Part shown: positions 1 to 64,000 of the stretch, piece by piece | Numbering within the stretch: the first letter of the stretch is position 1 | Layout: every line of letters starts with the position of its first letter | DNA from: Guillardia theta CCMP2712 | Lineage: Eukaryota > Protista > Cryptophyta | Length of the DNA stretch: 64,000 nt | NCBI RefSeq assembly: GCF_000315625.1 | Contig: NW_005434673.1 | Span: 62,001-126,000, forward strand | Reading direction: 5' to 3' | Program-made: the position numbers and the translations under genes | The notes under the pieces: generated by a model | Databases searched by the model: none | What the model was told of the DNA's origin: nothing | What the model saw: the letters and a program-made list of their open reading frames with translations, nothing else

Positions 1-554
1 CAAACTCTATCAGAAACAATTTGAATTATCTTGGTTACGTGGAGATAATTCGTAAGATTAAAACCTCGTCCTTCTCCTGCCCCCTCCCTCCATCCTTATT
101 TCTTTGTCTCGCTTCTTATCCTAGAATCGGGGGATCTCCTGAACTGAGAAATTCCTCACATAGCAACCAGCTTCTCTTCTACTACTGTTCTACACTTCTC
201 CCCTGATTATAATCAGATCTCATCAAGTTTCTAATCTCTGATCTCTGATCGCTCATCTCTCATCTTTCATCTTTCATCTTTCATCTAGCGATTCTTAGCA
301 TTTTCCGTCTGTTTCTTTTCTTCCCCCGTTCTTACGTCTCCTCTCCTATACTCCCCAACCCCCTGTGATTCCACCCCACCCCTTATTTTACTACCCCTAT
401 TGACTAGTACCCCTACAGTCTATAGCACATTCCAGGAATCTGAAATCGCATCTGTTTGTTCCCCAGTACCCCTACCCTAATTTTGTCTCACTACCCCTAT
501 CTCCCAGTGCGACCTCCTCTTCTTCGGAAGTTCCCTTTACAGGGCACACGGCCT

Positions 555-750
555 CAAGAGTCTTGAACAGCCGGACCGCCGGGCCATGGCAGCCTGTCAG
601 ACGGTCAAACCGGCGGCCCGGCTGGCCCGGCCGGTGGCAGGCCCCCGACGCACTGAAGCTGAGCTCAGCTGGACTCGGGCCAGCTGGACTAAAACGCCGA
701 AGTTTCCGAAGTGACTGTGGCAGTTCACTGGCAGTCACGCGGGCCAAGTT
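555..750. repeat. GC-rich CCGG/GGCC-dense patch of unknown nature (similar in character to 36170-37000)
   Basis: Abrupt composition switch with many CCGG/GGCC words, CAGCTGGACT twice and several GTGACTG/CAGTCAC-like words. No convincing ORF. Confidence 0.45.
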
Positions 751-798
751 GTGATGTAATGTCTGTAATCAAGTAAAGAAAACGGTGGCTATGATGCG

Positions 799-2402
799 CT
801 ACAACTTTGAGTTGTAACGATTAGGTAAACGCGCGGGGCTCTGGAGGAACGTTTGTTTTCTTGGCGTCTTGATCCTTTGCGGAGTCCCCAGGCCTGTTCT
901 GACGATCTCGTTCACCTTGGAGGAAAACTTCAAAGGAGTTCTCGCATCCTTGCATGTCTCTGGCTCAGAGCTTTGCAGTAGATGGTTACGTGGCCCTCCA
1001 GGAGTAGGCCTGACAAGGATGTCAGAAATCTACCGCGATCGAGAAAGTGTCACCTGGAAGGAGTTTCTCTACGAAAATTTTTCATGGGAGTTGTAACTCG
1101 GATGATGTCTTCACACATACCTGCTCACATTGACCGTCTGTGAATGGAAAACTTTCCTATACCAACAAGAGGAAGAAGGCATTACCCGTTATTCTTCTAC
1201 AAAAGTCCTTCGCGCTTTCTTGCTCAACATCCCTCCTCCTCTTGCGTTCATCTTTCATCTTCTGATACAACTCGCTGCAAACGATTTCTGATCGATGTGG
1301 AGTTCTTGCTGAAAGCGAAGGACGGTCGCAGTAGCCCGGGCTCTTGCTTTCATGGTCGTTGGGCAGTCGATGTGCTTCATAGTAAACGTCATCACACTGA
1401 AAGAAAACTTCGAAATCAGTTGAACTCTGAATCTCACCTGACTTCAATGTTGTAGGAGAATTTCTTGAGTTATTGTTTGGCAAGTCCCATTTCCTAGACA
1501 ATATTGTCAATGGGACGAGGACAACTATGCTCAAGGAAACATTTACATCTTTCCTCCTTCGTCTTGAGCCAAGCAAAATTCATGACAGGAAGACAATGCA
1601 AGGGCTTCTTCTTGATTGATATCATTCTTCGGTGTGTTTTTCGGACTCTTGATGGTTCCAAACTTCTTGCTGAGTGAGTTTGGCGAATGCTCTTTACCAT
1701 CAGGAGAATCCTTCACGGGTGTCTGATTTCCCGGCGATCTGAGCTTAGGTGAGAATTTCCGTCCGTTTGAGATCACATCCCTTGAAGGAGAACTATCGTC
1801 CTGACGGTGAAGTGAATACAAGGTAAGATCAAACATCAGTGCAAACCTGCTCCTGCGATTGCAAAGCCAATATTTCCTTGCGGGCACCCTCATGATTCAC
1901 AAGTTCAGATATGATGTCCTTTGTCTACAGAGTAAAGTCAATTGGATTGCATGATAGCGCATCTGATTCAAAACTCCCAACCTTCCTTGAAGCCTTGATA
2001 CCATGTTTTTTTGAGAGTAATTGCAAATCAGATCTGCTTTGAAATTGCAAATAACTTTCAACAGCATCTTTTTGCGTTTCCTCCTTTCGAACCTGTCCGT
2101 GATAGTGAGAATCACACAGTCCATCAGTCCTGTTCCATTATCAACCTCCTCTAATGTCATCTCCTGAGTCGGGTCCTTATGAATCTGCAGCGCTAGCTCC
2201 GAACGGAGTTGAGCGACAATATTTTCATTCTGTGCAAACATTAAACATTCAAATCAATTGTGAAGGACAAAGGGGCTACCGTTTGATTGGCTTTGATTCC
2301 AAAAGCCTTGGCCATCTGCTGCAATTCTTTCCTCTTCTTGTGGATGAGCCCATCAAGAAAGTCTTGATTCACAACTTCCGGAAACAAGGAAGAATCGCCC
2401 AT
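799..2402 (-). CDS. Multi-exon gene: N-terminal SAP/HeH-like motif (NuSAP-like) and a long disordered tail rich in CDK consensus sites
   Basis: The first exons join as MGDSSLFPEVVNQDFLDGLIHKKRKELQQMAKAFGIKANQT|NENIVAQL, resembling the NuSAP1 N-terminal SAP-like motif. Later exons carry TPVK, TPMK, TPLK, TPQR, TPRK and SPAR. Stop TAG at 799-801. GT-AG introns of about 45 nt. Confidence 0.6.
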
Positions 2403-2699
2403 ATTTTTCAGCCTTGTTGCCTCTTCCTTCAACGAACAAATGAAGCCTTGAGCTCTATCTCTGCTCTTTGTAATGTGTCGGACCTCTCCTTTGGTTCTAC
2501 TCCCTCCCTTCCTCCTCTTCTCTATTCTCTCTCGCTTCCACTGGTTCCTCTTGCCTCGTCCCCGACTAAAAAAATTCCACGCATTTTTGAATCCAAAGGC
2601 TACACTATGTTGAATAGGGTGGGGGTAGGGGGGTAATGTCGTGACAACCCAATAAATCATATACAAAAGGACCGGTGCAAAGATTTTCAGGATGGTACG

Positions 2700-3812
2700 G
2701 GTTGTTTGTAATCAGCGAGGCGGGCTCGTGTTTCCAGCGAGACAACCTACTGCATGGCTACTCCGAAGTGGAGAGCCAACTACACCTTACAACGGTCCCT
2801 AGCAAGTCGAGGACGAGGACGAGGACGAGGGAGACGGAAAGGAGTACGAATTCATGACAATTCGCATCCTTACAAAGGAGAGCTGTCTTGTACAGAGCTC
2901 GCGTGAGGATCTTTACTGCAGAAATAGAAAGATTCGTTAACATGTTTCAGATATTCATACTTGAGACACTAAGGGGATTGTAGTCATCATCGTGAAGATC
3001 AAAAATAATTGCACATCAACATCCGTTTGAATGAGCAGCAGCAAGCGTCTTCATCCACGCCATGGTAGCCATGCCCTGTTCAAAGCGACAGGCAGAAGGT
3101 CAGGGACTATCAGTATCATGAGGCTCTTCGTTACCGGGTGACCTCCCTTGGCCAAGTCTCTCTCGTACTCAACGCGTGCCTGACCATGTGATCAGACAGG
3201 CATATCAACATACTACGAGGTTTCACCTGAGCAAACGAGCGAGCTGCCATGCGGCAAACAAGGTCGGGACCAGGATTGATGGGCATGGGACCAATACCAC
3301 TCAACATAGTTCGCTGTTGCTTTCCATACATATTGTTTTGCTGAATGCAGCAAGTCATTTAAAGGCAGGGAAAGGCTTCCTGTTGAAGCTACTGCCCTCA
3401 TGTTTCTTTCATCCTTCCCTCCTCGTTCCAATGATCATCCATAGCGATCGCTCTTCATTCCCGCGCACACTCCACAACTCTGCATTGAATCTTGTCTAGA
3501 TCCTTTCTTTTTATCTGCTCCTCATCTCAACGTGGTCAGCTGGCTCATCAACCTCCATGGCATACCCAAACTCGCTCTTCCCTCCATTTCCCAACTCTGC
3601 AAGGTCTACAAGTGGATGCTTTCCCTGGCTAACACAAATGTATATTTCTTTCTCCTCCTGATGCCTTGCAGCTCCTCCTTCCCATCAGTTTTCCTCCTCC
3701 TTATCATCTTCCTCCTCCATATAGTCCACAACTCGTCCTCCTCCTCCTCCTCCTCCTCCTCCTCCTCCTCCTCCTCCTCCTCCTCGCTCACCTCAGCAAG
3801 CTCTCCGAACAT
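2700..3812 (-). CDS. Probable multi-exon gene of unknown function (boundaries uncertain)
   Basis: Short reading frames separated by GT..AG segments, e.g. EIYICVSQGKHPLVDLAELGNGGKSEFGYAME|IKRKDLDKIQCRVVE. No family recognised. Confidence 0.3.
3736..3785. repeat. (TCC)n microsatellite
   Basis: About 16 perfect TCC units. On the minus strand it follows a GTGAG donor, so it is probably intronic rather than poly-Glu. Confidence 0.95.
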
Positions 3813-4254
3813 GAACGGCTGTTCGCCTGCACACCACCCCTACGAGTACCCTACCCCCTATCCAATTTCGATATTTTTGTACCCCATCATCTCTCTTTAA
3901 TTTTGTGGACATCTCCTAGGTAGGGTGGTATACCCCCCCCCCCATCAATGTGATATTCAGTTACATACGTTACATCTATCTATTTTGGGCTGGTAATGCC
4001 GGCGAGAGCGATGGGAAAAGAAAGATAGGGAAGGAATGAAGGAGGGTGGAGAGCCATTGACGAAAACGGAAAGGATGACATGATGACAACAGTGACAGAG
4101 CAGAAGAGAGAGAAGGATCAGGTCTTGTGATGATGTAAGGTCGTTAGTTGGAAATTCGATAGTGCGGGGAGTGGAACCACAACCGCGATTGTGCTTCCTA
4201 TCTCTCTTCTGTTGTCTTCATCCTCACCCTTCCACAATCACACGACTCTTCAAT

Positions 4255-4800
4255 ATGTTTTCCATCATAATATACAGCCTTGTTTTCATCCTGCTTGCCG
4301 TCACATGCTCGTCACAGTAATGCACGATAGATGATGTAAATGAAACTGCTGCCGATGCAGCGGAAAGAAGAGGACGTTTATAAGCAAAACCATGAGATGT
4401 AGAGGTTGAAGTTAGGCATTACAGTATGGTTTCAGATTCGGCTCAATCAGAAGGAGAGGGTTCTTAGGAACTCAGAATTGCCAGTCGTGTCGAATCTTGT
4501 TTTCATAAGTTACACTCATCGTTGATTGTTGTTGTCTTATGTGTGACTTGGATCGTGCAGGTCGTTGGAGACCATGTTTCAGGTTTGGAGACATTTCTCC
4601 TCTCTTGATCTTCTCGGCGCTTATTACGCCGACAACGTCAATGATGGACTTCGTGGGAATGTAGAGCGAACGCCTTCACGATTGCAGTCTTGACTGACAT
4701 GTCCACAGTCGCCTTCATGCGATGGGATGGGACCGCAGAACAACAGGCACGTAGGTGACGGCAGGTTCTGTCAGGTCAGTTGCACCCGTGGTTGTCAAGT
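4255..4800 (+). CDS. Possible small multi-exon gene with a hydrophobic N-terminus
   Basis: MFSIIIYSLVFILLAVTCSS followed by a GTAATG..GCAG intron. Downstream exons are unresolved. Confidence 0.25.
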
Positions 4801-4849
4801 TGTGTTTTCATTTCCGATGTTTCAATCTTTGTTCATGTTGTGTTCAGTC

Positions 4850-6924
4850 TTCATGGTCTGACGAGAATGCTGGGCAGCCCGAAAACTTCTTGTCTCCAAA
4901 AGAGCGCGAGGCAACACTTGGGATCTAAATTTAACTGTCTAGCGACGACATACCGCTCACAGAACTTCTTGTTCCACCTGCACATGTTATGACTTTTGTA
5001 GTAGATTGATGCTACCATCACGTTACCTATTGTTGCCTCTCTCAGCATGTCTTTTTCTCGCCATGCTGGACATTAGAGTCCGTCTCACTGTCCCTGCAGA
5101 GTAACTACGCACTTTGCCGAATTTCCGAGTCATGTGTCTTTCGAGCAGAAATTCTGATGCATGGAACAGAAGCAGCTGGGGCGTCGAGGGCACAGCAGGC
5201 ATCCTTCGGGGTGCTGCGGAAAGGGATGAGCAGGAAGTAGAAGAAATGAGAGCAGCAGCAGGCGACCTGACATCTCTTCTTCATCACGTTGAACAAGTCG
5301 TTAGCTTCGCTCTCGTTGTGCGTGTACATGAAGTACGATTTGCCGTGACGGGAGCAGAACAGCGCCGGGCCTTCTCCTCGTCTGCGTAAGGTGCCAGTAA
5401 GCTGGACCTACAGAACTCAAAACGGTTATGAATCCTCTTCCTCACCCGAAGGAAGCTCGGAGTTGACACCCCAACACACCACAGAGCCGCTTGGACATTG
5501 CGAGGTTGAGCATACCATGAAGCTTGTGGGACCCGCATCGTTCCTTCTTCCCCTGCTTCCCGTCCTATCCCAACATGAGACACCGATGACCCCCATCAAG
5601 CCCTCTCATCACCCTGCCAGGGAAGCCGAAGATCGCTTGCTTCAAGCAGCCGCCCTGCCATGAGCATGAGGAGCAGCAGGCGGAGAGACTCGCTGAGAGC
5701 TACAGGGAAGCCGCAACGCTTGGTGATCACGTCGAACAAATCCGATGTCCGATGAACAGCGCAGGAAAAGGCTCTGCTTGAGTTTCTTGAACAGCGTCTC
5801 CTTAGCACGAGAAGAGACAGACAAGACACGCTCACAAGTGACCGTAGATAGCCCTCCTGCTGCATCCCTCCTCATGGCACCGTGTGCCGATACACAGGCC
5901 GTCCTTCTCCTGGATTAACCCGCATGTAAGAAGGCACAGGATGCCATGGGAGATAGCAAGACCTTGCGATGCTGGCGGCACCTCCGTGCAAACCAGTCTG
6001 ACTGATTCCCGTACGTTGGGCTGCGATCACAGCCAGGGAACTCACACCTCCGGGAGCGAAGGTTGACGTCCGACGCCAACTTGTGCTCGCTGCATCGCGT
6101 GTAGATGCCCGAGGAAAGGTTTCCGTAGATCGGCTGGAAGGACAAACCGCGTCAGATACAGATCCTCCTCCTCCATCATCACCTGTCGCACGCATCCCCT
6201 GACTTCACAACTTGTCGACCGCAGGTTGACATGTGACGCATGGCGATGCAGGGCACAAAAGCGGTCGGAGGTATTGCTGGTTCTACTACCGTAGATCGCT
6301 CTGTTGGTGCAATTCTTGCAAACCCAAGAGATGTTGCGTAACTTCTTGGTGCCAGGCCTTACTCCTCGCTTACCGACCAAAGATGGTACCTGAAAGGTGA
6401 CATGTCACAACAACAACCGCACCAAGATCTATTCCTACGCGGGATTGTGGTTTCATGAGTGAAGAGCAATTAGATCTCAAAGAATGCGAGGTGTTAGATG
6501 AATTCGACTCAGTTCTCGACATGTTGAATACTGCTGATGAGTTTGTCTTGTCCTCCTTGATCGTCTCCCTCATGTACGGCGAGAGCGTTGGGGCCTACAC
6601 TTCCAACTTCAGTTGTGATGGCAGGACATGGGATCCGTCTCACCCGACTGATTTCAGGAGGCATCGAGTTGTTCATCACAAAGAACCTGAATGGGACTTC
6701 ACAAACTGCCACGTACTTCCTTTCACCTACCTGCTCTCTGCTGGAAAGATTGGGCAGTGAGACCAAGGGTCTGTCGTGATGCCGGTATGTTCCTTCTCTT
6801 CCCCCGCTCCATTTAACCGTCGTGCGGTTGAGGTCATGTGATTGAGACTCGTGATGGAGACGGACGAGAATAGTAATGAGACGAAGAGAAGAGACAGTCG
6901 AACAAGTAGTGTATGACTTGTCAT
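4850..6924 (-). CDS. EsV-1-7 cysteine-rich repeat protein (6-7 repeats) with N-terminal signal peptide
   Basis: Spliced exons give repeats such as CEFPGCDRSPTYGNQSDWFARRCRQH, CHEEGCSRRAIYG..SCAVHRTSDLFDVITKR, CGFP|GGCLKQAIFG..RCGSHKLHGMLNL and CGVLGCQLRASFG..LFCSRH, matching the C-x4-C-x4-(Y/F)G..C-x2-H pattern. The first exon MTSHTLLVRLSLLFVSLLFSSVSITS joins downstream exons in frame. 3' end approximate. Confidence 0.75.
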
Positions 6925-8153
6925 CCGTCGCCAGAGATAATTGGACTTCTAACCACTTGTGGGCACGCAAAACATCCAGAGTGGATGAGAGTGGATGTTG
7001 ACCTGATATCACATGTTCAGCATAACTGTCAATTGTGGTGGATTCCTGACGATTGACTGTCGTGTCTCTCGTTCAATCATAGTGCTGTGTTTCTATGACA
7101 GATTTGTCAGGAAAGAGGCTTCTCCAGCGGCCTCAAGTGATGTTGTAGTCTGTTGGATCATCGAAGTTCTGCGCATTCAATACGAAGGGTCCTTCTTCTC
7201 TTCTGTCTTTCTGTTCCCTTTCGAGAGTCTCTCCACTTTCCCGCATTGCCTTCGCATACATCTGCCGTAGTATCTTGCTCCCATCAGCGTTTCTCTTCCT
7301 TCGCCTTCCCCTCTCCAATTGCATGCTTCATTTCCACACCACCAGCCCCATCTACTATCCAACTACCCCGAATTCTTCCTATACGGGAAAGGGGGTAAGG
7401 GTACTACAGTAGGGGTACATATCAAGGATTTTCCTAGGGTGAAAGATGTTTTCGAGGGGTACTCCCTCATGGGTAATGGGTGTAGGTGATCCTAGGCACT
7501 AAGTGATTACTAAGACCACCAGGTCCTATCTTCTCTACAATTTCCTGTCCTATGGTCATATGAAGAGGTCTTAGAATTGGTCGTAGGTAGGTCATATTCT
7601 AGTTATGAAATTCAGTCAGAGGAGAGTCCTAGGAAGTTGTTAGCAACGGAGGCGCGGGTGGCCGACGATGCAGGTGAACAGCAGGCAAGGAGGGCGTCGA
7701 TGGAGGGAGGGGATGAAAAGTCGCAGTGGTAGAGAGACATTCTTAGTTCAACCAGATGTAAACACATATTTCCAACGGAATGAAGGGCAATGACGGCCGG
7801 GGGATGGTGGCAATGCAAGGAAGAATGAGCAGGCTCCTGTAACGGAGGAGGGAGGGGGGAGGAGCTTCATGGGGAGGGGTGAGGATTTGGATGCCGGAGG
7901 CAAAGAAAGATAGAGAATAGACACATTTCTTGTTAACGGAGAGGATCCCAAAATGCGTATGAGGGGGGGCTGAGTTGTTCCTTGAACCGGAATGGACAGT
8001 GCTGTGTCTTGTCGTTTTCTTGCATGAGAACGCATCACCCCTCTGTCTCCTTTTGCACCTCTCTACAACAAATATGTGCCTTTGCTTTTATGTGTGATTA
8101 CAACATAGTTGTGAAATGTGATTTTGTACCCGCTGATGTTTTTAACGATTCTT

Positions 8154-8674
8154 ATGGAACAGCGCTACTTGAATACGGCTCGATCACTCTGTAAAGTTCA
8201 AGTTCCTCGCTTTGCTTTGCGCAACTGGGCTCCTTTGACCTCCAGTAGATTTCTCTCTACTGAAGCAGCAGTAGAAGAAGATGATGAAGATGTTGTGGGT
8301 TACGTGGAATACGATATGTTCGATGAGACGTACATGACCGAGAAGGAGAAAGCATACATCAGGAAGATTGAGCGAGGTGTCGGTGATCTCAAGAAGTTCG
8401 CTGCCGAGACTCCTGTTACTCCAGAAGAAGTGGTAAGTTTCCGCTTCAAATTTCCTTTTCTCTGGTCTTTACCTGTGATCAGGCCCAGTGCATCGTGAAT
8501 ATGATCCAAACTCAGCTAGAAGAGAACATGGATGTCGTTGAGACCGTGCCTGAACAAGATTATGCAACGGCGGTTGACATTATCAACCAAGAGAAAATTA
8601 AGCTTGGTCTGGACAAGCTGGATGTGGAGCCTCGCCGGCAACTATCTCTCAGGCAGATGTTCCAGCACGATTAA
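8154..8674 (+). CDS. Small acidic protein with mitochondrial-presequence-like N-terminus (2 exons)
   Basis: MEQRYLNTARSLCKVQVPRFALRNWAPLTSSRFLST leader, then an acidic body. Intron GTAAGT..ATCAG at about 8433-8482. Ends ..RQMFQHD, TAA at 8672-8674. Confidence 0.6.
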
Positions 8675-8905
8675 GCAGTTGGTTCAGGTTGTTGTGATAT
8701 CTGATTAAGCCGTTCACGAGACAATCTGCGGGTAGTGCCGCGAAAGAGTCTATTTGAGGGACAGCAAGAATCAGGAATAAAGTAGAAATCGCAAAATTCT
8801 CAATTTCCTTACAGAGAACCATGCCTATGCTAACCTACAGTGGAAATTAGTCGACATATGCTCCATAGCTGCTCCAGAATGCCAACGCGAAGAGACGGAT
8901 CGGAT

Positions 8906-9396
8906 TTAAGCCTTCTTTTCGACAACCAGCAGAGGGTGCAATTCCCACACCTCCTCGCCGTTCTTCACCAAAACTTGCTTCACTACACCTGCTGATCGAC
9001 AGCGAGCTTCGACGGATGCTTTACAAGTCTCAATCACCGCAACTACCATGTCCTCATCGACTGTGTCTCCTTCCTTGCAACAGATCTCCACCACTTCGCC
9101 GAGCTCAGCCGGCACTGCCATGCCTCCAGCTGGGAGTGCACTCACGTCAAATACCGAGAAATACGGACATCAACAGACTTACGTCCTGAGACTTCAGGTG
9201 AGAAGACTACAAACTCATTCGTGCCAAGCTTTGGTAGCTCTCCTTCATACTTGGCTTGCTTGGCAATTGACGGCATGAAAGTCCTGACGTGTCCTGGACT
9301 TGGCCTTGCATTCTGAAACTGATGGACTCCTTTGCTCCATGTACTCCGGGCTTTGATTAGAAGGCTCCTTGCAATGCATCGATTAACAAGTGCCAT
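8906..9396 (-). CDS. Stand-alone lipoyl/biotinyl-attachment domain protein, mitochondrial-type presequence
   Basis: Exon 2 GEVVEICCKEGDTVDEDMVVAVIETCKASVEARCRSAGVVKQVLVKNGEEV matches 2-oxoacid dehydrogenase E2 lipoyl domains. Leader MALVNRCIARSLLIKARSTW is Arg-rich. One GTAAGT..CCCAG intron. Stop follows the domain directly. Confidence 0.85.
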
Positions 9397-10876
9397 CCTG
9401 TGAGATGTGGCTTGAAGTAGGACAGAAGTAGGGCAGATGGGATGGCTCTGTGTTAGAACAAGATTCCCTTGCTTTGTGATGATCTTGACCTTGAGATCAA
9501 ATGGCACAAACGCACATCACATGAACCTTCTGAAAACGAAAGAAGAGGAAACGGGTCAGCTATGGTTGGAAGACTGAACTTAAGCGAGGTTTCAAGTATA
9601 GCAAAAATCATGGTAGCTCTGTCGCAACAGGCTCCGACCATGGACAACTATTCTGCAACAGAATCTTCGTGCAACAACACAAAGTTTGCATCATTCCCCC
9701 GGGAATATCACACATCTTTCAACTAGTGCAATGGATTAAAAGATATGATGCCAGAAAGACAACCAATGCACTCAGTTCTAGTTCATTCTCCCTCTCTCGA
9801 ATTTCACTTTGAAATATTGACAGGAGAAAAACCTAGCACTTCACCTATGAAACTGAAGGCCACGAGATTCATTTCAGATTCTGCACATCGACTCGCTTCA
9901 TCATTCTATCACCGAACTTTCGAACATTTCTCTCTTTCTACAGCATTTCCTTCTTCGTCCTTTCTCTTCGCCATGACTAATCCTCCATTTGCTCGCATGG
10001 ACGGCCCCTCCACAGACATCCCACCCACCCCATCTTGCTTTATACATTTTATCACCCCTACCCACTACTGGAAATGTAGAGCGTAATAGAAATAACCCCT
10101 ACGTGGGGTGGTCACAAGTAACCACCCCACGCTGACTTCCCCATACCAGATCACCCACCCCGCGGAATCCCATCTCTGCAAAATAACTTGTAATTGGGGT
10201 ACCAGTTGATAAAATATCGCATCAGCTTGTCGTAAAGGTGGGTAACAAATGGGATAAAATGAGGTAGGGGTACTCACAGTAGGGGTGTGTCGATACAAGA
10301 AGGGGTGGAGAAAATGAACTCATACCGGACACCACAAGGAATTTTTGATTTTGGACCCCACCCACCGAAGTAGACACCCTGGACCTATACAAGGGGGTAC
10401 ATTATCGCATGTTGTTCGGCAATGAAGGGCCTGTGAAGAGCCGGGAAGAGGAAACGAAGAAGCAGCAGCAGCCAGAGGAGAAGGAGAATGATGATGATGA
10501 TCAAAAAGTGAAGAAGAAGAAGATATGGACGTGGAAAGATATGTAGGGAGTGCAGACAAGGAGGCCGAATGGAGACGAGGGAACGAGGGGGCTGGGACGC
10601 AGGACGCGAGGAGAGGAGGGAGGAAGAGCATATTGAGGACGGAGAAGCAGCGAGAAGGATGTCATTTTTTCGGCCGCAAAGAGAAAGAAGGCAAGGGATT
10701 GGGCGAGAAAGAAGAGACTTGGAAGGAGCGAGGGGGGGTTGAGGGCATTGCTGGCTCGAAGGAAGAAATTCAATACGTCTTTGAGTGACTTTATGGCATC
10801 TCTAGGAGATTAATAGTTGACAACTCACTTGTCTTTATAGCTTCTGGTAACCGGCATGCTTTCTTCCTAGTGGAAT

Positions 10877-13567
10877 ATGGAGCAAGACTGGGTGATGGTT
10901 GGGAAATCGAAGAAACATCACAAGAGCTCGGAGGGTAAGAAGGACTTTCACATGCACAGATTGTTAACTAGACGATTATGCAGGAACAAGGTCGAAAGGG
11001 TCTAATGCGTCACAACACCCGGCCGCCTTGAATGTTGTAAATAATGAGACCTCGGTGCCTTTGAAACCGATCAAACTATCTCTCAATGCCTCCGACCACA
11101 CCGTCGTGGAAGGAGCTGGGGATGACGATGTGACTTCAAATCCAATCAGAGATCGTGAAGAAGAGGGGCATGCACGCATCCATGCTTCCGGGAGATGTTC
11201 CCCGTCCCCAGACCCGTTAGCTATGACTCTTCCCATCAAACCTCACGAAGCTAACGGAGAGAGCTCGGAGGAGTCGTTAAGACCCGAGCCGGAAGGGGCG
11301 GAGAGTGAACCAAGTCCACAGAGCGGTGAGCAGACGGTGTTGTGAATACATTCACTGACTGTGTGTCAGGCCATCTCCCTTCTACTTCTCCATCGCTATC
11401 AGGTGGGAAGCGAGCAGAGGAGGTCGAGAGTTTGGGTACGTCGCTTTTTGGAGGGCACCCTGGAGGGCACCGGAAGGTTTTTCATCTTCGTGCAGGCTCG
11501 CCGAGTAGTGAGCCTCCTCCTCCTGCCATTGCTCCAGCGATCCGACAGGAGGGAGCCAGCGGGGCTGTGAACGAGGGTACACCGGGGACTACTGAGAAGA
11601 AGGTCAAGGTAAGCGATGCACAGCTGTGTCCGGGGCCAATCTTACCTGTCTATCTACCATCTTGTCGACAGCACAAGTCTGGACTTAACTTTCCGCTACA
11701 TCCCACCAGCTGGCCACCAAAGAGCCTCTGCATGGGATCGGACAAGCTCATGACGCTGCCAAACGTCCGCTTCCCCTTGCAGAAACCCCCGTCGTCAGCA
11801 AGCCATCTGAAACAAGCTGCATTGAAATACTTCTTGATCACCAACGTGAGCAGGCCGTGGATAGATCAAGGTCTGTTATACATTTTTCTTCTCTGCCTGG
11901 CCTGTTTGTGATCTCTCGCCCGCTCCTCCCTCTGCTTCTTATCCGATCAGTTTTCTAGTCCTCTCGTCCCTTTGCTGATCGTGGCTATGCTTCGCGTCTT
12001 CCTGTTTCTCTGTCTCTTGCTCTCTCATCTTCACTCCTCTCGCTTGTTCATGTATCTGCCCGCAGGACCTCGATCGTTGCAGCAGGACAGCGTGCTCGTT
12101 GACGCCATCCGCGCTCAGACTCCTCTCATCATCATCTGTGATGGACATGGCTCCATTTCCCTCCTTGACAAGGAGCCTACCGAGGTCCCTGGGGACATCA
12201 AAAACTTCTTGCATGTTGGGGGACGACAAGCTGCCGAGATTTGCAGTCAGACTATCTTGCAGTTCATGAACAAGGTGTGATAGGAGGAGGAGGAGGAGGA
12301 GGAAGAGGAGGAGGATTTTAACTCGTATTAGTATGCAGATGAATTCTCGCTGCACAAGGCTGACGAATTCTTTCATCGGGCATTCTCCTCCGCTCACTCG
12401 ACTGTGCTGAATCAGATCTTCATGGGGACAGAGAAAGATCCTGACGGGCAGCCTGCGAGGAAGGACATGAGCGCGCTGGACGGGACGTACTTCAGTCACA
12501 GCCTCAACAAGTGGCTGCAGCTCGTCCCGAGGAGCAGCGCGATCAACGCGGTCGTCTCCAAGGAGCTCCTCCTCCTCCCCGACGGCTCGCAGTGTCCCTT
12601 CTACAGGAGAGCCAACGGGTCGTGGGAGCACGGAGAGTTCGGCACTACCTGCACAGCCTGCGTCATCCTCAATGCAGCCGACGAGATCAGACCCTACCGC
12701 AAGGTCTGTGTGACCGGAAACGTGGGGGACACAGACGCTTGCCTCTTCCGCTTCAGCTCCGCCATGGCAGGACAGCGTGCAGTGCTAAAGTTTGGGCTGT
12801 GGCTGACGAAGGAGCACTCGCTGTACTCCCGGGAGGAGCGGGAGCGTCCCTTGGAGGCTGGCGGCGTGCTGTCGGACTACGAGGGAGGGGAGGGGATCAA
12901 GTTCAAGCTCAAGGTCGACATCGACATGCCCCAGGGAGGGAGGAATGCTGTGGCATACGAGCCGACAAGGGGTATCGGGCACGCCATCGGACAGTTCCGG
13001 GGGATCATTCCTTCGCCCTCCATCTCAGTGGTAGAAGTAGAAGACGGTGAGTACCACCCTCTGGCTTGCTCTGCTGTCCTGTCTTGTCTTTTCCATGCTC
13101 TCACCCTTCATCTCAGCTTTCCTCTTCTCCCCTCCCCCTCCCCCCCTCCACCAATCGCAACATCATGCGTTTCCACATGTCAGGTTACCACTCCTCACCT
13201 CATCCTGAGATTGTACGCAGGGGATATTATCGTGGTTGGTACGGACGGGCTGTGGAATGCGTTAGGGGGGAGGAGAAGACCAGGAGACACGAGGGAACTG
13301 GGCGAGGAGATGGAAGGAGTTCTGCTTGCAAACATGAAGAAATTCTTCCAGCTGCACAGAGAGAAAGACCCGCAGGCGATAGGTGGAGAGCTCATGAACT
13401 TGGCAAAGGTGAGGAGGAAGCGATCCATGGGGCTGGTGATGACGATGCGAACAGAGGAAAGGGCTGCAGGATAATGCAAGTCTTGCTGTGGTGAAGATTA
13501 CTTCATCGGTAAGTGGAGGAGAAGGGGGAAAGAAGGGAGCAGAATGGAAAGAATGCGGAGACGATGA
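10877..13567 (+). CDS. PP2C/PPM-family protein phosphatase with long disordered N-terminus
   Basis: Motifs in order: QQD, IICDGHG, GGRQAAE, GTTCT, GNVGDT, LTKEH, TRGIGH, IVVGTDGLWN, DNASLAVV. Multi-exon; both ends approximate. Confidence 0.85.
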
Positions 13568-13702
13568 CGAATATGGGAGGGAGGAGGGTGCGAATGAGGG
13601 AGAGGAGAGCGAGGAGGAAATGAGGGAGCAGATTCTGATGACACAACACAGGGGATGATGGTAAACACGTGAAGTTGTGCAATCTACATGTATATACAAC
13701 AT

Positions 13703-16657
13703 TTACATCTGCTCGTGTGCTCTCCCTCTCGCTCCTCCCGTGTCCTCCTCTGACTTGCTTGACTCCTCCTCTCCTCCTCCTCTCCTCCTCCTCCTCCTCC
13801 TCCTCCTCCTCCACGTCATCATTGAGACTGTCGTGCTTGGCTGTTGAATCCGAAGCCGTTGAAGACCTGCAGTCAACATCAGAGAAGAACCAAGAGAAGA
13901 GGGAGAAGTCAGGCTGGGGCTAATGAAGAAGGAAAGGCGGAGAGAGCGCGGGCTGACCTGGTTGAAGGAGTTCTCTAGGGAGGAGGGATCAAGGTAACTC
14001 GGTAAGAAACTCTGGTGAAGTTTTCGCATGCTGCTGCTCCTGGAGCCAAGGAAGCCGTCACTCCTCCCAGGTGTGCTGCCGCGCCGTGCGGTCAACTGCA
14101 AGGTGGACGTTCTACTCTCCTTCCTCGTGCTGTCTCTTGCTGGCAGCAGGTGGGCTGGTTGCGGTTGCTGCAGCGTCTCGAAGCTCCCAAGGGTCTTGCC
14201 GTGCTTGCCCTGCAGGAGGCGATTGAGGCTGTCAAAGCTCTCGGCTCCTCCTCCAGCCCTCCTGTAGCTGGCCGTGAGCTCGTCCACTCTTTCCAGCTGC
14301 GAAGGAGCCTCTTCCTCATAGAAGGTCTTGAGTAGAGCTCTCACCGCTGCCACCTCATGCTCCAGCCTCTCAGATCCAGCGCCCGCAGCCTGGTGGGTAG
14401 AGGGGGGAGGATCGGCCTTGGCCTCCTCCCTACTTGTGGTGGGCTGACTGCCGTTGAAGATTGAGGAGACGCCGAGCTGGTTCTTGATCTCTGCGATGAG
14501 AGGATTGTTGCGAGGAGCAGGACGTAATTTCTGTTTCTGTTCTCCTCCCGTCAACCTGGCGAGCTCTTCCTGCATCTTCTCCTGCATTGCCCTGAGCGAT
14601 TCCTCCATTCTCTCGCAGATGTTGTGCTCGAGCTGTTGCATCCTGGCCTCAAGCATGGACGGGAGGTCCTCCATCCTCGAGCTCGTGGTGGAGGAGGAGG
14701 AGCGGGAGTCGTACAGGTAGTTGTCCTGGAGCTGAACAAGAACAGACTTGAGGACGAAGAGGACTGTGCTGTTCCAACCGGGTCCCTCCTCCTGCATGGC
14801 GTTAAAGATGTGTCTCTGCATGAACTCAAAGATCTGCATCCGAATGGCCCTCTCAAACTCTTCGCGGTTGAGGGCCAGCGTCTCATCTCCGCCCCCGGCG
14901 CTCTTGAAGAATTCCTTCACGTCCTGGTTTGACATCTTGATCGTCGGGTACACGGGGATCAGCGTCACTCCCGCCTGCAACTCTGACCGTGAGATGCAGC
15001 CGACGTTCTTGATATCAACAATGCCAAAGATCGTGTCGATCCTTCTCGTCAGCTCCTGTTGAGAATCGTAGATAGACAGGGAGGACAGGAGCGGGTCCAG
15101 GCTGCGGATGTCCTTGACTCTGCCGTTCTTCTCGATACGCTCGAGGAGGAGCTTCTGCTTCTCCCTCTCCGAGGCGGAGGTGAAGTTGTCGAGGAGCACG
15201 GCGACAACCACCTGCAGCAAGATCCACCCCACGACAAGGATGAAGGAGATGAAGAAAAGTCCTCCTGTCAAGCTCGGCACTTGATTCCCGTTGGAGTCAA
15301 TGGCTCCGGGATAGTCGAACGCCCATCCGTCCGACATGCCTGCGGCGATGGAGAAGAGAGAAGTGAGGGAGAGCGAGAAGCTGCTGAAGTGCTCCGGGTT
15401 CTGCTGCCCGAAGAAGCCGACAGCCAGGATGGCGTACATAGCAGAGATGAGGGTGAGGATGACGAAGGCGTTGAGGACAGGAATGAGACTTCCTATCAGC
15501 GCGTTGATGATGAGCCTGAGGCTCTTCAGCCGTCCGAACAGCCTCACGACTCGGAACGCACGCATCATACGAAGAACGTTGACACCTGGAAGGTTCTCAA
15601 CAGCGAACACAAGCAGTGATCCAGCAACGATGAAGATATCGAAGAGGTTCCAGCCGCTGGTGATGAAGGGCCAAAACCAGTGAGCAAACGCGTTCACCAC
15701 CAGTTCCAAAGTAAAGAATATCGTGAAGATAAGATCGAACGTATCGAAAAGCTTGCTGACATGAGACCCTGGCGAATTCGCCACCTCGCTCTGTATGGCA
15801 TTGCAGAGAAAATTGAGAAGGATGAGGGCAACAAAAAATCCCTGGACAGCCGTGTGGTTGTAAAACAACCTTATCTTCTCTTGCAATAGGCCGATCTGGT
15901 TCTTGGAGACATAGATATGAACATGATTCGCCTCAGTTATCGTTGCCTTCAACACTCCCATCCACTCCATGCAAGCCTGCGGATCGTCGAGTTTGATCTC
16001 GAAAGACTTCCCCAGACATCTGCTGTTCTTCTTCGTGATGATTTCTAAGACCTTGGTGTCGACATCATTCAATGCGATGAATGAAAGTAAGTCAGATCGC
16101 ATGTTACCAGGAAGGTTGTACTTGGACTTATTGCTAGACGCCTCTTCCAGAAAGTGAGCGAACTGCTCGAAAGTGAAGTGCTCACAATCTTCATCCCCGA
16201 TCATGGAGAACAAATAATCCATGTATTGATCTGAGCAATTCATCGACAACTCCACAAATACTGCTCTCATCTCGGCCTTGTCCAATGTCCCAGAATGGTT
16301 CGTATCCCATCTGTCGAAGATCTCCTTCCATCGTGACAGAATGCTCGCTCTATTCTCGACGAAAGGCTCGATCCTCCCACGACGGACTCGATAGATGTCG
16401 TTCAGTACAATATCTTCTTCTACAGCGCCGTTCTCGTCGTACATGACGAGACGCTTGTTTGTAAACAACATCCTGCACGTCCTCCACGATTTATCATGGC
16501 ACCGCACCTGCACCATACCTTCCTTCACCACAGCCGACGAATTGAGGGAAAGCAGAGACGTAGAGAAGTTCATGAACGACCCTGATCGCTTCATGGTCGA
16601 CATTGTCTTCCTCATCTTCCCTGCCGTCTCTTCACTCGGCGGCGACGCCGCCGCCAT
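13703..16657 (-). CDS. Single-domain (1x6TM) voltage-gated Na+/Ca2+-type channel (EukCat/BacNav/CatSper-like) with split PH domain, EF-hands and coiled coil
   Basis: S2 FTIFFTLE, S3 GWNLFD, S4 LRMMRAFRVVRLFGR, pore PEHFSSF..SLFSIAAGMSDGW, S6 VVVAVLLDNF. EF-hand DTNHSGTLDKAE and a post-S6 EF-like pair. A possible intron near 13935 may change the C-terminus. Confidence 0.9.
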   Translation of the reverse strand: MAAASPPSEETAGKMRKTMSTMKRSGSFMNFSTSLLSLNSSAVVKEGMVQVRCHDKSWRTCRMLFTNKRLVMYDENGAVEEDIVLNDIYRVRRGRIEPFVENRASILSRWKEIFDRWDTNHSGTLDKAEMRAVFVELSMNCSDQYMDYLFSMIGDEDCEHFTFEQFAHFLEEASSNKSKYNLPGNMRSDLLSFIALNDVDTKVLEIITKKNSRCLGKSFEIKLDDPQACMEWMGVLKATITEANHVHIYVSKNQIGLLQEKIRLFYNHTAVQGFFVALILLNFLCNAIQSEVANSPGSHVSKLFDTFDLIFTIFFTLELVVNAFAHWFWPFITSGWNLFDIFIVAGSLLVFAVENLPGVNVLRMMRAFRVVRLFGRLKSLRLIINALIGSLIPVLNAFVILTLISAMYAILAVGFFGQQNPEHFSSFSLSLTSLFSIAAGMSDGWAFDYPGAIDSNGNQVPSLTGGLFFISFILVVGWILLQVVVAVLLDNFTSASEREKQKLLLERIEKNGRVKDIRSLDPLLSSLSIYDSQQELTRRIDTIFGIVDIKNVGCISRSELQAGVTLIPVYPTIKMSNQDVKEFFKSAGGGDETLALNREEFERAIRMQIFEFMQRHIFNAMQEEGPGWNSTVLFVLKSVLVQLQDNYLYDSRSSSSTTSSRMEDLPSMLEARMQQLEHNICERMEESLRAMQEKMQEELARLTGGEQKQKLRPAPRNNPLIAEIKNQLGVSSIFNGSQPTTSREEAKADPPPSTHQAAGAGSERLEHEVAAVRALLKTFYEEEAPSQLERVDELTASYRRAGGGAESFDSLNRLLQGKHGKTLGSFETLQQPQPAHLLPARDSTRKESRTSTLQLTARRGSTPGRSDGFLGSRSSSMRKLHQSFLPSYLDPSSLENSFNQVSPRSLRLSFFISPSLTSPSSLGSSLMLTAGLQRLRIQQPSTTVSMMTWRRRRRRRRRRGGGEEESSKSEEDTGGARGRAHEQM

Positions 16658-19128
16658 GAAGGTAGACTTCGTGAACTGGATAAATGTGCACCGTTTTTGG
16701 GGGGTGGGGGGGGGGGGGTCGGAGGTCTTCGAGTTCCTTTGGGTACTGTTGGCTAAGTAGGGGTCCCTGTGAGTTGAAAACTCAAATGTAGTCGAAACGT
16801 GGGGTACTTTGTACTAAAAGGATGGGTGAGTAAGAAAAAAATCTTCTTTCGAAGGGTCTTTAGCTTATCAATGGGGTTGTAAACCGGGGGGGTGGTTTGT
16901 GCACCCCTTCTAGTTTTAACTTCCCATGGACCCCTAGGGATATAGGACCACTAGTATCCTTCCATACGGATTCCAGACCCTACCCCTACCTATATATGTA
17001 CCGTACCATTGCTTTCGCTGTATATTTATTCCGTGGTGTACCCTACCCCCTCCGTATCCCTTTCCAAAGGAGTTGTTTTTCCGTCACTTTACATGGAGGA
17101 CCACCCCTGTCACTCCTTTGAACCTGGATTTGTCAGACTCGATTTGGACGGGTGTGAATTACTTTCATACCGGTCATTTTCATACATCAACCAGTCACTT
17201 GAGATAGGTAGGGTGTTTAATGCTATGGGTGGGTGAGCTATGAATGGGTGAAGGTGGGGTGGTAACTGCTTTACCTTTGGCATTGCCCGCCCCTATTTTT
17301 ACCCCTCCGTCACCGAAGGATCAGATCCACCCCACCCACCCACAGGATCAAATGCTCCACCCTACCCTACAACTCTCAATAAAAAGGCGGAAAATCCTAA
17401 CGACCCAACCCCTGCTCAACGACTTGGAAGGTACTAGTGGTCCACCCCTACCATCACCACCACCTCACTACCCCCCAATTAAGACATATTCGGTACCCAC
17501 CTGCTCCAAAAGTAAACAAATACCACCCACCCCACCTGTGGTACCTCGGGACACTGCTCTGTGACCAACAAGAACCGACCACCCGGTGACCTCTTTCTCA
17601 CTACCCTACCACCTCTTTGACCCGACTCCAGAGCCCCGATGACCGGTAATGATTAATCCACGTACCAAACATAAATCCGTGTTTTTTTTTCTTTTTTTTC
17701 CCGGGTTGTTTCCTAAAGGCATTGGTTAGTTCCGTCTGCAGAACAATCATGGCGAGGGAAATACCGGGAAGGGCGGCGGGAAGGCTACGATCATCAACTT
17801 AGCTTGAGGGTTGCGAGTAAGCTCGCCACAAACACTTTCCCATGGCTGAACATGCTAGGAAAGATACTTGCTTCAAACGACAACATGATGAAGGGAGCGG
17901 GGAAAGTCATTGCTGAACAGGGCACATGCACGACTGAAACAAAATCCCACAATCCAGCACCTGCAAGCTAGGGTACTTCTCATCGACCTCTTCAAGTCCG
18001 ATTGTACATTGATTGATCATGTCAAACCCTGTAAAGATCGCAGTCTTCATGTTGCTGCGACACGGACAATCGCAATTTTCCAGCAAAGACAGGAATGGCT
18101 CCCGCAGCAAGAGTTACATTTGGATCAAGAGTTACATCTGGATCAAGAGCTCTTAGATGACATCGATGGTGTTCTTCCTGTATTGCAAGCTGCAATTCAG
18201 AGCTGAGTTGGGATGAAACCCCTCAAACCCACCACCCACCCCTATCAGAAGCTCGTCCACTCGGCTCTCGCCTTCGTGCCCTGATTCCTTCCTCCCTTCT
18301 CCGTCTACTTCCCCCTCTCCCTCCCTGCATCTGTCCCCTCATGTCATGATCCTATGTACAGGTTGTGCAGGGCTCCATTTCATAAACGTTCGAACAACGT
18401 CTGAATGAAGATGATTGTGATGAATAGTATTCATCACCACAGAACTTGTACGCCCATACAATAAACACCTTTCTCACTTTAATGATTCTCTTCATGTCTT
18501 ATATTAAAAGTATACATCATGGTGCATTTGTCTGCTAAACTGATATCTTGTGTCACGTGTGTTGACAGCAAACACCAGGCATTGAGCAGGTGGAAACTTG
18601 GAGTTATTTTGTGAGTCTTTCAAACAGGCGAAGTTTGAAACCAGCACGAGATAGAGAGAAGGTTCATACCATGAAGCAAACATGTCAACGAAGCTCAAGC
18701 AATCCTAAGCAACAGGTGCCATGATGTCACATGAGCACTCGGCACTTCCGAACTTCGGAAGCGAAGACTTGAACTTTCGAAATGCTAGGGCCCCGGGGCT
18801 GCGGCGGGAGGACGACAGAAGGTGCGAGAGCAGAGATCGGAAGGAGCAGGAGGAGCAGGGCAGAGAGGGGACAGGACGTGGTAGGGAGTGAGAGCAGGAG
18901 AGGGAAGCAAGCAGTCAGTGCTGCCAAGTTGTGGGAACTTGAGTCGGAGGCCGCGTAGCTATGACGAGTAGCGAATTGGAGGCAAAGAAGGATGTGCGGT
19001 ATGAGGGGCAAAGCCAGCACTAGGAGCGAAAGAGGGAGGGGAAGGAGGAAGAGGGAAGGAGTTGGAAGGGGAGGGAAAGGGGAGCTGAACATGGTGGGTA
19101 CAGCAGAGAGAGAGGAGGAGCAGGTAAC

Positions 19129-21648
19129 ATGATGATACAGCAGTCGGTACACCATCTCCTCCACTACCACCTCTGCCTCCGCCTCTTCATCCTCCTCCTG
19201 CTTCTCAATGTGTCCAGCTCGTCTAGGCGGTGCAAGCCCGGAAGTCACGAACACGCTGCTGGCTACATACAGGCTGGAGCAGAAGCTTATGATAACGGCA
19301 AGCTGGATGCTGCTGCTTCCTGCTTCGAGCTGGCAGCGAGGGTGAACCCTCAGGACGGCCCCTCATCTGCAGTCGCGCTGTCCAACCTCGCCACGGTGAA
19401 GAGAGACCAGGGAAGAGTTGGGGAGGCGCTCGAGCTCATGAGGGACGCGCGGAAGATGGCGCCCGAGGACGCAGAGACAGCGTTCCTGCTGGGGAAGATG
19501 CTGGGGGACGCAGGACAAGGAAAAGAAGCGATCCTCCACCTCGAGCACGCGTGCCATCAGGATCCCTCACACTTCCGCGCCTGGTCGCAGCTGGGGGTGG
19601 AGCTGGACAAGGCTCGAGAGCACGCACGGGCCCTGCTGATGTACGAGCAGGCGGTCAAAGTGAAGGAGGACTACCTCACGGCCAAAGTTCAGATCGCGCT
19701 GGCAGCTGGAAACCTGCAGGACTGCGAGCGGTCGCGGCGGATGGGACGAGAGGCGCTGGGGGGCATCAGGGGGGAGGTGCCGTACCTGTCCGCCCTGGCG
19801 ACCTCCTTCAAGCGATGCGGCGACAGAGAGGGCGAGAGGGAGGCTTACTTGCGCGCCCTCCTCCTCCATCCAGGAGCGATCTTCGAGGTCGGAGGGGAGA
19901 AGAGGACGGTAGAGGAACGGTTCGCAGCTTTGCTGGCGGAGGAAGGAAAGCATGGCGTAGCCATCCAGTTCCTTGAGAAGGCGAAGAGGCAGAAAGAGCA
20001 CCATGCTCCTTCGCTCCTCTCGCTCCTCGGCTTCTGTTACAGTCAGTTGGGAAGCAGGTTCTATCCTGAGGCCATGGCGGCGCTGGAGAAAAGCTGCCGA
20101 CTCTACGAGAGTCTGCGGGGGGAGGAGAGGAAAGAGCTGGGGCCTGTGCTGGGGAACCTCCTTCGCCTTAAGTTTGTGACGGGCAACTGGACACGCTTAA
20201 ACTTCTTCCTCTCTTCCTTTGCGAGGATAGCGAGGGAGAGCTCTAGAGCTGAGGCTCCTCCTCCCTCGAACCCGGTCTTCGTGCTCGCCTACCCTGTGGA
20301 CGACAGTGTCCTCCTCAGCATTGCCATGCTCTACGCTAAGGGACAGCGCCAAAAGTTTGCTGGCGCTACCTCACTGCCCCTCCCCCGTGCCCCCGACCTG
20401 CTCGAGCTCCCAGCGGGCAAGAAGCTGACGATCGGCTTTCTGGCTCCCGGACAGGGCAATGGGGTAGGGAGCCACCTGGCCTCCTGGTCATTCTGGCAGC
20501 ACTGCAAGCAGAGCTCGAGGATCAGCTGCGTGCTCTTCTCGGACAAGGATGAGGGCGAGGAGGGAGGGAGGAGGGAGGTCGAGCATGTGCAACTGACTGG
20601 AGAGCTGAGGAGAGACGCGAGCTCGTTGATCAGCAAGAGGTTTCACGTTCTCCTCGACATTTTCGGACACACTGAGGGCAGCAGGCCGGAGCTGCTCCTC
20701 TCCTCCTCCAGCCTGCCTCCTGTCAGGATGCAGTTCTACGGGTACGAGGGGAGCTATGGAGACCGGGACCTCTTCCCCTTCCACCTTTCCGACTGGGCAA
20801 CAGCGGCTGTGGACGCAGCTGCTCCTCCTGCTGACCCGACGGCAGCGACACCCGGGATGTTCGTTGAGAAGCTCGTCCTCCTTCCTCCTTCTAAGTTTCC
20901 GAGCGGTGCGCTACCAGCAGCAGGAGACTCGCTGGATGAGGAGGAGGAGCGAAGAATGGAGCACATGCTGTTCGGAACGGAGGGTCACTGGAGGAGGAAC
21001 GAGACGTTCGTCTTCTGCAGCTTCGCCAAGTCCTACAAGCTCCACCCCCGCCTCTTCAAGACCTGGGTCTCCATCCTCCTCCGCTCTCCCAACTCCATCC
21101 TTTGGCTGCTGAGCTACCCCGACGGCTCCGACCTTGCTCGCCCGCGGCTCCGGGAGCACGCAGAGAGGATGGGGCTCGATCCAGCTCGGCTCGTGGTCAC
21201 AGGCCTGCTTGAGAGGAAGAGGCACCTTCTGCTCAAGGGCACCTTCGCCCATCTCCTCCTCGACTCCTTCCCTTACAATGGGCATCTCACCACAGCAGAG
21301 GCCCTCGCCGCCGGCATTCCCGTCCTGGCCCTCCCTCAGACTCGCCCGGCCTCCCGCCTCAGTTCCAGCATGTTAGCTGCCCTGCAGCTGCACCCGAGAC
21401 TTGTAGCTCGCGACCTGGAGGACTACGAGGAGCTCGCGGTCAGGATCGCATCGAGCTGGAACAAGAATGTGACGCACTCGTGGTTTGCGGAGACGAGGGA
21501 GGAGCTCAGGAGGAGGCGAGCAGTAGGAGAAGGTTTCTTCGACTCCAGGAGATACGCGGAGAAGTTTTCGCAAGCCATGAGCATGACGTGGGATCTGGAG
21601 GAGAACAGCGAGACGTTGGGGAGACGCTTCCACGTGATCTGCAACTGA
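19129..21648 (+). CDS. TPR-containing GT41 glycosyltransferase (OGT/SPINDLY-like) with signal peptide, intronless
   Basis: Multiple TPRs, then LLDIFGHTEGSR, VFCSFAKSYKL, WVSILLRSPNSILWLL, LDSFPYNGHLTTAEALAAGIPVLAL and ASRLSSSML, all typical of GT41. Hydrophobic leader LRLFILLLLLNVSSS. Confidence 0.9.
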   Translation: MMIQQSVHHLLHYHLCLRLFILLLLLNVSSSSRRCKPGSHEHAAGYIQAGAEAYDNGKLDAAASCFELAARVNPQDGPSSAVALSNLATVKRDQGRVGEALELMRDARKMAPEDAETAFLLGKMLGDAGQGKEAILHLEHACHQDPSHFRAWSQLGVELDKAREHARALLMYEQAVKVKEDYLTAKVQIALAAGNLQDCERSRRMGREALGGIRGEVPYLSALATSFKRCGDREGEREAYLRALLLHPGAIFEVGGEKRTVEERFAALLAEEGKHGVAIQFLEKAKRQKEHHAPSLLSLLGFCYSQLGSRFYPEAMAALEKSCRLYESLRGEERKELGPVLGNLLRLKFVTGNWTRLNFFLSSFARIARESSRAEAPPPSNPVFVLAYPVDDSVLLSIAMLYAKGQRQKFAGATSLPLPRAPDLLELPAGKKLTIGFLAPGQGNGVGSHLASWSFWQHCKQSSRISCVLFSDKDEGEEGGRREVEHVQLTGELRRDASSLISKRFHVLLDIFGHTEGSRPELLLSSSSLPPVRMQFYGYEGSYGDRDLFPFHLSDWATAAVDAAAPPADPTAATPGMFVEKLVLLPPSKFPSGALPAAGDSLDEEEERRMEHMLFGTEGHWRRNETFVFCSFAKSYKLHPRLFKTWVSILLRSPNSILWLLSYPDGSDLARPRLREHAERMGLDPARLVVTGLLERKRHLLLKGTFAHLLLDSFPYNGHLTTAEALAAGIPVLALPQTRPASRLSSSMLAALQLHPRLVARDLEDYEELAVRIASSWNKNVTHSWFAETREELRRRRAVGEGFFDSRRYAEKFSQAMSMTWDLEENSETLGRRFHVICN

Positions 21649-21767
21649 GAGCAGCGAGAGAGATTGGAAGAAAAGGAGAGTTGCCTCGGAAGTTTTGTCA
21701 TGATAGAGGTAAGAATAACTACTTGTACAATGAATGTTGATGATGGTCCATACGCGATGCCTCCTTG

Positions 21768-22777
21768 CTACAGGAAATCTCTCTTCAGCTCCCATCGTGT
21801 CCCTGCAGGGCTGTCATTCCCCCACCATGACCATCTCCTTCATCTCACGCATGTTGGCTTCGAGTTCCTCCCGCATCCGCATCCTTGCTAACTTCAGCTC
21901 CTGCTCCTTCGACCTGCTCCCAAAAAACAGTGCGATGTCCGCGTCAGGATGTTGAGTTTAAGCCACATCATCATCACCATTTCCCTCTTGACGAGTCGAT
22001 CCTCTCAATCAGCTGCACCTTCTTGCCCTGCCACTTCCATCACCTCCTGCCTCCTCCCTCCCTACTCCCTCCTCCCTGCCTCCTCCCTCCCTACTCTCTC
22101 CTCCCTCCCTCCCTCCCTCCTCCTCCCTTCACCTTCTGGACCAGACCCAAGTCCCTGCAGAGGTCCCTGAGCATGAGCACATTCATCGTCTCAAGATCTT
22201 CTCGATTCGGAATGTCAGTGATCCTGGTCGTCGTCAGACAAGCCGAAGGCAGAGGGAGAAAGGTAGATGGAGAAAGGCAGAGGGAGAAAGGCAGAGGGAG
22301 AAGGCAAAGGGAAAAGGCAGAGGGAGAAAGGAAGAGGGAGAAGGCAGAGGGAGAAGGAAGGAGGCTGGAATCTGAGAAGGAGAAAGAGCGGGGGGTACGG
22401 GGAGAGACGAGCAGGAAACAAGTCACCTACCTTCCTTCCCACAAGATCTGACTGAGAATCTTCTGCTCAACGAACGTGACTCGCTTTGGCACTTCATAGA
22501 TGTCTGAGTCTATCTGCAGACCCTCCGCTCCTTCCTTATCGTCCATTCTCGTCAGTTGCCTGGAACCACTGACGTCCCTTCGTTCCACTCGGATGCTGTT
22601 GGAGTTGAGCGTCATGCAGAGGGGATCAAGACGCCCGTGCGAGAGCTTCGAGCGCAACAGGTCGGCAAGAGATGAGGCACGAAAGAAGTTGTTGTGCAGG
22701 GAGAAAGATGAGCAGGAATTGATCAGAAACAGGAGAACTGAACCCAGCAGGAGTTCCTGTGACTGGAGCACAGCCAT
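21768..22777 (-). CDS. SAP-domain protein with bipartite (plastid-type) leader
   Basis: Leader MAVLQSQELLLGSVLLFLINSCSS-F-SLHNNFFRASS. SAP motif split by an intron: LETMNVLMLRDLCRDLGL|KWQGKKVQLIERI. C-terminal coiled coil. 3' end approximate. Confidence 0.65.
22246..22357. repeat. Intronic minisatellite, about 8 copies of a 13-14 nt GGCAGAGGGAGAA(A) unit
   Basis: Imperfect tandem repeat visible in the sequence. Confidence 0.85.
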
Positions 22778-23129
22778 CCCTGACCACTCCTGGCTGGCTC
22801 TCGGTCTTGTTCTCTCCCTCTTTCCCTCAGCGGATGGAGCCAAGACAAACTGCCTGTAACGACAGGAAGATGTTACAATAGTGTTTACATTCCTCTACTT
22901 CTCAAGTAAATCCTATCCCTATCTTCCCTCTCTGCCTCTTAGGAATTATACCTTTGTTTCTGCCTCCTCTCCCTCCCTCCCTCCCTTCCTATCTCTCCTC
23001 TCCTCTCCTCTCCCTCCCTCCCTTCCTATCTCTCCTCTCCTCTCCTCTCCCTCCCTCCCTTCCTCTCACTCCCCTCCTCTACTCTTCATCGAGCGGCTGG
23101 TGTGGCCACCCTTTGAGCCCATGCCGAAA

Positions 23130-23269
23130 CCGTTAAACGGTTACCAATCATATATGACGGATGACGAAAACTGTAACGGCCTGTGAGCGATGAAACCGTT
23201 CATTCTTCCATGACCGGTACTTAGATCGTGAATTGGAGGACACGGGTCATACGGGGGAGCCACCAACGG
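23130..23269. promoter_or_regulatory. Cluster of five AACGG/CCGTT (MYB/MSA-core-like) sites in a divergent intergenic region
   Basis: Sites at 23130, 23136, 23175, 23196 and 23265. Confidence 0.4.
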
Positions 23270-23340
23270 CAGGTCAACTGCGACAGGAGCAGATCATAGA
23301 AGAGCGAGCTGAGAGGTGGAGAGAAGAGAATAGAAGAGAA

Positions 23341-23455
23341 GAGGAGAGGAGAGGAGAGGAGAGGAGAGGAGAGGAGAGGAGAGGAGAGGAGAGGAGAGGA
23401 GAGGAGAGGAGAGGAGAGGAGAGGAGAGGAGAGGAGAGGAGAGGAGAGGAGAGGA
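23341..23455. repeat. (GAGGA)23 microsatellite
   Basis: Perfect pentanucleotide array; it generates the spurious RRGEE/LLSSP ORFs. Confidence 0.97.
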
Positions 23456-23514
23456 GAGCCAAGCCGTGCGCCAAGTACAACTGGTTTGACTGAGGCGAAG
23501 ACATTTGATTGAGG

Positions 23515-24154
23515 ATGCCAAAGAAAGCAAAAGGAAAGGGTCCATCTATTGAAACCAACCCTGAGGTCCGTTGCTTCTTGTGTAACCTTGCTCCTTCGTT
23601 TCCCATCGCAGTGACAAGATTTGACGTCAGGTGGTATTCAAGCACACTGGCTTTTTCCCTGGCGACATCATTGCGGCTCCCTTCGGTACAGACTTCGAGC
23701 TCGTTGGAGTCGAAGTGAAGCAGATGTGGCCGTCTGGCGATGCAGGACAAGAGAGTGAGACGTGAGTGAAATGTCATCCTATCTACTGTCAGAGTTGGTA
23801 CGGTCGTGTTTGTTGATGTCCGTCTTGTCTCCTCTACAGGGAGTCATCTCGCCCTGCCGTCGCCATCAAGGCGTTCGGGCAGCTCAAGTCTGGCATGCAG
23901 ATTCCACTGCGACCAACAACCCCCGACGAGTTCGCAGAGATGGGCTATAGCAGAAGACACGAGGTGAAAGATACCGATGCGACGTGGGTCGTCGATTCCT
24001 GACGCAGCATGCTGATCTGCAGGCGCTGCACATACTGCGAGACACGCAGCGGCATCAAGAGAAGTTCCAGGAGCTGTTGGAGAACACTTTGCCCAAACCT
24101 AAGAAAGAGAAACCTGCAGGAGATGGGAAGGAAAAGGGGAAGAAGAAGAAGTAG
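23515..24154 (+). CDS. Small basic multi-exon protein of unknown function
   Basis: MPKKAKGKGPSIETNPE|VVFKHTGFFPGDIIAAPF..PLRPTTPDEFAEMGYSRRHE|ALHILRD..GKEKGKKKK*, with canonical short introns. Confidence 0.6.
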
Positions 24155-24291
24155 CAGCATATCACCTGATATGGGTCAGGAAACTTTGTTAACAGCTGTA
24201 ATCATGTTTTGAATATAAAGGATCTTAATCATCTTGACCTCCTGTCCTCCTGCCCTCAAAAGTTTTCAAAGTCTTTTACTCTTGCATCGGC

Positions 24292-24990
24292 TCAGTAGGG
24301 AAGTGACTTGGACATTGCAGCATTTCTGAACTCTGTTGGATCTTCACTATGCCAAACCCCGTCTTCCCATGCTGGCGTTGGATCCGAAGATTGGACGAAG
24401 TCATGAAGGTTTTCTTCGTTGTAAGGCCAGGCCTTGGCGTCCTTGTTTGAGTCCTTGGAATCGTGGGACCAGACTTTACCAGGAGCGTCATAAGGCCACA
24501 TCATGGGATTGATCCGTTTGTTGGGATCGCACTTTGTCGTTGGGACTCTCTTCCATGCAGGGTTCCCCTCCTCTCTCATCTTGAGCACGTCCTCACATCC
24601 CTTATCTACGTGCATGGACACCTCCCAGTCATTTCCGTTCTCTTGCTCTTCTCCAGACCCCCAGCCGCCGATGCCTGAACAACAAAGTCGTGAGCAAGAA
24701 CCTGGCGTGAACCGTCAATTTTCACCTGCTAGCATGATTCTTGGCGCGCGACCTTGCATGGACATGGATCGAACAGTTCGATGCTGAGCCAAGATCGCTG
24801 CTCTGGACATTTGTTTTTGGGCCAGCATGAGATCAGCATTGCCATGAGGGCGTAAGCGAACTTGAGGGTTGGTGATGACGTTTCTAGACAGGAGAGTGGA
24901 GGATGGTCCAGTGGTAAGCGAGACAACAAGAACAAGCAGAGCAGCGCTTGCTGCGCATGTAGCGACAAGAAGCTGGTCGCTCCTCCTCAT
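24292..24990 (-). CDS. Signal-anchor/secreted protein with Trp-rich acidic C-terminal part (2 exons)
   Basis: Hydrophobic N-terminus LLVATCAASAALLVLVVSL, basic linker ending RIMLA, then an exon with WPYD, WPYN, VWSHDS and VWHSED. Confidence 0.65.
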
Positions 24991-25283
24991 CCTCCTCTCG
25001 TTACACTCGCGCCATTGGCTCTGCCATTGGCTCTTCGGCCGCGGTCAAAGAGGGGATGTGGCCCCGGATGCCAGGCTCGGCAAAAGACAAGGGTTTGCCA
25101 CTGCTCGGAAAGAACTCAAAAAAACTTGTGACAATCTGAGGCTCAACAAGAACGGAACATGGCAATGCGCATAAAGCTATTAATGTCCATGTCGTAGATA
25201 ATACTAATGTGTTTTTGAGGCAAGAAGATTGCTTTGCAATCATTGAATGAATAGAATCGTTGAATGAATAGATCGAGTTCTAC

Positions 25284-28200
25284 TTACGGCGAATGTTTTC
25301 CTTTGCTTCTCTTGCAACTTGACTGTTGCGAGGTCTGCGAAGGAATCGTATCGTCGTCGTAGGCATCATTGTCGTTTCTATCCTGCAGCGGCTTCCCTTT
25401 CCTCTGGAGGATTGTAAGGCAGGACTGTAGGAACAAGGACCACAGGTACCTTCCCCTTCTTCTTCTTGCTGCAGTCTTCCTCGTCGTCTCTTGCAACCTG
25501 TCGACTCATTACAGTCTGCATGAGCAGAAGGGCGGGACCACCTCTCGCATGACCGCCGAGTAGTCGATCTTGAAGTCTCTTGCCGTACTTCTCTTGAAAT
25601 GTTTCATCAAGTCCAGCTGCACAGAGGTTCAGCAACGAAGGAGCTTAGCTGGGGAGTTCGAACCTTGTTCTTGGACTCCTTCTGGATGCGTATGAGCGAA
25701 GCTTCGAGGCTCTCGACCTGGAAGATAAGGTTGGGGATGAGTCGCTCCTCCTTAGAGATTTTCTGTCGCAGAGTTCTCTCCTGCTCCACTTGCGTGTATC
25801 TAGGGCACAATGAGCAGGAGAACGGCAGGCAGCAGAACTTTGGACCTGATCACAAGCTGGTAGAGAGATTCGTTCAGTCTTGCTCCAATGTGGTGCATGA
25901 GATGTACAAATGGCTTCCTCGGGAATTGGATCTTCGATATCAGGATCCGTCTGGCGACGACATCGGCTGTTCTGTACATCCTTGTCAGGGCCCCTAGGAT
26001 CAACTCCTGTGCAGTGGTGGGGATGGTAAAGCAGTCTGAGAGGTGGAGAAGGACTTCGACGATTCGATGTAATCGTTCGCATACTTCGTCTTCCATCTCG
26101 TTGTGATCTTTGCACAGAGCAACGTGCTCGGGAATATCCTTCACCTCATCATCATCAAACAGATCTGGCCGATAAGATGCATCAAGGAATGCAAGGACCC
26201 ACTCTACATCGTCGCAATTCGCCTGTTATAGATCCTCAGTCCACATGGAGTGAAACACAAGGGAATAGGTGACCTTCACGAATTCCACTAGGGACGAAAC
26301 TATGGAGTCTGAGTTTTCCTCTGAGACTATCGCATATTCCATGCTTTGTGGAGCAGATTCGGTCTCTTCTTCCTGCTCTTCATCGCGGTGAAGAACGTGC
26401 AAGTCATTGGCTAGCCGCAACGCAGTTTCTAATCCTTGTTGTGCCCAACTGACTCTCAACAGCAAATCTGTCAAACGCTGAGAAGACATCACTGATTGAA
26501 TCATTGACGCAAATAACAAACCTTTACACCTTTTCCACTGGAAACTCGATTAGAATCTTGATGCTTGCAAAGATCATCGACCCATTTCTGTTTCATGCCA
26601 AGTCAATCTGCAGGTCATAGCGAGTGTAAACTTACGATCTGGAGAGTTTGAGAATCCACAGACAACATCAAAGTCAAATTTTGGACAATATGTATCACAT
26701 ACTCCACATGATCAGTATCATCCTCAGTTGACAGCATCTTAAATGTGTTCTGGAAGCCCTCTATGGCAGTCAGAATAGACGATTCATCAGAGTCTTGCCC
26801 TATCATTGCACTTTTGTCATCCCAATGTGAAAATTCTTCACACAAGTAGCTACACATTTGAGCGATTTCTGACCTTTCGAGCTTGCAGCAAGCAAATTGA
26901 ATTAAACTGCACAGGCCATTCAACGACTGTACAGACAACTTCCGATTACTCGATTGTTGAGATCGTTTGGTTCCAGTCGGTTCGTACGGATACATTCTCT
27001 GTGAGGAGAAGTTGGCATGAAACTGCCTGAGCAAACCCTTTGCTATCTGATTAAATTTAGTGTTCACTTGCATTCCATTCGAAAGGTCATTTTTAAGCAT
27101 TTCAACCATTTTGCTGGCTGATTCTATAGCATATGACATGATTGATGCGTTGCTAAATATCTTCGAAGCAAGATCAGACTGAAATTCACATTCATCGATT
27201 TGTTTGTCACTGATAGACAACAAATTCACAATGAATTCGTGACTAAACATTGTCGTGCTGAGCTCCATGCTGAGTCCAGCATGCTTCCGAAATTTATTGG
27301 TTTTGACATGTTCTTGCAGCAGCTTCACCAGATCTTGTATTCTTGAGAATCCTTTGAAGACATTATTATCTATTTCATTGACGTTTATCCTCGTGCACAT
27401 CAAAGCGTGTTCCAGCAAAACCTCGTTCAAATCGATCACAATCTTTGCCGTACTTAAATGCTTGGCCGACGTGAAGTCTGTGTTTTTGTCGATGTCAAAG
27501 TCCTCGAGATCACTTTCCAGGATCCAATTTAGGATTTTGTCCATTATAGCAGTAGCTTGCGAGAACGATTCTGTCTGCAAGTCGGGAACCCCGTTCTTTC
27601 CAACAGTCTTGTTCTGCTCAACATGAATACACGAGCTCGCTAGTTTCAACATTTGAGGAAGAGATTCTTTTATGGCTCCTGTGTCTGTATCAATGCAAGT
27701 TTCAAGCATCAAAGAAACTCCTTCTGGTGCTGACTTGTAGTATCTGGAAAATCCAATCAATTGTTTTGAAGAGTGTAAATTGAAAGCGCACCTTTGAATC
27801 TGTGACAAGGTGAATGAAGTGATGTCTTCTAGCAAGTGCGGTTTGGCCTTGATTATTTCTCCCAACCCCTCATACAACTTCTCTCTGACGGACACCTGAT
27901 GAGAAGCACATCGCCGCAACTGAGCAATCAAATCGACTTCAACGTTCACAAATGAATCCGCCGAACGGTCCGCACAGGTTTGCGCAATATACACAAACGC
28001 CAGAAGACCTACTGTCCTAGTTTCGACCTCCTTACTAAATAAACACTTTCGCAAGATGATTATAAGATAATCCTGTAAGCCATTCTGCAAGTGCAAGATT
28101 GGCTCAAGAGCTTTTATCAGAGTTATCGCTGTAGGCGGATTGAGGAATCCAATATACTCCAAGGTTTCTTTCACCTGTTTGTCAATCCGTCAGAAGTATC

Positions 28201-30269
28201 ATGATTGGCATGATGGATAGCAGCACCTTGGGTAGGCAATCAATGACGTCTTTTGTACACTTTTTGACAATTTTCCCCAAAAGATTCACATAATACCTGA
28301 CGCAATCATCTCGCACCAAAATTCTGGAAAAGATTTGCGAAATTATTTCATCTCTGGCAGATACTTGGAGCCTAAAACATCTTTCTAGAAGACTTATGCC
28401 GAAAATGGTGAGTTTGTGCGACATAGCTTTGCTGAGGGAATTGTTTGAAACACCAAGATTTTCGTTTGAGGCCTTCTTGCTGTGAGTTTCGAGAAGTAGA
28501 AATGATAGGCGAATCATGCCAGGACCGACATGATCCCATCCCTTTGAACTTCCTCTTAGAACTTGACGGAGGATCTTCATAGATTCTTAGCGAGTTTGCA
28601 CTTCTGTGAGAACAAACATACCAAGTCCATTCTTGAAGGTTCGTGAAGCCGTGAGAGGCCTCCGATCCACGGGCTGTGCAGTTTTTGCATATGATAAACC
28701 TGTCCTATACTCAGCTAGGAATTAGGAAGAGTGTAGGAGATTACGAAATCATTTTCTAGTGACTTTTTGAGAACTTCCATCGCTTTATTTTCGTAGCGAT
28801 GCACACTTGATATTGACAGGAGAAGTGCAACCTCAAAGGAGGAAAGACTTGTTACCCTCGATCTGTGCGCGAAAATTCAGGTAAAATTCATCCATCAAGT
28901 CGAAAAGATGTCAAGTCAGACCTAAAGATTTTGAGCAGATCTTGACCCATCGACAGATCTTGCTTGACTGCAAATGTGAAATGCAAAATTACTGTGCCTT
29001 GAACATGGATAAATTCCTCCTCTGCCATCTCCATGACCTGCAGCATGGTTTAAAACTTCATTTGAAATGGAGATGAGATTGTGTTACTTCTGCTTGACTG
29101 CATTGAGTGGCTGCAGCGTTGCAATTGACGTTCGAACTCATTTCATTGAACATGTCCAAAATTCGCATGAGAATAACATTCCGCTTTCCAGCATTGGACA
29201 TGAGGAGCAACTGGACAAAGGATGCAGTCACTGAATGTGTATGGGTTCTGGTATGTTACTCCAAACCTGATAAACAAAGGGAGGCAGTTCCTGGACTTCC
29301 AATTTCTTGCATTCCTTGAAAATCCTGGTCATCTGAGCTTGAAATATCAACGAAATATTTCAGCCAGACATCAAATTCAACCACAACTTCCAATTGGTTT
29401 TCATGAAGGTTCAGCTCGCGCAGAACTGTCACGAGGGGTACGATCACTGCACGTGGCCATTCAAGCCTACAAATCTCGTTGATGACTTCCATCTTATATT
29501 CTTCGCCTGAGAATTTTACAACTCTAGTAGGTAAACCGTTTCTCCTAGATTCAATCTGCTGCGCTTTGGCCACCTACATCAGAAGGTCAAAGTTGCCGAA
29601 GCAAACGTCGTAGTATCAAAGTTGTTGGTGCAAACATAGTAATATCAAAGTTGTCGATGCAAACATCGTAATATGATTCATATGATTGGATACCTTGGTG
29701 AACAGCTTCGGCAGGAGTTCCAAACACTTTGCAAAATTTGAATGACATTGCCCTATGGAGTCCAGCAAGAACTCCACAATATCCGCACAATTTTGCTCAG
29801 GTAGGTCATCAAGCTTTCGAGAAGAAGTCAACAATTCATGTCAAAAACATCGAGCTGTCTAAATCACCTTGTTGATAATTGTGTGAACGATCTCAAGTCC
29901 TTTCCTTCCGGACGTCAATTGGGGATCTGAGACCATTTCCTACTTGTAGATCATGAAACTGATCAGGGTGGATGAAAGAAAGTCTCAAACCTTCACGAAC
30001 TTCGTCCATGAATTTGTTCCGAGATCTTCATCGGTCGGGAGTGCAAGATCAATCGCTTTCGCGAGGTCATGAATGTCTCCTGCTTGCACCTCGGCAAACA
30101 AGGCCAGCAGGTTGCCTCCATTTTCGGACATGATGGTTCTACAGTCATCCAGCCAGCTTGAAGAAGAAGCTGCGTTCATGAGATTCGAGCTCTGCTGGCT
30201 CAGACTGAGCCCGATGGAGGAGGAGCTTCGCGCCCGCATCGCTGCCAGCAGGCGCGTAGCAGCCGACAT
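25284..30269 (-). CDS. FANCI: Fanconi anemia group I protein
   Basis: Conserved motifs in order: ICRLEWP, HVQGTVILH, GWDHV, RDEIISQIFSRI, LQDYLIIILRKCLFSKE (monoubiquitination LRK), LRRCASHQVSVREKLYEGL, IPNLIFQVE, STARDFKI. Many short introns. Confidence 0.93.
29586..29675. repeat. About 29-bp tandem repeat (3 copies) inside a FANCI intron
   Basis: TCAAAGTTG..GCAAAC unit repeated three times. Confidence 0.8.
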
Positions 30270-30283
30270 GGAGGGGCGGGTTG

Positions 30284-30291
30284 GCGGCAAA
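30284..30291 (-). promoter_or_regulatory. E2F-consensus-like site TTTGCCGC about 15 bp upstream of the FANCI ATG
   Basis: Matches TTTSSCGC. FANCI is an S-phase DNA repair gene. A single short match only. Confidence 0.3.
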
Positions 30292-30773
30292 CTCTCGAAA
30301 CCGGGGCTCCATAGTTTTAAAGGTTTTACTCAATGATATATATATTGTACGGAAATTATATATGAGCTATAGAATATGGAGTTCGTAATACACATTTTTT
30401 GTCAGAATAAATAATTGGCTGCTTTTAAAAAAGTTTTTGTGACTGAATTAATAAATAAATTCATACTAAATGTTTAGTCAAAGATGAGAGAAGCCCTCGT
30501 ACACCTCCGATATGGTAGAGATGCCTGATACGAGATGATCTGGAGGAAAGCAACAACATGAATCGTTATGCAAGTGACAGAAATGTCGCAATCACATGTC
30601 GATATGGCGACACAAAGCATTGATGTCTCGCATTCGAAGGTTTTTTGTTGTTTTATCCAAGGTTTTCTGTTGTTTTATTGTTTCAGACGAATCATATTCA
30701 AAACACTCGTCACAAATAATAATCTCTCATGCATATTGTGTGTTCTACATTTACAACTCTTGTCTTATGATTT

Positions 30774-31676
30774 TCATCCTTCATACATGAAGCGCAGCCT
30801 TCCCTCGAACGCCTCCCTCCATGCCCCTTCTATCTCCGGGATCAACTGAGCTCTCCGGAACATGTTGTGTAGAGTGTTCTTAGCGAACTTCCTCTCCGTG
30901 GGCTCGTCGGTCTCGTACAGGCCGTCCAGCCCTTCCGTAAAGTCTCTGCTCCTCTCTGCAATCACTCGGAAGCCTGTCCACCCGAAGAACGTCCCCGCGC
31001 TGCTCGGCTCCTTGAAGTCGCAAGGCTGCAGTACGCCTGTCACCGTCGCGATGTGGAGGTACATGAGCAAGGCGCGCTTCTGGTTCTTGCAGCGCTTTGC
31101 CACGCACTGAGAGAGCTGCGCTTCCAGCACCTCCTCCAGCTCGTGGTTATGCAAGACTTGCCTCCGGTACTCCTGGATGATCCTCGTCGTTCTCATCCAA
31201 CGCTGCTGGCCCTTCCTCGCCGTCGCTGGCCTCGATCCTCCAGCAGGCACCGCGGACGGCAAGCCTGTAGCCTCGATCTGATCGGTCGCATACATGTCGG
31301 CATCGCCTCCCCCGGGAGCAGGCTCGTAGGCTAGTCGCTCCTCGATCTCCTCGTGAGAAGGGACTGTGCGCACTTCCACTGCGCGAGTCTCGCTGAGGGA
31401 GCCTATGAGGCTCCAGTCGACAGCATGCCCTGGGTCGTCATGTAGCAGACCATCATCAGCCAAGAAGATGCCAGCATCGGAGAAGTCTACGGCCTGCTTG
31501 AGCTCATGCTGCTCATCGACGACGGGCGTCGTGTACAAGATAGCTGCTTCCGTCAGGGCAGGGTCAAAGTTTGAGTTGTCTGACGCCCCGATGTCTGCTC
31601 CAAGGCCGTCAAACTGTGAGTCCAGCCCGCATGCTACCCCGAGATCAAGCCATCCGTCCCAGGAGGAGCAATCCAT
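30774..31676 (-). CDS. Uncharacterised 300-aa intronless protein, copy A of inverted pair (acidic N-half, conserved basic/aromatic C-domain; TF-like)
   Basis: ORF from MDCSSW; near-identical to 32529-33449. Confidence 0.8.
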   Translation of the reverse strand: MDCSSWDGWLDLGVACGLDSQFDGLGADIGASDNSNFDPALTEAAILYTTPVVDEQHELKQAVDFSDAGIFLADDGLLHDDPGHAVDWSLIGSLSETRAVEVRTVPSHEEIEERLAYEPAPGGGDADMYATDQIEATGLPSAVPAGGSRPATARKGQQRWMRTTRIIQEYRRQVLHNHELEEVLEAQLSQCVAKRCKNQKRALLMYLHIATVTGVLQPCDFKEPSSAGTFFGWTGFRVIAERSRDFTEGLDGLYETDEPTERKFAKNTLHNMFRRAQLIPEIEGAWREAFEGRLRFMYEG

Positions 31677-33447
31677 GGTAGAGGAGAACAGGGACCAGGA
31701 AGTAGAAGAGTGAAGTTGAGAGGCTGTGAAGGAGGAATGTAGAGGAGGGAGGGAGGGATGGGGAGCTATGCAAAGAGGGACAAGGAGGGGAGGGAGGGGC
31801 AAGGAAGGAAGGAGAGGGGGGGAGTGCGTGGGAAGGGGAGGGAGGACTGTCGTGGGAGTGCCTCGCAGATAGGTGGTCCACAGATATTGAGCCGCTCCCC
31901 TCTAAAACTAGTTGTAAGTCCCACAAGCAGGTGGAAATCAACCCGCCACCCCCTTCAAACCGCTACAGACAGGGGGTAATATCAAATTCTCTACACCCCA
32001 CCTATGAGCATGAGTTCAAACACAACCTACCCATGGGAATACCACACATTCCTGCTACCGACAGGGGGTTCAATGATACCACCGGTCATGTCAATGTCAC
32101 CCATGAATCTTCGGAGACTACCCCCTTTGATATTTTTCCTCGCCGAGGTGTACCCTACCTCAATATCGACTGGACTCTACTGAGCAGACAGGGGGTTTGT
32201 CTGACAATGGACTGCCAGCATTCTCTAGGGTAGGGTAGCATAAAGAGATATATTTAGCATCCTTTTGTAACAAGTATTCCAAAAGGGTACGGTACAAACC
32301 ACCCACGATCGGAACGAGCTTGCAAACGCGCTTCCCTCCCTACTCCCTGCCACGACCGTCCTCCCTCCAACTCCCACGCACTCCCCCCCTCTCCTTCCTT
32401 CCTTACCCCTCCCTCCCCTCCTTGTCCCTCTTTGCATAGCTCCCCATCCCTCCCTCCCTCCTCTACATTCCTCCTTCACAGCCTCTCAACTTCACTCTTC
32501 TACTTCCTGGTCCCTGTTCTCCTCTACCATGGATTGCTCCTCCTGGGACGGATGGCTTGATCTCGGGGTAGCATGCGGGCTGGACTCACAGTTTGACGGC
32601 CTTGGAGCAGACATCGGGGCGTCAGACAACTCAAATGGCCAACAGAACCTTGAAGGCTCTTTCGGAGAGCTCGATGCAGCTATCTTGTACACGACGCCCG
32701 TCGTCGATGAGCAGCATGAGCTCAAGCAGGCCGTAGACTTCTCCGATGCTGGCATCTTCTTGGCTGATGATGGTCTGCTACATGACGACCCAGGGCATGC
32801 TGTCGACTGGAGCCTCATAGGCTCCCTCAGCGAGACTCGCGCAGTGGAAATGCGCACAGTCCCTTCTCACGAGGAGATCGAGGAGCGACTAGCCTACGAG
32901 CCTGCTCCCGGGGGAGGCGATGCCGACATGTATGCGACCGATCAGATCGAGGCTACAGGCTTGCCGTCCGCGGTGCCTGCTGGAGGATCGAGGCCAGCGA
33001 CGGCGAGGAAGGGCCAGCAGCGTTGGATGAGAACGACGAGGATCATCCAGGAGTACCGGAGGCAAGTCTTGCATAACCACGAGCTGGAGGAGGTGCTGGA
33101 AGCGCAGCTCTCTCAGTGCATGGCAAAGCGCTGCAAGAACCAGAAGCGCGCCTTGCTCATGTACCTCCACATCGCGACGGTGACAGGCGTACTGCAGCCT
33201 TGCGACTTCAAGGAGCCGAGCAGCGCGGGGACGTTCTTCGGGTGGACAGGCTTCCGAGTGATTGCAGAGAGGAGCAGAGACTTTACGGAAGGGCTGGACG
33301 GCCTGTACGAGACCGACGAGCCCACGGAGAGGAAGTTCGCTAAGAACACTCTACACAACATGTTTCGGGGCGCTCAGCTTCTACCTGAGAAGCGAGGGGC
33401 ATGGAGGGAGGCGTTCGAGGGAAGGCTGCGCTTCGTTTTCGAGGGTT
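30776..33447. repeat. Large inverted repeat: arms about 30776-31855 and 32350-33447, spacer about 0.5 kb
   Basis: Reverse-complement identity covers both CDSs and about 180 bp of upstream pyrimidine-rich leader. Confidence 0.95.
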
Positions 33448-33449
33448 GA
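32529..33449 (+). CDS. Uncharacterised 306-aa intronless protein, copy B of inverted pair
   Basis: Paralogue of 30774-31676 in the opposite orientation. Confidence 0.8.
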   Translation: MDCSSWDGWLDLGVACGLDSQFDGLGADIGASDNSNGQQNLEGSFGELDAAILYTTPVVDEQHELKQAVDFSDAGIFLADDGLLHDDPGHAVDWSLIGSLSETRAVEMRTVPSHEEIEERLAYEPAPGGGDADMYATDQIEATGLPSAVPAGGSRPATARKGQQRWMRTTRIIQEYRRQVLHNHELEEVLEAQLSQCMAKRCKNQKRALLMYLHIATVTGVLQPCDFKEPSSAGTFFGWTGFRVIAERSRDFTEGLDGLYETDEPTERKFAKNTLHNMFRGAQLLPEKRGAWREAFEGRLRFVFEG

Positions 33450-34046
33450 GAGACGCGAGTCTTTCATGAAAAGATGACTTGGAATGACATTAACTTCGAG
33501 ATCGTGCGAGGACCTAAATTGTAATGATAATGTAGAACTAGCATTTCTTAGATGATCTGCAACAAAAAGAGCTCAAAACCAGATCTGAATTTCACCTTCC
33601 CTGCGAACCTTGATAGCATGGCTGACTGAATATTGAACATGTGTGTGGCATGAACTTGCAAGAACTTGTCTTGCGTGGTAACATCATGATTCATATCACA
33701 GCACCAGGAGACGCCGCGGGATTCACGCCGGTGGCTAAAATTGTATTTGAAATTTGAAATTGTGATACGAAAATTCAATTATACTGATTAAAATGTTGTT
33801 CAAGCTTTGAAATTTGACTCACCCATGGTCAAATGGTGGTGGAGCAAGAAGAAAGGAGGAGAAGAGAGAGGGGGAGGTGAAGGTGAACTCGCCTCGTCGG
33901 CCAGCGCAAAGAGACGACCGAAGACGCATCTGGTACCCAGCGTCCTCTTTCTCTAGATGTCTCTCGATCTGCTCACTTTCTGCTTCTTTTTCCTTCCTAG
34001 GTCGGCAGGCTCAGCGAGTTTTTCTGGAGCTCCATACCGACAGACG

Positions 34047-36051
34047 ATGGGGAAGGAAGGAGAGTTGAGGTGAATGAATTCTCGATTCCTTCCGCTCCAT
34101 TCGAATCGAAGATCCGATGTTATGCACAACAAAGTGTTGGAGCAAAGGTTTGGATGTTTCCTCTGAATGTTCGAGATAACTGCAGCTCGGCAGATTACCT
34201 GTATGTCGACGAATGGCCGAACCGTTTTTTGTGGATGCGATGATGGAACTGTCAGATCTTACATGGTTGAAGATAATGTGCAGAAAAAGTCCGTTCGAGA
34301 CCTTCCGGATTCCTTCTCGTTCTTTGCTATCTCAGTGTTGAACGCACATACCGAGCCAGTGACCACTCTGGGGTGTGTCTGTGGAGAGGACAGATACGAC
34401 TTGGTTTCTGGGTCTTCGGGAGGACAAATTCGAATCTGGAACCTCTCTCAGGAGCCCGTGGAAGCTGTTCTTACCATGTCACTCAACGGGGAAAAGGCTT
34501 CCTGCCAGCCAGCCATCACCAGCGTGTGTGCGGAGGTTGGAGGACGAATCTGGTGCGGTGCAAGTGATGGGACACTGTCAAGATTTGCAGTCTCGGGGGT
34601 ACAAACTTTACGGAAGGTGCAGGCGCATACAAGCATGATCAATCACGTTCTTGTACTTCGCTCTTGCCCAGTTGTAGCTACAGCGGGAGCAGATTTCATG
34701 ATCCGCGTGTGGGATGCTTTCAATATGAACCTTCTGGTATCCTACTGTGGGCATTCAGGACCAGTCGATTGCCTTGCTGAGTGCACAAAATCTTTCACCC
34801 TCATCTCATCTTCATCCTCCGACGCCTCCATCCGAGCATGGTCACTTCTGATGGAGGAGTCAGACGGCGAGGATGAAGAGTTCGGCGACGAGAGCCCGAG
34901 CGAGCATGAACCGCAGCACAAGAGAGAATCTCTCCTCGACGCCTTCGATGAAGATGTTGATTCCGATGCTTCCACGATCGTCGTGCGAAGCAGGGGGCCT
35001 TCCTCCTCCCTTTGCGCTCACTTGTGTGACCGGACCAATCCGACCAGCACCGGATACATCACGGCAGAGGCAGCACAACGAGGAGTAAACCTAGAGCTAT
35101 ACAGCGATTCAGCATCGCGCCCGGCAGCCCTCGACTACCAGAAAGATGTCTCCGAGCAATGGCACATCGCTTCTACGGAAATCTGTACAGAGAACTCATG
35201 CAGGTACATGTTGTTTCAGCGATCTGATGGAAAGTACTCGATCGGTCCACACATGAGCCACACGGTTAATCGATGCGACCAAGAAGATCTGTACATTGAT
35301 TTTTGCATCTTTTCTGCTACTGACCAGACTGTGAAGGTGTCGTGTACAAGGAGGGCAGGTTGACGGTCTTGAAGTCGACAGAACGACATTAGATCGCAGG
35401 ATCCCAGCCATTCCTGCATGCGTTGACAAGGCGAGAAGCAAGAGCGAGAGCCGTGATCGACCGTTTCATGATTACCTGCCTTCTTCGAGACTCCTTCCTT
35501 TCTTCCGTCGGGCTGCTTGCGGGTACGATTCACTATTCCTGTCCGTACTACGGCACATTGACTCGGAATGCAGCTGCATGCTGTTGGCAGACGGGCGAGT
35601 CTACACTATCTGTAGATGTGAGACGACCATTGATCAGCAGAAAAGTGGAGGAGCAGGGAAAAGCTCTACGTCAGAGAGTTTTTATTACCTGGAGAGCATC
35701 AGGTATGGGCAAAGGCGCTTTTTCTTTCTTGTTGGATTGTCTTCATTGTTTGTCCACAGACTCAACTTCCGGGATATTGCCAAGTCAAAGACTGTCAACA
35801 GCCTTCCTCACCTTGATGTCCAAGACATCTTGAAAGGCCTGTCCCTTCACGACGATCAGCTAAGAAATTCTTCCTACACAACCACCTGCATGAATCAGGA
35901 CTGCTGTCCCACCAGCATGGTGCTCGTGAACTTTAGCAGCACTCCTCTTGTCATGACAGGTAACTCTTTCCCGTCGGTTGGGTGTTCTTCTCATCACAGC
36001 TTCTCAGGTGGACTTGACGGTCTCTTGAGACTTTGGACTCATCAATGCTGA
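34047..36051 (+). CDS. WD40-repeat protein
   Basis: FCGCDDGTVRSY, AH..LVSGSSGGQIRIWN, AH..ATAGADFMIRVWD, GH..SSSSDASIRAWS, FSATDQTVKV, GGLDGLLRLWT. Start approximate. Confidence 0.85.
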
Positions 36052-36169
36052 CTGAGACAATCATCAACTATGTCGGTATCGGTGTTAATAAATCTTGTAG
36101 ATAGTTCATTATTGTTATTTGAGTTTATTAGACTTAGTCGAGAATTTCATGATTGCTGGAGTCTGCTCG

Positions 36170-37000
36170 CTCCCTCCTAGTAGGGTTCCGGGGCAGCCTT
36201 GGGAGTTTGCGGTACTAGTGGCGGCGCGGCCCAGCCTTGGTATGCAAGTGACTAGGCCTACCAAATCAACCGCTATTCGAACCGTCGGCAGTGACATTGT
36301 TATCTCAACTTGGCAGGTTTGTCACACCACCATGGTGACGCCTATTCCCAAGTTTCGTGCCACTCGGGTGCACAAGTACAACAGTTCCCATCACTCAGTC
36401 CAATGTACGGTCCGATCAGTGGCCCCGGGCCCTGAGACTGGCAGCCCCGCTGTCGTACTGGCCCGACGGTCCGATCGATCGGCCGGGCCCCGCGATGGAG
36501 CACACGGTTTGTTAGACTTGTACTATGCCAAAGTCACGCAGATATCACATCGACCTTACTGTATGCTAAGATGTGAAACCCAAGCATCCAGACATGAGAG
36601 CACCTTAGCAAGACCGGCGGCTAGGAAAGCCCCCTCTTCATCCCACACGCTACTGGCATGGGCCGCCGGGGCTTGACACGTCAGTCGTCTTGGTTTACAG
36701 GAGAGTTTTTGTCCATCACCCGGCATGATCGGGGCGCCCCCCCGGGCTCCCGGCGCCAGGCCTAGACTTACTAAGTTATACTATGCCAAAGTCACGCAGA
36801 TTTCATATCGACCGGCCTTAGCTCCAACACTGAAGACAGTCACAGTATTGCTCAAGACCGAAGTTAATCCATACAAAACCATGCGTTCCATCACTCAGTG
36901 CAGGGGGCCGGATCTGTGGCAGGATCAATCCCAGCCTGGCAGTGTGGGCCAGGGCAGATCCGAGCCTGGGCCGGAGTCTGGGCCAGGCTTCAGGATGGCG
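36170..37000. repeat. Intergenic element with CCGG-rich patches and a 35-bp direct repeat (36521-36555 / 36779-36813)
   Basis: TACTATGCCAAAGTCACGCAGAT(A/T)TCA(C/T)ATCGACC occurs twice. CCATCACTCAGT occurs at about 36388 and 36888. Confidence 0.6.
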
Positions 37001-37075
37001 TCATGATGCCGATCTCAGATCCGATCTTTGGTTTGTTTGTCTGCGCGGGGATGTGGTCACGGAAGGCACGTGAAA

Positions 37076-38882
37076 ATGGAAGGGAGCGAAAGAAGTGCAG
37101 AAGCAGAAGCAGAAGCAAGAGCAGAGGGAGAGGGAGAGGGGGAGGAGAAAGAGAAGAAAGGAGAGAGCAGAGGAGAAGAGACAAAGAAAGAAGGTCAAGG
37201 AGAAGAAACTGAGGAGAAAGGAGCGACAGAGGACAATGGAGATGGGAACGACGACGGGGAAGATGAAAATGAGTCGGAGGAGCCGAGCAACCAAGGTGAG
37301 TCGATGCCTCTGCAGGAATACATCATGACTGAAATCCTTCGAAGAAAATGAAGGAGATCATGCTGAAACCAAGCTGTCCAAAAATCAACAGAAGAAGCAA
37401 GCTCGCAGACTACTGTGCAGCAGAGGACAAGGAGGTGCTAGAGGAGTGAAGCCTATCACAGGTTCGAACAGATGAAGCAAGCTAGGAAGCAAGCCAAGAA
37501 GGACAGGAAGAGAGCTATGCACGAGGCAAAAGCTGAAGGCAGCACTCAAGGTTACCTGCTGTGTCAACTCTGCGTGGAAGTGACCCACGTCTTTCAGAAG
37601 TTCGGAAGCGACCGAGAGTTTCCTCAGACCAAGAGGCTTCAGGCAAAGAGCAGCCGTCATGCAGGATTGGAGGGAGAGGCTCCCGCAATCGAGAAAGTTT
37701 CGATCAGCTCAGGAAGGATGGGCAGGTGAGGCCTCTAGCGAGGTTGCTGGACGATGAGGTGTGTCACAGAGAGTTGTCATCGACCTAAGCTTTGATGACC
37801 TCATGACGGAGAAAGAAGTCAGAAGCCTTGTCACGCAGGTGTTATGGATAATCATCATACGTGTTAGCAAGGATTGACTCTGATATGAGCGTATTGTACT
37901 GATATGTGACATCGTTGTAGCTGATATGTTGGTTTGAAGACGAGGACAACATCTTCGCAAGAAACGTTTGATTGACACTATGTTGCAGCTGGCACACTCT
38001 TACGGCACGAATCGAGCTTCCGGCAAGCCGCTCGACCTCTACTTGACCAGCGTCGACAAGAGGACGGTGAAACTTGTCGGGCGATGGACTTTGAGCGAGA
38101 GCACTCAAGTGTGTGCAGGCGGAAGGGCTGAAGAAGATTTCAGGGTTTGATAACTGGAGGTGCCACGTGGAAACAAGACATTTCTCTGAAGTTTTCCCAA
38201 AGAATGAGGTGAAAGAAGAGAAATGATGTCAGAAATGATCAGAGATCAGGTGGTTTACCTCACATCAGAGAGTAGTAACACGATGAATGTGAGGAGAATT
38301 TGTACTTGTGCATGGTTGCCGAGTTACTCTGATTGCAGGAACTCCAGAAAGACAAAGTCTATTGTATGCAGGGTCTGTTCTCCTTGATGTCTCTTAGCCT
38401 TCTCTTGCAGGCATCGGGGGCATAGTAGATCACAACCGGTACACGATGTCGGATTGCAATATTATTGCTGATGTGCAGCAGGTTGAAGGGGCTGACGAAG
38501 CAGAAAGCTGATGAGAATGGTTGGGACACTGCGAAGCTACCGCTGGATGGCAACATCGATCTTGGGGAGAGCAGTGAGTCTGCAAGGGCCATTGATGTCA
38601 CGCATGATATGCCGTCCTATGTTCGATGTGATACAAGTGTGTTGCAGAAGATATTTGATATTGTTGTTTATTTGACGCAGTGAAATATTTCGTGTAATTA
38701 TTTGATTGATACGTTTGATCGCAGGAAAGGTTCTCACTGTCAACCATGTCTGCTCTATTCTGCTCAAGTATCATGAGACAGGTGAAAGTCTTCACCTCGT
38801 CTCCTCCTCTTGCTCATCATCAACCGCAGGGAACTGGAAGGAGTCGCTGAAGCAAGCTATGCCCGAGAGAAAGTTGAAATGA
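37076..38882 (+). CDS. TRMT10: tRNA m1G9 methyltransferase (Trm10/TRMT10A-like, SPOUT)
   Basis: Micro-exons join to VVIDLSFDDLMTEKEVRSLVTQ|LAHSYGTNR, VVYLTSES, IGGIVDHNR|LKGLT, TAKLPL, RKVLTVNHV, NWKESL..MPERK. Acidic N-terminus; start approximate. Confidence 0.93.
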
Positions 38883-38908
38883 ATCTCAGACCCTCGTTTC
38901 CCCTCCTC

Positions 38909-41570
38909 TTACACCGAACCCTCGTGACCCAGCACCAGCACCCCGTACAGCTCGATGCCGCCAAGGCACAGCCTGTGGTTGCCCGAAGCGTTGGCTCCCG
39001 TCTGGAGGATACGGAAGTGCGAGAAGGGCTGAGCCGTGCTGACGGGATAGCTCGCAGCGTATCGCCCATGGTGGGAGGAAATGACCATGGAGTGATCGTT
39101 GCGATGTCGACGAAGAACCTGCCACGTCACTCCGTCGTTGGATCCCTGGAACTCAAAGTTCCTGCGTCACAGTCAGAACTCTCCTCCTCCTCCACTCACT
39201 CCCTACCTTAGCAGCATCGCCGACGTCGTGAAGCCATGTCGTAGCGTGTAGTGGGAGGGCACTAGGTGCCTGCCCTCTCCGAGGAACACTGATATCCAGC
39301 GAGAGCCGCGATCGGAGGAGTAGAGGTCAGATATCTCCCGCCCCGTCACGTTCCTATAGTCGCCCTCGCACATCTCCCCTCCCGGGTCGTTGTGCGACAC
39401 CTCCACCACCTGGCTCAGCGCCGGGTTCCCGTACACTGAGGCCCCCGCGTTGGTGCCGAGGAAGTGGAAGAGGCCGTGCGTGTCGTGCTCGCCGGCCATC
39501 TGGAGGCGGATGAGGTTGAGCCCGGAGGCAGGAGCCTGATGCAGCTGCAGCAGGGTCCGAGGTTTCAGCTGCGCCCTCGCCTGCTGTTTCACGACAACCT
39601 CAGAGGCCTGTCCCCGGAAGATCCTTCCATAGACCTCCAGCCCGCTCACACTCAGCGAGTGATTTCCGCTAGAGTTCTTTCCGGTCATGACCAGCCGGAG
39701 GTAGCGGTAGGTGTTGCCCAGCTGGGGGAGTTTGACATCGAACGTCTCGAGCTGCATGGGTCGCCTCAGAGTCTCGTCGTTGACGTGCTGGCTCAGAATG
39801 TGCCAGCACGACATGTCAAGACTTCCCTCAAGGTTCCAGCTGCGCAGCATGTCCTCCCGGTCGATCCTCCCGTGCCTCAGCGAGTAGTGGGTGGGGCTGA
39901 CTGAGATGGCTGTGCCGAAGTCGATGCATATCCACGCGCCGGCCACGTCCTTGGTGAACATCTGAATGCACTGGTCCAAGGGCGTTCCGAGCTTCACCAG
40001 CTCCTCCAGCTGACCAGTCGCTAAGCCAACCTCGTCCGCCAACGTCAGACTTATCCGCAGGTGGCGGAATCGATCGACTTGGCATGGGTTGACCCAGTCG
40101 TGCTGGAAGCCGTTGGTGCTGATCCAGTAGAAGATCCCTTTGGATCGCTTGCCGGCCTCGTCCCTCACGTACGGAACGTCCACCCAAATGTCCTCGTGCT
40201 CCTCCTCCTCGGGGATGTTGAGCTGATGTCGAGCTCGGCTCTCCTCGTCCACCTCCACCCTTGACACAGCCTTTTCCAGCTGCAGGAAGAATGTCGACCT
40301 GGAGAAGTTGAACCATGCTCGGATGCACATCCGTTGGAGCAGGAGAGGCTTAGTGCAGGCCATGATCCGCCACTCTCTGAAGCAAGAGCGAGCATGCACT
40401 GCCGACAGCTGCATGAAGAAGATGCTGCGAGGGATGCACGCGCCTCGCAGCACTTTGATCTCGCCCAACGAGATCTCCTCACCCTCGTGCTCCTGATGCC
40501 AGTCGAGGTCCTGCTGAGCTCGCCAGTCAGCGACGGAGATCGTCCTGAACGGCTTGACCGCGACCTGTCTCCTCCTGCGCTGTGAGCTCATGTCGGACGA
40601 CTCGGAGCCGTCGGACTCCCACGCCTCGTAGCCCATCTCCAGGTCGTCGAGCTCGAAGCGTCTGAACCTGCTCACCCTGTACTCCAAGGAGGGGGTCGAG
40701 TGCGGCTCTAGCGGAGACTCCGCCGGGCTGTCCTCTGGCGTCGGGGGGGTCGGAGGCATGTCACCGTCGGAGCTGCTGTAGCTGTCGGAGGAGATCTCGT
40801 AGGACTCAGAGTCGCTGTTCGTGATCTCGATCCTCATGCTCTGCGGCTCCTTGCCTAAGGGCTCATGGGCTAGCCCGCGCTTCTGCCTCATGATCTCCTT
40901 CACCGCCCTCTGAATGATGATGGCCGCCGACTCGTGCTCCTGCGTGAACTTTGTTTTCAGCTGGATGTATCTGCCGTACAGCTCAAGTCTGCACGCGCAC
41001 AAGCGAAAGAAGTTGCTGGAGTTGGGTCCCGTCAACAAGATCCTGAAGTAGCGGAAAGCCTGAAGCCTCGTGACCTCTTTATCCAAGTTGTGTAGGAAGA
41101 ACGTTTCCACCTGCCCGGGCGTCTGCATCCTCGGGTCGTTCAAGTGCTCACGCAGGGTGATCCAGCTGTTCTTGTTGTTGCTCCCTTCGAACCTCCAGCT
41201 CCTCATCGCGTTGGACGAGCTACCGGATCCATGCATGATGCTGTACGCTGTGGCAATCAGGCCGCGGCCCTCTCCCAGATCGACGGCGAGCCAGGGGCTG
41301 TTGTCTTGAGACTCGAGGATCAGAACTTTGCTGTCCTCGTCACTCTCCGAGCCTGCGATCGGCAGGCCGACCCGCTCCAAGATGCCGGCATCGCCGTCCA
41401 GATCTGAAGATTCTGCTGTGCTAACCGTCACGCCATTTGCCATTAAGACTGGATTCTGGTGCTCGGCAGTGCCATGGGACGTTCCAATCCAATAGAGCAC
41501 TCCCTTGCAATCTTCGTTGACTCCGAGCAGTTTGCTCGAGTACTCAAAGATGGCGTCCAGGGTTCTGTGC
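38909..41570 (-). other. Three HECTD1-type (Sad1/UNC-like, F5/8-type-C fold) domains plus an IQ-like motif at about 40880-40930
   Basis: Each copy has G(V/I/L)(L/F)x(W/F)(I/L)xT..NP..W(L/I)xxx(L/F)G..Y(S/T)(L/I)(R/M)HG..R(S/N)(W/F)xx(E/Q)GS..W..H.ND..R(I/L)..TG.N.S..L..E(L/V)YG. IQ-like: AAIIIQRAVKEIMRQKR. Confidence 0.85.
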
Positions 41571-44500
41571 ATGTAGATGCCCTCACTGTGTGAATGGAGA
41601 TTGCCGGGGAGGAAGCAAAGATCTGCGGCAAAGTCGTCTACGATGGTGGAGAAGGCGCTGACGTCTTTCTGTCGCTTCTTCATCAAAAGGTTGATCGCGG
41701 TGTCACGGATGATCATGGCGCGTATGCGCAGCCTCCTGCGAGCCTCAGCCTGCTGCATGTCGAAATACTTCTGGAGCAGGAAGAGCGCGATGAAGGTCAG
41801 GATCACGTTGATCGGGTCTGTGATGAGAAGCTTCTGTACTGTGCTCAGCGACGATCCCGTTACCCACCCGACCGCCATGATCTCTTCGAAGGTGACGGCG
41901 AACAGCATGTTCAAGTAAATACAGAAGGCCATGAAGCAAACCGCCAGGGTGTAGGCAAAGTAAGTGACCCAACTCGGTAGAGGAGGGACGTTTCGGAGCA
42001 AACTTGCCTCTTTGGTGAAGACAAACTTCGACGGCTTCGGAGGTATCCCTGCATTCTTCTCGAGCGCAGTTCTCAACTTGTACCCCAAGGTATTTCGACT
42101 CTTCAGATGAGACAGAAAGACGTTGGAAGCCTTCTTGGCAGCTATCAAAGCTCGCACGGTCTTGACGAAGTCTGGCTTTCGATACACAGCCCCGTCTGGC
42201 CCTTCTCGAGGTGTCAACCACCAGCTCCTGATACCCACTGCATGTTGGACCCCCTTCATTTTCGCTGCAGCCATTCTTGCTCGTTGAACTCTTATGATCT
42301 GTCGCTCGTAGTAAGCGTGAGCCTTTCGCTCGAGGATCACGTCTCTCTCATGCTTTTCAACAATTGGTTGGATCCGAGAGGAGAACCTGAATCTTGTTGA
42401 AAGTCTTCCAAGTCGATTGAGGATGCTGGATTGAGATGATTCAGTCTCTAGAGCTGACTTGCTTACCACCATATTCTTCTTCGACTTCTTTCGACGTTGC
42501 GACATTTGCGGTTTCAAGAAGGAGCCGAAGCTTCTCAGGCTTGACCTTCGTTTGACGGGCTCACCTCGTTTCGCTTCTCGTTTCCTCGCCTTACGAAAGA
42601 TCATCACGAAGAAGATTGTGCTTGGAATGGTTATCAAGCTAGACAGAACTCCGTTTCTGAGGGCTTCGCCTGGCCCAGCAGGCTGAACTCCGTAGAAGAT
42701 AGCGTTGGCAGTCATGCTTGAAGCAACAAAGCAGAAGAATGTGGTGATCATTTGAGGTCGAGTGAGAGCAGAGTAAGGTCGACTTCTGATGATGTGATAG
42801 ATAACATGTTTCTCCGCCATCATTCGTTGTATCTCGTTCACCAGCGAATATTTCGATGTTTTCAACTTTGCATCAAAAGATCTCATGTATTTTGCTGGTG
42901 ACTTGGCAAAAATAGCATAATCTAGAAAATCTCTGCGCGTTCCGATGAAGATCGCCAAGAAGTAGAGGGCAAAGATGCTGGCCATAGCAAATATGATGAT
43001 CAATTGAACACCACTCGCTGCTAGAAGAGCCGCGCTGTCGCCGATCGGATCGACCGTCCTGATCTCCACATTACCTGCAGACCCCAGAGCTGTGAACTCA
43101 GTGAGATGAAAGCATTCGCACACAATCGCTTCTTCTTCGATTCCTTTGACTGCACATCCTGTTCCTGTCCATCGGTTTGTACGGTTGTCCCAGTATGTAC
43201 AAGTTTCCACGGAAGTTGCATTCTGTGTGCTAGTGTTGGAGGCATTCGTGACGGTTGACGATTGTTTTAGTGGGATCCGAAAGCGAATCGGATTCAAGGT
43301 AGTGACTGAGAGGCCAACCAGCTCATACATGATGGACCCTCCGAGCACGTCCTGCTTGTCTTTGCTTGCTGTGTGAATGTTGGTCGATGGATCGAACTCG
43401 AACATCTTCAACGTCACTCCACTCGTTGAAAGATTCCCCACCCCCTCCTGCGGTAGGGAGAAGAAGCCGCCAGAGGCGAGAGCCAGAGAGAGTCCGTTGG
43501 TCTGCGACGAGTCTTCTGAGAGTTTGGCGAGGGTGATGGGAACCTGCCCTGTCGTCAACCTCACAAAATCTTGACCAGGAACTCGTTGAGCCAGCACGAC
43601 AGAGCTCAGTCCTTCAAGCTGATTCCTCGCGAGCTCAGCCTCTGCAAGCGAGCCGTTCTGAGCCAACGTCTCTTTAATCCCAAACCCAACCATGTTGGCG
43701 AAATTGTTGAATGAATTCATCGAGTCGACTTGGAGAGCCAGTGAGCTCGTCATGAGCTTTTCAATCAGCTGCCTGGTCTGGTTTCTACTCTCACCCGAAG
43801 GCGATTCCACTATCTGCATAGCTGTGCTGAGACACCCAGAGTACTGCTCGATGGCCTTGTCGTCAAGTGCAGCTTTAGTGAGGAGAGAGTCAGTAGCAGA
43901 GATCAGCGTGTCCTTGATCGCCTGATACTCATCAGCCAACAATCTTCTGTTTCCTTTCTTCGTGTTTGAATGTATAGATTCACTGATCCCGAAGATCGTC
44001 TGCAAAGCGCTGGATTCATCCCCGACATTCAGAGCATTCCCTAATGTACCCATTGACCCGCCCACCACGAGAGTCTCATTGGGCGGCAAGACGAGGACTC
44101 GCGTCAACTCGCTCATGGCGCAACCGTTGTAGATGTCACAGATCTGAGCAGACAAGTACTGCAAACCATCCGGAGGCGACAGCCTGATGGTCTGAACGTT
44201 CGAGACTGACGCCCTTGTCACTAGTGTGAAACTTTCCAAGTTTGAGATGTTGAGGTAAGTCCTCCAACTGTATGAAAGCGGCTCATCCCCTGGACTATCT
44301 GCCCATTCGAAGCAGCTTGCTTCCATCGGTTCTTGCAAGGCAACCACCTGTGTTGTGTTCAGTCTACAGTATCCTGATGCAGGCACGCTGTTTATCGTGA
44401 AGCTGATGTCAGCATAACTGTACTTTGCCTCGCCCTGCACGGCACATGTCAATCGAGCTGTGTAAGTTTTGCCCGAATAGAAGGAGCCAGCGGCGAATAC

Positions 44501-47500
44501 AACGAAGCGATTCTGAAGAGTAGTCAGAGTTTTGAAGCCTGGCGTCAAATCTCCCGACAGTATGGTCCAATAGAAGTCAAAGCCCTTGTCCGCAGGCTTC
44601 TTGACCTGTCCTTGCAGCATGAAGGGGGTTACGGCAGAAATCTTCTTTTGAGCCGGAGGCTTGATGTAAATTTCAATCGTGCTGTCGAATACGTTTGCAG
44701 GAGTGACAGGATTGGCGTCTTTGGATCCCGACAAGACGTTGATATCCACGAAGGTTGAATCGTATCGTGGCCCAGGACCCTTGACAGCATTGACTATAAA
44801 GCGATAGGTGTAGCCCGGAGCCAGCAATCCGCCTGGGATCATGATCTTGGGAGATTCGGTGAACAAGATTCCAGTTGTATCATCAAAGCAAGGAGTGCCT
44901 GTGCTGTTCACAATCTCACAATTCCAAGTGAACGACCAAGGGTCTGGCGTCAGGTCAGGGTCATCACTAGCAGAAGCATCCAAAGCCAAATCATCGAAGA
45001 AGAATATTGAACGACTCCCGCCGTCGATGAATGCAGATATTGGACTGGCATCTACAATCACAGTGACATTGCCAAGTCCATACAGGTTCGGGTTTTTGTT
45101 CATGAAACCTTTCAATTGTAAGCTATACTGGTTTCCAACTACCAAGTCTGTCGCATGAATGAGCAGCTTCCGCGATTGGAATGTTGTTTCATCCAATGGA
45201 AACTTGTCAGGTGATGTGATTGTCCACTCGAATGTCATGGATGTGTCTTCTGCTGTCAGATTGGAAGAGTTCAATTCACAGAGAGAGATTGCGGCATAAC
45301 CTTCAAGTATGATATCTTTTCGCCTGTCAATATTTCTAGTGCCAGAACCAAGGATGAATATGTATGGAATAGGTAAATCTGACACGGTGATTCGAATCTG
45401 TGATTCTGTCGATCCTCCAAATACATTCTCTACTCTCAAGACGAAAACATACGTCGCTCCTGGAACGAGCAGGCTGTTTGGAATGGTGAGGTTGGAGCCG
45501 ATGACGATGCTTCTGAGGTACGAGGCCAGGTTTGTGGTGAACGGTCCTGGCAAGACTCCCCACGTGAAAGCCATGGATCTGCCTCCTCCCCCGTAGGAGG
45601 ACGTTGCATCAATGATGACGTCATCGCAATATGAGATGAAGGATGAAGTCCGCACGACGATGGTTGGGAGAGGCACGATGGTCGGAGGCTGCAGGGAGGT
45701 GTCTCCCTCAGTCCAGTCTGAATCTTTCAGTAGCGTCTGAATGGTCTGCTTAGCAAGAGTCACGGTCCAACCCACGCGGATGGTTGCTCGGGCTCCTAAG
45801 GTGACTCGGAGGGTGATAGTATTCAACCAGACACAAGAGGATTGAAATCCGAGAGTGGCAACAGTGGTTGCATCCAGCAACAACTCGCAAGAAACAATTC
45901 CTCTCACCCCTCCCTGATCAGTATCACGATCAAAGATAATATCAAAAGCAGCTCCTGACTCTTGGAATTGTGCGACTACGAGTTTTGGACCTTCGCGCTT
46001 TGCTATAGGAAAGACGTAAGGGCTTCCGGAGATATTTCGAGAGTTGAATGAGATGTAAACTACAGCTATCCCTGGGAAGTTGCAAGTGAACGTCGCGCAC
46101 CATTGGCCGCCATAGTCAGGAGAGGCAGTGAAGGTGACACTGGTGACGCATATGATAACTGGCCAACGTGGATCACTGCTCTTGCCCACTGCCGTCAGGT
46201 TGAGCAATTTCACTTCATTTTCACTTAGCTGCCTGCTGTTCCCGTATATATCCGTCGATACCAAGCAGAACGAGCTTGTTCGTGTGGCTATGGGTAAAAC
46301 TTCTGGAGTTGGCGACAAGAAGATGCTTGAAGCATTGGGAGCATTAGGAGATGTGGTCAGACTGAATGGGCTTCCAGAGATGTGTGCAAAAACTAGTCCA
46401 GCTTGAACCATCTCCACACTGATTTGATAACTTCCACTAATCGTGATTGCTCGCTCATTTGCTAGAGAGGCGAAGTATATTCCATTCAATGTCCTGCTGG
46501 CTGTGCTGTACGTACGTATGATCTCTCGGTTGAATCTCAATTCAATCACTGATACGATAAAATTGTCTTGCTTATTGGATTGTACGTTTCCAAATATATC
46601 TTTTGCGAAGATTGTAAATTGTATAGGATTTCCCGCAATCAGGCTAGATATCGAGGGAGTAAAATTGCTGTACGTAGGCTGAACGACGGCTGGAAAAATC
46701 GAGATAGAGCTTGGTTGACCAAAGATTGCTCGGTCCACACCATCTGAACCTCTGAGATATATGGTGTAGGAATAAGTGCCTGCGACTGTAAGGCAATCAA
46801 GAAAAATCAAGACAAAAAAAGTTACAAGCTAAACTTACCCGTCGAGTAATATTCAACTCTTGGAACCTGGGACGCAGGTCAGGCGTGTTCCACTAGCGCG
46901 TAAACCACGATTTACCTCAAGAGCGGGGTTGATGACTTGGGCGTTGATGCATGCAGTGCAGTTGTTGATTCGGATGAGGAAAGAGGAGATTTCAGTCGTT
47001 CCATCTACTTGAATCGGATTGGAGTACTGATCGTAAGATAGAAGCTGAAAGGATGAAAGAACTCCTGCCGTCGAGCTTGTGATGCTCGTTCCAGCAGCCA
47101 TACAATTTGAAGCATATGGCACCCCTGGATTCACCTGGAAGACTACTCTGCCATTGCCAGCTCCAACGATTGAGCCCTTGAACAAGTTGTCCACGTTGTA
47201 AAACCCGCTCACTGTGGCAAGGAAAGAGACCCGAAAGAGACCCCCGATGGTTGCATCTCCAAACCAGAACTTTCCGATGCAGGGAGGAGCCTTGCACGTC
47301 TCAACAACGCCTGGTGGAGGGGATGTGGGGCCTTTCACTTGGATTGCAAAATCACTTGTATTGGCTGCACCTGCTAGGCGGATACTTTGACCGCGGCTGT
47401 TTCTTGCTTCGATGTCGTAGGTCTGGATCCCTGCCGTTCCAAGAGCCTGTACGCTCGTAGTCGAGGAGGGCTGTACGATCGAAGCGCCTGTGAAAATCAT

Positions 47501-50500
47501 CTTCTCAGCCACCGGAGGACCCAAGTCTGTAGAGATCGTGGCGTTGAATTCCAGCAAGAACTGGCTTTCTCGGTCTATCACAAAGTTGAGCTTCGAGGGC
47601 CTGCAAAAATGTTACATGAGAGAATCCAAAACGAAAAGACTCACATGTCGACTTGATATGTGACAACCTGTATTCCTTGTATCAGAGCGCTCGAAAGTTG
47701 ATATTTGGCTTCAGCAGGGTTCACTTTCAATCCCACATTGAACATCTGAGGAGTAGTGAGGATTCTAGAATTGCCGTAGCTGTCCTTGGTTTCGATTCCA
47801 AACGTGACTTCTGAACCGAACTGCGTTCCTATGACTCCCTCACCAGAAACAGATGCGGAATAAAAACTCTCCGGACCGGGTAATACAGTGAGGAGTGTGT
47901 CAGACACTGACTTTGTGCCGACTAGGATTCCATTGAGACTTCCAACGATTCTGTACAACCCTGAGATGGTACAGGTGAATCTCCCTTGCACCTGAACACT
48001 TGTAGTTGAGCTCTGGATCAGAGCATTGACGATGATTGGGCTGATCGATCTTACATTTGATAATTGAAAATAAACTGAGAAAGACAAAGGTCCCTTCTGA
48101 GCTGTGTTTCCGTACAAATCTTTGGGCAAGATTATGAAAGCACTTTGTACTCCAGCTGTTGCTGTGCTGCTTGAGAGAGTTAGCTGTGTCTGTGGAGCTG
48201 AAGCTTGTCCAGAGACTACTTGAATCCTGACAACATCTGCAATCAAGGGCACATTGAGCACACTGATACTGATGAAGTACGACCCCGCTATAGTAGGAGT
48301 ATATGCTATTTCAAATCGACCTTGATTGAGGTTGCGTATGTAAATTTCGTTGAATGATTGCACAATAGTCGGTATTGCTACTGAAGAGTAACTAATACCA
48401 GCTGTGACATCCTGGACTTTGACCAATCCTTGTTCATTCAGCAAATTATTGCTGAATCTATCCCTGAGCTGTAAGACGATGGAGAGCGAAGTTCCAACTT
48501 GACTATCAGCAAGTCCACTGCCAGAAAGAACTGTGGACTGCGCCAAGAAGACTGTCGATCTTGCGATGACCGCAAGGGGAACTCGGTTCACCGGCTCCAA
48601 ATTCGCAAACACAGTCAGAGCGTAAGTTCCCGAAATTGTCAAGTAGTAACCACCCTTCCGTCCGCAAACACTCGACGGGCAGCCATTAAGAATGCTGGAC
48701 GTGGAACAAGGGGAGTTGTACGAATTTCCTTGCAGACAAACGGCCTGAGATTGAACCTGCGGCAGGATAGCGAAATCATTAGGGTCTCGAACATTTGCTG
48801 GGATGTAGTCCAAAGTGAATCTATCAGCCTCATTGAACACTACGTTGGAGAACGCATCTTTCGTGAGCACGCCAAAGGTTGCGGCTACACCAGCTGTGCA
48901 TGTTGTTAGCATCGCTCCTATTAGTTTTGATAAAGTCGCACACGTTTGTCCGCCCTCAACCAGCAGGGCAAAGGGGCTGCCCTTGATGGGGTTGGACCCC
49001 CACCTGACATGTATCTTGTAATTGCCGGTGACAGTTGTAACGTATCCCACGAGATATTGGCCAGTCACTTCAGGATTGAATGTTGCCTTACTTGTTGTGC
49101 TGGCAAGATCTTGTACAGATGATGGATAGAAAAAAGGAGGCCCTTCGAAGAAGATGTTGAAATAAATCCCACCTGTTGATATAGCATTGCTAAAGCGGTC
49201 TCTTGCCTGAATGTAGAAGGATGATATGACTCCAGCCTTTCCTCTGCTCAACGATTGCCCGATGGCAATCGTGTTGGTGATTTCGAGAGCTGCAGGCATG
49301 GTATCGATGTTGAATGGTGATCCAATAGAGTGCAGGAATGTACCCTCCCGCGAAAATGTGCCAATACGGAGAGAGTACCTCCCAGCTCGTGTGAAAGTCC
49401 AAGATATATCCCAAACACCCAGTCTCCGCACTTGCGGGATCAAACTGATTGTATCAAGAACGAGACTATTGTTTAGTACCATGGATAGGACTGCTGTCGG
49501 ACTCACACTTGGTGAAACTTCAAGCTGATTTCCGAACGAATCAAACCCTGTCAACGTAACAAATGAAAAAACTCCCGCGGTCGAGGATGATATACCCGGT
49601 CCATTCACAATGCTTGTCGTTGCATCCCATCCTGATGAAACAACCGTGAAAGTTGCCGACGCAACAAACTGTGTATTCAGGCTCAATGAAAGTCTATAAG
49701 ACGATGACACGAGGGCTCGAAACTTGATGCCGTAGCTGAAGATCGATGTTTGGTTGTCCATGATGGGAACTACTGCTGCCTGAGAGCTGCCACATGAAAT
49801 TCTCGTCTCGGAATATTCTTGAGGGCATTTTTCTCCATTGACACTTAAGTCATAACCGTCACTCACCCTGCCGAGAATTCCCTGGGTGTCATACACCTGC
49901 AGATTGCCCATCGAATCTTTTGGCACTATGACGAAATTTTGAGCAGTTCCTGCTGGGAATCGCGCAGTTACACTCCATTGCACTGACGTAAGGGTAGGAT
50001 CAGTGGGACCAGGAATGACGCGAATTGAGAACGGACTTCCCAAAATATGACGATCATTGAGGTTTGGTACTTGTATTTGAATTGAGAGCTGATATACTCC
50101 CGATCTTGTAGCATTGGGGAAGTAGGCAAAAAGCCCATCTCCTACGTGTGTACCAAATGCCATTTTGCTATCCATCATGTACATCATCCTTACACTTTGT
50201 ATCTGAATGTCTTCATTCAACAATTTCAGGCCATTGCTGTCATAGGCTTGCACGCGAATCGGATTATTTGAGATTGCAGATCTCAAATCAAAGCCTGCAT
50301 CTATTATCACAGTTGTTTGTTCTGAGATGGGACCAACGTTGGTGAGAACTCTCACGCTGAAAGGATTATCTTTGACGAGGCACAAACTGATAACCTTTTC
50401 AGCACAGCCTTGACCGAGAGAAACTGAGAAGACAAAACTTCCAGTTCTCGGTAATGTATACCTTATTTCGAAGAGGCCTGGAGATAGTTCTATGCTATTG

Positions 50501-53500
50501 AATGTATTCGAAAAGCCTACAAATTTGGCTGTGAAAACAACTCCTGAAATAGGAATGAAATTTCCAAATTTGTCACGTGCTTGCACTGAAAATGTCGCGA
50601 TCTCATCTTTGACGGCGCTTCTGAGTCCAGCTCCGGATGCGATACACTCAGGTGCATAGATGGTCGACGTTTCGACTTTCATGGTAAAGGGGGACCCGAT
50701 CACGTCGCTCCACAGGCTTGCTATCAGCACTCTCACGGATATGGTATACGTCGTCGCAACTGTCAGGGTAAGAGGAAACTGATAGGCGCCTCCATCTAGT
50801 GCTACTGCGGGCAATGAAATAGTATTCACTTTTCCGTTGGCGTCGGGAATGCTTGTTGCTGTAAACGAGATGGCGCTTCCGATGTTCCGAATCAAGTTGC
50901 CGAAAGTATCCAACATATTCAGGTTAAACATTTTCAGAACTCCAGCTGTTGCCTGGCTGAGTGGAAGGTAGTCACTCGCGATTGACAGTTTTGTAGTTGC
51001 AACTGAAGGAAAGCTAGGTGCAACGGTAATTTGAAATGGTATCAGAGGCAAGTTCTTTCCATAAGTGGAAATGTAAACCTTGAAAGAATCGGATCTGGTA
51101 ATCACGGTAGTTGCTGTGTAAGAACCATCAAGATTGTTTTGCAGGCAACCTGTTGTGTATGGACAAGGAACTGCACTTCCAAGAAGATTTCTTACCTCGA
51201 AGATATACTCCTTGTCAATATTTGTAAATGCATTCCACACCGTGGGATTTCCATACGAATCCTTTGCTGTTATGCTCACTGAAATTGGCACACCAGCGGT
51301 AGCGGTTGAAATGACCGAAAAAGTACTTTTGTCTGCACTTGCGCGATCGGCATATACCTGGACCGACCAAGGAAGCCTGGGAAATGATTGAAGGATGCCT
51401 TTGTTATCGAATAAGTATACTACAACCTGGTACATTCCAGATTGTGTCAGAAGAGGAGTGCAATAATATCTCAGTTGTACAAATGGACACGACACATTGG
51501 CGGTGCTCGAAATACTGCTCAACACCAGCATCATTGTATCCAGCATTTCCCATCCTCGTTGATAAGCAAAAGGATCAGGTTTTACCAATAGTTCTGAATC
51601 TCTCGCAAGGATTCCAACGGTGAATGATGATCCGGCGATTAGAGCGTTGGGAACCGAAGGATCGTAGGTTGAAACACTTAAATTTGTGAGGCCTGGAATT
51701 GCGTAGAATTGTAGGATCCGTGAGAGCTGCTTGTTGTCCGAGAAGGAATAGATTGTTGCAAGGTAAGTGCCCTTTGAGGTAGGGAGCCATGTGATGATGT
51801 AAGCACCGTTTTGTAAATCAGTTATGCTGGACTTCACAACCATGTTTCCTGGAGTATCTGTGAATTGAATTGAGAACGATAAGCCTCCAGTTGTAAGATT
51901 ATTCTCAAATGTATCCCTGGATTGCATCAGTAAATAGACTTGCTCACGAGTTCTTACAATATTGAAATTCACAAATGAAATGTTCAGAATCGTCTTCTCG
52001 AGTTCCATCTTAGAAGAAACAACGCTAATAGTAGCTGGTGAAGATGGAATCGGTTGCTGGAACAATGATATTTGCACTGAATATTGTCCAGCTTTGGTCA
52101 AGTATATGTTGTATTCTCGCAATCCGGGGTTCGACTTGGTGGGTTGCTGAGACTCGTATACTTCAAGGCATGGCCATTGATCACATGAACCTGACGACGG
52201 GATAACAGAGACCTCAAACTTTGCTGTCACATTGTAGTTCTCATTTCCAAATATGTCAGCCATGAAGGCAGTAAAAAGCCTCGGTTGACCCGCCTGAATC
52301 GGAGAAGTCGAAAGAGAGAATGTCGAAGCTTTGGCACTGGGGATGCTGGGCAACACAGAGACGTTGAACGGACTTCCTTGAACCTGTCGAGCACTGCTTT
52401 GGAGTCTTATTTCAAGCACATACAGTCCAGCTCTTGTCACCAAGTATTGACAGATGTGTTTGAAAGAAGAATACGAGACTGATAGGGTCGATATCTCATT
52501 CCCAATTCTGAGAAATACTTCAAAGGAATCAGATAGGAGAGTGCCATCCTGCAACACTGGGTTTCCGTAAGTGTCAAAGCTCGTGATAGAAAACGATGCG
52601 GCAGTTCCCACCGTAGCGAGACTTACAGCACTCCCTTGAATGCGACAATTCGAAGCATTTGTGATATTCGGAACGTAAGTTATGTTGAATGGACTTCCCT
52701 TGATATTTTCAGATGCAAGGAATACCCGAATCTGGTATTGACTTGCCCTTGTAAGTATGAATTCCGCGGTATAGGTTCCATCTTGACGGTCTGTACAGTT
52801 CCTTACAACACCTGAATCGATCCTAAAACTCACGGGATATCCTCCTGAAATCAGCCTTATTCCTTTTCTGTCTTTGATGACTACAAGGAAGATGGTTCTC
52901 ACTCCTGCTATCTGTGTTTGAATCACAGCTGGATTGCCATCGCCCTCACCGGTTATCATGCTCATTGATGCATCGGGTGCTCCGGGATTTGCTACGATCT
53001 CAAAGATAAAAGGACTAATTGAGGCATGTTGTGTACCTCGAAGAACCACAGAGACCGTTAAATTGATAGCGTAGTCCGTCGTTGCAAAGCTTGCTCCATA
53101 TAAGCCATTGCCAACCGCCGATATCTTGACAGTAGATACTGCTGGCTGCAGAAAGACTTTCCAATCTTCGGTTGTCGAGCCAGCGTTATTCCCATATTTA
53201 TCCCTGGACCTTATCCAAAAGGTGACCTTGTCTTTGATCGAGCCACCAGAAGCATCGAATATCAGGCTTGCGCTCGCATCCACGATTTCAGGGAAAAGTT
53301 GAAGCAGTGTGGACGACCCAATGTCACTGATGCCATATTTGACACTCAGCGAATACTGCCCACTTCTCGTGATTGCAAATATGAACTTCTGATTTCCAAT
53401 CACTTGAAATGCTAAATTGCTGTCATCCGTTTTCGATGCGATCAAAACAGAGAAATTCATCGATTCAAGAATTGTGTTTCCAAAAGTGTCTTTTGGGACA

Positions 53501-56500
53501 ACAACGAGATCACGGGAGGATCCAGCGACCCCCTGATTGAAACCAGTGCTGAAGGAAGTAAACGAAGCTTTGATATCAATTGAAGACGCTTGAATCCTAG
53601 AAGAGATGGGACTGCCTTGAATGTGGAACGATCCGCACAGAATTGAGAGGGTGTAGGAACCAGCAAATGTAGCCATATAAGTTGCTATCAAGGTCCCGTT
53701 CCGAGCATCAGTCAGCAATCCTTGTCCCACAGGGTCAAAGCTGATGGTGAATAATGTCGGAGACGCGGGACTCAAAGTTCGCGGATTCCCGTATATGTCC
53801 CGAGTAACCACTAATGACGTGTAAGTTCTCCCCGCTATGCCAATGAACATCTGATTCAGGTCTGTTGCAACATGGAAAATACTGTTGGGAGACGATGGTC
53901 CTGGCAAAATCGGAGAAAATTTGATGGATTGAGATGGATACAGCATGATTGATTCAGTGGTACGGAACTCAACAGATGCGTTTTGTACTTCACCTGCAAC
54001 AGAAGGAACAAGGGTTGGAATCATGATTTCCCATATTGAACCCGCGGGAAGGTGCGAACCGCCGTATCTTTTGAAAATCAGTTCTTGTTTGGGTCTTTGA
54101 TTTGCACAGCAAACTGGAAGATATTCAATCTTCACAAGATTAGAGATGTTTGCAGGAGCACTCTCATTCTTCATAATCGGATTGCAGGTCTCATTAAGAA
54201 TTCCATTCATCAACTTCAGTACCACGAAGGATGTGTAATTGGCTTCGATAGTATTATTGCATGTTGTGGATGTCCACCATCCATAATCATTCTCAACCAG
54301 GCATCCAGCTCTCTCAAGTTGATTTTGACTTTGCTTGAGCTCCTCCATGCTGCACAAGTGGGCATCCAAGACTTCACAGAAACCATTGGATTCAGCCCAT
54401 GACATTTCTACAGGACACCCATTCGCTCCGCAACGACGGTGCAGATCAATTTGACATCCATTTGTGGAAACACATGTCGAGATGTTTGTTCCATTCTCGA
54501 TCGAGTCAAAGCATTTTCCGAACGGATTTGATTGAGTCACAAGCAGTTTGCCGTCATCACCTGTCGCTATTTGAGCTGAGAGCGACGTAAGGGCTATTCT
54601 TCCATCCACTTTCAAATGAAATTTCGAAACTTCAGGCAGCTGTCCGGGAGCAATCGATTGAATTCGGAGAAGTGTGTGAAAACCTGCTTGAAAGTTATCG
54701 AAGGAAACTTTAGCTAGAGGTATTGTGGTATAGTAAAAGTTCACACTGGCTTCTGGTGTTCCAGTCCACTGACTTTCTCTGTCCTCAATGACAAGACTGG
54801 GTCGATACCTCAAGCTACCGGACAATGCATCGCCAGCTGGAGCGGTGCAAAGCACTGAGCTGTCACTTTGCCACTTCTTGTCATAACATTTAGTCGGGCC
54901 GATTTTTGCTTCGAGTTGATCTGGATTGAAAACCCCAAAAGTGCTGAAATAAAAAGTCAGTCGCAAAATGGATACACTACATCAAGTCTTACCTTCCAAT
55001 GATAGTTATGACCAACGGAGGGTAAGATTGGCCCCCTAAACTAGGGAGATTGTTTGGTGAAATTTTTCGAATTTCAGCCATGTTGTAAGTAAATAGAGTA
55101 TAGCAGGAATACGGAGAAATCCGAAAGGGCACCGAAGTTCCAAGTCCACTGGAGACAAGACATGAAATGCTGGAGTCAGAAAGCCATTGCGATGTAACAC
55201 ACTTTGTCTCCTTCAAGAAGACAGAAAGAGAATAGTCAGACGTTCCGAGATTCAACCCGAACAATGTAACAACAAAGTTCCCAACAGGAGGACCATTGAC
55301 TGGAAAACTCGAGTTCACGCACGGTACTGAATAGTTAAAAACGGGTTGCAAAGTACTCATCTGTTGCAAAAGCGTAATCGAAGCTATATTCTCTTTAAAG
55401 AAACCGGCAGAAACTTTACAAGCTAATGAGCTCTGTGAAAACCATTCGCTTTGCTCACATGCTGTACTTCCAGCCCTTGCCCGAGAGGAGAAAGAATTGA
55501 ACCCCATGTTCATACCAACCAATGTCAGAGAACTTTTACCAGATGGATTGACTTCAAGCACACAAGAGGTAATATTTTCAGTATCAAGAAGCGACTGATT
55601 CTTGGCGGAGCATTTCGAGTCACCTTCTAATCTATCTAACGCAATTGCAGGGTAAGTGAAAGTGAGGCTCATTGTTCGAATTTGGGATTGAATCGAAACT
55701 ACGACACTGTCAAAGTCATTCACGCCCGAGCTGCACAGGCACAGGGAAGCAGTGTCCGAGAGCCAAGAACTCCGTTCACACGATGAAGCTCCCAAGCGAG
55801 CCGCAACTGTCGAATGCAATAATCCGAAATTTTTCCCTATCATCGTCACGGACTTAATACCACTCAGAGTCTTAGCATAGAAAGAGTCGTAAGAGATCAG
55901 ATTCTGCGAGGATCCAACCAACTGATGAATGGTAACGATTGCCGTGAGGCCGTCTCCCAATCCTCGGACGTTCTTGCATGTGAGCATGCTGTCTGATTTC
56001 CATCTGGTTGGTGTGGAAGCTGATTGACCTATTCTCATTGTTACAGTGCTATCATACTTGCTGAACGAAATGCCAACCGCAGTGTGAGTTCCCATAATCT
56101 GCTCGCTAGGAGGAAGGTTTGAAAAAGATGCATATTGTACTTCATTGCCAAGATATGCAAATGCTTCTGTTGCTGTTCCAATGCTCAGTGAAGTAGTAAT
56201 TTGAACTCGGAGAGAAATTCCGGAGCCTGCAGACATCAACGATCGAATTGAAGAATCTGAACGCCAAAGGGTAGCTTCGGAGTTTGTGAAGCCTCCTTGT
56301 ACTCGTGGAGTTTGAGAAAGATGCCCGAACCCCGACCCTAGAATTTCCACCGAGGTGTTTGATTGACCTACAACCAAGTAATAGTAACCTGAGCCATGTT
56401 GCACATCATAGTTGGTCGGAAACTTGATTCCTTGTCTTCTGTCTTCTAGACTACATGAGCTCAACAAATACCTGTAAACAATTGGTCCCTCAAGCCCATC

Positions 56501-59500
56501 ACATCCATTCATGAATAGACAAGACCAATATTCAGTATACGATTGACATAGACTACGTTGATTCCTTATACGGAGGAAACGATTCGAGCATGTTGATTGC
56601 GTCAAGTATGAGCACAGACCAGTTGTTCGTACCGTTTTTAGCCTTGGACTGTCAAAAGACGTTGCTTGAGATTGAGAACCCAACTTGTAAGCTGAGGTGA
56701 TTTGCAACGTTGAACTAGAAACTTGCATCGATGGTGATTTGCACAGCGTTGAAGAGTCTGACAGCCAGTTCGTCTCCTCGCTCGCTGTCCCTCCTACCCG
56801 CGTCCCTTGTGATGTTGATACCAGTCCTATCCCTCGTCCAAGCAGCGTAACAACAACCCCCCCTGTGCTTGCTGAGTTCCAGCGCGTGCTCGCTCCAACC
56901 TGCGGTGTATCTGCAGATACCGCACCAGTCATGCTCGAGGTGCGATGGCCTGTCGTTAGGAGTAGGCGCAAGCTGCTTTTCTCAATCTGGGATACCATGC
57001 CCGCCGTTGAGGTGTCGGAGAACCAGCTTGTAGAGGAGAGCGCAGTGCTGCTTACGCGAGCTACTGAGCTCACCGCAAAGATGCCGAAGAATGAGCCCTG
57101 GAGACTTATCCTAACCGACGAGGTGCAAGGGAGGTTCATCCTCGTCAGGGTGCTCAATGAGCTGGAGTCAGCTGACAATGCCTCGGTGAGCGAAGACGTT
57201 TGCAGTCCATTTGTAAGCAAGACAGTCAACGACGCTGTCATCAACGAACCACCTTTGCACATGACGGAGGTGACATTAGTCCAAACTGTCAATTCACAAC
57301 TGGTTGACCCTGATCTTGATCGATATGTTGAGAGGGCGGAGATGAATCGTTGAGTGCTGGCTAATATGATTTCAGGTTGCAAGTGTTTTGCATTTGATCT
57401 TGCAGTGACTGCACTCATAGAAACTAGATCTGATGAAAATACGCCAGATGTTGACCCTGTGTTGATAGCAGACGTAATCATTATTCTCAGAGTATTTGCT
57501 GTGCTGTAGGATGGAAGCAAAGACAGAGAAGAGCATGATATCCATACAGTGGATTCACAAGTTGTAGAATGAATCTTTGCAGCCAAAGTTGTATCAAATG
57601 ATGAATGCAGGCTTCCAAAAACTAGCTTTGTGTGACAAGCAGGGCATCCAAAATTTTGCGATGGCATAGCCCTGACAATGGGTGCATCGATAGACAATGT
57701 ATGCGTGATAGTAGCTTGTAGCTCCGAAATCGTCAACTTCAAGCTTCTTGTCTTCGATTCACTTGATGCTGATTGACATACAACTTGTGTCTCTGATTGC
57801 CACTGAGTTGATGCTGATCCTGAAGAATGAGTCCTGACACGTCCTGAAAAAGAATACATCCCAAAATCATTTCCAGATAAGGATATCATAGTTGCGCCTG
57901 TGAAAGGAATATTGCAGGAATGAGTGATGCATTCCTTCAACGTACTAGAGTCCACCGAGAAGACAGAAGATGCTGTATCTACTCGAAGCGTTGCACTGAT
58001 ACCAACCCTTCTTGATGAGGAGAATATCACTGATGTAACACATTTCAACACCGATTCCGACAGCCAGTTCGTCTCCTCGCTCGCTGTCCCTCCTACCCGC
58101 GTCCCTTGTGATGTTGATACCAGTCCTATCCCTCGTCCAAGCAGCGTAACAACAACCCCCCCTGTGCTTGCTGAGTTCCAGCGCGTGCTCGCTCCAACCT
58201 GCGGTGTATCTGCAGATACCGCACCAGTCATGCTCGAGGTGCGATGGCCTGTCGTTAGGAGTAGGCGCAAGCTGCTTTTCTCAATCTGGGATACCATGCC
58301 CGCCGTTGAGGTGTCGGAGAACCAGCTTGTAGAGGAGAGCGCAGTGCTGCTTACGCGAGCTACTGAGCTCACCGCAAAGATGCCGAAGAATGAGCCCTGG
58401 AGACTTATCCTAACCGACGAGGTGCACGGGAGGTTCATCCTCGTCAGGGTGCTCAATGAGCTGGAGTCAGCTGACAATGCCTCGGTGAGCGAAGACGTTT
58501 GCAGTCCATTTGTAAGCAAGACAGTCAACGACGCTGTCATCAACGAACCACCTTTGCACATGACGGAGGTGACATTAGTCCAAACTGTCAATTCGCATGC
58601 ACTCCCAGCAGTTCTTGCTGCCACTGTACTACGATAATCCTGAATTCCCAAGGTCAGGCTAATTTGGAGTGATCTATAGGAAGCATGATTTGTTGCAGTG
58701 ACAGCTGAGAAATGATCAGAATCTGTAGACCATGCTTCAGTAATAGTTCCAAAAGATATTGCGAGGCTAAGAAGCGCTTTCTCGCTAACAGCAGTTGATG
58801 CACATTTTCTTGCTAAAATACTGGATGAAGAGAACCATATTGAGGACTCCGCCGCACTTTGCCCTACCCGACAAGACAACGAAACTGGCCGCTGAACACC
58901 AGACACCATTTTGAGCATGAGATCTTCTGTATGATGAAAAACATTGGTCTTTGACATGTGCGACAATGAGGGAATGTCGTATGAAGCAATGACGGAATGC
59001 GTACTTTCTAATCTGCTGCAAGAAAGTACTAAGGCGACAGAACCAAATGAACCAAATCCATAAGAAATTTTGCCAAGTATTAATGTGTCTGACATCCATA
59101 AAGAGGCCTCACAATGGGAATAGCCTGTACGTAGCTGAAACGAAGAAAGCCTTACTCCCCCTGCTACTACTGCATAGGATAACCCATGAGAAATATAATT
59201 TTGAGACCCAAAACTCCCTGACAAAAAAACAAGATCAAACGAATAAAAAGATGAACTCGTCCCCGTGCCTCCGCTCCCGCCCCCTCCTGCCGTCACCCCT
59301 ACCCGCATGCTCCTCCCCTCTCCTGCTGCCTGCTGGCATGACACTGCCGTCTCCGACGTCCACGCCGTGCTCTCGCTCCCCGTGCCCCCGCCCCGCCCTT
59401 GACCTGACCCCTCGTACCTCCCCAGCCCTGCCCCGTACACCGTCACTCCCGTCGACCCCGTCCCGGCCCTGTTCCCGCCCTCCCTTACCCCGCTCGCCCC

Positions 59501-62500
59501 CGCCCCGTCTGCCGAGATCGCCTCCGTCCCCGTGCCTCCGCTCCCGCCCCCTCCTGCCGTCACCCCTACCCGCATGCTCCTCCCCTCTCCTGCAGCCTGC
59601 TGGCATGACACTGCCGTCTCCGACGTCCACGCCGTGCTCTCGCTACCGCTACCGGCTATCCTTGTCTTGTCGCTATTCATTGCGATACCTAGGCCCTGAC
59701 CATGGATCGTTACTTGTATGCTTCCCGTCGCCGCCTTGTTCGCTCTACGGATGCTGCTTATCGTCGCTCTATCGTTGGATAATGCTTGCGTCGTCGTCCC
59801 TGCTGCCCCTGTCCCTACTGTCACCACAGCCCCTGCTGAAGCCCCGCTGGCCGATGCAGCCCTGCAGGTCACTGCCGTCTCTGACTGCCAGGTCGACTCC
59901 GGTATGCTGGTGGCTCCTACCCGACCCCTGGATGACAAGTCCATCAGACCCAGGCCCGATCCCCAGATCGTCACTTGCATCGACCCTGATCCAGCTGTAT
60001 TCATCCTCTCTGCTGCCGTCAGCGTGACCCTATCGCTCGATACAGCCCCTGTCAAGGACCCTCCCTGCCCTCCCGTCGTCACCGATGCTCGGAGGCTCGA
60101 GCCCGTGCTGGCTGATGCCAAGCATACGACGCTTGTCTCTCCTACCCAGTCTGTGGCTGAGCAAGCAGATGCCTGTATACGGCCGACCGACGATGCCTGT
60201 CCGCTCCCAAGCCCTGCACAGTGTAGGGTGACGCTTGCACTCCCTGTGCTGGCCCTGTTGCCCGGCTCGGCTGTGCTCATGGTTGCGAGGTCGGTCGAGT
60301 ACATGGCAGTGCTGCTTGCGGCTGTCTCCAGTATTGTCAAGGTGACCTGTGCGCTGGAGCCCCTTGATTGTCCTGCTCTACAGATGACGGCCGAGTCTGA
60401 TAGCCACTCCGATCCCTCGCATGAGCTGTGCCCTGCTCGCACCGTCGGGCTTCTGTCTGAGCTCCCAAGCTGTCCTCCGACTACAGTGACGTGTGCCGAC
60501 CCTGTGGCTGCCTGGTTTGATCTGCCCAGCCATGAGCTCACCGCCCCCTCGTCCCACGACAGTTGCTCCGTCACGCTTCCGACAGACCCTACGGATGTCA
60601 AGGAGACATGGTGACTTCTGCTCGCCCCCGCCGTGCCCCTGCATCGTATCGAGGTCTCTGATTCCCAGTCAGTGCTTGTACATGCGGACACGCCTAGCCT
60701 CCCTTGCGGTGATGACATCGCGGAAGACAGCCCTGATCCTTGTACCGTCATGCTCACAGACCCTGTACCTGCGCCGTTGTGTACACGCACCGAGCTCGTC
60801 TGGCTAGCTCCTGAGCTCCAAGCTTCTGTGATGGTGGCTACAGCCTCACCCACGGTCAACGCCAGCGATTTGCTTTCGCCTGATCCTCCCGACAGCCTGC
60901 AAGCTACCGCACTCTCCGACATCCATGATGTGCTCTCTGCGGCTGTTGACCCGGACTGTCCCCTCCCTGTCAGGGACACTGTCCCAAGCCCTAGTCCAGT
61001 CACAGTCACAAGCCCCGAGCCAGTGCTGCGTGCGTTGACGCTCGCCCTCCGCAAGCTTCCTCCGTCCCAGGTGATCGCCTCGGAGACGCTTCTTCCTGCT
61101 ACCCCGCCTACGGTCAATGTAGCCCCGGATGATCTTGCCGGGCCAAGACCGCTCGCATGACACGTCAGGCTCGACTCCGACTGCCATGCTGTAGCTTGAC
61201 AAGCCGTCATGACCGACGCCGACAAGCTCTGGCTTGACAACCCGTATCCCTTGCCTAGCAACCTAACCGTAACATAAGCTGAGGGCTGATTGGACACGAC
61301 AGCGCCTGAAACATCCACACGATCATACGACACCAGGTCCGATCCCGTCCCGACCAGACTAGTGATAGTAAGCACGATCTGCCCGCATGCTCCTCCCCTC
61401 TCCTGCTGCCTGCTGGCATGACACTGCCGTCTCCGACGTCCACGCCGTGCTCTCGCTCCCCGTGCCCCCGCCCCGCCCTTGACCTGACCCCTCGTACCTC
61501 CCCAGCCCTGCCCCGTACACCGTCACTCCCGTCGACCCCGTCCCGGCCCTGTTCCCGCCCTCCCTTACCCCGCTCGCCCCCGCCCCGTCTGCCGAGATCG
61601 CCTCCGTCCCCGTGCCTCCGCTCCCGCCCCCTCCTGCCGTCACCCCTACCCGCATGCTCCTCCCCTCTCCTGCTGCCTGCTGGCATGACACTGCCGTCTC
61701 CGACGTCCACGCCGTGCTCTCGCTACCGCTACCGGCTATCCTTGTCTTGTCGCTATTCATTGCGATACCTAGGCCCTGACCATGGATCGTTACTTGTATG
61801 CTTCCCGTCGCCGCCTTGTTCGCTCTACTGATGCTGCTTATCGTCGCTCTATCGTTGGATAATGCTTGCATCGTCGTCCCTGCTGCCCCTGTCCCTACTG
61901 TCACCACAGCCCCTGCTCATGCCGCGCTGGCCGATGCAGCCCTGCAGGTCACTGCCGTCTCTGACTGCCAGGTCGACTCCGGTATGCTGGTGGCTCCTAC
62001 CCGACCCCTGGATGACAAGTCCATCAGACCCAGGCCCGATCCCCAGATCGTCACTTGCATCGACCCTGATCCAGCTGTATTCATCCTCTCTGCTGCCGTC
62101 AGCGTGACCCTATCGCTCGATACAGCCCCTGTCAAGGACCCTCCCTGCCCTCCCGTCGTCACCGATGCTCGGAGGCTCGAGCCCGTGCTGGCTGATGCCA
62201 AGCATACGACGCTTGTCACTCCTACCCAGTCTGTGGCTGAGCAAGCAGATGCCTGTATATGGCCGACCGACGATGCCTGTCCGCTCCCAAGCCCTGCACC
62301 GTGTAGGGTGACGCTTGCACTCCCTGTGCTGGCCCTGTTGCCCGGCTCGGCTGTGCTCATGGTTGCGAGGTCGGTCGAGTACATGGCAGTGCTGCTTGCG
62401 GCTGTCTCCAGTATTGTCAAGGTGACCTGCGCGCTGGAGCCACTTGATTGTCCTGCTCTACAGATGACGGCCGAGTCTGATAGCCACTCCGATCCCTCGC

Positions 62501-64000
62501 ATGAGCTGTGCCCTGCTCGCACCGTCGGGCTTCTGTCTGAGCTCCCAAGCTGTCCTCCGACTACAGTGACGTGTGCCGACCCTGTGACTGCTTGGTTTGA
62601 TCTGCCCAGCCATGAGCTCACCGCCCCCTCGTCCCACGACAGTTGCTCCGTCACGCTTCCGACAGACCCTACGGATGTCAAGGAGACATGGTGACTTCTG
62701 CTCGCCCCCGCCGTGCCCCTGCATCGTATCGAGGTCTCTGATTCCCAGTCAGTGCTTGTACATGCGGTCACGCCTAGCCTCCCTTGCGGTGATGCATTTC
62801 GCGGAAGACAGCCCTGATCCTTGTACCGTCATGCTCACAAGATCCTGTACCTGCGCCGTTGTGTACACGCACCGAGCTCGTCTGGGCTAGCTCCTGAGCT
62901 CCAAGCTTCTGNNNNNNNNNNNNNNNNNNNNNNNNNNNNNNNNNNNNNNNNNNNNNNNNNNNNNNNNNNNNNNNNNNNNNNNNNNNNNNNNNNNNNNNNN
63001 NNNNNNNNNNNCAAGCTACCGCACTCTCCGACATCCATGATGTGCTCTCTGCGGCTGTTGACCCGGACTGTCCCCTCCCTGTCAGGGACACTGTCCCAAG
63101 CCCTAGTCCCGTCACAGTCACAAGCCCCGAGCCAGTGCTGCCTGCGTTGACGCTCGCCCTCCGCAAGCTTCCTCCGTCCCAGGTGATCGCCTCGGAGACG
63201 CTTCCTCCTGCTACCCCGCCTACGGTCAACGTAGCCCCGGATGATCTTGCCGGGCCAAGACCGCTCGCATGACACGTCAGGCTCGACTCCGACTGCCATG
63301 CTGTAGCTTGACAAGCCGTCATGACCGACGCCGACAAGCTCTGGCTTGACAACCCGTATCCCTTGCCTAGCAACCTAACCGTAACATAAGCTGAGGGCTG
63401 ATTGGACACGACAGCGCCTGAAACATCCGCACGATCATACGACACCAGGTCCGAGCCCGTCCCGACCAGACTAGTGACAGTCAGCACGATCTGACCGCTT
63501 CCCAAACCACTCACACGCCACGACCCGACACACACCACACCCGTCTCCGACGTCCACGCCGTGCTCTCGCTCCCCGTGCCCCCGCCCCGCCCTTGACCTG
63601 ACCCCTCGTACCTCCCCAGCCCTGCCCCGTACACCGTCACTCCCGTCGACCCCGTCCCGGCCCTGTTCCCGCCCTCCCTTACCCCGCTCGCCCCCGCCCC
63701 GTCTGCCGAGATCGCCTCCGTCCCCGTGCCTCCGCTCCCGCCCCCTCCTGCCGTCACCCCTACCCGCATGCTCCTCCCCTCTCCTGCTGCCTGCTGGCAT
63801 GATAGGGACGTGTCGCTTTGCCAAGTTGTCACTTGATTTTCGGTTCCTCCTCGCCTTGTTCCTAATGTGTTATCATAAGTTCCATAATTGTTTCCCACGT
63901 AAATTATTTGTATGGCTGGAGTTGCAGGATTGTTTGAATTGATTGTTGTTGTGATGGTTGGCTGGTCGTAGGAGACTGAGAGGACCCTCGTTATTTCAGC
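38909..64000 (-). CDS. Giant polycystin-1-like (REJ-GAIN/GPS-5TM) surface receptor, >8,000 aa, 5' end outside the window
   Basis: Collinear minus-strand ORFs of 374, 284, 182, 2128, 2441, 242 and 2535 aa plus a last exon. Most are joined by short introns (e.g. 39162-39206 gives MLLR|NF); the three 5'-most are separated by a stop and frameshifts near the gap. Domain order: IPT-like repeats, lectin-like module, filamin/Ig repeats, REJ, GPS, 5 TM, IQ-like motif, three beta-sandwich domains. Confidence 0.85.
41775..43015 (-). other. Five transmembrane helices equivalent to the polycystin-1 N-terminal TM domain
   Basis: TM1 LIIIFAMASIFALYFLAIFIG; SALTRPQMITTFF..MTANAIFYG (cf. the PKD1-family FTRxQR..NAMFY motif); GVLSSLITIP; TM4 FAYTLAVCF; TM5 W..S..Q.LLITDP. 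Confidence 0.8.
43091..43201 (-). other. GPS autoproteolysis motif
   Basis: CTYWDNRTNRWTGTGC..VCECFHL/TEF with an intact H-L-T cleavage triad. Confidence 0.93.
44100..45700 (-). other. REJ (PKD/REJ-like) domain
   Basis: IDATSSYGGGGRSMAFTW, AFIDGGSR..LDASASDDPD..FTWNC, NSVPASGYC..CFEWAD..PLSY. Confidence 0.85.
46000..53900 (-). other. Array of filamin/Ig-like repeats
   Basis: Recurring AG..F.I.(A/S)(R/K)D.(F/Y)GN ... G.Y...Y..T.(A/S)G.Y ... I.GSPF units of about 100 aa. Confidence 0.85.
54100..54480 (-). other. C-type-lectin-like cysteine-rich module
   Basis: SWAESNGFCEVLDAHLCSMEEL..GC..WWTSTTC..PVCCA. Confidence 0.6.
56760..58594. repeat. Near-perfect direct duplication of about 535 bp (56760-57295 / 58060-58594) inside the giant CDS
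   Basis: Near-identical sequence at an offset of 1299 nt, which preserves frame. Confidence 0.93.
59258..63801. repeat. Tandem duplication of about 2.1 kb (2 copies plus a partial third) inside the giant CDS
   Basis: The block from 59302 recurs at about 61383. The block from 61427 recurs at 63541. An internal repeat of about 267 bp is also present. Confidence 0.93.
62912..63011. other. Assembly gap (100 N)
   Basis: N run. The equivalent interval in the neighbouring repeat copy (60829-60899) is 71 nt. Confidence 0.99.

What the first reader, a model, noticed from the sequence alone, without database searches (positions are those of the whole stretch)
15940..16540. Voltage-gated channel with an EF-hand pair inserted inside a split PH domain
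Seen: PH strands 1-5 (VVKEGMVQVR..WRTCRMLFT..LVMYD..EDIVLNDIYRV), then a canonical EF-hand (DTNHSGTLDKAE) and a degenerate partner, then PH strands 6-7 and the Trp helix (LEIITK..GKSFEIK..MEWMGVL) just before S1. A second EF-like pair follows S6. Inference: Ca2+ binding could switch phosphoinositide or partner binding of a homotetrameric 1x6TM channel, making it a voltage/Ca2+/lipid coincidence detector.
Basis: partly seen in the sequence, partly recalled or inferred. Interest (0 to 1): 0.75.

Follow-up and report, generated by a model that had tools for sequence, protein, structure and literature searches.

The report
Channel with EF-hand-split PH domain
A cryptophyte alga (Guillardia theta) encodes a one-domain voltage-gated cation channel whose N-terminal PH domain is split by a calcium-binding EF-hand pair, a domain nesting I found described nowhere, although its lipid-sensing role is doubtful.

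Summary
Window 15940-16540 (minus strand) encodes residues 40-240 of Guillardia theta GUITHDRAFT_98923. This is a single-domain 6TM voltage-gated cation channel (Ion_trans E 4e-35, four to five S4 arginines).

Residues 43-95 (strands b1-b5) and 199-251 (b6, b7 and the Trp helix) form one PH domain in an AlphaFold2 model built on a family alignment (pLDDT 92-94 in both halves). Solved PH domains match it: ARAP3 Z 14.8, rmsd 1.5 A, 94 of 98 residues; TAPP1 TM 0.79. The ~100 residues between the halves hold an EF-hand pair (Pfam E 5e-10): one canonical loop (D118-E129) and one degenerate loop.

The protein belongs to a family of PH + channel + C-terminal-EF proteins that the papers I searched do not describe. 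Every named member is a cryptophyte, and Guillardia has at least six paralogs. Their b5/b6 loop varies from 23 to 131 residues. Only this protein and its Hanusia phi ortholog carry an EF-hand there.

The "lipid coincidence detector" reading is weakened. The b2 basic residue is K/R in all 14 other family members but Cys here. Calcium feedback on gating through the PH module is the likeliest function, and it is untested. Verdict: a new variant of known kinds.

The parts
13958..16657 (-). Exon 1 of GUITHDRAFT_98923 (residues 1-900)
   Evidence: ORF. 100% identical to P0001. Transcript contigs cover 13825-16652 without a joint in this exon.
13867..13957 (-). 91-nt GT..AG intron near the 3' end
   Evidence: The joint is spliced in run X2. 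The sequence reads CAG|GTCAGC...GCAG|GTC. It explains the 984-aa ORF versus the 915-aa annotated protein.
13819..13866 (-). Exon 2 (last 15 residues and the stop)
   Evidence: Translates to VFNGFGFNSQARQSQ*, the C-terminus of P0001.
16538..16657 (-). N-terminal basic, probably disordered leader (residues 1-40), with MRK..TMKRSGSFMNFS conserved in Hanusia
   Evidence: Alignment. No Pfam hit. Low pLDDT in the single-sequence model.
16373..16531 (-). PH domain N-half, strands b1-b5 (residues 43-95)
   Evidence: Pfam PH profile positions 1-54, E 0.022. Family half-HMM E 1e-22. AF2 pLDDT 92-94. Aligned to solved PH domains.
16064..16372 (-). Insert in the b5/b6 loop (residues 96-198): EF-hand pair plus one extra helix (184-196)
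   Evidence: Family alignment A5 and loop lengths. AF2 helices at 101-120, 127-136, 143-153, 163-174 and 184-196, pLDDT 66-76.
16151..16336 (-). EF-hand pair (residues 108-169)
   Evidence: PF13499 E 5.4e-10, 39.9 bits, above the cut-off. More than 260 EF-hand proteins hit this part in phmmer.
16271..16306 (-). Canonical Ca2+-binding loop D118-T-N-H-S-G-T-L-D-K-A-E129
   Evidence: Read from the sequence. Ligand positions 1, 3, 5, 7, 9, 12 are D, N, S, T, D, E, with Gly at position 6. Conserved in Hanusia as DTNKSGTLEKSE.
15905..16063 (-). PH domain C-half: b6, b7 and the C-terminal helix with W232 (residues 199-251)
   Evidence: In Hanusia, Pfam PH profile positions 63-104, E 1e-3. Half-HMM E 1.5e-21. 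AF2 pLDDT 85-94. T208, G216, K/R217 and W232 are conserved in the family.
15857..15898 (-). Pre-S1 helix (residues 254-267) linking the PH helix to S1
   Evidence: AF2 model. The family profile matches NavEh residues 73-103 here.
15161..15847 (-). Single voltage-gated channel domain S1-S6 (residues 271-499)
   Evidence: PF00520 E 3.6e-35, one stretch. PDB hits to Nav/Cav repeats, NavEh and NaChBac/NavAb.
15515..15571 (-). S4 voltage sensor: R363, R366, R369, R372, R376, K378, R381
   Evidence: Sequence and family alignment.
15317..15340 (-). Selectivity filter G440-M-S-D443-G-W445-A-F447, with two extra residues (M-S) relative to the family consensus TG-DGW
   Evidence: Channel-domain alignment.
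14843..15040 (-). Degenerate EF-like pair after S6 (residues 540-605)
   Evidence: PF13499 E 6e-4, 20.5 bits, below the cut-off. 25.2 bits in Hanusia. Paralogs have an EF-hand at the same position.

Best explanation
This is GUITHDRAFT_98923 of the cryptophyte Guillardia theta, a single-domain (1x6TM) voltage-gated cation channel. It is presumably tetrameric, like BacNav and NavEh. It belongs to a family, cryptophyte in every named member, whose cytoplasmic N-terminus carries a PH domain. That domain joins S1 through its own C-terminal helix and a pre-S1 helix. The C-terminus carries an EF-like pair. In this ortholog group (Guillardia and Hanusia) the family's hypervariable b5/b6 loop of the PH domain has taken up a calmodulin-lobe-like EF-hand pair. 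One of its Ca2+ loops is canonical and the other is degenerate. That makes it a split PH domain of a kind not described before. Shown here: the gene model, the channel domain, the EF-hand pair, homology of both flanks to the PH domain of paralogs, and a predicted single PH fold. Inferred: cytosolic Ca2+ binds D118-E129 and moves the EF lobe against the PH sandwich. This changes how the PH module contacts the membrane face or the channel's own cytoplasmic parts, giving Ca2+-dependent feedback on voltage gating. The Ca2+ may enter through this Asp-filter pore. The canonical phosphoinositide pocket seems to have been given up in this lineage (C61, V51). Ca2+ may therefore have replaced lipid as the input rather than joined it.
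For: Identity and gene model. Channel: Ion_trans E 3.6e-35, a single stretch. PDB sequence hits include single-domain NavEh 7x5v at E 7e-24. S4 arginines and the Asp filter. EF pair: PF13499 39.9 bits, above the cut-off, with a canonical loop. PH: the two halves hit complementary parts of PF00169, positions 1-54 in Guillardia and 63-104 in Hanusia. Paralogs have a contiguous PH above the Pfam cut-off: P0166 45.9, P0168 39, P0264 32.8, P0154 26.2 bits. The family profile finds solved PH domains at E 1.7e-7, in two stretches. The AF2 model with alignment A5 has mean pLDDT 79.6, and 92-94 in both halves. The Foldseek top 50 are all PH domains, TAPP1 at TM 0.79. VIA-align gives ARAP3 PH Z 14.8, rmsd 1.5 A, 94/98 residues aligned over model residues 4-208. 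The ESM Atlas's own model gives the same result: 105 residues aligned to a 112-aa PH domain, TM 0.84. The insertion is derived: the loop is 23-131 aa across the family and holds an EF-hand only here, and the focal pair is nested in a supported clade of N-terminal-PH channels (98/96). Pocket loss. Precedent for Ca2+ dependence in a relative with a C-terminal EF pair: EhEUKCATB1 (bioRxiv 10.1101/2020.04.29.068528).
Against: There are no functional data of any kind. The PH fold is a prediction, and the alignment behind it is made mostly of paralogs with contiguous PH domains, which biases it towards that fold. The single-sequence model was uninformative (pLDDT 46). The focal protein alone is below the Pfam PH cut-off (15.7 bits), and phmmer of either half against PDB finds nothing significant. 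The EF region has only moderate confidence (pLDDT 66-76), and its orientation on the PH domain is not reliable. One functional EF loop may bind Ca2+ weakly. Tetramer formation, ion selectivity and any coupling of the PH module to gating rest on analogy. Loss of two pocket residues does not exclude lipid binding at a non-canonical site.
Confidence: 0.6

Rival explanations
1. The split PH domain binds phosphoinositides, Ca2+ binding to the inserted EF-hand switches that binding, and the channel integrates voltage, Ca2+ and lipid.
For: The fold matches lipid-binding PH domains (TAPP1, ARAP3, AKT). Basic residues remain near the b1/b2 loop (R52, K56, R59, R62). Known split PH domains act together with their inserts (PMC3216653).
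Against: The b2 basic residue is K/R in 14 of 14 other family members and Cys here and in Hanusia. The b1 Lys is Val (position assigned through the PH consensus alignment). By general knowledge, most PH domains do not bind phosphoinositides specifically. A shared fold shows no function.
Confidence: 0.15
2. The EF-hand pair is a tolerated passenger in a permissive, hypervariable loop. The PH domain serves trafficking, anchoring or assembly, and neither controls gating.
For: The b5/b6 loop takes 23-131 residues of mostly low-complexity sequence in relatives, so the site is permissive. The second EF loop is degenerate.
Against: The insert is 70-75% identical between Guillardia and Hanusia, with the Ca2+ loop ligands kept. 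The PH helix runs straight into the pre-S1 helix, a position suited to coupling. The N-terminal PH is kept across deep branches of the family.
Confidence: 0.2
3. The two flanks do not form one PH domain. The apparent split PH is an artefact of weak profile matches and of a model biased by its alignment.
For: The focal protein is below the Pfam PH threshold. Single halves find nothing in PDB. The single-sequence AF2 model was poor.
Against: The two halves match complementary parts of the same profile. Both align column by column with the contiguous PH of paralogs. Two independent predictors, ESMFold in the Atlas and AF2, give a full PH fold.
Confidence: 0.04
4. A gene-model artefact: an unrecognised intron or a fusion of neighbouring genes creates the apparent nesting.
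For: Guillardia genes often have introns, and the raw ORF overruns one at its 3' end.
Against: Transcript contigs from three studies cover 13825-16652 and 15861-16622 with no joint, while the same runs show spliced joints nearby. The Hanusia transcriptome protein is collinear.
Confidence: 0.01

Closest known systems
EukCat single-domain voltage-gated channels, especially EukCatB (EhEUKCATB1 = NavEh, PDB 7x5v/8j7h)
   Same: One 6TM Ion_trans domain, S4 arginine ladder, acidic filter residue before Trp, EF-hand pair after S6. The host group is one said to carry EukCatB (cryptophytes; PMC6509283 and bioRxiv 10.1101/2020.04.29.068528).
   Different: It has an N-terminal PH domain, which those papers do not mention. 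The filter is G-M-S-D-G-W-A-F: Asp rather than Glu, and two extra residues, against TGESWSE. I did not place it in a tree with reference EukCatB sequences.
The six described split PH domains (PLC-gamma, syntrophin, myosin X, Rho kinase, Vps36, PIKE; PMC3216653)
   Same: A PH sandwich interrupted in an inter-strand loop, with the two halves still forming one fold. The loop is the same one as in PIKE (b5/b6).
   Different: The insert is an EF-hand pair, whereas the known inserts are SH2-SH2-SH3, PDZ, PH, C1, zinc fingers and an NLS. The host is an ion channel. The fold is predicted, not solved.
Paralogous PH + channel + EF proteins of cryptophytes (GUITHDRAFT_134639, _114473, _101696, _109050, _104223; Hemiselmis, Cryptomonas, Rhodomonas, Hanusia)
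   Same: The same N-terminal PH, pre-S1 helix, channel domain and C-terminal EF-like pair.
   Different: Their b5/b6 loop is 23-131 residues with no EF-hand, and they keep the b2 K/R that is Cys here.
PLC-delta type PH + EF-hand proteins
   Same: A PH domain and EF-hands in one polypeptide, linking lipid and Ca2+ signalling (general knowledge).
   Different: There the domains are in tandem, not nested, and the protein is an enzyme.
Channels gated through cytoplasmic N-terminal or Ca2+-sensor modules (KCNH PAS domain, CaM/EF-hand regulation of Cav/Nav, the NavEh N-helix; PMC9114117)
   Same: A cytoplasmic module next to S1 or S6 that tunes voltage gating. This is an analogy for how it may work.
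   Different: No homology of the sensor modules. Nothing has been tested here.

Membership tests
Voltage-gated ion channel superfamily (Pfam Ion_trans PF00520) | Six-TM domain matching the profile above the curated cut-off | tested here: met
   121.7 bits against a cut-off of 25, residues 271-499, profile positions 4-240 of 241, one stretch.
Voltage-gated ion channel superfamily (Pfam Ion_trans PF00520) | S4 with basic residues at every third position | tested here: met
   R363, R366, R369, R372, then R376, K378, R381. They align with S4 of relatives.
Voltage-gated ion channel superfamily (Pfam Ion_trans PF00520) | Voltage-dependent ion conduction | not testable with these tools
   Needs electrophysiology.
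EukCatB clade | Groups with reference EukCatB sequences in a phylogeny | not tested
   No reference EukCatB sequence was held as a file. There is only a PDB sequence hit to NavEh (87 bits) and a match of the pre-S1/S1 profile.
EukCatB clade | BacNav-like filter with Glu (TGESWSE in EhEUKCATB1) | tested here: not met
   The filter is GMSDGWAF, with Asp and a two-residue insertion (reference motif).
EukCatB clade | Single-domain channel of haptophytes, cryptophytes or pelagophytes | tested here: met
   Guillardia theta is a cryptophyte, and there is one Ion_trans domain.
PH domain (PF00169) | Profile match above Pfam's cut-off | tested here: not met
   15.7 bits against 25.1 for the focal protein, and 20.0 in Hanusia. 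Paralogs aligned column by column reach 26-46 bits, and the family profile finds solved PH domains at E 1.7e-7.
PH domain (PF00169) | Seven-stranded b-sandwich capped by a C-terminal helix bearing the conserved Trp | tested here: met
   In the AF2 model only. Z 14.8, rmsd 1.5 A to the ARAP3 PH; TM 0.79 to TAPP1. W232 is conserved in the family.
PH domain (PF00169) | Basic b1/b2 pocket for phosphoinositide binding (defines a functional subset, not the fold) | tested here: not met
   C61 where 14 of 14 relatives have K/R, and V51 where most have K.
Split PH domains | A folded domain inserted in an inter-strand loop while the halves form one PH fold | tested here: met
   Predicted only. The insert is residues 96-198, between b5 and b6. 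The definition and the six known cases come from PMC3216653.
Split PH domains | Experimental structure of the reunited halves | not testable with these tools
   Needs NMR, crystallography or cryo-EM.
EF-hand pair (PF13499) | Profile match above the cut-off | tested here: met
   39.9 bits against 30, residues 108-169.
EF-hand pair (PF13499) | Canonical 12-residue loop with ligands at positions 1, 3, 5, 7, 9, 12 | tested here: met
   EF1 D118-E129: D, N, S, T, D, E with G123 at position 6. EF2 fails in every register and is not conserved at its first Asp.
EF-hand pair (PF13499) | Ca2+ binding | not testable with these tools
   Needs a binding assay.

The most novel reading that the evidence does not exclude
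In one cryptophyte lineage a channel-attached PH domain exchanged its regulatory input. It lost the family-invariant lipid-pocket Arg/Lys (now C61) and took up a Ca2+-binding EF-hand lobe in its b5/b6 loop. An ancestral lipid-sensing gating module would thus have become a Ca2+-operated one. This would be the first natural EF-hand-split PH domain and the first voltage-gated channel gated through a PH domain.
Probability: 0.25. Interest if true: 0.72.

Novelty: new variant of a known kind. Interest (0 to 1): 0.55.

Why it matters
Single-domain voltage-gated channels of algae (EukCats) are recent models for how fast Na+/Ca2+ signalling evolved outside animals. Their cytoplasmic regulation is barely known. 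This report adds two things.

First, there is a family of such channels with an N-terminal PH domain fused to S1. It is cryptophyte in all named members, and I found it in no paper of the searched library.

Second, one lineage has an EF-hand pair nested inside that PH domain. That would be a seventh kind of split PH domain, with a Ca2+ sensor as the insert.

The paralogs in the same genome have a plain PH domain and keep the lipid-pocket Arg, so nature has supplied the controls. Swapping loops and pocket residues between paralogs would test directly whether a PH domain can gate a voltage-gated channel, and whether Ca2+ or lipid is the input. The compact PH-EF-PH module could also interest designers of Ca2+-switchable membrane-binding domains.

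Tried and rejected
1. AF2 on the single sequence (residues 1-263) gave pLDDT 46 and was unusable.

2. Alignments A4 and A6 mixed PH relatives with EF-hand fragments. They put the paralogs' PH halves onto the EF region and were discarded. Only A5 was used.

3. phmmer of residues 30-262 against 1.84 billion representatives found the whole module only in its own cluster. All other hits were EF-hands. Five hits that seemed to reach into the PH strands were plain multi-EF-hand or unrelated proteins.

4. The own-genome search with the module found only itself. The paralogs' PH is too divergent for that search.

5. phmmer of each PH half alone against PDB gave nothing significant.

6. I asked whether the insert is a duplicate of the protein's own C-terminal EF pair, or of the N-terminal EF pair of EF+channel relatives (P0192, P0221, P0311). 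Neither fits. Its best matches are small calmodulin-like proteins (39 bits) against 13-18 bits for the channel EF pairs, with no hit to its own C-terminus. This comparison used a biased set.

7. Supplementary tables of the EukCat paper are not held, so I could not check whether this gene was in their list.

8. The one run on record as RNA raw reads (X14) gave only 22 reads, mostly at a repeat. Expression level is therefore unknown.

9. The earlier-findings look-up returned nothing near this place.

10. I did not fold or scan a construct with the insert cut out and the halves joined. That needs a joined sequence that has no reference.
Full report
WHAT IS AT THE COORDINATES

Window 15940-16540 lies inside one long minus-strand ORF, 13703..16657, 984 codons.

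The product is 100% identical to hypothetical protein GUITHDRAFT_98923 of the cryptophyte Guillardia theta CCMP2712 (P0001, 915 aa). The raw ORF and the annotated protein differ only after residue 900. There a 91-nt GT..AG intron (13867-13957) is removed and a short second exon (13819-13866) supplies VFNGFGFNSQARQSQ*. A transcriptome-derived ortholog from Hanusia phi (P0002) is 74% identical and collinear over the whole length.

IS THE GENE MODEL SOUND IN THE REGION THAT MATTERS?

Contigs of three public runs from three studies were laid on 13300-17200. The runs are only guessed to be RNA. They do carry spliced forms of the neighbouring gene (joints 13406/13453 and 13507/13651, GT..AG). Run X2 also carries the spliced form of this gene's own 3' intron.

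Contigs cover 13825-16652 (X1) and 15861-16622 (X2) with no joint, no differing letters and no gaps. Together with the collinear Hanusia transcript, this shows that the PH-EF-PH stretch is one uninterrupted exon present in mRNA. It is not an intron read-through or a fusion.

The one run on record as RNA raw reads gave too few reads to say anything about expression level.

THE CHANNEL

Pfam finds one Ion_trans domain, residues 271-499, E 3.6e-35. Against PDB sequences the best matches are the individual repeats of animal Nav and Cav channels. The next best are single-domain channels:
- NavEh from Emiliania huxleyi (7x5v/8j7h), E 7e-24
- NaChBac/NavAb constructs, about 1e-21

S4 carries R363, R366, R369, R372, then R376, K378 and R381.

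The pore loop reads G440-M-S-D443-G-W445-A-F. The family consensus is TG-DGWAS. This protein and its Hanusia ortholog therefore have Asp at the high-field-strength position and two extra residues (M-S) before it.

In EhEUKCATB1 the filter is TGESWSE, and changing its Glu to Asp made the channel pass Ca2+ and Ba2+ (bioRxiv 10.1101/2020.04.29.068528). A Ca2+-permeable pore here is an inference from that result, nothing more.

THE EF-HAND INSERT

Pfam EF-hand_7 (a pair) matches residues 108-169 at E 5.4e-10, 39.9 bits against a cut-off of 30. I searched residues 30-262 with phmmer against 1.84 billion representative proteins. All hits other than the protein's own cluster were EF-hand proteins aligned to this part.

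The first loop, D118-T-N-H-S-G-T-L-D-K-A-E129, has the canonical ligands at positions 1, 3, 5, 7, 9 and 12. It has Gly at position 6 and a hydrophobic residue at position 8. It is kept in Hanusia as DTNKSGTLEKSE.

The second loop (about 154-166) fits no canonical register, and its first Asp is Lys in Hanusia.

The insert resembles small calmodulin-like proteins (39 bits) more than the N-terminal EF pairs of EF+channel relatives (13-18 bits). It shows no match to the protein's own C-terminal EF-like pair. That comparison used a biased set.

The C-terminal EF-like pair is at residues 540-605 and is sub-threshold: 20.5 bits here and 25.2 in Hanusia. Paralogs have an EF-hand at the same place.

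DO THE TWO FLANKS MAKE ONE PH DOMAIN?

Taken alone, the focal sequence gives weak evidence:
- Pfam PH matches residues 43-89 to profile positions 1-54 at E 0.022.
- phmmer of either half against PDB finds nothing significant.
- A single-sequence AF2 model was useless, pLDDT 46.

Four further lines make the case.

(i) In the Hanusia ortholog, Pfam PH matches the other flank: residues 199-242 to profile positions 63-104, E 1e-3. The two flanks therefore hit complementary halves of one profile.

(ii) The protein has many relatives with a contiguous PH domain at the same distance from S1. The Pfam PH scores are P0166 45.9 bits, P0168 39.0, P0264 32.8 and P0154 26.2, all above the 25.1 cut-off. Both flanks of the focal protein align column by column with these. 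T208, G216, K/R217 and W232 are conserved. A profile of that alignment finds solved PH domains by sequence, in two stretches: PLEKHA6 at E 1.7e-7, and also centaurin, PLEKHA7, SKAP55 and TAPP1. It also matches NavEh for the pre-S1/S1 part.

(iii) AF2 with alignment A5 gives mean pLDDT 79.6. The two halves score 92-94 and 85-94, and the insert 66-76. The predicted elements are:
- b1 43-52, b2 58-66, b3 69-73, b4 79-84, b5 88-95
- five helices, 101-196
- b6 199-208, b7 218-222
- the capping helix 226-251
- a pre-S1 helix 254-267
- S1 269-289

The Foldseek top 50 PDB matches are all PH domains: TAPP1 at TM 0.79 by target, evectin-2 at 0.76, AKT3 at 0.75. Their alignments span about 205-220 columns for targets of 103-120 residues, so they bridge the insert. 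VIA-align against 48,161 representative chains gives the same answer:
- ARAP3 PH: Z 14.8, rmsd 1.5 A, 94 of 98 residues aligned over model residues 4-208
- TAPP1: Z 14.7
- AKT: Z 13.9

(iv) The ESM Atlas holds its own ESMFold model of this protein, made without my alignment. Its residues 38-248 align 105 residues to a 112-residue PH protein, TM 0.84 by target.

The caveat is that these are predictions, and alignment A5 consists mostly of proteins with unsplit PH domains.

FAMILY AND HISTORY

Every named member of the N-terminal-PH channel family is a cryptophyte:
- Guillardia theta, at least six genes: 98923, 134639, 114473, 101696, 104223, 109050
- Hanusia phi
- Hemiselmis andersenii
- Cryptomonas curvata
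- Rhodomonas salina

Many further members come from unnamed environmental assemblies. The Atlas lists clusters of 219 and 65 members that combine Ion_trans with PH.

Using half-domain HMMs, I measured the distance between b5 and b6 across the family. It ranges from 23 to 131 residues. It is 104 in the focal protein and 103 in Hanusia. In all the others the loop is polar, low-complexity sequence with no EF-hand (Pfam).

In a maximum-likelihood tree of the channel domains, the focal pair sits inside a supported clade (98/96) of N-terminal-PH channels. Further PH-bearing lineages branch outside that clade. Channels with an N-terminal EF pair and no PH form a separate clade.

The simplest reading is that the PH domain is ancestral to this group and the EF-hand pair is a later capture into its most permissive loop.

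No other instance of the nested module turned up in three searches:
- 1.84 billion sequence representatives
- the rest of the Guillardia genome
- a shape search of Atlas cluster representatives, where no match aligned more than 137 residues

PH sequences diverge fast, so these blanks are weak evidence of absence.

THE LIPID POCKET

In the consensus alignment to solved PH domains, the family motif "..ekRgs..kkWqeRr.." lines up with the usual PH pattern "K..(loop)..W-x-x-R". From general knowledge, that b2 Arg is the residue whose change to Cys abolishes phosphoinositide binding in BTK (R28C) and AKT (R25C).

In alignment A5 this column is K/R in all 14 other family members that cover it. It is Cys (C61) in the focal protein and in Hanusia. 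The b1 Lys column is Val (V51) here and Lys in 11 of 16 sequences.

R52, K56, R59 and R62 remain, so some membrane affinity or a non-canonical site cannot be excluded. Still, the one lineage that gained the EF-hand is also the only one that lost the invariant pocket residue.

HOW IT MOST LIKELY WORKS

Shown:
- a transcribed gene for a single-domain voltage-sensor/pore protein
- a bona fide EF-hand pair with one canonical loop
- both flanks homologous to the PH domain of paralogs
- a predicted single PH fold, with the insert in the b5/b6 loop
- a continuous helical path from the PH capping helix through a pre-S1 helix into S1

Inferred:
- The channel is a tetramer, by analogy with BacNav and NavEh, which would give four PH-EF modules under the voltage sensors.
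- Ca2+ binding to D118-E129 rearranges the EF lobe against the PH sandwich. This alters how the module contacts the membrane face or the channel's cytoplasmic parts.
- The outcome is Ca2+-dependent feedback on gating.

EhEUKCATB1 has an EF pair after S6 and needs Ca2+ for its current. That shows Ca2+ dependence exists in this class of channel, but it says nothing about a PH-borne sensor.

My confidence estimates:
- the architecture: about 0.9
- the Ca2+-feedback mechanism: about 0.35

COMPARISON WITH WHAT IS KNOWN

A 2011 structural paper counts six split PH domains and gives their insertion sites (PMC3216653):
- PLC-gamma, syntrophin and myosin X at b3/b4
- Vps36 and Rho kinase at b6/b7
- PIKE at b5/b6

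The known inserts are SH2-SH2-SH3, PDZ, PH, zinc fingers, C1 and a nuclear localisation sequence. An EF-hand pair is not among them. My searches of the held library for split PH plus EF-hand returned only PLC reviews, where the two domains are separate.

The two EukCat papers describe coiled-coil, ion-transport and EF-hand parts and never mention a PH domain. No paper in the library holds both "EukCat" and "PH domain". Some database entries are auto-labelled "PH domain-containing protein", so the PH part is visible to pipelines but is not discussed.

I file the protein as follows:
- a member of the voltage-gated ion channel superfamily
- a member of the EF-hand family
- a member of the PH fold by prediction and family profile, not by Pfam's own threshold
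- a new variant among split PH domains

I do not file it as EukCatB. Its filter differs, and I did not build a tree with reference EukCatB sequences.

WHAT WAS LEFT OUT

I did not make or search a construct with the insert removed and the two halves joined, because such a joined sequence has no reference.

Noticed in passing
window 15317-15340 (-), residues 440-447: The selectivity filter of this protein and its Hanusia ortholog has two extra residues (M441-S442) before the Asp, relative to the family consensus TG-DGW. The effect on pore geometry and selectivity is unknown.
   Followed up: partly
window 16475-16477 (-), residue C61 (also V51): The b2 position that is K/R in 14 of 14 other PH-channel relatives is Cys in the two EF-hand-bearing orthologs. 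Loss of the invariant pocket residue coincides with gain of the EF insert.
   Followed up: yes
window 13867-13957 (-): The 91-nt 3' intron is spliced out in a contig of run X2 but retained in the 2865-nt contig of run X1. This is either intron retention or unprocessed RNA. If translated, the retained form gives the low-complexity tail with a poly-Arg run seen in the raw ORF.
   Followed up: partly
P0261, P0262, P0315, P0335 (environmental relatives): Some close relatives of the channel domain carry a PH domain far downstream of S6 and the EF-hand, for example P0261 PH at 519-619. These sequences are cut at the N-terminus, so they may have two PH domains.
   Followed up: no
P0165, P0183, P0196, P0203, P0198 (relatives): Other single-domain channels in this radiation carry further cytoplasmic domains in their precomputed Pfam lists: C2 (PF00168), SAM (PF00536/PF07647) and PA14 (PF07691). 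The group seems to shuffle signalling domains freely onto the channel.
   Followed up: no
window 16538-16657 (-), residues 1-40: The N-terminal leader has a basic motif, MRK..TMKRSGSFMNFS, that is strictly conserved between Guillardia and Hanusia. It has no family match. It could be a phosphorylation site or an inactivation particle like the NavEh N-helix. Untested.
   Followed up: no
window 19129-21648 (+): The neighbouring intron-free ORF of 839 aa is a TPR + glycosyltransferase family 41 protein (O-GlcNAc transferase / SPINDLY-like): PF13844 E 1e-36 plus several TPR families. It is unrelated to the finding.
   Followed up: partly
window 13300-13711: A highly expressed neighbouring gene shows two short GT..AG introns (13407-13452 and 13508-13650) in contigs of three runs. 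Its depth is 20-40 times that of the channel gene.
   Followed up: no

Follow-up and report, generated by a model that had tools for sequence, protein, structure and literature searches.

Within the 64,000-nucleotide Guillardia theta window analysed here, the minus strand between 61381 and 38909 is modelled as one gene of 7,410 codons for a giant surface protein of the PKD1/REJ family; the full gene probably exceeds 8,000 codons. Removal of five GT-AG introns of 49, 44, 49, 53 and 45 nt (5' to 3') joins the minus-strand open frames into an unbroken reading frame in which the only stop is the terminal one. From stop to stop, these frames span 61522-54992 (2,177 aa), 54981-47644 (2,446 aa), 47611-46856 (252 aa), 46828-39206 (2,541 aa) and, as the last, 39166-38912. 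The features are listed below in the direction of transcription.

61382-64000, minus: 5' region of the gene, where the upstream one of two near-identical tandem copies lies (2.1-kb duplication of TIG repeats); frame broken in the assembly
54993-61381, minus: TIG/IPT array exon with 11 Pfam TIG stretches (E 2.7e-44) and recent internal repeats
54944-54992, minus: intron, 49 nt, GT..AG
47645-54943, minus: exon with an unassigned Cys-rich segment, then a filamin-type Ig array (~2,430 aa; Pfam Filamin E 9.2e-78, Ig_GEX2_N 1.3e-34)
47601-47644, minus: intron, 44 nt, GT..AG
46916-47600, minus: exon with Ig-like repeats
46867-46915, minus: intron, 49 nt, GT..AG
46839-46866, minus: 28-nt microexon, VPRVEYYST; the Hanusia orthologue reads EVPRVEYYSTVAGTY
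46786-46838, minus: intron, 53 nt, GT..AG
45134-46785, minus: start of the large exon, Ig/filamin-like repeats running into REJ
43997-45133, minus: REJ domain (Pfam PF02010, E 2.6e-43; large-exon residues 560-938)
43088-43204, minus: GPS motif CxC-x-HL/T ending a GAIN-like region (Pfam GPS E 5.1e-8)
42935-43027, minus: TM1
42752-42934, minus: predicted cytosolic TM1-TM2 loop, ~61 aa, without PLAT; the distal stretch is alignable to the polycystin-1 helices that precede TM2
42689-42751, minus: TM2
42590-42658, minus: TM3
41969-42589, minus: basic, predicted cytosolic TM3-TM4 loop, ~207 aa, partly helical, mostly of low model confidence
41891-41968, minus: TM4
41765-41830, minus: TM5
40946-41548, minus: tail domain 1, a discoidin/CBM32/SUN-like beta-sandwich of HECTD1/BTBD9 type (Pfam F5_F8_type_C E 1.8e-8)
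40871-40945, minus: IQ-like pattern IIQRAVKEIMRQKRG after tail domain 1, with no more than sub-threshold Pfam matches
39536-40168, minus: tail domain 2, a discoidin/SUN-like beta-sandwich, 30% identical to domain 1 (E 1.3e-18; alignment A1)
39207-39475, minus: N-terminal half of tail domain 3, matching domain 1 (own-genome search, phmmer piece mapping)
39162-39206, minus: intron, 45 nt, GT..AG
38912-39161, minus: last exon, carrying the C-terminal half (NFEFQGSNDG...IELYG) of tail domain 3; splicing makes the domain complete
38909-38911, minus: TAA stop codon

The microexon at 46866-46839 was recognized solely by comparison with the Hanusia phi orthologue, and the junction into the last exon (AMLLR/NFEFQG) agrees with the continuous H. 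phi protein P0152. The neighbouring gene contains a 48-nt intron of the same size class, which is spliced in RNA contigs. In the transcriptome contigs of two runs only this neighbouring gene was present and the giant gene was not found; just eight RNA reads, in both orientations, fall on 6 kb, and expression at this locus is barely detectable.

The modelled frame ends upstream within the tandem duplication, whose copies pair 59299-60828 with 61379-62911 (98.6%) and 60900-61688 with 63012-63802 (96%). An N gap at 62912-63011 falls inside the upstream copy. Because the corresponding piece of the downstream copy is 71 nt long (~24 aa), continuity across the gap is plausible from the sequence, with a reading frame there that is not demonstrable. 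Two stops and frame switches lie within ~130 nt of the gap, on the side that faces the 3' end of the gene, with a TGA at 61917-61919 and a frame break at ~61380. Beyond the window (locus L002) the open frame extends to 64180, and a signal-peptide-like ATG at 64299 marks a likely signal peptide just past the window edge. This signal peptide does not share the frame of the open frame that follows, and the assembly interrupts the 5'-terminal ~2.9 kb. The assignments of the REJ domain, GPS motif, TM helices and tail are independent of the broken 5' stretch.

The predicted ectodomain is rod-like and comprises ~6,000 aa of Ig-like repeats; Pfam identifies TIG, filamin, REJ and GPS regions in the protein. 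Cleavage at the GPS is predicted between Leu1236 and Thr1237 (~43100-43105) in the motif CECFHLTEF, ~25 aa before TM1. The His and Leu of this motif are invariant among 18 relatives, and a profile of these relatives matches the GPS regions of adhesion GPCRs (E 6e-11).

Five hydrophobic segments follow (residues ~1262-1292, 1354-1374, 1385-1407, 1615-1640 and 1661-1682 in the translation from 46810), corresponding to window positions 43027-41765, in agreement with the limits 41775-43015 given in a first-pass annotation of this DNA. A phmmer search of the PDB matched the membrane domain to the polycystin-1 (PC1) chain 6a70_B in two colinear stretches (E 3e-6), and the profile from the 18 relatives matched the same chain with an E-value of 4.7e-16. 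A structural comparison with PC1 TM1-TM5, which that annotation had proposed, gave Z-scores of 13.4-14.6 over ~200 residues when the predicted fold was aligned to PC1 residues 3063-3620 using VIA-align, the next unrelated fold scoring 5.2; with Foldseek alone the PC1 match was not significant (E ~1). The five predicted helices are assigned as homologous to TM1-TM5 of human polycystin-1 on both sequence and modelled fold.

The TM1-TM2 loop is too short to accommodate a PLAT domain, and the alignment to PC1 picks up 17 aa past TM1, at the post-PLAT helices. Neither PLAT (PF01477) nor PKD_channel (PF08016) was found in the gene by Pfam at E<=0.1, and no hydrophobic segment is present in the ~940 aa remaining after TM5. 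Basic stretches follow TM1, TM3 and TM5. The topology of PC1 is the same, with the loops after TM1, TM3 and TM5 in the cytosol, and the algal tail is placed in the cytosol by this homology and by the positive-inside rule.

The three tail domains are repeats of a single family and, together with acidic linkers, fill the tail. The F5_F8_type_C match of domain 1 lies above the Pfam cut-off, and a profile of the tail domains matches CBM32 (4.9e-15) and neuropilin (1e-6) in the PDB. The predicted structure of domain 1 (pLDDT 81) is matched by Foldseek to CBM32, SUN2, muskelin and APC10 with a probability of 1.0, and the tail domains match animal HECTD1 directly (E 3e-12, ~32% identity). The observation of the first-pass annotation is confirmed and its interpretation supported in part: one very long PKD1/REJ-family gene, continuous across canonical mini-introns; IPT-like and filamin/Ig repeats with REJ; an intact GPS with HL/T retained; five TM segments homologous to PC1 TM1-TM5; a TM1-TM2 loop of about 60 aa without PLAT; no channel half; and a triple HECTD1-type tail of discoidin/SUN-type beta-sandwiches.

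Its proposal of calmodulin signalling fared less well, as it rests on an IQ-like pattern that every Pfam IQ model rejects. Pfam IQ (PF00612) gave no match above cut-off, and the pattern was detected below cut-off by IQCJ-SCHIP1 (E 0.0015, 19.2 bits; cut-off 28) and IQ_SCN5A_C (E 0.034, 14.1 bits; cut-off 27.7). A similar IQ-like pattern occurs at the equivalent place in Hanusia P0152.

A paralogue with the same architecture is present in the G. theta genome, and each of the two genes has an H. phi counterpart that shares the triple tail. Across more than 5,000 aa, the ORFs of the H. phi orthologue of the giant gene show 77-81% identity, and their introns are at the same places (the filamin-array exon is 79% identical to Hanusia P0160); the contig appears to be unspliced, with ORFs that break at the intron positions, and hence gives no proof of a mature mRNA. 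P0152 (UniRef A0A7S0ESY2) is the orthologue of the paralogue, a continuous protein of 4,073 aa with filamin, REJ, GPS, 5 TM and three tail domains. One of the H. phi counterparts bears the UniRef name 'F5/8 type C domain-containing protein'. The same architecture is also found in three distant metagenome or MMETSP sequences.

More broadly, predicted GPS-5TM proteins with neither PLAT nor a channel half are widespread among protists, with examples in Goniomonas avonlea, Mesostigma viride, Phytophthora cactorum, P. capsici and H. phi. Most of these relatives stop within ~50 aa of TM5; in two the tail gives a weak zf-TRAF match that falls below cut-off, and in others the TM3-TM4 loop contains an IQ motif or a PLAT. 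A discoidin-type tail was seen, among the 150 best matches, solely in cryptophyte proteins and the three distant environmental sequences. Tail variation of this kind fits interchangeable cytosolic modules on a common receptor core. The giant algal gene is a member of this unnamed protist GPS-5TM family, which combines REJ/GPS with five helices and has no PLAT after TM1 and no channel. The first-pass annotation had not recognized this architecture from described proteins. That statement holds for the literature that could be searched, in which no paper describing GPS-5TM proteins of this architecture was found, but not for public protein sets, which hold the paralogue, two H. phi proteins and three environmental sequences.

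The closest known systems are animal polycystin-1, the PKD1-like proteins and PKDREJ, which share a large ectodomain of Ig-like repeats, REJ and a GAIN/GPS with HL/T just before TM1. The TM1-TM5 region is homologous to that of animal polycystin-1 in sequence and in predicted fold (Z ~14). In contrast to polycystin-1, which has 11 TM in all, the algal protein lacks PLAT after TM1 and the TRP-like half formed by TM6-TM11; its ectodomain consists of TIG and filamin repeats rather than PKD repeats, LRR and C-type lectin, and its tail of three discoidin/SUN-type domains with acidic linkers, where polycystin-1 has a C-terminal coiled coil through which it binds PKD2. The absence of a channel half has precedent within the PKD1 family, since the sea urchin proteins SpREJ1, 2 and 7-10 keep REJ and GPS without it (PMC1934368). 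The SpREJ proteins are, however, predicted to have 0, 1, 2 or 6 segments, unlike the PC1-type five-helix domain and large folded tail of the algal protein; five of the ten keep PLAT, and these animal proteins are ~2,000-3,000 aa long (PMC1934368). In Chlamydomonas, MST3 is likewise a giant protist Ig-like surface protein on a polycystin-family transmembrane domain, and the MST3-SIP-PKD2 mastigoneme anchor has been proposed as a functional analogue of PKD1; MST3 differs in having a partial PKD2-like (channel-type) domain rather than PC1 TM1-5, in lacking REJ/GPS and in being a hydroxyproline-rich glycoprotein (PMC11015965). Adhesion GPCRs resemble the algal protein in the position of the GAIN/GPS directly before the first membrane helix and in the long adhesive ectodomain. 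An identity as an adhesion GPCR (class B2) was rejected, as the five helices are PC1-homologous rather than of the seven-helix secretin-like type and only the GPS part matches adhesion-GPCR chains.

The SUN-like domain of HECTD1 and the discoidin domains of BTBD9 belong to the same family as the algal tail domains, a family that includes BTB-BACK proteins (P0063). In HECTD1 and BTBD9 these domains are cytosolic partner-binding modules, and related domains in BTBD9, APC10 and muskelin recruit or release partner proteins. BTBD9 binds CAV1 and KCTD10 through its discoidin domain 2 (bioRxiv 10.1101/2025.05.15.654347). The algal domains differ from that of HECTD1 in occurring in three copies on a membrane receptor with no ubiquitin-ligase module.

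On balance, we favour the reading that the gene encodes a pore-less receptor in which a PC1-type TM1-TM5 core links a long GAIN-cleaved ectodomain to a cytosolic binding tail. The protein would be cut at HL/T yet stay assembled, as other GAIN proteins do, and the long ectodomain could bind, or be pulled by, an outside partner such as surface matrix, prey, a mate or the substrate. The five-helix domain, serving as a receptor core that itself has no pore, would relay the resulting change to the tail, and the three beta-sandwich domains there may recruit or release cytosolic partner proteins.

The further suggestion in the first-pass annotation that the protein signals through cytosolic binding modules rather than through a pore is overstated, since the genome holds at least 70 separate PKD2-like channel matches above the PKD_channel cut-off and partnership with a channel is possible. 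In such a split polycystin complex the five-helix receptor would be the non-pore partner that docks onto, gates or positions separate PKD2-like channels, the output being ion flux and the tail serving to anchor or regulate. Animal PC1 works with PC2. In the PC1/PC2 tetramer, however, it is the TM6-TM11 half of PC1 that takes part, the half absent from the giant algal receptor, and we know of no contact of PC1 TM1-TM5 alone with the PKD2 tetramer. One channel match lies in the window on the same strand (15179-15577), but 23 kb away and past the adjoining gene. Closer linkage is seen on contig C40, where a six-helix PKD_channel open frame (528701-529924) lies 3.6 kb downstream of a paralogous REJ/GPS 5-TM open frame (518212-525108) and has the same orientation, and in Chlamydomonas the giant MST3, completed by SIP, joins PKD2 (PMC11015965). 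Taken together, such a complex appears rather unlikely, if worth bearing in mind.

A mainly structural or adhesive role, in which the TIG/filamin rod forms or anchors an extracellular fibre, scale or coat and the helices and tail tie it to the submembrane periplast or cytoskeleton without signalling, seems improbable. The ~6,000 aa of Ig-like repeats, recent tandem repeat duplications typical of length-variable surface proteins, the use in Chlamydomonas of a giant protein bearing a membrane domain of polycystin type to anchor mastigonemes (PMC11015965) and the ability of SUN-type and discoidin-type domains to serve as anchors are all consistent with it. On the other hand, very distant protists retain both the catalytic residues of the GPS and the five helices of PC1 type, which exceeds the needs of a plain anchor, and a structural coat protein would be expected to show far more expression in culture. 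The near-zero RNA coverage, together with the frameshifts, in-frame TGA and N gap of 61382-63800, could instead point to an assembly chimera or decaying pseudogene. This is highly improbable: a 22.2-kb stop-free frame cannot persist by chance, protein identity to H. phi is 77-81% with conserved intron positions, and the defects are grouped next to the gap and at the edge of a near-identical repeat, places at which mistakes in assembly are to be expected.

The favoured receptor reading touches on the question of whether PC1 TM1-TM5 is the receptor itself or a mere appendage of the channel. This part occurs without any pore in cryptophytes, a green alga and oomycetes, with tails that vary (some absent, some with a weak match to a TRAF-type zinc finger, some with three binding domains of HECTD1 type), suggesting that the module signals to cytosolic partners and that the sensing half of polycystin-1 can function as a receptor module alone. 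More tentatively, PC1 TM1-TM5 might be an ancient self-sufficient receptor module, present across eukaryotic supergroups and linking a GAIN-cleaved ectodomain to interchangeable cytosolic effectors, of triple HECTD1-type in cryptophytes; animal PC1 would have arisen later, by fusion of this receptor with PLAT and a channel of PKD2 type. In that case, the protist proteins would offer a pore-free system in which to ask what PC1 TM1-TM5 senses and transmits, and their single-celled hosts would be simple systems in which to test its signalling. REJ/GPS receptors do not always contain PLAT and the channel half, which bears on the evolutionary assembly of the animal protein.

The source genome assembly comprises 87.1 Mb in 669 contigs, and the window corresponds to G000:C1:62001-126000. 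On its minus strand, from 61522 down to 38912, successive stop-to-stop open frames of 2,177, 2,446, 252, 2,541 and 85 codons are found. Splicing 61381-38909 with five introns removed gives a 7,410-codon frame with one stop, which is terminal. The features concerned are as follows.

54992-54944, minus strand: intron, 49 nt, GT..AG
47644-47601, minus strand: intron, 44 nt, GT..AG
46915-46867, minus strand: intron, 49 nt, GT..AG, upstream flank of the microexon
46866-46839, minus strand: microexon, 28 nt, where the Hanusia phi orthologue reads EVPRVEYYSTVAGTY
46838-46786, minus strand: intron, 53 nt, GT..AG, downstream flank of the microexon
39206-39162, minus strand: last intron, 45 nt, GT..AG

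The microexon was recognized solely because the Hanusia phi orthologue carries EVPRVEYYSTVAGTY at that point. A 48-nt GT..AG intron in the plus-strand neighbouring gene (38779-38826) is spliced out in two transcriptome contig sets; thus, mini-introns of such a size are in use in Guillardia theta. A plus-strand open frame at 38810-39211 was rejected as a gene, being the antisense of the last exon and intron of the receptor gene.

A Pfam search of the proteins of this gene identified the following families on the minus strand.

TIG/IPT, 11 stretches, E 2.7e-44
Filamin, E 9.2e-78
Ig_GEX2_N, E 1.3e-34
REJ, E 2.6e-43
GPS, E 5.1e-8
F5_F8_type_C, E 1.8e-8

The frame, these domains and the helices described below confirm the giant gene with REJ, GPS, five transmembrane (TM) segments and a tail that had been observed in the first-pass annotation. 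The GPS noted there is indeed intact: the motif C-x-C-x-HL|T-x-F, where the bar marks the predicted cleavage site, reads CECFHLTEF and lies about 25 residues ahead of the first hydrophobic segment, with its H and L invariant across an alignment of 18 relatives. In the N-terminal part of the filamin exon (54300-54750, minus strand), a stretch of about 150 aa between the TIG and filamin arrays is rich in Cys (..CPVEMSWAESNGFCEVLDAHLCSMEEL..GWWTSTTC..). It has no Pfam match and could represent a small binding domain, for example a lectin-like one.

Five hydrophobic segments follow the GPS, and the ∼940 residues after them contain no other. A single-sequence search matched the human polycystin-1 (PC1) chain 6a70_B (E 3e-6) in two colinear stretches, one from the pre-TM2 helices through TM3 and the other covering TM4-TM5, and a profile of the module built from 18 protist proteins matched human PC1 with an E-value of 4.7e-16, in agreement with the earlier assignment of the five segments to the PKD1 family. 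An AlphaFold model of the module based on the 18-relative alignment has a mean pLDDT of 69 (85-94 in the helices). The proposed superposition of this model on PC1 was borne out by one of two structural comparisons: Foldseek against the PDB gave no significant match, with PC1 ranking first at E 1.1, and only VIA-align set PC1 apart. VIA-align, in which helical models can reach Z values of about 14 by chance, gave Z values of 13.4-14.6 for eight PC1 chains (PC1 residues 3063-3620), versus 5.2 for the best unrelated chain. The alignments cover 188-205 residues in seven chains (Z of 13.8 or more) and 181 in the eighth, with an rmsd of 4.2-5.2 Å and 22-24% identity. A feature search of the ESM Atlas gave no usable match. 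Taken together, the distance in Z from the next-best fold, the level of sequence identity and the profile E-value, which was obtained independently, make homology of the predicted five-helix domain to PC1 TM1-TM5 safe.

After the PLAT position, the PC1 alignment resumes just 17 residues past TM1, which leaves no room for a PLAT domain. Neither PLAT nor PKD_channel was matched at E<=0.1 in the Pfam search, so that the absence of both, as first described, holds. The gene is a genuine member of the PKD1/REJ superfamily but lacks two features that define polycystin-1 proper, the PLAT domain and the channel half. The stretches after TM1, TM3 and TM5 are basic; the TM2-TM3 and TM4-TM5 loops are short. 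In PC1 the N-terminus lies outside and the loop after TM5 lies inside. On the basis of the positive-inside rule and homology to this topology, the tail is predicted to be cytosolic.

This tail consists of one domain in three copies, the third of which is split by the last intron. Its signature over 71 aligned examples is ...IGT..G....NP...W..VDLG.....P..Y.LRHG......LR.W.LEGS.DG..W..L..H.ND...FR.FRI.QTG.NS...L..SG.ELYG. A profile was needed to relate it to known structures, since a phmmer search of the tail alone against PDB sequences matched nothing; with the profile, a GH92 mannosidase was matched in its CBM32-like domain (E 4.9e-15) and neuropilin in its b1/b2 discoidin domains (E 1e-6). The domain model (pLDDT 81) gave a Foldseek probability of 1.0 to CBM32, SUN2, the muskelin discoidin domain and APC10. 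Animal HECTD1 proteins are matched directly by the domain sequence (E 3e-12, 32% identity), and tail-type domains also occur in a BTB-BACK protein and in further proteins, either alongside SPRY or as many tandem copies; the initial label of HECTD1/BTB-associated β-sandwiches is therefore right. The IQ-like motif reported in the tail exists only as a pattern after tail domain 1 that no Pfam IQ model accepts. In BTBD9, CAV1 and KCTD10 are bound by the second discoidin domain (bioRxiv 10.1101/2025.05.15.654347), and by analogy partner binding by the receptor tail is proposed.

A second giant gene on another contig of the same genome (C37) shares the order REJ, GPS, five TM segments and three tail domains, is 37% identical and is cut by the contig end. 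Its Hanusia phi orthologue, P0152 (UniRef A0A7S0ESY2, `F5/8 type C domain-containing protein', 4,073 aa, 82.6% identical), contains the filamin, REJ, GPS, five TM segments and three tail domains uninterrupted, and is the best available evidence that the architecture is present on a mature mRNA. In this second cryptophyte, the orthologue of the window gene is represented by P0156 (2,737 aa; 79% identical across the full protein and 81% in the queried GPS-5TM-tail region) and P0160 (2,441 aa; 77-79% identical). Both carry the same contig name, and this contig looks unspliced because the open frames break where the Guillardia introns sit. More distantly, two metagenome sequences and one from MMETSP (25-29% identical) contain the helices of the five-TM module followed by one or two tail-type domains, with the GPS and TM1 kept in one of the three.

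REJ/GPS-5TM proteins with neither a post-TM1 PLAT nor a channel also occur in Goniomonas avonlea, where the protein stops 16 aa past TM5, Mesostigma viride, Phytophthora cactorum and P. capsici. Among the matches listed, seven relatives end less than 50 aa from TM5, five of these within 25. Two relatives have a weak zf-TRAF match in the tail, below the cutoff. In three, the TM3-TM4 loop contains an IQ motif, and in one of these it also contains a PLAT. P0128, a GPS-5TM relative from metagenome and Logan contigs, has a true IQ motif and a PLAT domain (E 1.3e-14) that lies in the TM3-TM4 loop, whereas that of animal polycystin-1 lies in the TM1-TM2 loop. P0161 is a single-pass TIG-REJ-GPS protein. 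The gene is part of a widespread, as yet unnamed family of protist GPS-5TM receptors; so far, the variant with a triple HECTD1-type tail has been seen in cryptophytes and in a few environmental sequences.

Sea urchin has channel-less PKD1-family members, SpREJ1, 2 and 7-10, for which 0-6 segments are predicted (PMC1934368), and Ectocarpus male gametes have a REJ/GPS protein with 6-7 predicted segments (PMC4700764). GAIN domains are present in Dictyostelium and Tetrahymena (PMC3321182), and in Chlamydomonas a partial PKD2-like domain anchors the giant surface protein MST3 (PMC11015965). The literature covered, with most subscription journals outside its scope, contained no description of a PC1-type five-helix receptor that lacks both PLAT and channel, nor of one with a discoidin/HECTD1-type tail.

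The first-pass interpretation is supported in part: membership of the PKD1/REJ superfamily stands, and for the mechanism we infer that the protein would be a self-cleaved adhesion or mechano-receptor, the five-helix core of which would hand the signal to partner-binding tail domains. The main rival is that the receptor partners separately encoded PKD2-like channels, and the genome contains at least 70 PKD_channel matches alongside eight GPS matches. One of these channel matches (PF08016, 37 bits, in a 1,036-aa open frame) lies at 15179-15577 on the strand of the receptor and 23 kb downstream of it. On contig C40 (518212-529924) a REJ/GPS paralogue open frame of 2,299 aa has five hydrophobic segments and ends just past the fifth; 3.6 kb downstream on the same strand, an open frame of 408 aa contains six hydrophobic segments and matches PKD_channel. 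The two frames represent either a receptor and a channel encoded separately or a single gene interrupted by introns.

The receptor gene is at best very weakly expressed under the conditions sampled. In the ∼6% of a 2026 RNA-seq run that was read, eight reads fell on 38800-44790, in both orientations and with no joints. The four best matching runs retain the last intron and behave as genomic DNA, and two transcriptome-like contig sets contain no part of the gene, only the 3' end of its plus-strand neighbour. A dead gene is argued against by the 77-81% protein identity between Guillardia and Hanusia over >5,000 aa and by the lack of a stop in 22.2 kb. The neighbour is well expressed, its contigs reaching depths of 117 and 53 in two transcriptome-like runs. 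They extend past the spliced intron to 38892 and 38889, 17-20 nt from the receptor stop codon, so that the convergent genes must overlap or abut in their 3' UTRs.

All conclusions on domains, helices and tail are drawn from 61381 downward. Beyond this point, 61379-63802 is a second copy of 59299-61688 (96-98.6% identical) and contains an N run at 62912-63011. Both sides of this gap are probably continuous, because the equivalent stretch of the downstream copy is only 71 nt (∼24 aa). A frame across the upstream copy is not demonstrable owing to several frame switches and two stops within ∼130 nt on the 3' side of the gap, a TGA at 61917-61919 (a Ser codon in the other copy) and a break at the repeat boundary near 61380. 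Outside the window the open frame extends to 64180, and an ATG at 64299 starts a convincing signal-peptide-like sequence in a different frame. No canonical intron joining the two was found among the GT..AG pairs tried by eye, each of which kept the frame and then met a stop, which points to a single wrong base or to a start at another position. The GC-rich, near-identical repeat is probably poorly assembled, with the real gene start near 64299 and a total of about 8,300 aa. A Hanusia phi counterpart of the TIG exon was not found by search, which returned only ∼30% identical TIG proteins; GUITHDRAFT_112301, a TIG protein of the database, is 28% identical.

Within the TIG array, a 542-bp segment occurs at 56754-57295 and 58053-58594 (99.4% identical, 1,299 bp apart). 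Together with the 2.1-kb duplication upstream, it shows that repeats in this exon have either expanded very recently or been collapsed and expanded by the assembly. In composition, the upstream TIG repeats stand apart, being rich in Gly, Ser, Thr and Ala; GC reaches 55-62% over 58000-64000, where the plus strand has a strongly negative GC skew, and is 44-49% in the remainder of the gene. Upstream of the receptor, just outside the window (65619-66851 in extended coordinates, minus strand), a 411-codon open frame with several hydrophobic segments is probably the next gene on this strand.
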